A program made the position numbers and the translations under genes. From Anthoceros angustus (lineage: Eukaryota > Plantae > Anthocerotophyta), in the NCBI GenBank assembly GCA_010909165.1, contig MU008180.1:123884-187883 (forward strand): a DNA stretch of 64,000 nt, written 5' to 3'. Shown piece by piece: positions 1 to 64,000 of the stretch (position 1 is the first letter of the stretch; each line of letters begins with the position of its first letter). The notes under the pieces were generated by a model. The model did no database searches, was not told the DNA's origin, and worked only from the letters and a program-made list of their open reading frames with translations.

Positions 1-87
1 TTGCATGCACACAAACTAAGGGTGCCTGAATTGTCTCAAAGGAATTTAACTGCCTTGGAAGGTATTTCCTATAGAAAGAGAACTTAC

Positions 88-740
88 ATCGTCGTGGCAC
101 AGCAGATCCAATTCTTGGGTAAGTGTCACCGGTTTGCATGAAACATAGGCAATTTGTGGAGCCCTCAACCTCAACAAAAATTGCACCAGTTTCATGTGCA
201 GGCCTAGCCTGTTCGCGCCTGCAAACAAAAAGATTTCAGACTAGTGCTTCTAGAATAGAAAACAAAGAGGGGAGAAATCTCACTGGCATAGGATGTAGCT
301 TGACCTATGACCTCAACGTCAGATTGAGGTAGATCCCTTCCAAAATCAGGCGGCAGTTTGTTCAAATCTCCTTTGACGAAAGTGGCATTGTGGATGTTAT
401 TTTGTTTGGCATTTTTGAGTGCGCAGCCACAGCTTCTGGAACCAACTCATAGCCATAGACTTGCTTCAGCCTGGAAGATCAGGTCATGTGTCACCACTTA
501 TCTACAGCTTGCTAAACAAGATGTGTTAGATTACAGTAACTTGGGACTACATCGCTTATCTCAAGCAAAAGGGGTAACAAAAGGGCATAATTTACTCCAA
601 AGAGAGACAACACTCACTTTTGCACCATGGTCAGACTATTTGTACCGGTGCCACAGAATAGACTGAGAAGTATCTCGCTTCTATCGGCCCTCAGATTGCA
701 TGCATCCTCAACAAGCTTGTAAAGCACTTCTTCATGGGGA
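88..740 (-). pseudogene. Three exons (618-740, 305-470, 88-218) of an RNA (uracil-5)-methyltransferase gene, TrmA/RlmD/TRM2-like; probably a pseudogene
   Basis: Minus-strand translation: EEVLYKLVEDACNLRADRSEILLSLFCGTGTNSLTM / LKQVYGYELVPEAVA..KNAKQNNIHNATFVKGDLNKLPPDFGRDLPQSDV / ANRLGLHMKLVQFLLRLRAPQIAYVSCKPVTLTQELDLLCH. This matches the SAM motif (DLFCGTG) and the DPxRxG...YVSCNPxT motifs of the family. Donors GTGAGT (617), GTCAAG (304), GTAAGT (87); CAG acceptors at 473-471 and 221-219. One frameshift in the middle exon and substitutions in conserved motifs. Confidence 0.85.
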
Positions 741-750
741 CTAGATGTTG

Positions 751-1260
751 GTCATCCTATTTACAACAGAATGAATAGCACAATTTGCAAGCCCATTATT
801 TTAAGGGACCATATCATAAATATTAGAATTATCCACCTCATTAAAAACAAATTTCCTAATTTAAGTGAATAATATCTTCCCATTTTACAAAGTCATTTGT
901 AACGTTGTGCCACGTCATCCTATTTACAACAGAATATACAACGAAAATCTACAAGCCCATTATTATAAGGGACAATATCATAAATATTGGAATTATCTAC
1001 CTCAATAAATAATTTTAAAATATTTTCCTGATTTAAGTGAATAATATCTTCCCAAAATTTTACAATGGCATTTGCAAAATCTTGCCATGTCTTTCAATTT
1101 ACAACAGAATGTACAACGCAATACACAAGGGCATTATTATAAGGGCCCAAGTCATAATTATTGTAATTATCCAAGTCAATATATATTTTAAAAAATATTT
1201 TTATTTGAAGTGAAAATATTTTTCCAATATTTTACAAAGGCAATTGCAATGGCCACGTCA
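751..1260. repeat. AT-rich diverged tandem repeat, 3 units of ~163-175 bp
   Basis: Units start at about 751, 914 and 1089 and share TTTACAACAGAAT...CCCATTATTATAAGGGAC...TTTAAGTGAATAATATCTTCC...TTTTACAA. Confidence 0.8.
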
Positions 1261-1280
1261 AGTAAAGCCATGTTAGCTAT

Positions 1281-1945
1281 TTCCCCCCACCAAGTAAATC
1301 CGCAAATGTGCTGTTGGATGCCTTACTTATTTATCCACAGGGACAAGGCCTGACATTGCAGAGGCAGTGGGAGTTGCAAGTCAATTTATGGCTAACCCTA
1401 GACAATAGCAGTTTCAAGCCGTGAAGAGGATAATGAGGTACTTGAGTGGTACAAAGCATTGGAATTTGGTGTATCAACAGGAGCATTAGGAAGTCCGAGT
1501 GGTAGAATATTGTGATTCAGACTGGGCAAGAGATGTTGATAGTCGCAAGTCACGATCGATATGCGCGCCGAATGGGGAGCCATTTCTTGGAATAGTAGGA
1601 GACAACCTACTGGAGCTCTATCCTCTACAGAAGCAGAATATATGGCAACATGCTCTGCAGTCATGGAGGCGATATGGTTGCATAACTTGTTAGAGGAGAT
1701 GGGATTCAAGCAGAAGGAAGCAACAATAATCTTCAACGACAATCAAGGTTGCATCTTCTTAGCCAAGAATGCAACTTTTCATGCTAGAACCAAGCACATC
1801 GAAGTGAAACATCACTTCATAAGAGAGAAGGTAAAGTCAAAGGAGGTAAAGCTAGAGTATTGTCCAGGAGACATGCCGGCAGATATTTTGACCAAAGCCT
1901 TGACTTTAGAAAAACATGCTAGGTTTAGCAAGATGCCTAAAGGCA
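1281..1945 (+). mobile_element. Ty1/copia RT C-terminus + RNase H fragment (copy A), inverted relative to the rest of the element
   Basis: VEYCDSDWARDVDSRKS, GAISWNSRRQPTGALSSTEAEYMA, IFNDNQGCIFLAKNATFHARTKHIEVKHHFIREKV: copia RNase H motifs (ORFs 1499..1693, 1561..2025). Confidence 0.95.
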
Positions 1946-2080
1946 TGGGCAAGCATGCTTCTTCTATAAAGGCTACGCTCTGTTTTATTAGACCCAGCCC
2001 TGCTCTACTAATGACATGGTCATAAGAAAAGCATGGGTTACAGAATGGAGCATTTGAAGGGTTGTAAGAAGATGCAACCA

Positions 2081-2111
2081 TTTTACAATGGGTCAAATAC
2101 CCATTGTAAAA
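2081..2111. other. Perfect 13-bp-stem hairpin TTTTACAATGGGT-CAAAT-ACCCATTGTAAAA (second copy 3311-3341)
   Basis: Arms are exact reverse complements; lies in the non-copia filler at the inversion junction. Confidence 0.9.
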
Positions 2112-2113
2112 GT

Positions 2114-2550
2114 TTACAATTGGGGTGGGGGAGTAGTTGACGGGTCCAAATCATTGCAAACAAGGATTAGATCATCCACATAGACAGCAATGATCATCAT
2201 GGACTCTCCCACTCTCTTCACATAGATGTTCCAATCTCCATTGGTTTTCTTGAAACCTCTAGCTTGGAAGAACTTGTCAATCTTAACATACCGGCAAGTG
2301 CAGTTGCTTAAGACCATAGAGTGCCTTTAGCAATTTACATACCTCACTTTCTACGGCACTTCATACCCCTTCCGTTGGTTCATGTAGATCTCTTCTTCCA
2401 AATCTCCATTGAGAAGCGCGGTTTGGACATCCATGTGATGTATCTCCGGATCCATGGTAGCTATTGCTAAGAGTATACGAATGGATGTTATCTTAGCAAC
2501 AAGGGAGAAAGTGTCGGTGTAGTCAATACGGCACTTGTGTATATCCCTTC
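2114..2550 (-). mobile_element. Ty1/copia RT fragment (duplicate of 3344-3790, more degraded)
   Basis: YVKIDKFFQARGFKKTNGDWNIYVKRVGESMMIIAVYVDDLILV (YVDD catalytic motif); nearly identical to 3344-3565. Confidence 0.95.
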
Positions 2551-3175
2551 CCCACCAAGTAAATCCGCAAATGTCTTTGTTGGATGCCTTACTTATTTAT
2601 CCACAGGACAAGGCGGTGGGGTTGCAAGTCAATTGCCATGGCTAACCCTAGACAATAGCAGTTTCAAGCCGTGAAGAGGATAATGAGGTACTTGAGTGGT
2701 ACAAAGCATTGGAATTTGGTGTATCAACAGGAGCATTAGGAAGTCCGAGTGGTAGAATATTGTGATTCAGACTGGGCAAGAGATGTTGATAGTCGCAAGT
2801 CTACGACTGGATATGCGTTTATGCTGAATGGGGGAGCCATTTCTTGGAATAGTAGGAGACAACCTACTGGAGCTCTATCCTCTCTGACAGAATATGGCAA
2901 CATGCTGCTCATGGAGGCGATATGGTTGCATAACTTGTTAGAGGAGATGGGATTCAAGCGGAAGCAACAATAATCTTCAACGACAATCAAGGTTGCATCT
3001 TCTTAGCCAAGAATGCAACTTTTCATGCTAGAAACACATCAAGTGAAACATCACTTCATAAGAAGAGTAAAGTCAAAGGAGGTAAAGCTAGAGTATTGTC
3101 CAATGTGAGACATGCCGGGATATTTTGACCAAAGCCTTGACTTTAGAAAAACATGCTAGGTTTAGCAAGATGCCT
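2550..3175 (+). mobile_element. Ty1/copia RT C-terminus + RNase H fragment (copy B), inverted
   Basis: VEYCDSDWARDVDSRKSTTGYAFMLNGGAISWNSRRQ (ORF 2749..2973); tandem duplicate of 1281-1945. Confidence 0.95.
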
Positions 3176-3343
3176 AAAGGCATGGGCAAGCATGCTTCTT
3201 CTATAAAGGCTACGCTCTGTTTATTAGACCCGCCTCTACTAATGACATGGTCATAAGAAAAGCATGGGTTCTGAATGGAGCATTTGAAGGGTTGTAAGAA
3301 GATGCAACCATTTTACAATGGGTCAAATACCCATTGTAAAAGT

Positions 3344-6300
3344 TTACAATTGGGGTGGGGGAGTAGTTGACGGGTCCAAATCATTGCAAACAAGGATTAG
3401 ATCATCCACATAGACAGCAATGATCATCATGGACTCTCCCACTCTCTTCACATAGATGTTCCAATCTCCATTGGTTTTCTTGAAACCTCTAGCTTGGAAG
3501 AACGTGTCAATCTTAACATACCAGGCAAGTGCAGATTGCTTAAGACCATAGAGTGCCTTTAGCAATTTACATACCTCACTTTTGGCACTTCATACCCCTT
3601 GGTTGGTTCATGTAGATCTCTTCTTCCAAATCTCCATTGAGAAACGCAGTTTGGACATCCATGTGATGTATCTCCAGATCCATGGTAGCTGCTATTGCTA
3701 AGAGTATACGAATGGATGTTATCTTAGCAACAAGGGAGAAAGTGTCGGTGTAGTCAATACCTGGCACTTGTGTATATCCCTTCCCCACCAGCCTTGCTTT
3801 GTATCGCTCTATGCTCCCATCAGCGTTGTGCTTGATCTTGAACACCCATTTGGATCCTATGCACTTCCTTCCTTGGGGTAGAGGAGTGATTTCCCAAGTC
3901 TTGTTCTTGATAAGTGAGTTATACTCACTATCCAAGGCTTCTTTCCACTCCTTCGCCTTTGGCCCTTCCAAGGCTTCCTTCAAGCTTATGCTCATCAAGA
4001 TCCGCCAACATAGCCTCTTCAGACTTGCATGCATTCATGGACTCCAAAATTTTCTGCGAAGGTTTCCATCGCCTTGATGATCTCGATGCGGGTCGGCTCC
4101 TCTTGGATTCTTTGATCTCGCTCCTCTTCATCATCCTCGATATCCGGGGCTTCTCCACCTTCTATATCACCTTGTGGTAGAGGTTGCTCATGCTCAGGAA
4201 CAGGTTGAGCATGCTCAAGAGTAGGTTGCTCAAGAACCAAGTCTTGTGCTTCTTCACGCTCCTTCAACTCCTTGATGACAACTTGCGTTGCTCCCACTCC
4301 TTTGTTAGGTTCCACAACCTCATGAAAAACAACATCCCTACTGAAAATGATTTTCTTGGTTGTAGGGTTGTATAATCTATACCCCTTTACCTCATCGGAA
4401 TACCCAAGCATGATGCACTGGATGCCTTTAGGATCCCACTTGGTTCGGTTTTGCTTTGGAACATGAGCATAAACCTCATAACCAAAGATCCTAAAATGAC
4501 TCACGTTAGGTTTGACACTGCACCATGCCTCCTCCGGGTCATTCCAGTCTGACCTTGGTTGGAACTCTATTCAAAACATGAGTTGTAGCAATGCCTCTCC
4601 CAAAACGTACCTCCAACCCACTTTGATGGAGCATGCACTTGGCCGCCTCCACTAGGCTCCTTAGCTTGCGCCCGCCACTCCATTTTGCTCCGGTGTGTGA
4701 GGAATTGTTAGTTGCCTCCGAATGCCATGCTCCTTGCAAAAGCTTTTGAATTGAGAAGAGATGTATTCTCCTCCATTGTCACTCCTGAGTCTTGAGGCAT
4801 TCTCCACTTTCTCCACCAAGGCTTTCCACTCCTTGAATGTCTTGAACACTTGGACTTCTCCTTCAAAAGGTATGTCCAACTCCTCCTTGTGAAGTCATCC
4901 ACAAACACTAGAATGTAGCGGGCTCCTCCATGGGTAGGGTTCTTCATTGGTCCACACACATCGGTGTGTACAAGCTCCAACGCCTTTGCCGCTCGACGCG
5001 CTCCAATCCTTGGGAACTTGGTTCGGTGAAGCTTTCCCATCATGCACCCTTGGCACAATCGCGGCTCACCAATCTCTTTCAAATCCAAGCCGGTCACCAT
5101 TTGTTGATTCTTCATCATCTTGATGTTGTTCACTCCAGCAGCCCCAAGCGTTGATGCCACAAATCTATTGACCCGGTTTTAGGCGAGCTTGACACAAATG
5201 TGCAAGCTTGTTGATCACCTACGGAAGCACACAACTTGTAGAGATTGCCTTCCGAACACCTCGAGCTATCACCTTGACATTAGGTGATTCTGTTGCGGGT
5301 TGGATGCGACATCCTCGAGTTGAACACAATCTCATTCCTGGTCGTTGATTCTTGCTCGAAAAGATTCTTCGCAAGACCGGCACATGGTGCACATCCTTGA
5401 TTGTACCTTTGGATGGTCCTCCAGGGAGTTGAACTTTAATCACACCTCTTCCTTTGATCTCGTGTGACCTATTGTCTCCAAGCGCCACTTTATGCCCCGC
5501 CATTTCTTCATAGCTTGAGAACCAAGGCCGATTGTAGGTGAAGTGTTGAGATGCTCCAGAGTCGAGGTACAAACTCTCATCCTTCTTTGATGGGAGTTGT
5601 CATTCTTCTAGTTGAGACAGCAAAAAGATGTTCTTCCTTCTCACTCACTTGATTGGCTTGTGACTCCTTTCCCTTCTTCTTCAAGTCAGCCAACCTTGTC
5701 CTACAATCCTTGGCATAGTGATTAGGCTTTTTGCAAATAAGTACCCCACACCTTTTCTTCGTGACCTTTCTCCTTCGATCCTTCTTCGAGTTGGCTTGTG
5801 AAGTCTTCCCACGCGTTGTTCCCTTCTTTGAGAAGACCACCGAGTTTCCATTCTCTTCTTTCTTGAAGGAATTCTCCAGCTCCTCTTGTAGGAGCAACCC
5901 AACCACCTCATCCAACGTTGGTGGTTGGTTGACGCATCGCTACGCTCTAAAGGCCAACACAAATTGCTTGTATGCGGATGGTAAGCTACTCGGCCCACGA
6001 TAACCTTTCTTTCGTAAGGTTTGACGTCCTTCATTTGATCCACCAAGTTCTTCAACTTGTTGACGTGTTGTTGAATGGTGTCACCTCGACCATCTTGAAG
6101 TTGGCGAATTGTTGCTCCAACAACATCTCATTCACCAAGCTCTTCTTCTCATACGTGTTGCGAGGGCCCACGCCGCTTTTGATGTTGCACACTCACCAAT
6201 TGAGAGAGTATGTCATCGGACACATTGAGGAGAATCGCCGCCAACGCCGTCCATCTTTCTTGTCCACTTGGGTGTTTCTCCGAGACCATTGTCGATAAAC

Positions 6301-6410
6301 TTCCATAGTCCTCGGTCGATGAGAAGCATCTTCAGCTTCAACTTCCACAATGTGAAGTTCGTGCCTCCAAACTTCTTCACTAGACGTGTCTCCATGCTTG
6401 TTGACGCCAT
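3344..6410 (-). mobile_element. Ty1/copia gag-pol, frameshifted (gag, Zn knuckle, protease, GAG-pre-integrase, integrase, RT N-half)
   Basis: gag start MASTSMETRLVKKFGGTNFTLWKLKLKMLL; knuckle ...CKKPNHYAKDC; protease YLDSGASQH; CQGCMMGKLHR...LELVHTDVCGP; [18 protein letters not shown]; RT WKEALDSEYNSL, KARLVGKGYTQ, MDVQTAFLNG, LKALYGLKQ, YVDD. Integrase before RT is the copia order. Confidence 0.97.
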
Positions 6411-9312
6411 GCCTAGTTTCCCTGCAATTGATCTTGATCAAGATCCCCTGCACCCCCGCCCACCTCCCACATTTTCAATTCCATGCCACTGCGCCCTTTG
6501 CGGTTATAGCCCCTGCTCATTCTCTAGCTGAAATCATTCTTCGCAGGCGCCTTTTGTGGGATGGAGAGCCGAGATGGCCATTGTATCGAATGACCGGTCT
6601 TCCGGCCATTCAAGCGAGTGAACCTAGTTCCTCGCCGCTCCATTACGGACTCGCCTCTCGGGTTCTCGCATTCGAGCAACCTTATCGCCTTCAACTTCTC
6701 TCGCCTCCCGATTGGGTTCTCGCATTCGAGCAACCTTATCGCCTTCAACTTCTCCTTCGCCTCTCGATTCACAACTTGCGCAGAGGCCCCAATCTCTGCT
6801 AGTCCGGAGGGCTCCGAGGTGTGGGCTATGAGCAAGCGGCGTGTGCAAATGCTGAATGCCCGCCTCCCCTGCGGCTCCGGCAGCGGTGGGATCACGCCCC
6901 AACTCTCTCGGGACTACCATTGCCCTTGCGTCAGACGGAGAAGTTGAACCACTTGGACTATGGGCCCCGGTCCGGCAAGTGGTGCATTCACCTGTGGAGC
7001 CTGTGGTTGTTCACCTCGAGAAATACAATTGGTTCACACGACTTTCGACGAACGATGCTGGCCCATGGAATCTGCGGACGAAGGACAAGTGGCAAATTCC
7101 CAAGCCTTGGTACGTGGGGTGTGATCCGAGGCTGGGCCCGGGCATGTTAGAACGTGCCAAAGAAATTGGGGACTACGTTGTCGACATTCGGAGAGATGAA
7201 AAGCGGAGGAACCCGTGAAGTTTGCGACACGGTGGAGGTGGGGACTCCGGCAACCATGTGGCCTTCAATTGCCGATTCGGAGCCCACGGTGGACATCCGG
7301 GTCCGTGAGCTGAACCCATGTTTTGTTGAGGAGAAGGAGGTGCTTTGCGAAACTATCAGCGAGAACAACTTGAAAGCGGACATCGAGGCGGTGCGGTGGT
7401 GAAGTGGAGCGAGCATGGCGGGAGGATGCTTGTTGGCGCCATGCCTAGTTTCCCCGCAATTGATCTTGATCAAGATCCCTGCACCCGCCCACCTCCCACA
7501 TTTTCAATTCCATGCCATCGCGCTTTGCGGTTATAGCCCCACATCATTCTCTAGTTGAAATCATTCTTAGCGCCTTTTGTGGGATGGAGAGCCGAGATGG
7601 CCATTGTATCGAATGACCGGTCTTCCGGCCATTCAAGCGAGTGAACCTAGTTCCTCGCCGCTCCATTACGGACTCTCGCCTCCCGATTCGGGTTCTCGCA
7701 TTCGAGCAACCTTATCGCCTTCAACTTCTCCTTCGCCTCTCGATTCACAACTTGCGCGGCCCCAATCTCTGCTAGTCTGGAGGGCTCGGTGTGGGCTATG
7801 AGCAAGCGGCGGCGTGTGCAAATGCTGAATGCCCGTCTTCCTGCGGCTCCTGCAGCGGTGGGATCACGCCCCAACTCTCTGGACTCGCCATTGCCCTTGC
7901 GTTTCGCGAGTTGAACCACTTGGACTATGGGCCCCGGTCCGGCAAGTGGTGCATTCACCTGTGGAGCCACGTGGGTTGTTCACCTTGGTTCACGCGACTT
8001 TCGACGACGATCTTGGCCCATGGAATCTGCGGACGAAGGACAAGTGGCAAATTCCCAAGCCTTGTGGGTGTGATCCGGTGGGCCGGGCATGTTAGAACGT
8101 GCCAAAGAAATTGGGGACTACGTTGTCGACATTCGGAGAGATGAAAAGCGGAGGAACCCGTGAAGTTTGCGACAACGGTGGAGGTGGGGACTCCGGCAAC
8201 CATGTGGCCTTCAATTGCCGATTCGGAGCCCACGGTGGACATCCGGGTCCGTGAGCTGAACCCATGTTTTGTTGAGGAGAAGGAGGTGCTTTGCGAAACT
8301 ATCAGCGAGAACAACTTGAAAGCGGACATCGAGGCGGTGCGGTGGTGAAGTGGAGCGAGCATGGCGGGAGGATGCTTGTTGACGCCATGCCTAGTTTCCC
8401 CGCAATTGATCTTGATCAAGATCCCTGCACCCGCCCACCTCCCACATTTTCAATTCCATGCCACCGCGCCTTTGTTATAGCCCCCGCCATTCTCTAGTCA
8501 AATCATTCTTCGTGCGCCTTTTGTGGGATGGAGAGCAGATGGCCATTGTATCGAATGACCGGTCTTCCGGCCATTCAAGCGAGAGTGAACCTAGTTCCTC
8601 GCCGCTCCATTACGGACTCTCGCCTCCCGATTGGGTTCTCGCATTCGAGCAACCTTATCGCCTTCAACTTCTCCTTCTCGCCTCGATTCACAACTTGCGC
8701 GGCCCCAATCTGCTAGTCCGGAGGGCTCCGAGGTGTGGGCTATGAGCAAGCGGCGTGTGCAAAATGCTGAATGCCCGCCTTCCCGCGCTCCCGGCCCCGC
8801 GGATCACGCCCCAACTCTCTCGGGGACTACGCCATTGCCCTTGCGTCAGACGGAGAAGTTGAACCACTTGGACTATGGGCCCCGGCCCCGCAAGTGGTGC
8901 ATTCACCTGTGGAGCCTGGGTTGTTCACCGAGAAATACAATTGGTTCACGCGACTGACGAACGATCTTGGCCCATGGAATCATGACGGACAAGTGGCAAA
9001 TTCCCAAGCCTTGCACGGGTGTGATCCGAGGCCCGCATGTTAGAACGTACAAAGAAATTGGGGACTACGTTGTCGACATTCTCGGAGAGATGAAAAGCGG
9101 AGGAACCCGTGAAGTTTGCGACATGTGGAGGTGGGGACTCAAAGAACCCATGTGGCCTTCAATTGCCGATTCGGAGCCCACCGGTGACATCCGGGTCCGT
9201 GAGCTGAACCCATGTTTTGTTGAGGAGAAGGAGGTGCCAAGCTATCACGCCGTAACAACTTGAAAGACAGAGCGAGCCGCGGCAAGGTGGAGCATGGCGG
9301 GAGGATGCTTAC
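6395..9312. repeat. ~1-kb unit repeated three times immediately upstream of copia gag
   Basis: Units at about 6400-7420, 7420-8380 and 8380-9310, each beginning ATGCTTGTTG(A/G)CGCCATGCCTAGTTTCCC..GATCTTGATCAAGATCCC; the ORF track shows the same peptides three times (e.g. MWPSIADSEPTVDIRVRELNPCFVEEKEV). Confidence 0.92.
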
Positions 9313-10085
9313 TGCTGGTCCCAGGTGGGATGAAGAAAGGCTTACGTTGTGGACGGGTCCTGAGGCCGGCTTGAAGAACTTGCTTGCTGCTGCGTGCAAG
9401 GGTGATGGGAAGTTGGCAATTCTGAAGAAGTCAATTGACAAACTGTGGTGCGTGGGTTTTGCCCACAAGCTCCATTTTGTCTACAACCATGTTGAACATT
9501 TCACGGCATACATCGATTTCCGTCTGAACGTTGAAGGCATCTACCACATCCTAGAAGCCTGTGATCTAATTGTCAAATGTTGCCACTGCGTCGGGAACAG
9601 GAAGGGTCATGCTCTGGTGGTCGGAGCAGTCTTTGCTTTCATGTTTTCCCCCACTGACCTGAGCACGCCATTGGAAGTTGATGTGCGCCGTGGTCTGTCA
9701 TGTTCGGATTACCTTTTTGGCTAGTGAACTGTCCCAACGTCTTGGTGTATGCAGGGATGCTTGCTGAAGATGGCCCCTCACCACTTTAGACATTTGTGTT
9801 AGAAGCCCTTTCTTTGGGCAATTTGGGACTGAGAAGCCTCTGTTGGCGGTGTTGTGTTTTGTTTGTAGCCCTTTGCTGGGCAGTTTTGTCTAATGGCTTC
9901 AAGCCCACCTTGCGTCCAGTTTTGCCTCTTGGTCTCAGTTTTCCGAACATTGAACATCCGCTGTGGACAACTGGTGAACACTGCACATACACACCAGAGC
10001 TTGTGACCCTCGAACCCACTTCCTACCCACCCAGGCGAACCTGAGCCCTCACCATCACAAGGGCACTGTCACTGCCCGTCCTCTA

Positions 10086-13000
10086 CTAAGAAGAGGAGCC
10101 CTCCTCTTTCTCTAGTAGTGAATCCCACCGAGATGGGATAGGAGTGCAAATGTACCACCCCGTGCGCCCGTGTTCCACATCGGGGTGTGCGAAAGCCTGT
10201 TGGATGTGCCGGGCAAATGTGAAGGGCCCTGTTTTGTGGTCCCGTCGATACCTATACACGCGCCTTGTGTCCACTGCCGTGAAACCGCTAATGTCTGGTG
10301 CCATGGAAACATGGATTGCAGAAGTGTCACACAGAAACCACTTGATGAGGAGGACGAAAGCACTGAGGTCGGCACCCTCGAAGGACACGTCTAGGATTTG
10401 CTCCACTTGCCCATAAAACTGGACTGGCTGGTCTTCCATGTCAAATGTGCCAAACACCCAACTGTCTTGGGTAGAACGGCGGTGTTGATCACCTGCGATG
10501 GTGCGGTAGTGGTATCCCATTGTCTCCAATCCCCGGAAACACTTCACCTTCTGGCGCGGACCGTTCACAAAAGCTCGATCTCGGTGTAGTCCACCGGACG
10601 CCCATCGGTTTGTTTGCACCGACCTCCAACCAGTGAGGTAGGTGGATGGATTCCCTCGCCTCGAATTCACCACGGATTGCTTGCAGGTTTTGAGTGCAAA
10701 ATGAAATGCCAGGCACGACGCCCAAGGCTCTAGTCCCGGTCTTTGCTTTCCGATAGGGCGCTCATCCGAACGGTGTATTGAGGTTTGGTGGAACAAATGG
10801 GCTTGGCAGGGGTTCACGCCGCCAGTAGTCCGTCGTAGAACATGCTCTCCGTTGCAAGGTAACTGTGGCCATGCTCCCTTCCTTGCTCGTTGCACGATTG
10901 ATTGCTTGAAACCCTATATGGCGTTCAATCGGGTACATCCAGCGGACATGGACAAGGCGAGGCCACTTCATCAATCAAATGTATAAACAAGTGCGCATTG
11001 GGTTCCAAAACATCGACGGTAACACCGCTCCAATGCCACCATTGTGTTCACAACTTTTGCTCGCATCACGGAAGGTCATCGGGTGTATTGCCTCGCAAAT
11101 CCACTGTAAATGGAGGAAACCTCAATGAAGGACTCGTGATTCAGCCTGAAGCGGTGCCGCAATGCAATGGGAAATAGTATTGCATCAACGGATGCCGTGA
11201 CTTTTCAAACCCGTGACTTTTGCACCACCAAAACAAGTTGCAAGGTTGGAGCCAAAAGTAGTTGGTGGCCTCATTTTGCATAACTCTGTTTTAACGGCCT
11301 GGATGTCCTCCTTGGACAATGCATAGGACGCTGCGGGCAGATGCGCCTCTCCGTTATCGTCCACAACGGGCCACAACCAGGGTTTGGAGTCCAAATCCAT
11401 GAGGTCAATTCTTGCATTGTGCGTGTCCCACAGCCCGCTCCATACATGCCAGAACGCCTGGCAGTTGTTCACCTCCGTGTGCATCACGTCTTTGACCCAG
11501 AGCTTCGGAATTGCTGGCAGGTAAGGCAGCTTTTCAATGAAACCAGACATGCGTTTCACACCCCAGACCCTAGGGTTCGCCCGTACACCGGGTGGTGCCC
11601 TCTGCCAGGCTGTCATCTCGTCCACAATATCCTGCACGGTGCGAGAAGGCGGTGCCGGACGGAGCTCTACCGCATTGTCAAAAAATTCACGGTCATAGGC
11701 TCGCCTCACATCCATCGAAGGGCACCATCGTCGGTGACCATCGCACAACACCTTGTCCAAGGCATTGGACCACGGCTTCCAATAACCCACCGCAATCAAC
11801 ACAACACGGTAGCCTCGACCGCAATCCGAATAGAGCTCCAAGACCGGGTAATCGCAAGTGGCATGTAGCGAGCCCCGACGTAGCATGAACTGACTGGGTG
11901 GACAATGGTTTTGAGTGATCACACAGGAACACCCTCCCACAACATGGCCAGCTCTTCTAATAATGGTTGCAAGTACACATCAACATTCTTCACTGTTCGC
12001 CCGGGATGATAATGGGCATTAGTATCCTCTGCCTCTTTGTTGTAAGCCATGGGGAGATTATGAATCAAAAGAAGCACGGATGGAATAGGAAGCGGCCGGT
12101 TCCCACGGATTGCTTGCAGTGCTTCAGAGTGCAAAATGAAATGCCAGTGCAGACGACGCTGCTCCAAGGCCGTTAGAGTCCTGGTCTTTGCTTTCCCGAT
12201 AGGGCGCTCATCTGAACGGTGTATTGAGGTCTGCTGGAACAAATGGGCTTGGGCAGGGTTCCTGGCCGCCAGGTAGTCCGATGCGTAGAACATGCTCTCC
12301 GTTGCAAGGTAACGTGTGGCCATGCTCCCTTCCGGCCTTGCTCGTTGCCTGATTGATTGCTTCAGAAACCCTATATGGCGTTCAATCGGGTACATCCAGC
12401 GGACATGGACAGTGCCATGCGAGGCCACTTCATCAATCAAATGTATAAACAAGTGCTGCATTGGGTTCCAAAACATCGACGGTAACACCGCTCCAATGCC
12501 ACCATTGTGTTCACAACTTTTGCTCGCATCGCCGGAAGGTCATCTGGGTGTATTGCCTTCTGGCAAATCCACCTGTAAATGGAGTAAACCTCAATGAAGG
12601 ACTCAGATTCAGGCCTGAAGCGGTGCCGCAATGCAATGGGAAATAGTATTGCATCAACGGATGCCGTGACTTTTCAAACCCGTGACTTTTGCACCACAAA
12701 CAAGTTGCAAGGTTGGAGCCAAAAGTAGTTGGTGGCCTCATTTTGCATAACTCTGTTTTAACGGCTGGATGTCCTCCTTGGACAATGCATAGGACGCATG
12801 GCGATGCGCCTCTCGTCACAACGGGCCACAACCGTGGTTTGGAGTCCAAATCCATGAGGTCAATTCTTGCATTGTGCGTGTCCCATCGCCGCTCCATACA
12901 TGCCGAACGCCTGGCGCTTGTTCACCTCCGTGTGCATCACGTCTTTGACCCGAGCTTGAAGGCGGTAAGGCGCTTTTCAATGAAACCGGACATGCGTTTC

Positions 13001-15900
13001 ACACCCTGCACTTAGGGTTCACACCGGTGGTGCCCTCGCGCTGTCATCTCGTCCACAATATCACGGTGCGAGAAGGCGGTGCGGACGGAGCTCTACCGCA
13101 TTGTCAAAAATTCACGGCCATAGGCTCGCCTCCTGTCATCCATCGAAGGGCACCATCGTCGGTGACCATCGCACAACACCTTGTCCAAGGCATTGGACCA
13201 CGGCTTCAATAACCCACAATCAACACAACACCGGTAGCCTCGACCCGCAATCCGAATAGAGCTCCAAGACCGGGTAATCGCAAGTGGCATGTAGCGAGCC
13301 CCGACGTAGCATGAACTGACTGGGTCGGACAATGGTTTTGAGTGATCGGCACAGGAACACCCTCCCACAACATGGCCAGCTCTTCTAATAATGGTTGCAA
13401 GTACACATCAACATTCTTCACTGTTCGCCCGGGATGATAATGGGCATTAGTATCCTCTTTGTTGTAAGCCATGGGGAGATTATGAATCAAAAGAAGCAGG
13501 CCGGATGGAATAGGAAGCGGCCGGTTCCCAGGATTAAAGCCATCTGGAAATCCCAAACCGGATATTGCGATCTTCAAGGCCAAAATCACTCACCGAATCC
13601 AAAGCCCGTAGCGGTGTGTCCATGATTCGCAGCTTCCCGGTGCTCCTATGACCCTTCCACCAAGTCACCACTCAGCGGTGGACAAGCAAACATTCTCGCG
13701 GCGTCGATGGGAAGTAAAACATGGTTTTCGTGAACAGCTTGACCAGCCGCTCCGATTGAATCTTGGCTCGCCACAGAGGTGGCAAGCTTCTGTGATGTAG
13801 TAGGACCCCAAAAGCAACAGTCCCCCAATCAATCCAACGCTTCGCCCACATGTAACAACATCTTCCGCACATCCGCCTAGACTCGGCATGGTGTTCTTCA
13901 CGGCAAGATTGATGTGACGTAAGCTCAAAAATAGCGGACATTCTTGAGTTGGAAATCTTGAAACGCCTCAGTATGTTGAGGAAGGCTAGAGCCCCAGATA
14001 GTCGTGTGTCGGGATACCCGCTGCGGTGATTGTCCACAGAGGTTTTTCTCCTCGTAAGGGATTTTGCCCTCTGCCAGCTGTCATCTCGTCCACAATATCC
14101 TGCACGGTGCAAGAAGGCGGTGCCGGACGGAGCTCTACTGCATTGTCAAAAAATTCACGGTCATGGGCTCGCCTCCTGTCATCCAACGAAGGGCACCATC
14201 GCCGGTGACCATCGCACAGCACCTTGTCCAATGCGTTGGACCACCTGGCTTCCAATAACCCACTGCAATCAACACAACACCGGTAGCCTCGACACCGCAA
14301 TCCGAATAGAGCTCCAAGACCGGGTAATCGCAAGTGGCATGTAGCGAGCCCCGACGTAGCATGAACCGATGACTGGGTGGACAATGGTTTTGAGTGATCA
14401 CAGGAACACCCTCCCACAACATGGCCAGCTCTTCTAATAATGGTTGCAAGTACACATCAACATTCTTCACTGTTTTGGGGATGATAATGGGCATTAGTAT
14501 CCTCTGCCTCTTTGTTGTAAGCCATGGGGGATTATGAATCAAAAAAGCACAGGCCGGATGGAATAGGAAGCGGCCGGTTCCCACGGATTAAAGCCATCTG
14601 GAAATCCCAAACCGGATATTGCGATCTTCAAGGCCAAAATCACTCACGAATCCAAAGCCCGTAGCGGTGTGTCCATGATTCGCAGCTTCCCGGTGCTCCT
14701 ATGACCCTTCCACCAAGTCGGCTCACTCGCGGTGGACAAGCAAACATTCTCAAGCGCGTGTCTGGGAAGTAAAACATGGTTTTCGTGGAACAGCTTGACC
14801 AGCCGCTCCGATTGAATCTTGGCTCGCCACAGGTGGCAAGCTTCTGTGATGTAGTAGGACCCCAAAACAACAGGTCCCCAAGCATCAATCCAACGCTTCG
14901 CCCACATGTAACAACATCTTCCGCCTAGACTCGGCATGGTGTTCTTCACGGGCAAGATTGATGTGGGCGAAGCTCAAAAATAGCGGACATTCTTGAGTTG
15001 GAAATCTTGAAACGCCTCACATGTTGAGGAAGGCTAGAGCCCCGAGATAGTCGTGTGTGGGATACTGCAGTGATTGTCCACAGAGGTTTCTCGGCCTCAC
15101 TGTAAGGGATTTTGCCCTCTTGCGAGCATTGCGAAACAAAGGCTTCCATGGTTTTCTGCGCTTGACCAGCCGCTCCGATTGAATCTTGGCTCGCCACAGG
15201 TGGCAAGCTTCTGTGATGTAGTAGGACCCCAAAACAAGCAACGTCCCCAACGCAAGCATCAATCCAACGCTTCCGCCCATGTAACAACATCTTCCGCATC
15301 CGCCTAGACTCGGCATGGTGTTCTTCACGGGCAAGATTGATGTGACGAAGCTCAAAAATAGCGGACATTCTTGAGTTGGAAATCTTGAAACGCCTCAGTA
15401 TGTTGAGGAAGGCTAGAGCCCCGAGATAGTCGTGTGTCTGGATACTTCCGCTGCAGTGATTGTCCATAGAGGTTTCTCGGCCTCCGCCTGTAAGGGATTT
15501 TGCCCCTCTTGCGAGCATTGCGAAACAAAGGCTTCCATGGCTTCGGACAAATGCGTGGCTTCGGTGTTTCCGCCTCTCCCCACTGGGCCGTCCTCAAGCG
15601 GTCCGCCCGGCCCACCACCACCACCACCAGCAGGACGCGGCACAGGCTGGTTGAAATCCCTGGCGGAGTTCCGGTGGCCACTTTCCACAGGCAGAGCTGC
15701 TGCAGCAATCTCTGCAGGTGGCAAACCATCCCCGGCCTCCAGGCCTCCACGCAATGGGACATTGGCATCTTCCGTATCGCCCACATCTCGCGCCTGTCAA
15801 GCAAAATTGTCAACCGAGGTCCTCGCAGACTGGGCCACCAAAAATGCATGCCTTACCTCCGCAAGGAGCCGAGCCCAGGTGCGCTGATGGCGGCCGCAAT
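10086..15900 (-). pseudogene. CACTA/EnSpm TnpD-type transposase, frameshifted, with several internal tandem duplications
   Basis: KNVDVYLQPLLEELAMLWEGV (Transposase_21-type), MQHLFIHLIDEVASHGTVHVRWMYPIERHIGFLKQSIRQRARPEGSMA (DUF4218-type), FYGQVEQILDVSF...LIKWF...PF.FARHIQQAF...W (DUF4216-type); Cys/His-rich N-terminal part near 15700-15900. Confidence 0.95.
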
Positions 15901-16420
15901 GCACGTGTGGTGACCGACCTTCACAACCTGGGCAATTGCAAACAACGCACGGAATCTGCTTGTTTGTGTGAGGAGGATCCATCGATCGAAGCGGTGGCTA
16001 GCCGTGATGACAATCGGGCCTCCCTTATCCGCCTACGTAACCGGGCACAATGGAGACGTTGAAACGGGATCACAATCTATCCCCTCTCACCAACGGCCAC
16101 CTGTCCTTTCAGCCATAACGGGGCCTCCCCATACGGACACCACCCCAAACCTGTTCCTTGCAACGGCACATTCTTGACAACGTTGGGCTTTCCATTGCAA
16201 GGCAACAATCGAGAACCCACTTGCTTGACCATGGTAATCATCAACCCAACAAAGGTTTAAGTAGCATCCACACGAGGATAAGACAAAACTCGGCATCGTC
16301 ATAACCAACGTACCATGCTTGCCCGGAAAATTGTCATGCACCACATTCTTTGTCTATCTTTTATGACGGACAGTGCGGAAACGAGACCTTGTCATATCCC
16401 TCTTGTCATAAATCCGCTCA

Positions 16421-16433
16421 TTTTGTAGTAGTG
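16421..16433 (-). mobile_element. CACTA terminal inverted repeat (5' end) CACTACTACAAAA with nearby GTCATA/TATGAC subterminal motifs
   Basis: Plus strand TTTTGTAGTAGTG at 16421-16433; several gtcata/atgac motifs at 16295-16410. The matching 3' TIR was not found. Confidence 0.8.
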
Positions 16434-16492
16434 TGAAAACCAAAGTACCTCACTCGCATGCACTACCAAGATGAGTATCAAGACCTTTCCAA

Positions 16493-16810
16493 TTGCACAC
16501 AAGTTCTCACAAGCTCTAGGCTAAGAACTATGCAATAGGACTTGACTTGCACACAAGTTCTCACAAGCTCTAGACTAAGAACTATGCAATAGGACTTGAC
16601 TCGCACACAAGTTCTCACAAGCTCTAGGCTAAGAACTATGCAATAGGACTTGACTCGCACACAAGTTCTCACAAGCTCTAGGCTAAGAACTATGCAATAG
16701 GACTTGACTCGCACACAAGTTCTCACAAGCTCTAGACTAAGAACTATGCAATAGGACTTAACTTGCACACAAGTTCTCACAAGCTCTAGGCTAAGCACTA
16801 TGCAATAGGA
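16493..16810. repeat. 54-bp tandem array, ~6 near-identical copies, in the copia 5' leader
   Basis: Unit TTGCACACAAGTTCTCACAAGCTCTAGGCTAAGAACTATGCAATAGGACTTGAC; reads as an 18-aa repeat (KSYCIVLSLELVRTCV[Q/R]V) in ORF 16478..16828. Confidence 0.97.
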
Positions 16811-16860
16811 TTTACCTCTATTATCCACGCAAGATGCATCCTACGATGCTCTTGAACATG

Positions 16861-16872
16861 GCTCTGATACCA
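16861..16872 (-). promoter_or_regulatory. Copia primer-binding site (tRNA-iMet)
   Basis: Minus strand TGGTATCAGAGC directly after the LTR end ...CTACA. Confidence 0.93.
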
Positions 16873-17256
16873 TGTAGACAAAAGAGCTGAGCTTTTATAG
16901 AGAGGGAACATAACACTCCCATACAATATGGGTTATATTCACTAGACACACTAGATACTAGCACACAAGCACATAAGAACACTTGCACACACCATACCTT
17001 ACAAGTAGGTGGGCTTGGCCTTATATAGTCCTAGCCTTGGATCCTACTGGTCACTTGACCTTGAATCCTATTGGTTACTTGACCTTGAGTCCTATTGGTC
17101 ACTTGACTTGCCCTTTACTTTTGGACTTTCTAGAAGATACTTTCTAGAAGATGCATGACTTTCAAAGTTTGTTATTTTTAGGGCACTCTTCATAACCTGC
17201 TTTTAGGGCACTCTTCATAACATATTTTGATATGTTGTAATAAATCACTTCTAACA
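16873..17256 (-). mobile_element. Copia 5' LTR (~384 bp)
   Basis: Minus strand starts TGTTAGA and ends TCTACA, abutting the PBS; TATA-like CTATATAAG near 17020-17030; internal 24-bp repeat x3 (about 17040-17110) and 21-bp repeat x2 (about 17177-17220). No partner LTR in the window. Confidence 0.85.
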
Positions 17257-18305
17257 TTATTTGGTACCCGTCTCATATGGCGACAGCGGGGTTTTATTTG
17301 GTACTTGTTAGACATGGCCATGAAATCAGCCCATTATAGAAATCGCAAAACCGCACAAAACTGGTGATCCGAAAAAGAGATTCAGCTTTGAGGTTGATAC
17401 ATTGTTGTAGGGCTTTGCTGTATTCTTCCTCTATGCTACCCCCGAGGTGAGTTAAATGAATTGCGTGGTGCTCTGTCATTGAGCTCCTCTAGTACTTGCC
17501 CCCGAAGTGAATTAAATGAATTATGCAGTGCTCTATTCATGGAGCCCCTCTAGTGCATTGCTTGTCCAACAAACTTGGTCTTTCCTTGATAGTTATTTAG
17601 TGCTTTCTTTTCCCTCTTTCAGTGCTGTTTTATATTTATTTCTATGTAAATATTCTTTCACATTAAGGAGAAATACAACAGGAGCAGTGGAGGTCTACAT
17701 TTTTTGTTCTTTTATCTGCAGGCCATCTTTCATGCTCTATTTTTTAATGTATTTTTATTAATTTTATTTAGTCGGTAATCATTATCAAAAAAAAATGAAT
17801 ACTGAAGACCGTCAGCATACGTCTATGTAGGTCTATCGTCCATTAAAGCATCACCATGCCTATGGTGAAGCGCCGTATCATCCATACTTATCTTAGACAC
17901 ATGAAAGTATAGTCTGCTAATCAATCTTTGCGTCTTCTGAAAAAGTTAGAATTTCTGGGCTTATGGAGCAAGAGTTGGATAAAACAAATTCATCAGGAAC
18001 TAGGAAATTTGGGTGGACTTGTGGAGGTTTTCGTAGTTATTTGTTATCTTCATAAAACATCAATTTGTTGCAAAAGTAAAAGAGGGGGTTTTGCTATAGA
18101 TAGTGAATTGTATGTTCGTTCCAACGGATGCATCCACCGGCAGTTCCAGTGATGGAATGCTTTCAAGAGTTCTCATGCAATTACTGTTTCAGACTCGGTA
18201 ATCGAAGAGAAGTCGTTGGAGTTTGGTATGGGTACAAAAATAGAGGTTTGGTTTGGCTACAATAGGAAAACAAAAGGAAATTCGGAGGTGACCGGATTGG
18301 TACAT

Positions 18306-18510
18306 CATAGAGTGTGAGAGAAGAGGTAAAAGTTTCTCAAAATTAAACAGAATAAATAAGTTTTATCAGAATAAAGTTTTTATCAGATAAGCCTATCTAT
18401 TAAGTATAGAAAGAGTGTGAGAGAATAGATAAAGAGATATGCCTATGTGTTACCTATAGAAAGTCTGAGAGAATAGGTAAAGAGATAAGCCTATCTATTA
18501 CTTATAGAAA
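18306..18510. repeat. Degenerate ~50-bp purine-rich repeats (3-4 copies) upstream of the F-box gene
   Basis: Recurring TAGAAAGAGTGTGAGAGAATAG(A/G)TAAAGAGATA(T/A)GCCTAT. Confidence 0.6.
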
Positions 18511-19114
18511 GAGCTATGCTCCGAATATTGGAGGCCCAAAATCGCCAATCCCGCCATTCGATTAGGTAGATTTGAAGGACGAATTTCACTTACGTTCTTT
18601 TGTTTAATGTTTGGCGTGTGCGTGATTGGAAAATGTAGCAGATGAGCAGGCCAGGCCGTTCGACAGGGAGGTTCGACCTCGCACCGCAGCAGCCGCCGCT
18701 CGTAACTGCCACTTGCCCTTACTGTCCCGCCCTTGCCGCATGTGCGCCTGTGCCGGCCGCAATCCTGTCTCACGGCTGGCCTGGGCACATGTGAATTGCG
18801 GCCCTGCCACTGCACCACATCCTGAACCGGTGTGGTTCTTGAGATCTGCACCCTCCACTCCCTGCCCACCGTGCTCGCCGTTGCCTGTATCTGCCGCCAC
18901 GCAATTTCAGGTTCAGCTGGATCTGGATCCTTCTTGCAGCGCGGGGAATGTGCACTCTGCGGCCACTGAAAGGACTGGAGCTCGGTGTTGTCCATCTGCT
19001 GCTCCGGAATTGCCCTTGCCCTTGACCGCGGTGACGGTGACGGTGATTTCCTCTCTCGGCACGCCGCGATAGGGCAGGGCGGACTTTTCTGGTTGATGGA
19101 GATGTGTTAGCTAG

Positions 19115-19120
19115 GTAAGT
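19115..19120 (+). promoter_or_regulatory. Probable 5'-UTR intron donor of the F-box gene
   Basis: Consensus AG|GTAAGT after a GC-rich leader (about 18620-19110); acceptor not defined. Confidence 0.4.
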
Positions 19121-19534
19121 GGCCAGTCGCTGACAGTGTCGGGTCAAGTTTCGCTATCTTCCGCTCTGCTTCCCTTTCTATCTCGGCTGGGGCGTGGGGT
19201 GGCCCATGCTGGAGGTGTCCTTCACGCATTGCGTGAATTATGTGCTCCTCGTTCCTGAATTGTGCCAATTTGTTGCTCTGCCCTTGCATCTCACGATGCC
19301 GTTCAGTTTGTCTCCCGCTCCGCTGACCAACTGCAATGTTGCTGTTCAGGACTAGCTGGCTGGCCACATTTCCGTTCCTTCAATCCTTTCAGTACCAAAG
19401 GAATGGCGTCCGAGTTCAGTGTGTTATATGGCGAAGGGCAGTCACTTTAATTGTCCAGCATCAGCTGTGAAGGTGGTCGCCTGGTTCACCGGCTTTCTGT
19501 AAACCCTCTCCCTGTTACCCTAAGGCCGTGGCAC

Positions 19535-21064
19535 ATGGTTTGCCCGTGCCTTTCCTCCCCCAAGGTAGGGTGCGTGAACGTGGATCTGTCCATGCACTCC
19601 CCGGTCCGCTTCTTCCGGGTTGTGCTGTCTTCGTCCTGCAAGAGGATACTGCAATTTTCGGGATCACTGTCCCGTGCCCTGGGTCTGAAGAAGGTATGTG
19701 GTAGGTGTGGGAGATTAGGAAGGTGTCACCGCGCTCCTCCGAAGAAGGGACGATTGGCCACGAATCCGACCGCAACGCCTGCAAGGACCGATGATACAGA
19801 TGAGGATGAGGCCCGTTGTAATTTGCCTCAAGGCGAGAACGGAGTCATGGATGAGAATATATGGAGCGAGCTCCCCACGGATTTGTTGGAGAGGGTTCTA
19901 GCATTTTTGCCGCCTCCGTCTTTCTTCAGGTTCCGAGCTGTATGCAAGAAGTGGGATAAAATCATGTACAACAACAACTTTCTCAATCTGTGCTCGGAGA
20001 TTTCTGCTCACAGGCCATGGTTTGTTATGTTCCAGACAGGGCCCTGTGATGCCGTGGCGGCCTACAACCCGACCTTGAGCAAGTGGCATAGATTTTCGCT
20101 TTCTTTCCTTCCAACCAGGGTGCAAGGGGTCGCAGCCGCAGGAGGCCTCTTATGTTGCAAAGGGGAGGTTGATGGTTACCGCTCTCTCTTTGTCTGCAAC
20201 CCTATTACTAAAACGTGGAGGAGGCTTCCTCCCATGCTGAAAAAGAGGATGGTGCCTATAGTTGGTTTGGTGGTGGACAGAACAACAAAGGCTTACAAGG
20301 TGATCGCTGCAGGGGATGACGTCATGTCGGATGGCCTTAGTGTACGGGACCTTACCACAGAGGTCTATGATTCAGCTACTAACTCGTGGAAGATCAGTGG
20401 TGGGATACCTCCTCGATCAGACTTGGATTTGGCAGTAACCCTTTGTCAAGGGTTTCTGTACGTTGTGACATACTGTCCATATGGAGTGTTGACCTATAGC
20501 ATAGAACATGGGGTCTGGAGAAAAATTGATGCGAGCACCCCGAGGTGTCTAACCACTCCCAGTCTTGTGGAATGTCGAGGGAGGCTTCTTATGGTTGGGG
20601 GTATTGAGAAAAGGAATGTGGTCAAGAGCGTTCGGATATGGGAGCTGCAACGTGACGTAGAGCGGGAAAAAGTGCTGGCAGCTGAGGAACTTGTTGTGAG
20701 GAAGTATCAGAATTCAGGAAAGGTGCCAGGAGCGGAAAATGAGGAATCTCAAAAGCAGGTGGTAGATCCTAGTGCTGAAGCTGTTGGTATTTCGCATGAT
20801 CCTTCTTTGATGAAATACGTGGAAGTGGCGAGGATGCCACACAAGATCAGAAAGGAATTTTTCAAAAAGTCCAGCGACAGGAACTTCAGCTCTGTAGGAC
20901 ATGGGGACCTCATCTGCTTAACTAAATATGAAAGCCCGGAGGTGCTTATATATGATATTTCGAGAAGATCATGGTCCTGGTTACCGAGGTATCCCTCAGA
21001 AGATTTCGAAGGGCACCTGTGGGGCTTTCCGTTTGATCCCAGGATTGATGCTGTAGTATCGTAA
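19535..21064 (+). CDS. F-box/kelch-repeat protein (UFO/LCR/At5g15710-like group), intronless and intact; start ATG uncertain (19535, 19592 or 19847)
   Basis: F-box MDENIWSELPTDLLERVLAFLPPPSFFRFRAVCKKW; then AAAGGLLCC, FVCNPITKTWRRLPPM, TEVYDSATNSW, LVECRGRLLMVG, IWELQ..EVARMP, YDISRRSWSWLP, GFPFDPRI. No frameshift or internal stop. Confidence 0.95.
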   Translation: MVCPCLSSPKVGCVNVDLSMHSPVRFFRVVLSSSCKRILQFSGSLSRALGLKKVCGRCGRLGRCHRAPPKKGRLATNPTATPARTDDTDEDEARCNLPQGENGVMDENIWSELPTDLLERVLAFLPPPSFFRFRAVCKKWDKIMYNNNFLNLCSEISAHRPWFVMFQTGPCDAVAAYNPTLSKWHRFSLSFLPTRVQGVAAAGGLLCCKGEVDGYRSLFVCNPITKTWRRLPPMLKKRMVPIVGLVVDRTTKAYKVIAAGDDVMSDGLSVRDLTTEVYDSATNSWKISGGIPPRSDLDLAVTLCQGFLYVVTYCPYGVLTYSIEHGVWRKIDASTPRCLTTPSLVECRGRLLMVGGIEKRNVVKSVRIWELQRDVEREKVLAAEELVVRKYQNSGKVPGAENEESQKQVVDPSAEAVGISHDPSLMKYVEVARMPHKIRKEFFKKSSDRNFSSVGHGDLICLTKYESPEVLIYDISRRSWSWLPRYPSEDFEGHLWGFPFDPRIDAVVS

Positions 21065-21586
21065 GCAGGAGACACCGATGAAATAACTTAACACTCTTTG
21101 GGTGTTGAGCTGGAGGTCGCTGACATGGTGCTCTTTGCAATAATCATTGATGCAGACGGAGCAGCGTAGGACCTCATGTGGGTACGTTACGACATTGTAC
21201 TATGAAAGGCGGAGAGGCCAAGAATTATTTGTAGAGTATGTAGAGCTCCTTCGGAGCATCCCTTTAGCTGGACAGTGATCCGACAGATCTCTCCTTAGCG
21301 TTGCTCACGGTTGAAGGGCAAAGTTGAAAGCTTTCTCAGATTGTTCCTGAAGATGTCGATGTAAGGTGACATGATCCATGACGAGTTAAAACAGGGACGA
21401 CTTTTAGCCTTTGGTCACGGGCGAACATGCACTGTGAAGGCGGTGCTCAGAGTTTGTTGGCCTCGTTGTCTTCAGCGCCAGCCGCAGGGATTGCGCCTCG
21501 CCGCCTAGGTTTGAGGTAGCTGCCCTTGTAGCACCGGTACTGCTATGCCTTCACCGTCCGAGTTCAGTAGAAACTGAAACCCAAAG

Positions 21587-24130
21587 CTCTGAAGAGATAT
21601 CATGCTCGAGGTTAGGTACCTGTCCTTAAATGATGAACATAAAGAGGACGATGGTAGTACCCTAAATGTTGCCAGGAGAATGCACCTGATCGAGCTGACG
21701 AACTGAATTGTCTCGTCCTTCTGGCCCAAAGCGCGATTGCAAATTGCAATGGCACACTCCTTCCCGCGAGGGAAGGATAGTACCGGGCTACCCCCTTGCA
21801 GCCGACTTCGCCTCGACAACTGCCAGGGCTGACGCAGCCAGCGATGTCGCGAGCAACCCGACAGAAATTCTCGGTCCCATTGGGTGCATACATAACTAGA
21901 TGTGTAATTGTGTATGTCTATATGCAGGATAAACCTGGGACTTACATAACTAGATACATATGTATGTCAACTTGAGTCGCGCGTGTCCATTGTGCTGGTA
22001 CGAAGGATAAAAGGTACGTATTTATTACATATAGTTCCAAAATAAATAGATAAAATTTAAATATTACTATTATATATATAATTTATTTTTTATTTTCAGA
22101 TTTTTTTGTTCATATTTATGTTATAAAAGTGCACTTAGGGTTGGTCGAATTACAAGGGTGCAATAAACTAGCTCTATGAGGTCAACCTTGCGCTGGAAAC
22201 CGGTGTTATGAGGTACATATGAGATTCAGACAATTGTACATATGAGATTCAGACAATTGTGACACTCTCTACAACAGAAGCTGAGTATGTCTTTTTGACT
22301 CATTTTACCAAGGAAACTAGTTGATATAGTAAATTATAAATAGAATTGAGGTGTCTTCTGTAAGGAGAAACGCGAAAATCAGAGTACCGTACCCCGAAGG
22401 ATGATTTGGCATTAATTAATTAAAATTAGTAAAAGTTGAAAATCCAGAAATTACTATACTCAAAACTCCCAATGTCTAAAAATTTGCAAGTTTAGAATGC
22501 CAAAAACAAGGAAACTAGGGTCTGTGTGGGAAATTAGGGCTTGTTTAGGGGAGGTCTATACATATCTATTAATTCCACATAGACCCCTTGTCTTTACCTT
22601 TTCCAGTTCAACCTTTTGCGAGGCATGTCAGTTAAGCAAGGCCTCTTCTTTACCTTTTTTGGACAAGTTTCCCACTGACTAATGGCCTCCACATCATACA
22701 TAGTGAAATTTAGGCCCATGTCAACGACTTCCTTTGTGGTCCAGATTATTTTCTCACTTTCATTGATGAGTGGACTAGATGCTGCTTTTCCATTGCGACA
22801 CCTGTCCCTCCCAACAACCTAGTATTGAAACTGCGCTACTTCAAGATGGAATCAGGGGCAATCACCTAGTTTCTCTGAAGAGATATCATGCTCGAGGTTA
22901 GGTACCTGTCCTTAAATGATGAACATAAAGAGGACGATGGTAGTACCCTAAATGTTGCCAGGAGAATGCACCTGATCGAGCTGACGAACTGAATTGTCTC
23001 GTCCTTCTGGCCCAAAGCGCGATTGCAAATTGCAATGGCACTCCTTCCCGCGAGGGAAGGATAGTACCAGGCTACCCTTGCAGCCGACTTCGCCTCGACA
23101 ACTGCCAGGGCTGACGCAGCCAGCGATGTCGCGAGCAACCGACAGAAATTCTCGGTCCCATTGGGTGCATACATAACTAGATGTGTAATTGTGTATGTCT
23201 ATATGCAGGATAAACCTGGGACTTACATAACTAGATACATATGTATGTCAACTTGAGTCGCGCGTGTCCATTGTGCTGGTACGAAGGATAAAAGGTACGT
23301 ATTTATTACATATAGTTCCAAAATAAATAGATAAAATTTAAATATTACTATTATATATATAATTTATTTTTATTTTCAGATTTTTGTTCATATTTATGTT
23401 ATAAAAGTGCACTTAGGGTTGGTCGAATTACAAGGGTGCAATAAACTAGCTCTATGAGGTCAACCTTTGGAAACCCAGGTTATGAGGTACATATGAGATT
23501 GAGACAATTGTACATATGAGATTGAACAATTGTGACACTCTCTACAATGTGTTGTCTAGTATGTCTTTTGACTCATTTACCAAGGAAACTAGTTGATATA
23601 GTAAATTATAAATAGAATTGAGGTGTCTTCTGTAAGGAGAAACGCGAAAATCAGAGTACCCTACCCCGAAGGATGATTTGGCATTAATTAATTAAAATTA
23701 GTAAAAGTTGAAAATCCAGAAATTACTATACTCAAAACTCCCAATGTCTAAAAATTTGCAAGTTTAGAATGCCGAAAACAAGGAAACTAGGGTCTGTGTG
23801 GGAAATTAGGGCTTGTTTAGGGGAGGTCTATACATATCTATTAATTCCACATAGACCCCTTGTCTTTACCTTTTCCAGTTCAACCTTTTGCGAGGCATGT
23901 CAGTTAAGCAAGGCCTCTTCTTTACCTTTTTTGGACAAGTTTCCCACTACAGCTAATGGCCTCCTGCACATCATACATAGTGAAATTTGTGGGCCCATGT
24001 CAACGACTTCCTTTGGTGGTCCAGATTATTTTCTCACTTTCATTGATGAGTGGACTAGGTACTGTACCGTTTTTCCATTGCGACACCCACTGTCCCTCCC
24101 AACAACCTAGTATTGAAACCTGCGCTACTT
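21587..24130. repeat. ~1.29-kb direct tandem duplication of AT-rich intergenic DNA and copia debris
   Basis: CTCTGAAGAGATATCATGCTCGAGG at about 21587 and 22873; matching ORFs 22497..22682 and 23769..24110. Confidence 0.93.
22255..22800 (+). mobile_element. Copia remnants: RNase H fragment (about 22255-22320) and GAG-pre-integrase/integrase fragment (about 22600-22800; copy at 23880-24080)
   Basis: QTIVTLSTTEAEYV; FCEACQLSK...LHIIHSEICGPMSTTSFGGPDYFLTFIDEWTRY. Confidence 0.85.
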
Positions 24131-24640
24131 CAAGATGGAATCAGGGAGCAGCTCCATTGTGGTTTCTACTGGGCAGAATTGCACCTTACCCATGCCACAA
24201 GTCGAGCAACTGCCCAGGCCTGCAAACATGCAAGGTTGTGCCAGCTTGCATCCGCACCCTTCTCACATAAGGCAGTTTCACACAACAACCTTACAGAGGC
24301 AACACATGTTTACTTGCACTACACTGGAGTCCATCAGCTCCGCGCCCTACGTGAGCACATGTTTCACAGGTGCAATGGCAACCCCCACGAGGATGAACCC
24401 TTGAAAGCCCACCTCGCAGTGCATTGAAAGCATCCTTAAGGAAAGCCATTTCCACATGATAACGGCAGCAACACAAATTCCGCTCCTGCAGGCTCTTCAC
24501 AAAATATGGCTTCAACTTCTCAAAGCTATGTTGTCCAACTTGAATCTTTGGGTGCTCCGCGCAAAACCGCAGGTAAAATCTAGTCCGCATGCGTGAATGA
24601 CAGTGGGTTTGTTAGAACTAGATCGAACGGTGCATCAGCA
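24113..24640 (-). mobile_element. Remnant of a Cys-rich ORF, probably from a DNA transposon (superfamily not assigned)
   Basis: FEKLKPYFVKSLQERNLCCCRYHVEM...CHCTCETC, continuing through frameshifts to WHNLAC..CSTCG..QFCPVE...K*RRFQY. From memory this resembles transposase-associated Cys-rich regions; not verifiable here. Confidence 0.55.
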
Positions 24641-27536
24641 CTTGAAACCACACATATTTCACAATCTCACCAGAAACAATCACAACCCATACTATCCCAA
24701 CCCTTAATAGCCATAGAAGCAATGTTAGCTCCAAACCACTTGAACAAATAGCCTAGTACATCACAGCATCGCCCAAGTCCAGGACAAAACACGATAATAT
24801 TTAAAGGGGCTTAATATACATGAAGGGGCTTTTGGGCCTATTATACGTGGAAGGGGGTTTCTAATGGGCACTGAACACAGCATTCCGAGCACATCCGTAA
24901 AAAATACCTTGAAAAATAGGGCCGCATATGACTAGAGTTGAGGAATTTGCCTCTGCGGAAACCCTTATAAGGTTCCACAGCTGGACAACCATCCGTGTTT
25001 ACGTCATTTTGATGCCCATGTTCGGCCACCAGTTCTGGAGGTACATAATTAAAAAAATATAAAAAAATATACAGCACGAGTAATAAACATGGCCTGAGTG
25101 CTCATATGGTTCAAAAGTAATATGGACTTGCCACTAGGGCATAATGCTCGTGTTGTTTTACATCTTAACGGAGAAGTGGACCGTTTCCAAGAGGCAATAG
25201 GGCAATTAGACGCGAGCATGCTGGCGCTCAATGGCACCGGCATGCCGGCGCTAGTGGGTCCACACCGTGTGGTGGACTGGCTCAAATGAACATAGGGTGG
25301 ACAAGTGCCCTCTTGTAACATGTAATTATACATACTGTATAGCAGTTTGGCCAAAGCTGGCTTCAGGTTGCACTAATCGAAAAATACCACCACCATATAC
25401 CACCACCATAAAAGGCAGCAGCCGTAAACTATTCTACAGTGGACAGGGTCCACAGAGTCTTGTAGTATGTGCGACTCATTAGGAAATGTCTGGTGCCTAA
25501 GTACACACATGGAAGGGTGTAGGCACGCCGGGAGATAACGCATGATATGAATATTGGATAAGGGCGCCGGTATGTTGACGCCCTTTCGAGGGACTATGAG
25601 GGGATAAGAGGGCATGAGGGAGCAAAAGGGCATGCGGGCACCGGCGTGCCGATGCCTTTTGAGGGACTATGAGGGGTGTGGACAAGGGAAGAACGGTAGA
25701 CTCCCCCTTAGGAAGGTAATAGGAGTTGTTTTTGTTTTTTTTGGGTGTTTGGTGTGAGGAATAAGACGGTAGAGGAAGAAAATAAGGCTGAACGGACCTA
25801 ATCGCGATGGACGGGGAAGACGTGAGGAAGGGGCCTCGCTAGACAACGTCGTGAACTCCGGAGCGACTCTGGAGGAACTCCGGAGCAGATTAGGGTGAAG
25901 TCCGATGGAAGGAGTGACCGGAGAACGGGCGTGGAGCGTAATTTGCAAGACACGGCGGTGCCAGTGGATGATGACATGGCGGACCGGGACGCGGAGTTGT
26001 CGGCCGTTATAAGGGGAGGTATCTACGACCCAAGGACATGCGCCAAGAAGGCGGCGAGCGTACATGTGGACTACGGACTTCCCTTGGGGGTTAAGAAATA
26101 AGTAGGGTTTTGTTTTTTCGTAGGAGGCGGAGGATAAAATAAGGCGGAAAGGAGGAATAAGCATGGATAGCACCGACCGACTCGAGTATACTCCGGACTC
26201 GGAGTGGCAACGACACTACCTACTATGGCTGCACCGACTACGCCGGGTAACGGATAAGTCCGGACCCACTCCAGTCAAAGCAGGATAAGTACGCCAGGAA
26301 AGTAACTTAGAAGTTGAGCCGTGAGGATGACTAGGCGGCGCCACGGACGGCCCCGAGTGGAGGTCGGGCAGGCCAGACTGACCTGCTGGGGCCGCAGGCA
26401 GTATTCACGCGACCCGCGGCGAAGGCCGAGTAAGCGGGCGTAAGGCGAGTAAGCGGGCGTAAGGTCGAGAATAAGCCATGCGGACCTCTGGCGATTCTGG
26501 ACGAAGGCGCCTTCCCGCCCGTTACTCCCAAAGGCGCGGCGAAGGGAAGGTCATGCACAGCCTCGAGACACAGCCTGCGCCCGCAACCCGGCTCTCTGGC
26601 GCTATCTCTTTGAGCGCCCAAGCACCTTCGAGCGTGGTTCACCGGGTTGGAGCAACGAACGCGGGCGAGGAGGCGATCGCGCCGAACTCCGGGCGACTGG
26701 AGGAACTCGGGGCGGTTAGGGTGAAGTCCGATGGAAGGAGGAGAGCAGGCGTGGGCGTAATGTGAAGCAAGACACCCCGGGCGGTGCAAGTGGATGGCCA
26801 GCATCACGGCGGACCGGGACGCGGAGTTGTCGGCCGTTATAAGGCGGGGAGGTATCTGACCCAAGGACATGCGCCAAGAAGGCGGCGTACATGTGGACTA
26901 CGGACTTCCCTTGAGTTAAGAAAATAAGTAGGGTTTTGTTTTTTCGTAGGAGGCGGAGGATAAAATAAGGCGGAAAGGAGGAATAAGCATGGATAGCACT
27001 CCGGTGCACTCGGAGTATACTCGGACTCGGAGTGGGCAACGTACCCGGACCTACTATGGCCGGACTACGTCGGAGTAGCAGGATAAGTCCGGACCCACTC
27101 CAGTCAAAGCAGGATAAATCGCCGAGTAACTTAGAAGTTGAGCCGTGAGGGCAGACTAGCGGCGCCACGTGGGCCGGAGTGGAGGTCGGGCATGCGGGCC
27201 GTAGCCTTGCAGGCCGTTATAGCGGTATTCGCCCGCGGGCTGGCGGCGGCGTAAAACTGGCAGCGTAAGGCGAGTAAGCGGGCGTAAAAATAAGCCATGA
27301 GACCTCTGGCGATTCACAGACGAGGCGCCTTCAGCCCGGTTACTCCCAAAGGCGCGGCGAAGGAAGGTCATTCGCGAGACAATTCTCGCGATCTCTTGCG
27401 CTCCAAACCCGGCTCTGGCGCTATCTCTTTGGCGCCCAAGCACCTTCGGCGTGGTTCCGGGTTGGAGCGGCGAGCGGCGAGGAGGCGCATCGTGCCGGTG
27501 AACTCGGTCGGCGGCTACGGCAACAGGAGGCAGGCG

Positions 27537-30500
27537 ATGGCACCCAAAAAGCTGCGGAAGTTTGGGAGCCATGGAACCTCGTAGCGCAACATTGTGACCC
27601 GCGCTATCCGGACTTTGGGCCCGGCCGGAGGAAGCGGGAGAATTAGTGAGGAGTGGCACTGGATGTGTTCCACGGTCCGGACGCTCGACTGGCTACCCGT
27701 CCGGAGTTCCCAAGATGTTGGCGGTCAACAAGGAGGTTCGGTCCAAGAACCTCCGGGAGGACCCGAGGCGATGGACCTTGGAGGTCCTGAGGGCGGCCTA
27801 CAACCGCCCAAAGGAGGAAGAAGGGGGTGTGGTGCCAGAGCCCCTCAAGGCGAAGGGAAAGATAGGGCCGGCAACAGCGGCGATGCTGAGGCCTGGAACG
27901 CAGAGGACAACCAACGGCTGGTTGATATCCGACTCTTGGGCGGTCGAGTAAGGCGGTAGCCGGATCATTGTCCATTGAACTCGCCACCAAGGTGGATCAC
28001 CTTGGTGATAACTGCTGGTATTTCTCGCATGCGCTACCGGGAAGAGGCGGACGGGAAGGATTATCTTCGCCTGCGGCCGAGGCCCGCAAGCTCAGGAGCG
28101 AGAAGCCCTCGCCATCTGGGCTGTCCCCATACCTGATCCATGTATGGGGACATTTCGAGCTCCTGAAGGAGGGAGAGCTTGAGCGGGCGCTCCGGAAAGG
28201 ACTGGAGGCCCTGCCGGAAGTGGAGCGTGCAAGGGCGCCCGAGGTGGGGGCCGACCCTCTAAGGCCAAACGGACCCGGGAGGAGGACGACTGGGAGGGAA
28301 TTCCGGACTCCATACGTCTGGAACGGACCCCCTCACCACCCAGGGAAGTATGGGAGGAAATCCCCGCTTCCCTCCTCCTGGTGCCCCCGAGCAGCCCAAG
28401 CAGAGGCGGCCCCAACTCAATAGCCCACCACCACCACAACCACACCATGGAGCCTCGACGGAGGGAACCAAGAGACGCAAGACACACAACGCAAGACCTC
28501 GACGGTGCCAAGATTCTACCGCCTACCTGAGTGGCAAGAAGCGGACCGGGAGGAGGCGAGGAGGGCGTAAAGGACGCCTGTGAGCAGGAGGTCACCGCAG
28601 CACTGCACTGAGCCGGGTCCTGCCTCCGATGTGAAGAGGCAAAAGGCTTGCTCCCGACCCTCGAGGCCAAGCGGACCGGGAGGAGGCGGGAGGTCCGGAC
28701 TCCATCGTGCAGGCGGACCCCTCACCACCCAGGGAAGTATGGGAGAAATCGCTTCCCTCCTCACAGTGCCCGGGCGGCCGGTCTGGCGGGCGGCCCCAAC
28801 TCAATAGCCCGGCCTGACCACAACCACGGCGGCCGTGGAAGAGGCAAACGCAAGGCAGCGTCTACCAGCCGCACCTCGTGCCGGTGCCCCACCCTTGCAG
28901 GTGCTGAGAAGGCGGTAAGGAGGCGAAGGGCCTTGCCGAGGCGAGAGGTCATGGCGCCGGGCAGTCTGTCTCCGGCGGAAGAGGCAAAAGGCTTGCTCCG
29001 GACCCCTCACCTCCTCCGAGCCCTGTGAGAAAAAGGCGGAGAAGGAACTCGCGGCCAAAAGGGCCAAGGAGGGTGAAGCCCGAGTCAAGACTCAGACCTA
29101 AGGGTCCCGATTAGGTCCGAGAACCCACCGACTTACTCCTGACTGCGGTATGGAGGTCCTGGCGGACATGAAATGCCGCTCCCTACGGACTTTGTGGGAG
29201 CCTCACCAGTGGCGGCCGTGGAAGAAACACGGCGGGTCCTGGCTACCGTCATGGACGGTATGCTTTGGGGTCTCTGCGGGATGGCCGAGAAGACCCAGGA
29301 GGTAGAAGCCACCCGGAGGCGTATGGTACTCCTCCAGGAGCAGTTGGAGGGGGCCCAGGAGGCAAGGAGGAAGGCCGAAGCTCTCGGCCGAATTGAGGAA
29401 GGGAAACGCCGGGAGGCCGAGAGGGAAGTCTGGTCCATTCGCAAGGACCGGACTAAATTCCTTCAGCTGGAGGAGCAGCTGAAGCAGGCTAAGGAGGCCC
29501 AAGCGCGGGCTGAGGACCTCTGCAGGCGGAGAGGGGTAGCGCAGCAGGAGGCGGAAGAGGCCCGGGCGCAAGCGGAGAGGGCTCGGGACCTGGCGGAGGC
29601 GGCCCGACTAGACCAGAGCTGTCGAGAGGCCGTGAAGGTGGCCAAGGAGGCGGCCACGCAGCCGACCGCGATCACTATCGGCGTGATCGGGTGGAGGGAG
29701 GCTACCAGCCACGCCAATCAAGGCCGAGCAGCAAGAGAGCAAGCACGGACGAGCCGCGAAACACCGGAGGCCAAGACCCGGAAATCGGGGACCCTGTGGC
29801 GCAGGAGGTAGAAGGGAGGCGGCGGAGCAGCGGAGGAAGAAGGACACCTTGGAGTTACAACCCAAGACGCTGAGCAAAGCAAGGGGTTCTCAACGAGAGA
29901 GTCCAAGACTTCGAGAGAGAGCGCCCACTCAAGATGGAGCAGGAGGCGGCGGAGCAAGCGCGACCAGCCAGAAGTCGCGACAAGGAGATGGAGGATCTCC
30001 TGACTCACGGTGAGGTGGAGCAGAGAGAGATGGAAGACCGCAAGGAGACCTTGAGTCGCAGCCCAAACTACCATTGAGAGGAATGGTAGTCTCAGACGTG
30101 GTCGCGAACGCGAACGGAAATAGAGCGGCCCACCCTGACTGAGGCGGAGCGATGGAGCGAGGCGGGGCGTCGCCGAAATGGAGAAGGGAGGCGGCGGGGA
30201 GGCGGCAGAGTTGCCCGACCGTCTGAGAGGAGATGGCGAGTTAATGCCAATGGAGAGAAGCAAGAGCACGGAAGGCATAAGAAGCCGTCCGCTTGAGGAA
30301 GGCGGAAGCCACCGGGCGTATGGTACTCCTCCGGGAGGCGGCGGAGCAAGCGAGGAGTTGGAGGTGGAGCAACAACGGCGGGGAGGTGACCGAGGCAGCC
30401 TTGCACAAGGAAGTGGCCCTCCTATCAAACTGGCGGGGAGGTGGTCCAACAAGGCGTACGCTCGGCTCCGGAGCACCTATGGCGAAGGGAGTATCGGTGC

Positions 30501-31606
30501 CCCGCACACGTGGAAGAGGCAATCCAACAAGTGGATTCGGACTTTGCCTATTACCACGCCGAGCCCCGAAGAGGCCGGGCGCAGCGGCTCGGGACTGGCG
30601 GAGGCGGCCCGACTAGAGAGCCAAGGAGGCGGAAGCCCCGGTGAAGGTGGCCAAGGAGGCGGAAGCCACGGCAAGCCGATCACTCGGCGTGATCGGTGGA
30701 GGCGGCGGCGGAGATTGGACCACCAATCCCAAAGGCGGCGGGGAGGTGGCCGGACTCGGAGTCGAGGCCGGACCTCGAGGTCGGACTCGGGAAATAAACG
30801 GACTCACAGGTTCGGACTCGGCGTGATCGGGTGGAGGGAGGCGGCGGGGAGGCTGGAGGGCGAGGACACCTTGGAGTTACAACTCCAAGGCGTCGGAGCA
30901 CAAGGGGTTCTCAACGAGAGTCCAAGACTTGACGGGAGATAGGCGCCTCGGCTCTGCACGAAGATGGCGAGGCGGGGCGCAGCAGCGGACCGGCCGAGCC
31001 AGGAAGCTCGCGACAAGGAGATGGAGGATCTCGGACTCGGCTCGTGAGGTGGAGGCGGCGGCGGAGATGGAAGACGCAAGGAGACCTTGGGCTGACTTCA
31101 AACTACCATTGAGAGGAATGGTAGTGCGGGGCGTGGTCGCGGCAGCGAGCGAAATAAAGCGGCTCCATTGGCTGCGGGGAGATGCAGCGATGGAGCGAGG
31201 CGGGGCGTCGCCGAAATGGAGAAGGACACAGAAGCCCGATCGCGAGTTGCCCGGCCAAATGCAGAGGAGATGGCGGAGTTGCGGAGAATGGACGAAAAGG
31301 CGAGACAAAGGCTGCTGGTCGATTGAGGAAGGCGGAAGAGCAGCTGCGTTATGGTGGTATGGCGGGGCGGGCGGGGCGAGGAGTTGGGCGGTGGAGCAAC
31401 GGCGGTTGCGGGGAGGTGGCCGGCGGCCCTTGCGGCCTCGCGTGGCGGCAGCTCCGGCTATCAAACTGGCGGGGAGGTGGTCCAACAAGCCGGGCGCTCG
31501 ACTCCGGAGCACCTATGGCGAAGGAGTATCGGGTGCTCGGGGCTGGTGGAAGAGGCAATTCAACAAGTGGATTCGGACTTTGCCTATTACCACGCTGAGC
31601 TCCTGA
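27537..31606 (+). pseudogene. G1 accessory (env-position) ORF, frameshifted and internally duplicated: conserved N-domain plus long coiled coil
   Basis: MAPKK...NLREDPRRWTLEVLRAAYNRPKEEEGG...TTNGWLISD...KPSPSGLSPYLIHVWGHFELL; E/A/R-rich coiled coil in ORF 29173..29811; C-terminus ...WKRQFNKWIRTLPITTLSS. Confidence 0.8.
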
Positions 31607-32334
31607 AGGCGATGAGCCTCAGCTGCAAATAAACGGACCTGGAAGGCTCGGAGGAAGAAGGGCATGGGGACCACAGGGGACTCTAGTGGCCCCTGCTTGG
31701 AGACGACGGCAGGGGGAGAAGAGCCTCAAGAGGAGCGAGACAACGGACCCTGTGGTAAGTTCACCGCAACCCGCCTGGAGAAGGGAGGTGACCCCCGAAG
31801 GAGCCAACCCGACCCAAGACAAGGTCGGGTAGGGATGAGGACCTAGCAAGACGAGGTCCATGACAAGGGGTCCGGAGCTTGGGGACCGGACCGAATAAGT
31901 TCGACCCGAGGTCCGAACCCCAGAGACGAGGCCGGACCTCGAGGTCGGACTCGGGAAATAAACGGACTCACAGGTTCGGACTCGGAGTCGAGGCCGGACC
32001 TCGAGGTCCGGACCCAAGAAGAAGGAGGAGCCCTCTCGACTTACGCTTAGGGGAGCAGATAGGTGGCCCCACCGAGGGGACCCACGGGAGGCTGGGAGGA
32101 TGACGTTGGTAACGGGCGCCGCCGACACGCCGGAGCCAACCCGGCAGATTCCGGAGAAAGGAGGGGTCCCACCACGGATCATCCGATTGGGTGCGCCGAA
32201 TCGTGAGAGATTGGACCACCAATCCCAAAGGCGGAACCCGGGACCTTCCACCCACCACCGAAGGAGATAGGGGAGGAAATAGGATGGTAGGCGGCCGATT
32301 AGGTATACCGAAATGGCCATCACCGTAATAGGGG

Positions 32335-32848
32335 TGTAATAAAGACGCCGACTTGGGCGTAGTATAAGAGGGTCCGCTCAATAAATCATCTTTCTCTTGG
32401 TGTTGATGCCGCTCTGCGCACCTTGTGTGTCTTCTTGCTAACGTGAGTCCCGAGTCACCGAGCAGCACGCCTCCCGGAGAGATTGATCGGTTCCGTGACG
32501 AACCTAACGTGTCGCCCGCAGCCGCGCCCGCCGAACGGACCGAACGGTGAGCCGAGGGACTCGGGCGGCAGCCCGGACGAGAGGCCCAACGACGAGGAGG
32601 TCCTGACGTAACCCGCGGCCTTTCCCTAAGACCGATAAGTGTAGTGTGAGGGAGAGAGGAACGGACTAGAGGTGCGAGTGACTTAACGTGAACGATACGG
32701 ACGCGAACGGGTCCTTAAACGCTTGGCCACACCGGCTCGCGGTGAACGCTATGGTAGTTAGACGCGAATCGATGAATGTGTGCGCGTGAGACGAATCCGA
32801 AGTAAGACGAGAATCGCCCGAAAGCGCAAACGGAGCCCTGTCATTACA
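32335..32848 (+). mobile_element. G1 3' LTR (514 bp), preceded by a short PPT (ATAGGGG, 32328-32334)
   Basis: Perfect terminal inverted repeat TGTAAT (32335) ... ATTACA (32848). Confidence 0.85.
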
Positions 32849-33711
32849 TGGAGTGATTTTCTAAACCAAGTGGTCACAAAGAGGCCACATTTACCCTCTT
32901 TATCGCTAGACTTGAGATTCGTACCCAAGGGAGTGATTTCGTGTCAAGACAACCAAAACATAGCCAATCCAACCAAAACACGAGACATACAAAACATCTA
33001 GCGACTCTGAGACCAGCTACTATCCTAACAACACTCGGACATGGCTATCTTAGCCACGACTGTTGCTACCTTAACGGCGACCGGTTGCTATCTTAGCAAC
33101 CACCCTCTATTTTAGCAGTGGGACCCATCTCGGGTTCAGCTATTAATAGAAGGGTGGCCCACTTGGGGTCCAAGTGGATAAGATTGGACACCCTCTCTTA
33201 TCCTTCCACAAAGTCGGATCCACCAATCGAGTTGCGATCACACAACCCACCTCCTTACAGTAACACTTCCCGGATCTCTCTTTCTTCCCTCCAACCTTTC
33301 AGCTTTCCTCCCAAGCTTCATAGTCCTCCCAGGCTCTCACGACTCAGGTACCTCTTGCATCTCTCCATACTCCCCAAGTTCCTCTGCAACTCCTTCCGCT
33401 CCTTGTTCTCACACCTCACGGCCTCATTCAATCCCCACTTTCTCAGAAACATCACTTACGGACTTCTCCAATCCCTCTTACTTCTCTCCACAATCGGCAA
33501 CTCCCATGTCGGCATTTCCACTCCTCTCACAGTTCACTTTCTCACATTTTCCAAGCATACAAACCCGGACTCCGTCTCACTTCACCTTCTCTTCCACCCA
33601 CGGGCTCCCGCCTTGTCTCCTTTTCCACATGACCTTGACACCACAACTCAAACACAAGGTGAGTACTAGACAAGGAGAGAATGAGTAAGAATGGGACCTC
33701 CCGGCTTCACA
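32849..33711 (-). mobile_element. G2 3' LTR (~863 bp)
   Basis: Homologous to 50739-51584; minus strand starts TGTGAAGCCGGGAGG after PPT AGAGGAAGGGGAT (about 33712-33724). Confidence 0.9.
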
Positions 33712-34085
33712 ATCCCCTTCCTCTTATCCTTGGGAACTCCTCCAAGGAGATCACCAGTTCCTCCCTTGCTTTCCACCACTCTTGCGGATCTGGTCACACG
33801 GATCTGGGCAACAGTAGTCTTCTCGGCTCCTCCTGGCGGAGAAAGGTGCCTAGACTCACAGCCTGGATCTGGTACCCCCAAACCCCGTGCTCACCCCAAA
33901 CAGGACTTTAGGCCAACATTGCTTACATTTCATCAAGAGGCTGCCTCTTATACCCAAGATCAGCCCACAAAAGCGGCTTGGCGCTTGCCAAAAATACCAA
34001 TCGGTCTTAGTCCCAAGCCTAGAGGCCTATCTCTTAATTCTATCCACTATGAGGGAAGATTAGTCTATAACACATGGGCCTTCAT

Positions 34086-36190
34086 CTATTTGGGGCCACT
34101 TACCCTATTATCCCTCCACAGGCCTCCTAGGCCGCCTATGTTCTCCTCTTGCTCTTCTCCTCTTGGGGGTTGGGCAATCTCTCCACAAAATCTCCACCTC
34201 CTCGAGCTGGACTCCTCCCTCTCTTGTGCTCGCCGCTTACTCCTCCTCGGTGAGCTCTTGAATCTGGATGGGTCGGTGAAAGTCTCCCGTGAGTCCAACC
34301 CATAGGTAGGATCCGGTGCCGTCAAGGCATGGATCAAGTACCTCCATGTCCCCCCTGTGCCCACAACCACATAAACTTTCAGGGAGACAATCTTCTCTCC
34401 GGCCAAGGAGAATCCGGGCACATGATTATCTTGATAAGCATCCCTCAATCTAATGCACCATTGGGAAGTTAGACTTCTTAGGCGGTGCTTACCGCTCCCC
34501 AGCTGTTGTCCTCCTCCAGTCTTATTTGCCCCTTTCTTCCTTCTTTGGCTTTGGTCTTGGAGCTTATTCTGTTGTCTAGCAGTGCAGTGCTTCCCTAGCA
34601 ACCCGGTGCTTGCTTAGCAACCTCCTCGGCTGCTAACTCGGCAATGATTCTTCCATAGGAGCCTCGCCTCTTCCACGGTGGCCCTCCTTGCAATCCAGCC
34701 CTCTTGGCCTCCTTCCACCTTTCCTAGCCTCGTCCCTCTCCTTCTGCGCCGGTGAGGCATCCGAGGTTTCGGCCACTTGTGCATCGAAATAACATTCTGC
34801 AGCTCTCCTATGGTGCTTTGTGTCGGAGAGCCATGAGGCTTCTGGTCCTTAGACTTGCAACTCCTCTCGGACCTTCCCTATTTCCACTTCCAAGCTGCTT
34901 AGGCGTCCCTCCAAAACCTCCTTCTCCTTCTTCATCTTCTGGAGCTCCTCCAGCTGCTCCCCTTGTTGCTTCCCTTGCTGCGCCTGTAAACCTAACAAGG
35001 AGAGGACCAGAGCTATCTGATCTTCCATCTCGCCCCTGGTGCGTGCCATAGCTGAAACCAACTCCTGTAGGGTGATGTTAGGTCCCCAGACCTTGCTGGG
35101 AATGGGCTCCCTCCTTCCTATCTGTCGCAGCTGACCGCCCCCTGTCACAACTTCCGGGGTATACTTGAAAGACACTTCCTTGAACAGGTAGTCACTCTCT
35201 CGGATCAGCTCGGCTGTGCCCAAGGGTTGGTGATTCCTCCTGTTGACTGTGGTTTCCCGGCCCCAGGCTCCACAGGATATTGGTGCTGCCAGCCTTGCCC
35301 TTGTCTTGTACATCCGGTGAGCTCCCGTGCGCTCTTGTGGCTCTAGGTGTGTTGGAGTCCCCGTTGCTCCCGGCTCCTCTTGGTACTGTTGGGGCCTTAG
35401 CAGCTGTTGCCTTGTTAGCAACCCTTGGTACTACCTTAGCCAGTCACATTCCTTTCATGGACACTTGGACTTCTCATCTTCACTCCCGGTGCCCGAGATG
35501 GCCTCTTCCTCGACTCCTCTTTGGGCTTCCTTCTTTCAAACACGGCCTCCAGTGAAAGGTGAGACCATCTCCATTCCCTCCGGCAACTGGCATGGTCAAA
35601 ACGTGGATTAAGAAGGGAGATAGAGGCGAGGGCTAGGTGATGGTAGGGTCAAGTGGTCCCTCTCACACTGTTGTGTCATAGAACATCCGGCCCAATCTAT
35701 CTTGGACCCTCTCACCACCTCATAGAAAGACAAGGAAATGGTCGGCAATGTGCTCCAGCTTCTTAGTGAGTGAGAGCAGGATCCACTGGCTAATCCGGCC
35801 CTCGGTCTAGCTTGTTGGTGACCCAGCCATTCTCCACTCTAGACAATGTGGGAGCAATGACCGCTTGTGCCTCCTGCGACTTTTGAGGAGATGGTTTCTG
35901 AAAGGTCAATGATTATCCGCCACATTCCTCTTGGTCTCTCATAAACAGCCCGAACAATGAATATTCCAGTGCGGGGTTGGTCCTCACGTTGCCTTCCCCA
36001 ATGGCCTTCTCCCTCATGCGCTCTGCACACTCCAAAACCAACGTGGGCTATTGTAGCACCACTTTTTGTCCATGAAGGACGGTGATGCTTAGCCACCAAA
36101 GACCCCGCCTTCACTCTCCGATTGCCCCATATTGGGCCATTGGGCGATCGTAATGGCCTCAATGGCGGCCGGATTCTTCTTAGGCGCCAT
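34086..36190 (-). pseudogene. G2 accessory (env-position) ORF, copy A (copy B about 36450-38267; 3' part again at 51917-52830)
   Basis: MAPKKN...ED.P(HWNIH)IVRAVYERPRG...SRVENGWVTNK...FYEVVRGSKIDWAG...SPLASISPFLIHVL, read across frameshifts; coiled coil QLEELQKMKKEKEVLEGRLSSLEVEIGKVREEL. Confidence 0.8.
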
Positions 36191-38231
36191 GCTCCTGTCC
36201 CGAATTCAACTTAGACAGCAAAGGCGGGATCCCCACAGCCGAACAGCCGCTCGGCTTCGGCCTCCGCGGTGGCGAGTGTCACCTGATTTTGCCGGGCGGA
36301 ATCGCAATCCGGTTCGCGGTGACCCACTGCGCCGTCACCATCTCCGCGCTTGGTGGCCGCGGTGATGTTCCGGCCCCTCGTGTACTCTGCCCGGCGACTC
36401 GGCGCTTGCCGGCGGTGACCCCCACCTTCTGGTTATAAGAATCCCTATGTTTTCCGGACCTCCATGTCCCTCGTGCCCACAACAACATAAACTTTCGGGG
36501 AGATAATCTTCTCTCCACCAAGGAGAATCCGGGCACATGATTATCTTGATAAGCATCCTCAATCTAATGCACCATTGGGAAGTTAGACTTCTTAGGCGGT
36601 GCTTACCCGCCTCCCTGCTTTGTCCTCCTCCCGATCTTCTTGCCTTTCTTCCTTCTGGCTTTGGTCTTGGAGCTTGTTGTTGCTTCCTAGCAAGAGTCTG
36701 GCTTCCCTCAACGGCGGTTGCTTGCTTAGCAACCTCCTCGGCTGTTGCTAACTCGGCAACAGATTCTTCCATAGGAGCCTCTGCCTCTTCCACGGTGGCC
36801 CTCCTTGCAATCCTGGCCCTCTTGGCCTCCTTCCAGCCTTTCCTAGCCTCGTCCCTCTCCTTCTGTAGCGCTCAGCGAGGGCATCCGAGGTTTCAGCCTG
36901 CACTTGTGCATCTGAAATAACATTCTGCAGCTCTCCTATGGTGCTCTGTGTGTCGGAGAGCTGAGCCATGAGGGCTTCCTGGTCCTTAGACTCACGCAAC
37001 CCCCTGACCTTCCCTATTTCCACTTCCAAGCCGCTAGGCGTCCCTCCAAAACCTCCTTCTCCTTCTTCATCTTGAGCTCCTCCATGCTCCCTGTTGCTTC
37101 CCTTGCTGCTGTAAACCTAACAAGGAGAGGACGAGCTATCTCGATCTTCCATCTCGCCCTGTGCCATAGCTGAAACCAACTCGAGGGTGATGTTAGGTCC
37201 CGGACCTTCTGGAATGGGCTCCCTCCTTCCTATCTGTCAGACCGACCGCCTCACACAACTTCCGGTATACTTGAAAGCCACCGCTTGAATGTAGTCACTT
37301 TCTCGGACCCGCCGTGCCCAAGGGTTGGTGATTCCTCCTGTTGACTGTGGTTTCCCGCCCCTGCCCTGGATATTGGTGCTGCCCCGGCCTTGCCCTTGTC
37401 TTGCTTCGCCTGTGTGAGCTCCCGTGCGCTCTTGTGGCTCTAGGTGTTGGAGTCCCCCCGGCTCCTCTTGGTACTGTTGGGGCCTTAGCAGCTTGTTTTG
37501 TTAGCAACATGCTACCTTAGCCACGGTCACATTCCTTTCATGGACACTTGGACTTCTCATCTTCACTCCCGGTGCCGGAGATGGCCTCTTCCTCCGACTC
37601 CTCTTGGGCTTCCTTCTTTCAAACACCGGCCTCCAAATGAAAGGTGAGACCATCTCCATTCCCTCCAAAGAACTGGCATGGTCAAAACGTGGATTAAGAA
37701 GGAGATAGATGAGGGGCTAGGTGATGGTAGGGTCAAGTGGTCCCTCTCCCTCGCATGTCATAGAACATCCGGCCCAATCTATCTTGGACCCTCTCACCAC
37801 CTCATAGAGAAAGACAAGGAAATGGTCACAATGTGCTCCTTCTTAATGAGTGAGAGCACAGGATCCACTGGCTAATCCGGCCATTTCGGTCTAGCTTGTT
37901 GGTGACCCATTCTCCACTCTAGACAATGTGGGAGCAATGACTTGGCCTCCTGCGACTTTTGAGGAGATGGTTTCTGAAAGGGTCAATGATTATCCGCCAC
38001 ATTCCTCTTGGTCTCTCATAAACAGCCGAATAAATTGAATATCCCGGGGTTGGTCCTCACGTTGCCTTCCCCAATGGCCTTCTCCCTCATGCGCTCTGCA
38101 CACTCCAAAACCAACGAGGGGCTATTGTAGCACCACTTTTTGTCCATGAAGGACGGTGATGCTTAGCCACCAAAGACCCCGCCTTCACTCTCCGGTGCCC
38201 CATATTGGGCCATTGGGCGGTCGTAATGGCC

Positions 38232-38966
38232 TCAATGGCGGCGAGGAGTATTCTTCTTAGGCGCCATGCTCCCTGTCCCAAATTCCCGCTTAGCCACCAA
38301 GACTGGAGGATGCCTCGCCGGCTCCACTGGCGAGTGTCCGCCTGATTTTACGCCGGAATCCGCAATCACGTGCAGGACTGTGCACTTGCCCCACCCCCTA
38401 TCCGCTCGGTGACCGGCTTCGATTATTCCAGCCCTCGTGTTACTCCTGCTCCGCCACGGCATGCCCAACGACTTGTGGCGTGACCATGCTGCCTCGGTTA
38501 TAAGAATCCCTATGTTTTCCGGGACATTCCTCGATCGCCCAGGCTTCCTGTCCCGACCACACCGCTTTTCCACCAATTTTGCGGGAGTTCCTGGCCATAC
38601 TGGCCTATCAACCCACCGTGCTCTTCCCAACTTCTTGCGGCACCGCGCCCGCGCACCGCCCGCCCTCTGCGCCGCCCCGGACGCCACCAATCGATTCGGT
38701 CCTCCCTGCGCGCTCGTCGCTGATGCCGCCAGCGACTCCCGGCTGTGCCACGCCCTTGTGTCGCCGGCGTTCGCTCGGTCTCCGTCCACGTGCGCCGAGC
38801 TTGAGGCGGCGCCGTCTTCAATCCGCTGGATTCGATGCAAATCCTCTTCCCCTTTGTTCTTAATTGCCAATAGGACCCCCTTACTTCCGTTTGGGTATTC
38901 CTTGTAATTCCATCGATTGGATTTTCCGAAGTCATTGGAAAGAAACTCCAACTTGGTTGCTACCAT
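38232..38966 (-). other. G2 second post-integrase ORF of unknown function (further copies start near 40800 and 42585)
   Basis: MVATKLEFLSND(L)ENPIDGITRNTQTEVRGSYWQLR..KRICIESSGLKTAPPQAR...RKKLGRARWVDR, reconstructed from three differently frameshifted copies. Confidence 0.45.
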
Positions 38967-39379
38967 AGCAACAGCTCCGAGTCGGTTGTGGTCATAGCAG
39001 CAGCCTGTAGCCTAGCAACGCGTTAGCAACGAGCGGAACCCTCCGAGGTTACATCCGGGATCGGGACTAGACTCTCTTCCTCCTACTAGGCTCTAGTAGA
39101 CTTTTCTTTATTCCTAACCTACTTCACATTCCAACTCCACACGATTCTCACTTAAACACAAAACAAAAAAACACTCCTTTCCGAGTGCGGTACCCATGTG
39201 GTCACCACATACTCCCTTCTCATTTGTTGGCGTCCCGCCAACTTATTAATGTCTACTTCACATTCCAACTCCACACGATTCTCACTTAAACACAAAACAA
39301 AAAAACACTCCTTTCGAAATTACCCATGTGGTCACCACATACTCCCTTCTCATTTGTTGGCGTCCCGCCAACTTATTAA

Positions 39380-42300
39380 TACTTCTTCACGCGCCAACCA
39401 TTGACCACGGTTGTAGTCCATCAAGTTGCGTTGTATGGATCCATTGTCGAACACTTGCAGCACCTGTAGGGACCCATCCATCTAAGATGCGACTTCGAAG
39501 TGCATGTACTGTTATCATACAACGCCAAGTCCCGGAACAACGTACTCTTGTTTTGACTTGGTCATGCCATTCCTTCCTCTTCTCTTGGATGTTACGTGCC
39601 AAGGCTTGTTCCTATTCTCCATGTGCTGAACAAAGCCTATGAGCCTCTCAAGCGGCTCTCCTCCACCGTCATCCTCTTATGCTCTTGGACTCTCAAGCGT
39701 TGGCACTTCAAACTCAATGGGCATGGTGGTGAGTGCCCATAGGTGAGGTAGTAGAGTCTGTTGTGTGGTCACCTTCTCACTGTCTGTCGCCCTGGCGAGT
39801 GAAGCTTCCGGTCCCAATCGTAGGTGTAGGTGGCGGTCAACTTGTTGAGGATCACGCAAGCAATCCATTAGCTTTCTCCGTGAGTCCATTCGCCTTGGGG
39901 TTGTAGGGGTGGTCTTCCTGTGGCTGATGTTGAAGTACTTCACCATGTGTGAGATCACCTCGTTGATGAAATGGGTACCCACCCATTCCAACGAACTGCT
40001 TGTAATGATGTACTCAAACAAGAACACAGCCACCACATTTGTGTCCACGGGCAAGGCTTGAGCTTCCACCATGCAGTACGGTGGTCCGTTGCTACGAATA
40101 TATTGATTTTGGTCCCTTGGTCTTGGTCATTGAAGTCTATCCCCACTTTCAAAGGCGCCAAGGCTAGGATAGGGACCAATGGCCCTTGTGTGGTCTGGTT
40201 GGCTTCAACCCTTTGACATGCATCTGGCAGCTTGATGAACTCCCTAGCATCTATGTGCAAGGTTGGCCACCAATACCACCTCCAAGATCTTCTTACAGTC
40301 ACGTTGGCGGCGTGACCATGCTCCACCTTCTGGTTATAAGAATCCCTATGTTTTCCGGACATTCTCGAGAATGCTTGGGCACGTGCTGTCGCCACCGCTT
40401 TTCCACCTTTGCAGCGGTTTCTGGCCACTTCACTGGCCCTATCAACCCACCGTGCTCTTCCCAACTTCTTGCGCACCAGCCGCGGCTTTTGCTCGCCCTT
40501 GACCTCCATCCGCGCATCCTCCGGACCGCCACCAATCACGATTGGTCCTCCCTGCGCGCTCGTCGTGATGCCTCAGCGACTCACGTGCCTTCCCTTGTGT
40601 CGCCGGCGTTCGCTCCGTCTCTCCAATTCGCTCGAGCTTGAGGCGGCGCCGTCTTCAATCCGCTGGATTCGATGCAAATCCTCTTCCCACTTCTTAATTG
40701 CCAATAGGACCCCCTTACTTCCGTTTGGGTATTCCTTGTAATTCCATCGATTGGATTTTCCAAGTCATTGGAAAGAAACTCCAACTTGGTTGCTACCATA
40801 GCAACAGCTCCGAGTCGGTTGTGGTCATAGAGCCACAGTAGCAACGGCCCTAGCAACGCGTTAGCAACGGTCGAGCCAACCCTCCGAGGTTGTCCGGGAT
40901 CGGGACTAGACTCTCTTCCTCCTACTAGGCTCTAGTAGACTTTTCTTTATTTCCTAACCTACTTCACATTCCAACTCCACGATTCTCACTTAAACACAAA
41001 ACAAAAAAACACTCCTTTTTGAGTACCCATGTGGTCACCACATACTCCCTTCTCATTTGTTGGCGTCCCGCCAACTTATTAATAATACTTCTTCACGCAA
41101 CCATTGACCAGTTGTAGCGAATCCATCAAGTTCTTGCGGTATGGATCCATTGTCGAACACTTGCAGCACCTGTAGGGACCCATCCATCTAAGATGCGACT
41201 TCGAAGTGCATGTACTGTTATCATACAGCAAGTCCCGGAACAACGTACTCTTGTTTTTGCGACTTAGGTCATGCCATTCCTTCCTCTTCTCTTGGGCGTT
41301 ACGGGACGCCAAGGCTTGTTCCTATTCTCCATGTCTGAACAAAGCCTATGAGCCTCTCAAGCGGCTCTCCTCCACCGTCATCCTCTTATGCTCTTGGACT
41401 CTCAAGCGTTGGCACTTCAAACTCAATGGGCATGGTGGTGAGTGCCCATAGGTGAGGTAGTAGTCTGCGTGGTCACCTTCTCCATCTGTCGCCCTGGCAG
41501 CGAGTGAAGCTTCCGGTCCCAATCGTAGGTGTAGGTGGGTTCAACTTGTTGAGGATCTGCAAAGCAATCCATTAGCTTTCTCCGTGAGTCCATTCGCCTT
41601 GGGGTTGTAGGGGTGGTCTTCACTGGGCTGATGTTGAAGTACTTCACCATGTGTGAGATCACCTCGTTGATGAAATGGGTACCTGTCGCTAACCCAATTC
41701 AGCGCACCGTACCTTGTAATGATGTACTCAAACAAGAACACACTGGCCACCACATTTGTGTCCACGGGCAAGGCTTGAGCTTCCACCATGCGGTCAGTGT
41801 GTTGCTACGAATATATTGATTGGCTCCCCTTGGTCTTGGGTGAATCATTGGAAGTCAATCCCCACTTTTCAAAGGCGCCAAGGCTAGGATAGGGACCAAT
41901 GGCCCTTTGTGGTCTGGTTGGCTTCAACCCTTTGACATGCATCCTGGCAGCAGTGAACTCCCTAGCATCTATGTGCAAGGTTGGCCACCAATACCACCTC
42001 CAAGATCTTCTTACAGTCACGTTGGCGTGTGGTGACCTCCGGCCTCCTCCTCATGCAAGGCGGCGAGAACCCGGTCCTTTTGACCATCCTTGACCCACAA
42101 CCTCTCAACTCCATCGGCCCTACCATGCTTGTCTCGCTTAACAGCATGCGGAAGTATAGAACAACCTCTGTTGACAGGCGTTGTCGACTGTTGCTAAAAG
42201 CGAAAGACCTCCTCATAGGTGGCTGCCAAACTTCTCCCTCCCTTCTCATTTGGTCTGTACCTCCGTTTCCGATCAACTTGGCATTGGGCCTAGCACTCTC

Positions 42301-43850
42301 CTCCTCCGGACCGCCACCAATCACGATTGGTCCTCCCTGCGCGCTCGTCGTGATGCCTCAGCGACTCACGTGCCTTCCCTTGTGTCGCCGGCGTTCGCTC
42401 CGTCTCTCCAATTCGCTCGAGCTTGAGGCGGCGCCGTCTTCAATCCGCTGGATTCGATGCAAATCCTCTTCCCACTTCTTAATTGCCAATAGGACCCCCT
42501 TACTTCCGTTTGGGTATTCCTTGTAATTCCATCGATTGGATTTTCCAAGTCATTGGAAAGAAACTCCAACTTGGTTGCTACCATAGCAACAGCTCCGAGT
42601 CGGTTGTGGTCATAGAGCCACAGTAGCAACGGCCCTAGCAACGCGTTAGCAACGGTCGAGCCAACCCTCCGAGGTTGTCCGGGATCGGGACTAGACTCTC
42701 TTCCTCCTACTAGGCTCTAGTAGACTTTTCTTTATTTCCTAACCTACTTCACATTCCAACTCCACGATTCTCACTTAAACACAAAACAAAAAAACACTCC
42801 TTTTTGAGTACCCATGTGGTCACCACATACTCCCTTCTCATTTGTTGGCGTCCCGCCAACTTATTAATAATACTTCTTCACGCAACCATTGACCAGTTGT
42901 AGCGAATCCATCAAGTTCTTGCGGTATGGATCCATTGTCGAACACTTGCAGCACCTGTAGGGACCCATCCATCTAAGATGCGACTTCGAAGTGCATGTAC
43001 TGTTATCATACAGCAAGTCCCGGAACAACGTACTCTTGTTTTTGCGACTTAGGTCATGCCATTCCTTCCTCTTCTCTTGGGCGTTACGGGACGCCAAGGC
43101 TTGTTCCTATTCTCCATGTCTGAACAAAGCCTATGAGCCTCTCAAGCGGCTCTCCTCCACCGTCATCCTCTTATGCTCTTGGACTCTCAAGCGTTGGCAC
43201 TTCAAACTCAATGGGCATGGTGGTGAGTGCCCATAGGTGAGGTAGTAGTCTGCGTGGTCACCTTCTCCATCTGTCGCCCTGGCAGCGAGTGAAGCTTCCG
43301 GTCCCAATCGTAGGTGTAGGTGGGTTCAACTTGTTGAGGATCTGCAAAGCAATCCATTAGCTTTCTCCGTGAGTCCATTCGCCTTGGGGTTGTAGGGGTG
43401 GTCTTCACTGGGCTGATGTTGAAGTACTTCACCATGTGTGAGATCACCTCGTTGATGAAATGGGTACCTGTCGCTAACCCAATTCAGCGCACCGTACCTT
43501 GTAATGATGTACTCAAACAAGAACACACTGGCCACCACATTTGTGTCCACGGGCAAGGCTTGAGCTTCCACCATGCGGTCAGTGTGTTGCTACGAATATA
43601 TTGATTGGCTCCCCTTGGTCTTGGGTGAATCATTGGAAGTCAATCCCCACTTTTCAAAGGCGCCAAGGCTAGGATAGGGACCAATGGCCCTTTGTGGTCT
43701 GGTTGGCTTCAACCCTTTGACATGCATCCTGGCAGCAGTGAACTCCCTAGCATCTATGTGCAAGGTTGGCCACCAATACCACCTCCAAGATCTTCTTACA
43801 GTCACGTTGGCGTGTGGTGACCTCCGGCCTCCTCCTCATGCGAGAACCCG
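39380..43850 (-). pseudogene. G2 integrase, three tandem frameshifted copies (about 39380-40310, 41079-42100, 42864-43850)
   Basis: YWWPTLHIDAREF..C..CQ, PLAPFEKWGIDF, VEAQALP, FLFEYIITRYG, TTPYNPKANGLTEKANG, C-terminal LRWMGPY...NG..VKKYY*. Confidence 0.93.
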
Positions 43851-43869
43851 GTCCTTTTGACCATCCTTG

Positions 43870-46800
43870 ACCCACAACCTCTCAACTCCATCGGCCCTAC
43901 ATGCAGCTTGTCTCGCTCTTGCAGTGCGGAAGTATAGAACAACCTCATTCTGTTGTAGCGGGCAGTTGGTATCGACTGTTGCTAAAAGCGAAAGACCTCC
44001 TCATAGGTGGCTGACTTCTCCCTCCCTTCTCATTTGGTCTTTGTACCCGTTTCCGATCAACTTGGCATTGGGCCTAGCACTCTCCTCCTCCTCCGGCAAA
44101 GCTTCATCCAGGAAAATGATCTTCTTGATCACGCTCCACCTTCCGTCTTCAAGCGGGACAAGTAGTCGGCATTCACATGCTTCTTCCCCTCACGTGTCTC
44201 CACCGTGAATGTGAACTCTTACTGTGGATCCAAGCGAGCTATGCGACCGAAGATCCGCCTTGTTGACAAGATGCTTGAGAGCAAAATGGTCAACATGGAA
44301 CACGAACTCATAGGAGAGGAGATAATGGCGAAACTTCTTGAATACACCATCCCAAGGGCTTCCCTTTCATTGTTGTGTACTTGCGCTCCGCATCGGTGAG
44401 TTGCCGTCTGCGTAGTAGATTGGGTAGTCCTCTTCTTGTCATCCGGCTCAAGGCTCAATCCAATGGCGGAAACATCTACGAAACATGGAACTTCTTGTTC
44501 GATCCGGTCCCTTGAGGGTTGGGCTGTACGTGGTCCTCAAATCTTGAAATCTGCCTCCCTCTCGTTGTCCGGTCCACTCTTGGTCCTTCCTCAACAAGCT
44601 GGTCAAGTGGCAGCCCTCCTAGCAAAGTTAGGCACAAAGCGTCGGTAGTAGCCCACCATGCCAAGGAACCCCGGAGTTCCTTGAGAGTTGTTGGAGCTTC
44701 GGGGCAACAATCATCTTCACCTTATGCGGATCAACTTGATGCCCGTCTTTGAGTCGTGCCCCAACAAAATCCTCCATGCCAAAGTAGCATTTCTCGGGAT
44801 GTAGGCAAAGTTGAGTTTCACGACACCTGCACGCAAGTGATCCGGTGCTCCTCCACACTCCCAAACACACAAAATCATCTAGGAATACCTCCATGAACTT
44901 GTGGAGATACTCCTTGAAGATCTCAACCATGCTCCGCATGAAGGAAGGCGCTCAATCCGAGCACTCCTCTTGTGCGAAGGTCCCAATCCGTTGTGAAGGC
45001 TGGGGCAGTCACTCTCCCTCAAGTGCGATTGTACCCAGTGCAGGTCAGCAGTACACATCTTCCACCACCAAGTCCGGGATGTTGTCGATGAATGGCGAGG
45101 AAATGGTCCTTCTTGGTTGCTTTGTTGAGCTTCCTCCGGTCTTGGCATACTCGAATCTTTCCAGCTTCTTGAACCACAACAATTGGAGCCACCCACTCCG
45201 TGTTCACGATTGGATAGATGGCGTCGCCTTCAAGTACAATTCAAGCTGCTCCTTCACCTTTGGTACTTTGGGTTCAGCTTGTATTGGGAATCGCCGGAGT
45301 CGCTCCGGCTCCAAATCGATCCTATGCTCCCCCTTCTTGGGAATCCCTTCATGTCACCTCGAGGCAAACACGTCGATGAACTCGGCAAGGGCTGTTTCAT
45401 TCCTTCTTCCAACGCTGGTTCCGGTATCGTGCAAACTTCAGCACCTTCCGGGCAATACCTCCACATCCTTAATCTCGTCCTACCCATTCTCGCTCCACGG
45501 GTCTTGAACTCTCACCAAACCCTTCCTCCGGTTCACGAGGTCCTCTTCCCTCATCCCCACTCCCTAAATAGGTCCTCGGAGGTGAATCGAATGATCCTGG
45601 CTCACCCTCGGCTGACTGTTGTTGTCCTCGTTGCTTCCTTAGCCTTTTCGAGAATCATGCTTCCTTAGCGCTCTTGTTAGCGGTGGTTGTCGCTCTCCTT
45701 GATGCGGTCCTCCATGAAACCAAAGCGGTCCACCAAATTGAGGGAGTAAGGGATATCCCTCCTATACTCTTCCTCCTCATCGACCATGCGATATGTGCAA
45801 AGGAAATTTGTCCAGTTCCCCTTCTTCCTCCAGTCGGATGTTTCTCCGGATGTGTATCCTTCCGTTCTTTGTAGGAGTCTCCCCACGGTGGTATCCACTC
45901 CAACTCAAACAAATTCGCCTCCTTCGTCTTGGGGTCCCAATCCATTGGCTTAAAAGCCACTTCCTTCCTCCCCAAGTCATCTTGCATCTTGAGCCATCTG
46001 ACAGGTCCTTCCCAATAGGATGTCATGCCACAGGCGCCTTGTCTTGGATAACCACATAGTCCATGAGATAGGAATGGTCCCTATGATGGTGGTTACTCCT
46101 TGATTCTCCCACAGTGCATTTTTGACATGTCGGTAATCTCGGCCTGTGGTATGCTCAATGTCAACCCAAGCTTCCTGCTATTGTCCCTTCCGTCATGATG
46201 TTCACCCGGATCCGGTATCCAAGGGAACCGCTTGATGACGCCACGATCTCCACTTGCGACTCCGGCCCTTGGTCTATCATGGACACTAGGTTGTTGTGAA
46301 AGCACCTTGGTCTGGCTTGGGCAATCGCCTCTTCCTCTTGGGTTGCGCTTCTTGCAAGGCCTCGAACTTGTTGCACACTTGCCGGGTTGTCCTTCAATAG
46401 TTGACCAAGCGTGATAGCAAATTGCTGATCCATGATGGCTTGCAAGGTTAAATGGTCCTCGATCGGTCCCTCCTTCTTCCAGCGATCGCGGTTGCTCCCT
46501 TAGCAACAACGTCGGTTGCTTGCTGCGGCCGCCTTAGCAACGGTTGCTAACGGAGGACTTCTGCGATCTCGAGGATCACGAGCTCGGCGGTTTTGTTGTC
46601 TTGGTCAATTCCTCCTCTATCATCTCCATGACTTCCGGCGTCGTCCGGTGGAAACTCGGGTTCCTCTCCCTTTTCTTGGAACTTCTTTTCTCGATGGCCC
46701 CAGGCGATTCACTCCTTGATTCTTCCTTCTCGGGGTTCTCCTTCTCAAGTGTCTCCTCGGATCCGTTCCCTCCGGGCTTGGAGTGCTCTCTTGACTTTGT

Positions 46801-47452
46801 GGTGATTCCACCTCCGTCTCTTTCTTCTTTCATGACTTCCTCCTAGCTTTTCACTCCTAGTGCGCACCATGGCTGCTCTCGTAGTCTCCTCCACACCCCA
46901 GTCCATCTAGCTCCCGCAACACCATGGCTTCCTCCAGTCCTGACATACTCGAATCTTTCCAGGCTGCTTCTTAGGAACCACAACAATCGGAGCCACCCAC
47001 TCTGTGTTGACGATTGGATAGATGACGTCTGCCTTCAAGTACAATTCAAGCTGCTCCTTCACCTTCAGTAAGTACTTTGGGTTCAGCTTGTATTGGGGAA
47101 TTCGCACGGGAGTCGCTCCTGGCTCCAAATCGATCCTATGCTCCCCCCACTTCTTGGGAATTCCCTTCATATCTGTCACCTCGAAGGCAAACACGTCGAT
47201 GAACTCCTGTTTCATTCCTTCTTCCAACGCTGGTTCCACTGTGCAAACTTCAGCACCTTCCGGGCAATACCTCCACATCCTTAATCTCGTCCGCTTGTAC
47301 CCATTCTCGCTCCACGGTGCTGAACTCTCACCAAACCCTTCCTCCGGTTCACGAGGTCCTCTTCCCTCATCCCCACTCCTAAATAGGTCCTCGAGGTGAA
47401 TCGAATGATCCTGGCTCACCTTTGTCCTCTGTTGTCTCTCCTTCCTTAGCAA
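43870..47452 (-). pseudogene. G2 RT/RNase H (about 43870-45500) with a duplicated RT N-terminus (46907-47400) and an intervening protease copy (about 46100-46300)
   Basis: IDLEPGATPVRIPQYKLNPKY, EWVAPIVVVPKKQPGKIRVCQDWRK, KFMEVFLDDF, EREALGMVYS; protease LDTGSGVNIMT. Confidence 0.93.
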
Positions 47453-47469
47453 CCGTTGTTCACCGGTTT

Positions 47470-50086
47470 CCTTAGCAACGCCTTAGCAACGGTTGCTGGC
47501 TCCTCAGTGCGTCCTCCATGAAACCAAAGCCCACCAAATTGAGGGAGTAAGGGATATCCCTCCTATACTCTTCCTCCTCATCCGACCATGCGATATGTGC
47601 AAAAGGAAATTTGTCCAGTTCCCCTTCTTCCTCCAGTCGGATGTTTCTCCACCGATGTGTATCCTTCCGTTCTGTAGGAGTCTCCCCACGAGGTATCCTG
47701 CTCCAACTCAAACAAATTCGCCTCCTTCGTCTTGGGGTCCCAATCCATTGGCTTAAAAGCCACTTCCTTCCTCCCCAAGTCATCTTGCATCTTGAGCCAT
47801 AGGTCCTTCCCAATAGGATGTCATACCCTTGCCGGATAACCACATAGTCCATGAGATAGGGAATGGTCCCTATGATGGTGGTTACTCCTTGCCTCCCACA
47901 GTGCATTTTTGACATGTCACCAATCTCGACCTTGGTGGTATGCTCAATGTCCAACCCAAGCTTCCTTGCTATCCTTCGTCATGATGTTCACCCGGATCCG
48001 GTATCCAAGGGAACCGCTTGATGACGACGGCGATCTCCACTTGCGACTCCGGCCCTTGGTCTATCATGGACACTAGGTTGATCAGAGGGGTCGCACCTTG
48101 GTCTGGCTTGGGCAATCGCCTCTTCCTCTTGGGTTGCGCTTCTTGCAAGGCCCTCAGAACTTGGTTGTCCTTCAATAGTTGACCAAACGTGATAGCAAAT
48201 TGCTGATCCATGATGGCTTGCAAGGTTAAATGGTCCTCGATCGGTCCCTCCTTCCCCCAGCGGTTGCTTTAGCAACAACGTCGTTGCTTGTTTAGCAACG
48301 GCCGCCTTAGCAACGGTTGCTAACTCAGGAGGACTTCTGCGTCTCGGGATCACGAGCTCGGCGTTTGTTGTCTTGGTCAATTCCTCCTCTATCATCTCCA
48401 TGACTTCCGGCGACGTCCGGTGGAAACTCGGGTTTCCTCTCCCTTTTCTGGAACTTCTTTTCTCAGCATGGCCCCAGGCGATTCACTCCTTGATTCTTCC
48501 TTCTGGGTTCTCCTTCTCAAGTGTCTCCTCTAGATCCGTTCCCTCCGGGCTTGGAGTGCTCTCTTGACTTTGTGGTGATTGCACCTCCGTCTCTTTCTTC
48601 TTCCGCAGCCTCCTAGCTTTTCACTCCTAGTGCGCCTGACCATGGCAGCCTCTCCGTAGTAGTCTCCACACCCCAGTCCATCTAGCTTAACACCATGGCT
48701 TCCGCATCCTCCCCAAGCGCCATAAGGGCATCCTCCACGTGCATGGCTGCCCAGCTCCTTGGGATGCTGTTGAACTCATCACGGTGGTTGAGCAATTGAG
48801 CAGTCTTCCTCGGTTTGGGCAAGTGACACTCCGCTACATGACCTGTTGTTGTCTTGCACAGTAGTTCGTAGTCACCATTGGCTCTTGTGGCGATGAGCAG
48901 CTATTTGCATAATGACCAAAGCCCCTGATTTGTTGAACCACCGTTGCTTGGTTAGCAACCACAGGCACTTGGTTATTCTGAATGCGGCCCCATGGAATTT
49001 CGCATCGGCGGATGGGCGGTCTTGGGGTCTTGTTGTCCAGAACCTCACGGATCGGTAGGTATCCTCCAGCGATCCTCTTCCTCCTCCTCGTGGCGAGCAT
49101 GTGCACCTTGGCCACATGGCAGTTGGACTTAGTGTGGCTGGCTGGCCACAAGTGGAACAAAGCAGTTAGCCGAGCCTTTGGATGCGCTCTCCTCTTCTCA
49201 TGCTCCTTCACGTTGAGGTGAAACTTCTCAATTTGCTCATCATTTCCTCCATCTTCATTTCTTCTTGTTGCACCTTCTTGACTTGACCTCCCTCTTGACT
49301 TGTTCCACTTCCTTCTTAGCACTAGCGACCTCTTGTTTAGCCCTGGCCAGCTCCCTTGATCCTCGAGCCTCTGGTTTCTTCTTAGCGTCAACCTTCTTCT
49401 TCTGCGTCTCTCTTAGGGTTTCTTCCTCCGTCTTGCCATCCTCAGGAAGAGTCCTCCAGTCTGAGTCTTGAGAGGAGTCACTCTCCTCGAAGATTCTTCC
49501 TCCGGCAGATCCCTTGTCCTTCTTCCCTCGCTTGGACTTCTTCTTCTTGCTCTTTTCCTTCTTGTGCTTCTTCTTGTCCAAGGAGTTGGATTCTTCGTAG
49601 TTGAGTGCCGCCTTGATGGCCTTGTCTCGTCTTTCTCCGCTTGCGCCTCACATGTCGGCCCATCTCGGATCTAACCCCTTAGCAACCACCGAATGGCACA
49701 GTAAATCGAGTGAGGACCACTACGATCACGCAAGTTAAGAAACCTCTCAACATAAGCTTGCAAGGTCTCCTTCCTTCTTCTCCTCAAAAACTCCAACTTT
49801 GACAACACGTAGCCTTCTACATCTATTCCCCAGAACCTCTCACAAAAGGCTTTCTTGATTCGTTGAAGGTTCTTTGAGTCTTGATGCCTTGAGGTACTCC
49901 CTCTTGTACCACTTGGCTGGCCCTCCGAAGAACTCCGTAGAAGAGTGAATCTGCTGCAGATCCCAGTTCACGATTTGCAATGGTTAGTTGCTCAAAGCGT
50001 TCAACAAACTCGCGGATCTTCATACCCTTCTTCTCTCCATACGGTGGGTATGTGGCAGTAGTTATTGCAAAAGGCTGAGTCGCCAT
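47470..50086 (-). pseudogene. G2 gag and protease, frameshifted
   Basis: MATQPFAITTATYPPYGEKKGMKIREFVERFEQ; Lys-rich KKHKKEKSKKKKSK; knuckle-like GHYANSC; protease AVPLDTGSG near 48000. Confidence 0.85.
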
Positions 50087-50718
50087 GACGTCGTCACTAT
50101 CCCGGCAACGCGATTGTTGGTCTAGCAGGATCTCTGTAGCATACTGTCAAAAGTTCTTTGAGTTCACGGGCACAAGTTGACCAGGTCGGAAGACAAGGAT
50201 GGTGTCGGTCCTAGGCACTGTTGCTTCTTGGCTCCTCCGGTCGTTGCTTTCTTGTGCTCTCCTCGGCTCTCGATGCGCTTCGCCTCGCTCCACGGCAGCG
50301 TTGTCTTCTTCTTTGAGTCTTCTCTTCACGGTGGGTATGGGCTGCTTAGTTATTGCAAAAGGCGAAGTCGCCATGGATCGTCACTATCCCGGACCGCGAT
50401 TGTTGGTCTAGCAGGATCTCTAGCATACGCCAAAGTTCTTGAGTTCACAATGCATTCAGACGGAGGTCGGAAGACAAGGATGGGTCCGGTCCTAGGCGTG
50501 CTTGCTTCTTGGCTCCTCCAGAGTGCGTTGCTGCTGTGCTCTCCTCGGCTCTCGATGCAGCCCTTCCGCTCCACGGCAGCGTTGTCTTCTTCTTTGAGTC
50601 TTCTCTTCACGGTCGGAACTTTCGGACTCAATGGGTAGCATCCATGTATCACACTCAAGACTCCCAATACACTACTAGACAAGGTTAGTCTACTCTAAGG
50701 TCTTGACAACAATGACAC

Positions 50719-50735
50719 TCCCGGCAGCGGCGCCA
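50719..50735 (-). promoter_or_regulatory. G2 primer-binding site, tRNA-Asp type
   Basis: Minus strand TGGCGCCGCTGCCGGGA, 3 nt from the LTR end; close to the complement of the plant tRNA-Asp 3' end (TGGCGCCGTTGCCGGGG) used by Athila elements. Confidence 0.88.
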
Positions 50736-50738
50736 AAA

Positions 50739-51584
50739 TGTGGAGTGATTTTCTAAACCAAGTGGTCACAAAGAGGCCACATTTACCCTCTTTATCGTTG
50801 TAGACTTGAGATTCGTACCCAAGGGAGTGATTTCGTGTCAAGACAACCAAAACATAGCCAATCCAACCAAACACGGACATACAAAACATCTAGCTAGACG
50901 CTACTATCCTAACAACTCGGACTGTGGCTATCTTAGCCACGCGACCTGTTGCTACCTTAGCGGCCAGTTGCTATCTTAGCAACCACCCTCTATTTTTTAG
51001 AGGGGCCCATCTCGGGTTCAGCTATTAATAGAAGGTGGGGCCTTGATCCAAGTGGATAATTGACACCTCTCTCTTATCCTTCCACAAAGTTAGATCCACC
51101 AATCGGGTTGCTCACACAACCCACCTCCTTACTCTTGTAACTTCTTCCGGATCTCTCTTTCTTCCCTCAACCTTTCAGCTTTCCTCCCAAGCTTCATCGT
51201 CCTCCCAGGCTCTCACGGCTCACAGTACCTCTTGCATCTCTCTCCTCCCCAAGTTTCCTCTGCAACTCCTTCGCTCCTTGTTCTCACACCTCACGGCCTC
51301 ATTCAATCTCCACTTTCTCAAACATCACTTCGGACTTCTCAATCCCTCTTACTTCTCTCCACAATCACAACTCTCCATGTTGTTTCCTCCTCTCAGTTCA
51401 CTTTTCGCTCACATTTTCCAACATACAAACCCACGGTTCCGTCTCACTTGACCTTCTCTTCCACCCACGGGCTCCCGCCTTGTCTCCTTTTCCCATGACC
51501 TTGACACCTGAAAACTCAAACACAAGGTGAGTACTAGACAGGGAAGAGAATGAGTAAGAGAATGGACAGCCTCCCGGCTTCACA
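50739..51584 (-). mobile_element. G2 5' LTR (~846 bp), also serving as the 3' LTR of an upstream copy
   Basis: TG...CA ends; PBS on its left and PPT complement (ACCCCTTCCTCT, from 51585) on its right. Confidence 0.9.
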
Positions 51585-52830
51585 ACCCCTTCCTCTTGAC
51601 CTTGGGAACTCCTCCAAGGAGACCACAGGCTCCTCCTTGCTTTCCACCACTCTTGCGGATCGGCCACGGATCTGGGCAACAGTAGTCTTCTCGGCTCCTC
51701 CACGGAGAAGCGGTGCCTAGACTCACGACCTTTGGATCAGTACCCCCCAAACCCCGTGCTCACCCAAACACCGAGACTTTAGGCCAACATTGCTTACATT
51801 TCATCAAGAGGGCTGCCTCTTATACCCAAGATCACCCACAAAGCGGCTTGGCTTGCCAAAAATACCAATCGGTCTTAGCCTACCAATCCTAGAGGCCTAT
51901 CTCTTAATTCTATCCACTATGAGGATAAGATTAGTCTATAACACATGGGCCTTCTATTTGGGCCACTTACCCTATTATCCCTCACAGGCCTCCTAGGCCG
52001 CCTAGGCCCATGTTCTCCTCTTGCTCTCCTCCCTCTTGGCTGGTTGGGCAATCTCTCCCACAAAATCTCCACCTCCTCAGCTGGACTCCTCCTCTCTTTG
52101 CCGCATAGCACAGTACTCCTCCTCGGTGAGCTCTTGAATCTGGATGGGTCGGTGAGAGTCTCCCGTAAGTCCAACCCATAGGTAGGATCCGTGCCGTCAA
52201 GGCATGGATCAAGTACCTCCATGTCCCCCTGCCCACAACAACATAAACTTTCGGAGACAATCTTCTCTCCAGCCAAGGAGAATCCGGGCACATGATTATC
52301 TTGATAAGCATCCCTCAATCTAATGCACCATTGGGAAGTTAGACTTCTTAGGCGGTGCTTACCGCTCCCCAGCTGTTGTCCTCCTCACAGTCTTGTTGCC
52401 CCTTTCTTCCTTGTTGGCTTTGGTCTTGGAGCTTATTCGTTGTTGCTTCCCTAGCAGTGCAGGCTGTTGCTTCCTAGCAGCGGCGGTTGCTTGTAACCTC
52501 CTCATGTTGCTAACTCGGCAAGATTCTTCCATAGGAGCCTGCCTCTTCCACGGTGGCCTCCTTGCAATCACAGCCCTCTTGGCCTCCTTCCGACCTTTCC
52601 TAGCCTCGTCCCTCTCCTTCTGTGGCGCTCGGCGAGGCATCCGAGGTTCGGCTGCACTTGTGCATCGAAATAACGTATGCAGCTCTCCTATGGTGCTCTG
52701 TGTCGGAGAGTGAGCCATGAGGCTTCTGGTCCTTAGACTTCATGCAACTCCTCTCGGACCTTCCCTATTTCCACTTCCAAGCGGCGTCCCTCAAAACCTC
52801 CTTCTCCTTCTTCATCTTACGGGCTACGCT
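51585..52830 (-). mobile_element. PPT and 3' internal region of a second G2-family copy, interrupted by G3
   Basis: Homologous to 33712-34940; repeated again at about 54320-54770. Confidence 0.88.
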
Positions 52831-52839
52831 GGAGGCATC

Positions 52840-53926
52840 CGGGGCTCCCGAGATGCACCCTCTAGCGGCCACACTTATCCTTTGTCGTTTCGTCGTTGGG
52901 TTTCGTCCCATGAGACTTGGGAAGCGGTCGAATCTTGAGAATCCGTCACTACTGCGGCTACACACTACCTCAGCCTTCTAAACAAGCAAGGCGCCCTCTC
53001 ACGCTCCCTCTCAGCTCGCGCCCGTCTTTGCCGTAAACTCACCAAACCTCAACCTAGCGACACCACACAATTGCAGTTCGTCTTAACAGGTGTCTATCAC
53101 GGGCGCCAGGGGACCCCCACGACCCACACGCAACCGTCCCTACTCCTAAGACACTCTTCTCCACAGGGGCGCCCTCTTACTTGCAGTTGGGATTCGTCCC
53201 TTAGGCTCTGCACTGTGGCCTTAGTTTTCCTACACTCTAATCCTCCTCACAACTCTCTCAATCAACAACGCCCTCTTCTTCTCTACTCATCTACCCTTCC
53301 TTCCTCCACAATCTCCTACTCTAACACCAATTCTGGCTCATTAATTCCAACTCGCCCTTACGGCTGGCACAGGGTCGTCAGGAATTAACGAGTTCTTCCT
53401 TGGGCGGTTGCTATGTGGTTTGCAGACGGCGAGAACCTCCGAGTCTTTCCTGCAGTCTACCCTCAAGCCGAGAGTTCCTTGAGCATCGCCACACACTCAA
53501 AGCAAAACAATTCACCGGCAACCATTCACAAGGGAGGCGGCTAGCGGGCGCTGCAAGAGCAAGCCCTCCACCCAGCACTCCGACCGCGCGTTCTCCCTCT
53601 CTACCAGACACTGCGTTGGCTTGCGGCCGGCGAAATTCACGCACACAAAGTGAAGGACTCGGGAGGATGGGAGCGCAAGACACGATAATTTTACTTCACA
53701 AGCTCCCTCCTTTTATGGGAGGTCCTCACATACTGCCTCCCACAGCGCGCCCTCACAGCCGCCTTACTCCTTATTTTAGTGTATCCTATTGTATTTAAGT
53801 TCGACATCCAAGCATCTTGGGTAAAATTCTATTCTAGCAAAATTCACCTATGTGAGCCTTAATGGCTCCTGTCAACATTCCTATCTAGCTAGTCAACACA
53901 CTCTCTTTGGTGACAAGCATTAATAC
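52840..53926 (-). mobile_element. G3 3' LTR (~1.1 kb; left edge approximate); second copy about 54770-56531 with an internal ~690-bp duplication
   Basis: PPT AGAGGAGGACA (53927-53937 and 56532-56542) followed by TGCATTAAT in the second copy; TATAAAAG on the minus strand near 55627-55634. Confidence 0.75.
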
Positions 53927-56586
53927 TGTCCTCCTCTAAAGAAAAGTCTTCCCAAGTGGCATCTTGCCCCATGTCTTCAAGCTAATTTAAGGACTTCTTA
54001 TGAATCCCTTCCTTATCTTGATGCCTATCTTGAGTTCCTTCCTCCAATAAAATAGCCGGGCTCTCTTAGCCGGCTCATCCTCGACTTCTCCTCTTCCTCT
54101 CACTTGTGGAGCAAGTGAGCTCCTTGCTCCTGCACCCATGTTAGGAGGTTGGTCTTCTCCTTGTGATTCTTGCTCCATTCACAAGATCAACCCCTCTTCC
54201 TTCTTTCTGCAAGGGCCAAGGTACTCGCCTCCTTGCCGTCAAATCCATGCTAGCGACCTTTGAATCCTGCTTCTTCCTCCTACCATGGTAGGACCTTCTC
54301 CTACGGTAGGAGTCCCTCCTCCACATCTTGCCCCTTTCTTCCTTGTGGCTTTGGTCTTGGAGCTTATTGATTGTTGCTTCCCTAGCAGTGCAGGCTGTTG
54401 CTTCCCTAGCAGCGGCGGTTGCTTGCTTAGCAACCTCCTCGGTACATTGCTAACTCGACAGATTCTTCCATAGGAGCCTCTGCCTCTTCACGGTGGCCTC
54501 CTTGCAATCCACAGCCCTCTTGGCCTCCTTCCGACCTTTCCTAGCCTCGTCCCTCTCCTTCTGTGGCGCTCGGCGAGGCATCCGAGGTTTCACTGCACTT
54601 GTGCATCTGAAATAACATTACTCTCCTATGGTGCTCTGTGTCGGAGAGTGAGCCATGAGGGCTTCTGGTCCTTAGACTTAGCCAACTCCTCTCGGACCTT
54701 CCCTATTTCCACTTCCAAGCTTGGCGTCCCTCAAAACCTCCTTCTCCTTCTTCATCTTGGAGCTCATGGGAGATCCGGGGCTCGAGATGCACCCTCTAGC
54801 GGCCACACTTATCCCTTTCGTTTCGTCGTTGGGTTTCGTCCCATGAGACTTGGGAGCGGTCGAGATCTTGAGAATCCGTCACTACACCGCACTACCTCAG
54901 CCTTCTAAACAAGCAAGGCGCCCTCTCACGCTCCCTCTCAGCCTACGCGCCCGTCTTGCCGTAAACTCACCAAACCTCAACCTACAGCGACACCACAATT
55001 GCAGTTCGTCTTAACGGCAGGTGTCTATCACGGGCGCCAGGGGACCCCCGACCCACACCGCAACCGTCCCTACTCCTAAGACACTCTTCTCCACAGGGGC
55101 GCCCTCTTACTTGCAGTTGGGATTCGTCCCTTAGGCTCACATGGCCTTAGTTTTCCTACACTCTAATCCTCCTCACAACTCTCTCAATCAACAACGCCCT
55201 CTTCTTCTCTACTCATCTACCCTTCCTTCCTCCACAATCTCCTACTCTAACACCAATTCTGGCTCATTAATTCCAACTCGCCCTTACGGCTGGCGCAGGG
55301 TCCGTCAGGAATTAACGAGTTCTTCCTTGGGCGGTTGCTATGTGGTTTGCAGACGGCGAGAACCTCCAGTCTTTCCTGCAGTCTACCCTCAAGCCGAGAG
55401 TTCCTTGAGCATCGCCACACACTCAAAGCAAAACAATTCACACAACCATTCACAAGGGAGGCGGCTAGCGGGCGCTGCAAAGAGCAAGCCCTCCACCCGG
55501 CACTCCGCGTTCTCCTCTCTACCGGACCTGCGTTGGCTTGCGGCCGCGAAATTCACGCACACAAAGTGAAGGACTCGGGAGGATGGGAGCGCAAGACACG
55601 ATAATTTTACTTCACAAGCTCCCTCCTTTTATAGGGAGGTCCTCACATACAGCCTCCCACAGCGCGCCCTCCACAGCCTTTGCCTCCTTATTTTAGTGTA
55701 TCCTATTGTCAGACTTTAAGTTCTGACATCCAAGCATCTTGGGTAAAATTCTATTCTAGCAAAATTCACCTATGTGAGCCTTAATGGCTCCTGTCAACAT
55801 TCCTATCTAGCTAGTCAACACACTCTCTTTGGTGACAAGCATTAATCCTCCTCACAACTCTCTCAATCAACAACGCCCTCTTCTTCTCTACTCATCTACC
55901 CTTCCTTCCTCCACAATCTCCTACTCTAACACCAATTCTGGCTCATTAATTCCAACTCGCCCTTACGGCTGGCGCAGGGTCCGTCCAGGAATTAACGAGT
56001 TCTTCCTTGGGCGGTTGCTATGTGGTTTGCAGACGGCGAGAACCTCCAGTCTTTCCTGCAGTCTACCCTCAAGCCGAGAGTTCCTTGAGCATCGCCACAC
56101 ACTCAAAGCAAAACAATTCACACAACCATTCACAAGGGAGGCGGCTAGCGGGCGCTGCAAAGAGCAAGCCCTCCACCCGGCACTCCGCGTTCTCCTCTCT
56201 ACCGGACCTGCGTTGGCTTGCGGCCGGCGAAATTCACGCACACAAAGTGAAGGACTCGGGAGGATGGGAGCGCAAGACACGATAATTTTACTTCACAAGC
56301 TCCCTCCTTTTATAGGGAGGTCCTCACATCTGACCTCCCACAGCGCGCCCTCCACAGCCTTTGCCTCCTTATTTTAGTGTATCCTATTGTCAGACTTTAA
56401 GTTCTGACATCCAAGCATCTTGGGTAAAATTCTATTCTAGCAAAATTCACCTATGTGAGCCTTAATGGCTCCTGTCAACATTCCTATCTAGCTAGTCAAC
56501 ACACTCTACTGGGCTGACAAGCATTAATGCATGTCCTCCTCTAAAGAAAAGTCTTCCCAAGTGGCATCTTGCTCCATGTTTTCAAG

Positions 56587-59500
56587 CTAATTTAAGGACT
56601 TCTTATGAATCCCCTTCCTTATCTTGATGCCTATCTTGAGTTCCTTCCTCCAATAAAATAGCCGGGCTCTCTTAGCCGGCTCATCCTCGACTTCTCCTCT
56701 TCCTCTCACTTGTGGAGCAAGTGAGCTCCTTGCTCCTGCACCCATGTTAGGAGGTTGGTCTTCTCCTTGTGATTCTTGCTCCATTCACAAGATCAACCCC
56801 TCTTCCTTCTTTCTGCAAGGGCCAAGGTACTCGCCTCCCTTGCCGTCAAATCCATGCTAGCGACCTTTGAATCCTGCTTCTTCCTCCTACCATGGTAGGA
56901 CCTTCTCCTACGGTAGGAGTCCCTCCTACCACAGTAGGAACTCCTCCTACCAGTAGGAGTTCCTGAGGTTTTCTTCTTCCTTACCCCTTCCTGGGGTGAT
57001 TCTCTCCACCTGTGCAGCTTCCCCCGCTTTACTCGCTTCTCCCTGGTGCGAAGTTTCTCCACCCCTGTTGCTTGGGACACTCTCCAAGTCTAAGGCTTCC
57101 GGTTGGACTTGCATGAGGGCCTCCCTATCATCGTCATGAGGTCCCAACATCCTCCTCTCAGCAAGTCGCAACAACTCGTTAGTGGCCTTGAGCACCTTGT
57201 TGTGAAGATGGGCTGCAAATCGTTGTTGTGCCATCTCCAATTCTTCGTAATCCTCAAGCCATACTCCATGCTCACACTTGCTTTTGTAAGCATCTCGCTC
57301 CAAGGCCAGCTCACGGTCTTGACATGGAGAGCCACATTCTCCGTCCTCTCATTACTGCGGTTGGCGGATCAATCTCTCTTGTAGGGCATAATCAGCCCGA
57401 AATCTGCTCCCTCACCGCCAACATATCTTTGCACCGCCTCATGGCCTTTCTCCTTTGCCATTTCTTCCTCCAACTCCCCTATCCTCCTAGGGAGTTGTGC
57501 ACTCTCCGTTCTTTGGACTTCTCGTTCCATTTCCAATCTTTGGACAAAATGTGTCCGTTCTTCCAGCTCTTCTTCCTTCAATTCCAGCCTCCGTGATTTC
57601 TCCCAGCTCCTTTTCCATGTCACTAATCTTCACACGGCTGTGTGGCTATGACCCGCTCATGTCGCCTACTTGCCTTTGTCTTTGTCCTCATTTCTTTGCG
57701 GTGCTCTCGTCTTGACCTTTCCTCCATTAGCAGCACTTGCTTGTCTTCCTTCTTTTCCATGTGCGCACCATGTGAGCAAGTTGCTCCACCTTCTCCTCTC
57801 GAGCTGCCAATTGCTTGGTAAGAGCCTTGTTCTCCGAATATGATTGTTTGCCTCCTGCCTTGTTTCAAGACTCTTTTCCAAGTGCTCCACTTGAGCTTCC
57901 ATCCTCATAACATCCTCCTGCTGGGTTTCCGCTCGCCTACCGCAATTTCCCTTGCTTGGTAGGTCCTTGTCTTCTCCGCCTCCGTCTTCAAGAATTCAAC
58001 TCTCCTCTTGGCGGCTCCTATCTACCTTCTTGAACATCTCCCCTATGCATCTCCTCCAACATGTCTAAGTCTCCTTTCTTACCTCCGGGAGACTCAAGGC
58101 CTTTGCCTTGCTCATGGGATCTTACATCCCTTGCTTCCCTATGATGAGCTCCCGCTCATCACTTGGTGGGGCAACTCCTCCCACCGTGACTCCATCCGCT
58201 CGCCCACCTAGCAGGGGTTGCCTTCTTATCTCCTCTTGGGAGCTTCCAAACCGTGACTTCCTTTTCCCTCCTACCGTGGTAGGAGGTGCTCCTAGTAGGA
58301 CTACTTCCTACCGTGGTAGGACTAATTCTGCCCGTAGGCCTTGTCATGAGGAGGACGAAGGGGTCCAAACCACTGGGAACACCTCCCACCCTCGCGGCAG
58401 ATTCACCGCCAACATGTCTTTGCACCACCGCCTCATGGCCTTTCTCCTTTGCCATTTCTTCCTCCAACTCCCCTATCCTCCTAGGGAGTTGTGCATTCTC
58501 CGTTCTTTGGACTTCTCGTTCCATTTCCAATCTTTGGACAAAATGTGTCCGTTCTTCCAGCTCTTCTTCCTTCAATTCCAGCCTCCGTGGTTTCTCCCAG
58601 CTCCTTTTCCATGTCACTAATCTTCACGGCTGTGTGGCTATGACCCGCTCATGCGCCTACTTGCCTTTGTCTTTGTCCTCATTTCTTTGATTGCTCTCGT
58701 CTTGACCTTTCCTCCATTAGCACTTGCTTGTCTTCGCCTTCTTTTCCATGTCGCACCATGTGAGCAAGTTGCTCCACCTTCTCCTCTCGAGCTGCCAATT
58801 GCTTGGTAAGAGCCTTGTTCTCCGAATATGATTGTTTGCCTCCTGTAGCCTTGTTTCAAGACTCTTTTCCAAGTGCTCCACTTGAGCTTCCATCCTCATA
58901 ACATCCTCCACCTGGGTTTCCGCTCGCCTACAATTTCCCTTGCTTGGTAGGTCCTTGTCTTCTCCGCCTCCGTCTTCAAGAATTCAACTCTCCTCTTGGC
59001 GGCTCCTATCTACCTTCTTGAACATCTCCCCTGCGCGCATCTCCTCCAACATGTCTAAGTCTCCTTTCTTACCTCCGGAGACTCAAGGCCTTTGCCTTGC
59101 TCATGGGATCTTACATCCCTTGCTTCCCTATGATGAGCTCCCGCTCATCACTTGGTGGGGCAACTCCTCCCACCGTGACTCCATCCGCTCGCCCACCTAG
59201 CAGGGGTTGCCTTCTTATCTCCTCTTGGGAGCTTCCAAACCGTGACTTCCTTTTCCCTCCTACCGTGGTAGGAGGTGCTCCTAGTAGGACTACTTCCCTC
59301 GTGGTAGGACTAATTCTGCCCGTAGGCCTTGTCATGAGGAGGACGAAGGGGTCCAAACCACTGGGAACACCTCCCACCCTCGCAGCGGGATTCACGCCAT
59401 GGTAGGATCTATCCTACCTTCCATCTCCGCATCCTCCGCGGTCCAAACTTCAAATCCCCTACAACTTCTCCTTGCAAGTCCTCCTGCATCCTCGGCCTAT

Positions 59501-61061
59501 CTTTCGGAGGATTCCTTCCGGCAATAATGTCCGGTGGTGCTGCACCTCCTTTAGCAAAGCACCAAGCACTCCTGTCCCTCTCACAGGTAAGTACACAATG
59601 TTAAAGGGATGCTTGGAATCATCCAACTCCTTACTTGTGAGTAGCCTCTACTTCCCACAAATGCACTAGATAAGTGCTAAGATAGCATGGCCTTGGGTGT
59701 CTTCATCCGAGCGTTGGGTTTGACAACTTTTCCGGTGGTAGGTGTATGCTTCATACATGATGAGCCCCAATCCGGCTTCGCTCCTTGAGTGATCTTCCAT
59801 AGAAAATGGAGGAAGGTAGTGCTGAAATATGACACCTTGGATTGCTCACCAAGCCCAAAACAATTCTTGTGAACAATCTCCACTTGGGCTCCAAGATTTG
59901 GTCCGTCCGCCAACCATTCTTAGACTTAGCCTTCATGCCCCCTTGCATAAGGGTAAGGGCTCCCTTGGGAAGATCCGCCGTTGATGCACGCTTGCCTCCG
60001 CTCGTTCCTTCCATCAACGTGATTCCGCTATCCTCGCTATCCGGCCTGCCATATACCTGGCGTATGCTCCTTACAGTCCAACACCGTGGATCCGTCCGTG
60101 CGTTTCTATCCGGTAAGGCGGCCAATTCCTCTTCCGTCTGCTGCAAATTAGCAAAACACTCTTCTATCAATTCAAGGTTGGTGTAGGACCAATGTCGCCC
60201 ATACACCCACTCTAGCTGTATATTCTCCTCTGCTGCCCAAGGTCGAAAGTCTGAAAGGTCTCTAGAGGATAGCTGGCCTGCATAGCACGTAAATAAGGGC
60301 ATGTCAAATTTCCACCCTCAGTCATCCTCCTTAGACCTCTTGCGCTCCTGCGCCACCTCCTTGGTGGACGCTCCTTCCTTAGCTACTACCTCCTTGCCCT
60401 TGGTCATGGTAGGCTTGGTCATGGCCTCCTTGGTTAGTACTTGCGAAATTGAAGAAAAGTGATGCCTCTCCTGCAATTCCTGCGGCTCACCGACTTCTTA
60501 TCCTTGCAAACGTTTCTCCTCCTCTGATTTGCTCTTGCTCACAGCTCAAAGGTCCTTGCCTTGCTCTCCTCCTCAGCCCTTACACCTTGGCGTCCTCAAA
60601 ACCCGATTTCTCCTGCAAGAAAGCTCACAAAATTCCCCCGGACTCTTACACACATCAATTTAGGAGCCCTTCACACGGTTTCCTAGCAATCTTGCCACGC
60701 TCCACCCTCCTAGGCACCCTCACGAGCTTGGCAAGTGTTGGGTTGCGCCCCAACCTTCTTCTCCCTTCTCTTCTTCTCTTTTCCTCCTTCTTCCTCTCTT
60801 GGGCGCTGGCGGATTTCGCCTCCTTCTTGAGCTTGCGCCCTCCTTCTCCTCCTCAACACAGGCGCGTGTACGGCGTTGCTGTATGGGGCCTTGGGCAGCT
60901 TGAGGTGTGGCGGCGCCTTCTGCTGTGGTAGTCTCTTCAAGTTTCGAGTTGTGGCCTCCTGCGGGCACTGCGCCACTTTTATAAGTCACCCAAGGGTTAG
61001 AAAAAGTAACTACCATTCTATCCTGCCCTTGGATGTGTGCCACGTGGCCCTTTCCCACCAT
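56587..61061 (-). pseudogene. G3 accessory (env-position) ORF, frameshifted and internally duplicated: conserved domain plus coiled coil
   Basis: NARTDPRCWTVRSIRQVYGRPDSEDSG...SKNGWRTDQ...ITQGAKPDWG...PCYLSTYLVHLWE; coiled coil ELKEEELEERTHFVQRLEMEREVQRTE...LEEEMAKEK. Confidence 0.82.
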
Positions 61062-61192
61062 TGATGTTAGTTTCCTAATTTCCTTATACTAAAATACCAT
61101 TTCCCTATTTTTCTAATTTCTAATTCTGAAAATTAGCCTCTAATTTCTTAATTACCTATTTTGGCCTATTTATCTAGTCCACTAAAAGACTC

Positions 61193-61200
61193 TATATATA
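61193..61200 (-). promoter_or_regulatory. TATA-like box upstream of the G3 accessory ORF
   Basis: TATATATA about 130 bp upstream of the ATG at 61061, next to an AT-rich stretch (61060-61170). Confidence 0.45.
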
Positions 61201-61249
61201 GCAAGCCTATCCTGCCTAAAACATAAGCTACCTTCCTTAGAAACCTATC

Positions 61250-61488
61250 TCCTACGTGGTAGGACATCCTCCTACCATGGTAGGCGTTTTCCCTTTCTCC
61301 TACCACGGTAGGAGTTTCTCTCTGGTGGGATACCTTCCTACCCTCTCCTACCATGGTAGGAGCTATTCCTGGTAGGTGATCAAAACACTAGCGAGGTCAT
61401 CCTCCTCGGTGGTAGGATCTCCTACCCTCGTCTACCATGGTAGGAGTTTCTCCTACGGTGGTAGGACACCTCCTACCACTCATGTAGG
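61250..61488. repeat. Array of ~8 short palindromes TCCTAC-N3/4-GTAGGA
   Basis: Copies at about 61250, 61270, 61298, 61346, 61402 (degenerate), 61431, 61451 and 61471; the commonest form is TCCTACCATGGTAGGA. Confidence 0.92.
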
Positions 61489-61739
61489 TTACCTTTTCTC
61501 CTCACCAGAAGGTCGTTTTGACCCGTTTCTTTTCCTGCATATCCTCTTTGCCTTCCACATGGTCCTACAACTCCCGCTCAAAAGGAGCAAAAATTTCCTT
61601 GCATGTCTTCACCAAACCATTTCTAGCAAAGAGTGTGGGCTGTTCAAAGCAAACTCATTTAAGCTTGTTGCCCAAACTTTTGCGTTCCACATACTCCCCT
61701 CCTCACTGTTTGCGTCCTCGCAAACAAGCGAGACTCAGT

Positions 61740-64000
61740 GAAGGTACTTCTTAACCTTCCACCCATTCACTCTAGTTGGCGGCAAATCCCCATCCGGCTG
61801 CGTGGTTGCGGATCCATTCTCATACTGCCACCACCTCATAAGGTCCCATCCATCTCAATCTAAGCTTCCTGGAAGTCCATATATGACTATCATATAGAAG
61901 AACCAAATCCCGGCCATGATAGCTTCTTGCTTCCTCAACTTCCCATCATGCCTATCCTTTCTAAGCTCCACAGATTATTTGAGTTTCTTCTAAAGCATCT
62001 TCCCTCGTTCCTCATGCTCTATGAAAGACTCTAGTCTAGCTACGGCTATCTTCTGAGTCATCGCTCATCCTCCATGATTCTATAGGTAGGTACTTCAAAT
62101 TCTCAGCATCACGGAGACATGCCATATGTTAAATAATAAGGGGTCTTCTTGGTTGTCACCTTCTCTGCATCTGTAAGCCCATAACCGAATGTAGCTTAGT
62201 GTCCCAATCATACATGTGAGTCACGATTACCTTGGTCAAGATTGTACACCCATTCGTTTTCTCCGTCAAACCATTCGCTTTGGGATTGTAAGGAGTTGTC
62301 TTTCGATGCCGAATGTTGAAGTAGGTGGTGAGAGTCTCGATCACCGAGTTGAGGAAATGAGTTCCCCTATCACTGACCAACTCCAAAGGACATCCATACC
62401 TCGTTATAATGTTCTCAAAGAGAAACTTCGCTACTGCAGGTGCGTCGTCCTTTCTTGTTGCTTCAGCCTCCACCATCTTTGTACAATAGTCCGTAGCCAC
62501 CAAGATATATTGCTTCCTTGTCCATTGTGTGGGTGGCTTGATTGGACCTACAAAATCTATACCCCACTTCTCAAATGGTGCCAAAGGTAGTATGTAGGTG
62601 AGAGGCCCTTTGTGTTGACAAAGTGGGCCTTCCAACCCTCGACACGCATCACACCTCCTAATAAATTCCCACACATCCCTGCATTGTAGCCCACGAGCCT
62701 GCATCCAAGACCTTCTTCACGTGATTTGCGTCGAATAATGACCACCGCCTCTTACGCATGTAAAACACGTGACCAAAGCTTCTCTAATTTCCGGACATCG
62801 CGAATCTTCTCGTCTGGACCAAGCTTGTACAAGACCCCATCCGTAGGCAATAAGGGGCTGTCTTGTGGAGAAAAACAGCTCGCCCTCCCTAGACAAACCA
62901 TCGGGCATGATTCCATGCTCTAGAAAATTTCGTACCTCACCATTCAGATCTTGGGCATGAACGCCCCTCACGTTCAATCTCCTCCTTCCACGCATACCAC
63001 GTCGCCTCCTGCTAGCTCGCCCACCAGCAGCCCCAGGCGGCGTTGTTCCATCCACAAATCCAGTTTCTCCCGCTTTGTCCATCTTTGCAAGTTTTGAGCT
63101 GCGGCCGTTTTGCATGCTCCTCCTCCAACAACGTTCGGTTCTTCCATTCCTGCTGGTCTAGCCTCGTGTCCAGGTCCAGCTCGTGCTCCCATGGCGACCT
63201 CCTCGCTGTTTGCACCCCATGGCCACCTCATGAGTGATTTCCCATGAATCGCCATTTTCTTCTCCTGCCGTTTTGCTCAAGCTTCTCATGGGATGCATCT
63301 CCTTCCTCGCCCTCTGGCGCACCTACCTCCCTAGGGCCTTCTCCTCTCGCGGCCCCATGGCGCACAGCTTGACCCAAGTGGGGCGCCTTTCTTGCTTCCT
63401 CAACTTCCCATCATGCCTATCCTTTCTAAGCTCCACAGATTGTTGAGTTTCTTCTAAAGCATCTTCCCTCGTTCCTCATGCTCTATGAAAGATTCTAGTC
63501 TAGCTACGGCTATCTTCTCTGATCATCGCTCATCCTCCATGATTCTATAGGTACTTCAAATTCTCGCATCACGGAGACATGCCATATGTTAAATAATAAG
63601 GGGTCTTCTTGGTTGTCACCTTCTCTGCATCTGTAAGCCCTTGAATGTAGCTTAGTGTCCCAATCATACATGTGAGTCACAGTTACCTTGGTCAAGATTG
63701 TACACCCATTCGTTTTCTCCGTCAAACCATTCGCTTTGGGATTGTAAGGAGTTGTCTTTCGATGCTTAGAATGTTGAAGTAGGTGGTGAGAGTCTCGATC
63801 ACGAGTTGAGAAATGAGTTCCCATCAGACCAACTCAAAGGACATCCATACCTCGTTATAATGTTCTCAAAGAAACTTCGCTCTGCGGTCGTCGTCCTTCT
63901 TGTTGCTTGACCTCCACCATCTTTGTACAATAGTCCGTAGCCACCAAGATATATTGCTTCCTTGTCCATTGTGTGGGTGGCTTGATTGGACCTACAAAAT
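61740..64000 (-). pseudogene. G3 integrase (about 61740-63000) with a partial duplicate (about 63390-64000)
   Basis: GGGHY...CRDVWEFIRRCDAC, LPLAPFEKWGIDFVGPI, YILVATDYCTKMVEA, LVSDRGTHF, KTTPYNPKANGLTEKTNG, C-terminal LPTRVNGWKVKKY. Confidence 0.95.

Follow-up and report, generated by a model that had tools for sequence, protein, structure and literature searches.

Three dissimilar retroelements, G1, G2 and G3, lie in a 64,000-nt stretch of the Anthoceros angustus genome (hereafter the window), and each carries an extra open reading frame (ORF). Are these ORFs copies of one gene, and what might its product do in the element that houses it? The original prediction, which aligned them by eye, described a conserved, uncharacterised ORF in the position of an env gene.

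Homology of the extra ORF in G1, G2 and G3

The motifs quoted in that alignment are all present in the three elements. On the forward strand, G1 has MAPKK at 27537, REDP at 27754, AYNRP at 27796, NGW at 27913 and, in another frame, SPYLIHVW at 28124. The reverse strand of G2 has MAPKK at 36190, REDQP at 35988, VYERP at 35946, NGW at 35831, DW at 35697 and SPFLIHVL at 35620, and a second tandem copy of the ORF, which the short-read contigs skip, begins at 38267. G3, also on the reverse strand, has RTDP at 60098, VYGRP at 60056, NGW at 59918, DWG at 59772 and STYLVHLW at 59678. As had been stated, G2 needs to be read across frameshifts, its first motif crossing two frame changes. Counted from the first motif, the spacing is 42/159/370 nt in G1, 42/157/368 in G2 copy a, 38/150/358 in copy b and 42/180/420 in G3. 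The MAPKK start proposed for G1 and G2, a putative nuclear localisation signal, is found in these two only and is absent from intact relatives.

The window was scanned in a frameshift-tolerant manner with a profile built solely from outside relatives, alongside 60 column shuffles and eight control stretches. G1 scored 35.6 bits (z 10.1) and G3 26.8 bits (z 6.0), and none of the 60 shuffles scored as high in either case; all eight control stretches stayed at background. In the whole-window profile scan, the G1 domain forms the highest peak of the window (34.8 bits vs shuffled maxima of 19–25). G2 copy a reached only 19.1 bits with the outside-only profile, a score matched or exceeded in 2/60 shuffles, and nothing scored in copy b. 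A second profile, comprising outside relatives and the natural G1 and G3 pieces but leaving out G2, was compared with 100 shuffles and eight controls; copies a and b gave z 9.7 and 5.5, with 0/100 shuffles as high for each and a best control of z 1.8. The profile scans show that the ORF is homologous across G1, G2 and G3, and its predicted conservation among dissimilar elements is thus confirmed.

The selection presumed earlier is borne out as well, with purifying selection found on the extra ORF. Coil pieces contain 26–33% E/K/R, in agreement with the E/K/R-rich coils described before. A hydropathy scan, with the window ORFs read as pieces, served as the check for signal peptides and transmembrane segments, and it revealed no hydrophobic segment: the maximum 19-residue Kyte-Doolittle mean was 0.98 in eight window pieces and 1.3 in eight relatives, as expected from the original prediction. 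The product probably resides in the nucleus and does not serve as an envelope protein.

Position of the extra ORF and element structure

The extra ORF lies behind a Ty3/gypsy integrase in G2, G3 and relatives, at the same place as in intact relatives. A purine tract and TG directly follow pol in G2, G3, L003, L004, L006 and L010 (L numbers denote retrieved relatives). In G2 and G3 these signals precede the ORF, which likely lies inside the LTR (Table 1), and the proposed env position is therefore not upheld. With a single unit of each tandem repeat (2.1 kb and 0.13 kb), the G2 3′ LTR measures ~4.2 kb. The likely 3′ LTR of G3 is ~5 kb long, tandem repeats excluded; its far end is placed where it abuts G2 sequence. 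A reading of 50739–52818 as part of a third element, lying upstream with an LTR in common, was dropped because a long LTR is the simpler explanation. A second purine run with TG, of lower quality, is located at 33725/51597.

For G1, neither gag/pol nor a 5′ LTR was found within the window, including upstream of the ORF, and the env position has no footing there either. A purine run and TGTGG are located at 25671–25681. G1 may be a remnant of an LTR-housed gene of the solo-LTR type.

Table 1 Features of G1, G2 and G3 in the window
Feature	Position	Strand	Remarks
G1 upstream non-coding stretch	25677..27536	+	two ~830-nt tandem units; CGGAC/ACTCCG words
G1 extra ORF	27537..31600	+	frameshift-broken; conserved domain ~27700-28200; coil 29143-29808; 3′ part tandem repeats
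G1 candidate short terminal repeat	32336..32848	+	TGTAAT...ATTACA behind purine run; candidate for end of G1
G2 3′ LTR	32849..39339	-	starts TGTGG behind purine tract; contains extra ORF
G2 palindrome cluster	33044..33100		near LTR end; twin at 50924-50983
G2 extra ORF copy a	34300..36190	-	MAPKK start; domain ~36050-35560; coil
G2 extra ORF copy b	36400..38267	-	tandem repeat, 87% identity; likely assembly artefact
G2 word cluster	38956..39030		palindrome GTTGCTA-N3-TAGCAAC; upstream of extra ORF
G2 polypurine tract	39340..39351	-	directly behind integrase stop (39376)
G2 gag-PR-RT-RH-integrase	39376..50000	-	frameshifted; tandem RT x2, integrase x3
G2 primer-binding site	50718..50735	-	TGGCGCCG.TGCCGGG; identical in relative L006
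G2 5′ LTR, visible part	50739..52818	-	ends CCACA; holds 3′ end of extra ORF; cut at 52818 by G3
G3 likely 3′ LTR	52819..61691	-	starts TGTGG behind purine tract; contains extra ORF
G3 extra ORF	56800..61061	-	basic N-terminal stretch; domain ~60320-59640; coil with 1-kb tandem repeat; provisional start codon
G3 CCTACC/GGTAGG word array	61240..61480		several palindromic; just upstream of TATA-like box
G3 polypurine tract	61692..61704	-	behind integrase stop (61735)
G3 integrase	61735..64000	-	runs off window

A primer site other than the Met type and the lack of a chromodomain are marks of the Athila/Tat (OTA) elements, and an extra RNase H is a mark of Tat. The primer site shared by G2 and L006 is presumably of the tRNA-Asp type. 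The L006 pol has one RNase H and no chromodomain; that of G2 is too broken to compare for a second RNase H. G2 is on a very long branch in a tree of 31 rows, composed of retrieved loci only, without reference elements.

Predicted fold and domain matches

The fold was predicted from the intact relative L010, not from the broken copies of the window. The predicted structure matches the fold of VANC21 (PDB 9lnk), with 195 of 221 residues aligned, and the next chain scores 2.2. 9lnk was not among the results of PDB sequence searches, and Foldseek searches of PDB and BFVD gave no match, nor was any viral fold matched. For the sister protein L007, the predicted fold is of low confidence (pLDDT 39).

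Among 132 window pieces, Pfam recognised gag, integrase, coil and F-box/kelch rows and nothing else. DUF1985 was not matched at E up to 1 in five intact relatives or up to 5 in seven window pieces, and was absent among the 25 of 71 families listed for 125 members; PF10536 (PMD) had no match in window pieces or intact relatives. The PMD and DUF1985 leads of the original prediction, unmatched in Pfam, nevertheless pointed in a sound direction: the L010 fold leads to VANC21, a DUF1985-bearing protein. The sister family L007/L042 reaches PF20167 (Transposase_32) over positions 8–169 of 177 with 21–24 bits (E 4e-5 at 24 bits), against a curated cut-off of 45, and PF20167 had no match in window pieces or the main family. 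An alignment of the sister family with the main one spans 176 columns (P 0.003; score 27 vs 9–17 for shuffles); other profile comparisons between them were not significant (P 0.18 in the first, 0.06–0.11 with the 31-row profile). Because of the characterised fold look-alike and the weak Transposase_32 match of the sister family, the ORF can no longer be called strictly uncharacterised.

Queried directly, the unbroken G3 piece had no real match in protein databases, metagenome or viral contigs. A HMMER scan of 1.84 billion sequences gave two matches, to a PKD protein and to a repeat protein, both rejected. The ESM Atlas had no match for G3 or G1, and no integrase relative was found in viral contigs.

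Family-specific words

G1, G2, G3 and most relatives, with L002 as the exception, carry dense, family-specific short words: GTTGCTA in G2, CCTACC in G3, CCGGA in L006/L010 and CCAATT in L007/L042. The words sit in both LTR and coding DNA, in both orientations and also as palindromes. Since each element is studded with its own word, the protein of the extra ORF likely binds its own element.

Proposed role and alternatives

The explanation that we favour, and to which we give an even chance, is that G1, G2 and G3 are non-chromovirus Ty3/gypsy-type elements sharing an extra gene, likely housed in the LTR in G2 and G3, whose product has a predicted VANC/PMD-like DNA-binding fold and a coiled coil. 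The product would act in the nucleus and bind the family-specific word studding its own element, perhaps as a dimer on palindromic words, and would likely counter host silencing or activate the element promoters; the anti-silencing outcome is suggested by analogy with VANC21. The gene may have its own promoter in U3, judging from the TATA-like box of G3 (61192–61201) behind the word array. Housed in an LTR, it would persist even where a solo LTR is all that is left and would act in trans from there. We also put forward, as a more doubtful generalisation, that 'env-like' genes in the non-chromovirus retrotransposons of plants, the PF20167 family among them, may encode not envelopes but sequence-specific DNA-binding proteins of the VANC/PMD fold. 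In non-seed plants they would form complete self-recognition systems, in which an LTR-housed gene surviving in solo LTRs and a palindromic, family-specific word running through the whole element co-diverge as protein and word. Anti-silencing of the VANC type would then be old in land-plant retrotransposons, not an invention of eudicot DNA transposons.

Gene and words may instead be unlinked: the protein would have the VANC/PMD-like fold and act on chromatin or integration, and the words would be read by host transcription factors, integrase, or Gag via RNA hairpins. In favour, the gene occurs in L002 with no word, and in L039/L040 and L046 words occur but no gene was detected; words are also found in coding DNA, and their palindromes could fold in RNA. 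However, the words differ among three elements of one genome with common host factors and cluster just ahead of the TATA-like box of the gene, and the closest solved structure is of a protein with exactly such a word-binding habit; we regard the unlinked arrangement as unlikely, though worth serious weight. It is rather improbable that the resemblance to VANC21 reflects a coincidental arrangement of helices and that the domain has a fold of its own serving the virus-like particle, as a chaperone, RNA-binding protein or coil-based oligomeric scaffold. The extent of the alignment and its distance from the next chain speak against it, the matched protein also belongs to the accessory proteins of plant transposons, and Tat extra ORFs are described with a PMD plus coiled-coil layout (PMC4408406).

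A genuine envelope or movement function, by which particles exit the cell, would fit the sense orientation downstream of pol, the long coil, and the weak match of the sister family to PF20167, a domain found in an Athila ORF that PMC11728184 describes with one transmembrane helix. The absence of a signal peptide or membrane segment in the 16 pieces and proteins, the purine tract ahead of the ORF and the lack of a viral fold match make this very improbable. Hardly credible is a by-eye alignment arisen by chance in GC-rich, error-ridden DNA. Single pieces do score poorly (E 0.011–1.3 among 2436 window pieces), the G3 piece retrieved nothing real from the databases and the outside-only profile missed G2, but the shuffles refute chance for G1, G3 and G2, and the equal motif spacing and the shared place behind integrase argue against it.

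Relation to known systems

VANC21 of Arabidopsis VANDAL21 is reported as a transposon anti-silencing protein that binds a motif and lowers the DNA methylation of its family (PMC5735166), and a structural resemblance between its DUF1985 domain and PMD has been reported (10.1101/2024.09.27.615353). The likeness consists of the fold predicted for L010 and a dense, short, family-specific motif in the cognate element. On the other hand, the carrier of VANC21 is a Mutator-like DNA transposon, whereas here it is an LTR retrotransposon with a Ty3/gypsy integrase; VANC21 has a DUF1985 domain that Pfam does not match here, where the function is putative; and the motif layout of VANDAL21 differs from the words here, which stand in both orientations, are palindromic and also occur in coding DNA.

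A retrotransposon-borne domain with a coil is common to our ORF and the PMD-bearing, coiled-coil extra ORFs of Tat/Ogre, a group compared here together with host MAIN/MAIL1 (PMC4408406, PMC6317226, PMC13547354). The Tat/Ogre ORFs, however, are described as upstream of gag or antisense, whereas ours is sense, likely inside the LTR, and has no PF10536 match; PMC4408406 reports that no extra ORFs were found in moss Tat-like elements. The Athila env-like ORF with Transposase_32 has the same sense behind pol (PMC11728184, PMC7264820), but its described position is after pol and ahead of the 3′ LTR, and a membrane helix is at times reported, whereas in our elements the purine tract comes before the ORF and no membrane segment was seen. 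We found no published description of such an LTR-housed VANC-like gene in the literature surveyed.

The role of plant retrotransposon extra ORFs is described as open for over twenty years (PMC7264820, PMC6317226). For several families, of which three share one genome, we now have both a putative DNA-binding fold and a putative target word. If the proposed role is true, LTR retrotransposons have a sequence-specific counter-silencing system and solo LTRs are active trans-acting genes. It would also inform the question of where VANC and MAIN/PMD came from, and the families would constitute a natural library of protein–word pairs.

Conservation and relatives of the extra ORF

The extra ORF of the three Ty3/gypsy-type families in the window, G1 (+), G2 (-) and G3 (-), is real. 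All motifs quoted in the original prediction were found in the three families, in identical order and with nearly equal spacing, and G2 carries the ORF twice, in tandem (G2a and G2b). Single-piece profile scores are thin (G1, E = 0.011 twice; G3, 0.47 and 1.3; 2436 window pieces). In a frameshift-tolerant scan of the whole window, the highest peak fell on G1, with 34.8 bits against shuffled maxima of 19-25; the runner-up, on G3 (25.0), was borderline with respect to that null. Limited to 1-kb places, the scan reached z = 10.1 for G1 and 6.0 for G3 (0/60 shuffles) and was weak for G2 (G2a, 2/60 shuffles; G2b, no score). With natural G1/G3 pieces added to the profile, G2a and G2b scored z = 9.7 and 5.5 (0/100 shuffles).

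Searches with the longest unbroken piece of the ORF gave no relatives; the G3 integrase as query retrieved 54 metagenome loci. A same-sense ORF of up to 742 aa lies behind pol in six of them (L002, L003, L004, L006, L010 and L012), with the motifs R.P..WT, [DH]G[HWF], V[ND]W and SPYL.HLY and the order domain, coil, low-complexity tail. L007, L008, L009 and L042 carry a sister form and L028, L043 and L044 a decayed form, and no extra ORF was found in the remaining 31 of the 44 loci scanned, many of which are short or decayed. The extra-ORF profile matches 262 of 7025 candidate proteins, which are unnamed or labelled 'hypothetical', and proteins of this type are presumably annotated in liverwort and moss genomes. 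Two plant-type gypsy integrases (L055 and L056; 59-62% identity to G3) lie in a metagenome-assembled Stigonema record and are likely plant DNA binned with that genome.

Selection on the ORF, also predicted originally, is borne out by dN/dS values of 0.088 for the L008/L009 pair (integrase of that pair, 0.025) and 0.13 and 0.33 for further pairs, with saturation in 2/5 pairs. In G3, 8/10 domain substitutions are synonymous, counting those in unbroken domain frames out of 40 listed (145 total).

Position of the extra ORF relative to the LTR

In G2, G3, L003, L004, L006 and L010, the pol stop is followed after 25-90 nt by a purine tract and a TG start. The L006 start, TGTGGGAGC, forms a 9-nt inverted repeat with the end before the primer site; circular L002 has the extra ORF between purine tract and primer site; and the G2 repeat before the primer site has a CCACA end and contains the 3' end of the extra ORF. 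The extra ORF therefore likely lies within a 4-5 kb LTR. The env position proposed originally fails for G2 and G3, where tract and TG precede the ORF, which is inside the LTR (in G3, likely). G3 sequence interrupts this G2 repeat at 52818, so G3 is likely inserted in the 5' LTR of G2.

For G1, the window yielded neither gag nor pol nor a matching 5' repeat. G1 has two candidate tract-plus-TG sites (25671 and 32330) and may be a solo LTR, a remnant LTR or another layout. The candidate G1 end and the G2 3' end abut tail to tail at 32848/32849, with no target-site repeat between, and G2 may be inserted in G1.

Family-specific words

Since VANC21, the Arabidopsis VANDAL21 anti-silencing protein, binds a short motif that is dense in no family but its own (PMC5735166), we sought such words here. 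The 690 nt preceding the extra ORF of G3 contain 15 copies of GTAGGA, often as CCTACC-N2-GGTAG palindromes, and a TATA-like box follows. The words of G1 are of the CGGAC type (0/200 shuffles in both flanks). The top 6-mer of the G2 spacer is not above the null (179/200), but both this spacer and the region near the LTR end contain GTTGCTA-N3-TAGCAAC palindromes, whose half-site occurs 9-10 times per coding block (0.5 expected), 0 times in G1 and once in G3.

In L006, L010, L004 and L003, words picked from the spacer reappear in pol more often than in synonymous-codon shuffles. L002, the short L007 spacer and the L008 spacer show little or nothing. A blind word test was passed by 4/9 gene-bearing frames, compared with 2/16 others. 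Against a gene-word link count these poor spacers and the blind-test outcome, words without a detected extra ORF (L039/L040 and L046) and the fact that kin share protein and word alike. In L039/L040 and L046, TAGTCGA and TCCGTAA are enriched in decayed pol, and no extra ORF was found within 5 kb. The strongest word load seen, AACCAAT/AATTGGT at L042 1-2189 (17-19 times; 1.4-1.9 expected), is shared with L007. Behind the extra ORF of L004 lie two TCCGGA-rich 150-nt direct repeats (5440-5843).

Proposed role and known systems

A promoter of its own in U3 would drive the LTR-borne gene, and a basic N-terminal stretch would take the protein into the nucleus. There it may bind copies of the family word throughout the element, including both LTRs, with dimers on the palindromic sites, and keep the element transcribable, like VANC21 or MAIL1. 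The analysis itself establishes the homology of the ORFs, their selection and position, and the words; the fold is a prediction, and word binding and its effect are inferred from these. We give this scheme an even chance. By its predicted fold, the protein would resemble VANC in its working, but by carrier and by sequence it is not a member.

Tat/Ogre elements are known to carry ORFs with PMD plus coil, and Athila elements env-like ORFs (PMC4408406, PMC6317226); moss Tat-like elements showed no extra ORFs (PMC4408406), and Phygy and Selgy are described as short (PMC6317226). We found no publication linking these ORFs to VANC, an LTR or family words, in a coverage that excluded the VANC21 structure paper. 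What is new is the presence of three divergent families in a single genome, each marked by a separate word, together with a candidate bridge from extra ORFs to PF20167 (Transposase_32).

Assembly quality and other features

Gaps exceed mismatches in 8/9 repeated pairs compared within the window, and contigs from the short-read run X1 disagree with it at many indels (one break, 2702/2708 depth) and skip several of its tandem repeats. The window is an error-rich assembly, and its frameshifts are mostly artefacts, given the gap-rich pairs and the indel disagreements. All three families are multi-copy: X1 depth reaches hundreds to thousands in most bins, compared with about 5 for the flanking sequence. 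The head-to-tail repeats probably arose in long-read assembly, and the repeated integrase/RT blocks should accordingly not be taken as biology. Gap-rich repeats of this kind occur even in the non-repetitive flank. The 54-nt array region is perhaps the LTR of the copia element.

Additional features of the window
Feature	Position	Strand	Remark
Ty1/copia pieces (RNase H, RT, integrase) and 257-nt direct repeat	1500-5200 and 2036-3522		ORF list
CACTA-type transposase-like fragments, repeated	10000-16000	-	recognised by eye
54-nt tandem unit, six copies	16441-16872		
tRNA-Met-type primer site	16874	-	adjoins 54-nt tandem array
Intron-less F-box/kelch gene	19589-21064	+	intact, among broken elements
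Head-to-tail repeats, 0.7-2.1 kb	21587-24146, 25853-27497, 34340-38300, 40517-44091		more gaps than mismatches
Head-to-tail repeats, 0.7-2.1 kb	45129-48703, 52396-56933, 57412-59399		more gaps than mismatches
Second G2 palindrome form, TTAGCAAC-G-GTTGCTAA	46535-46551 and 48308-48324		between protease and RT
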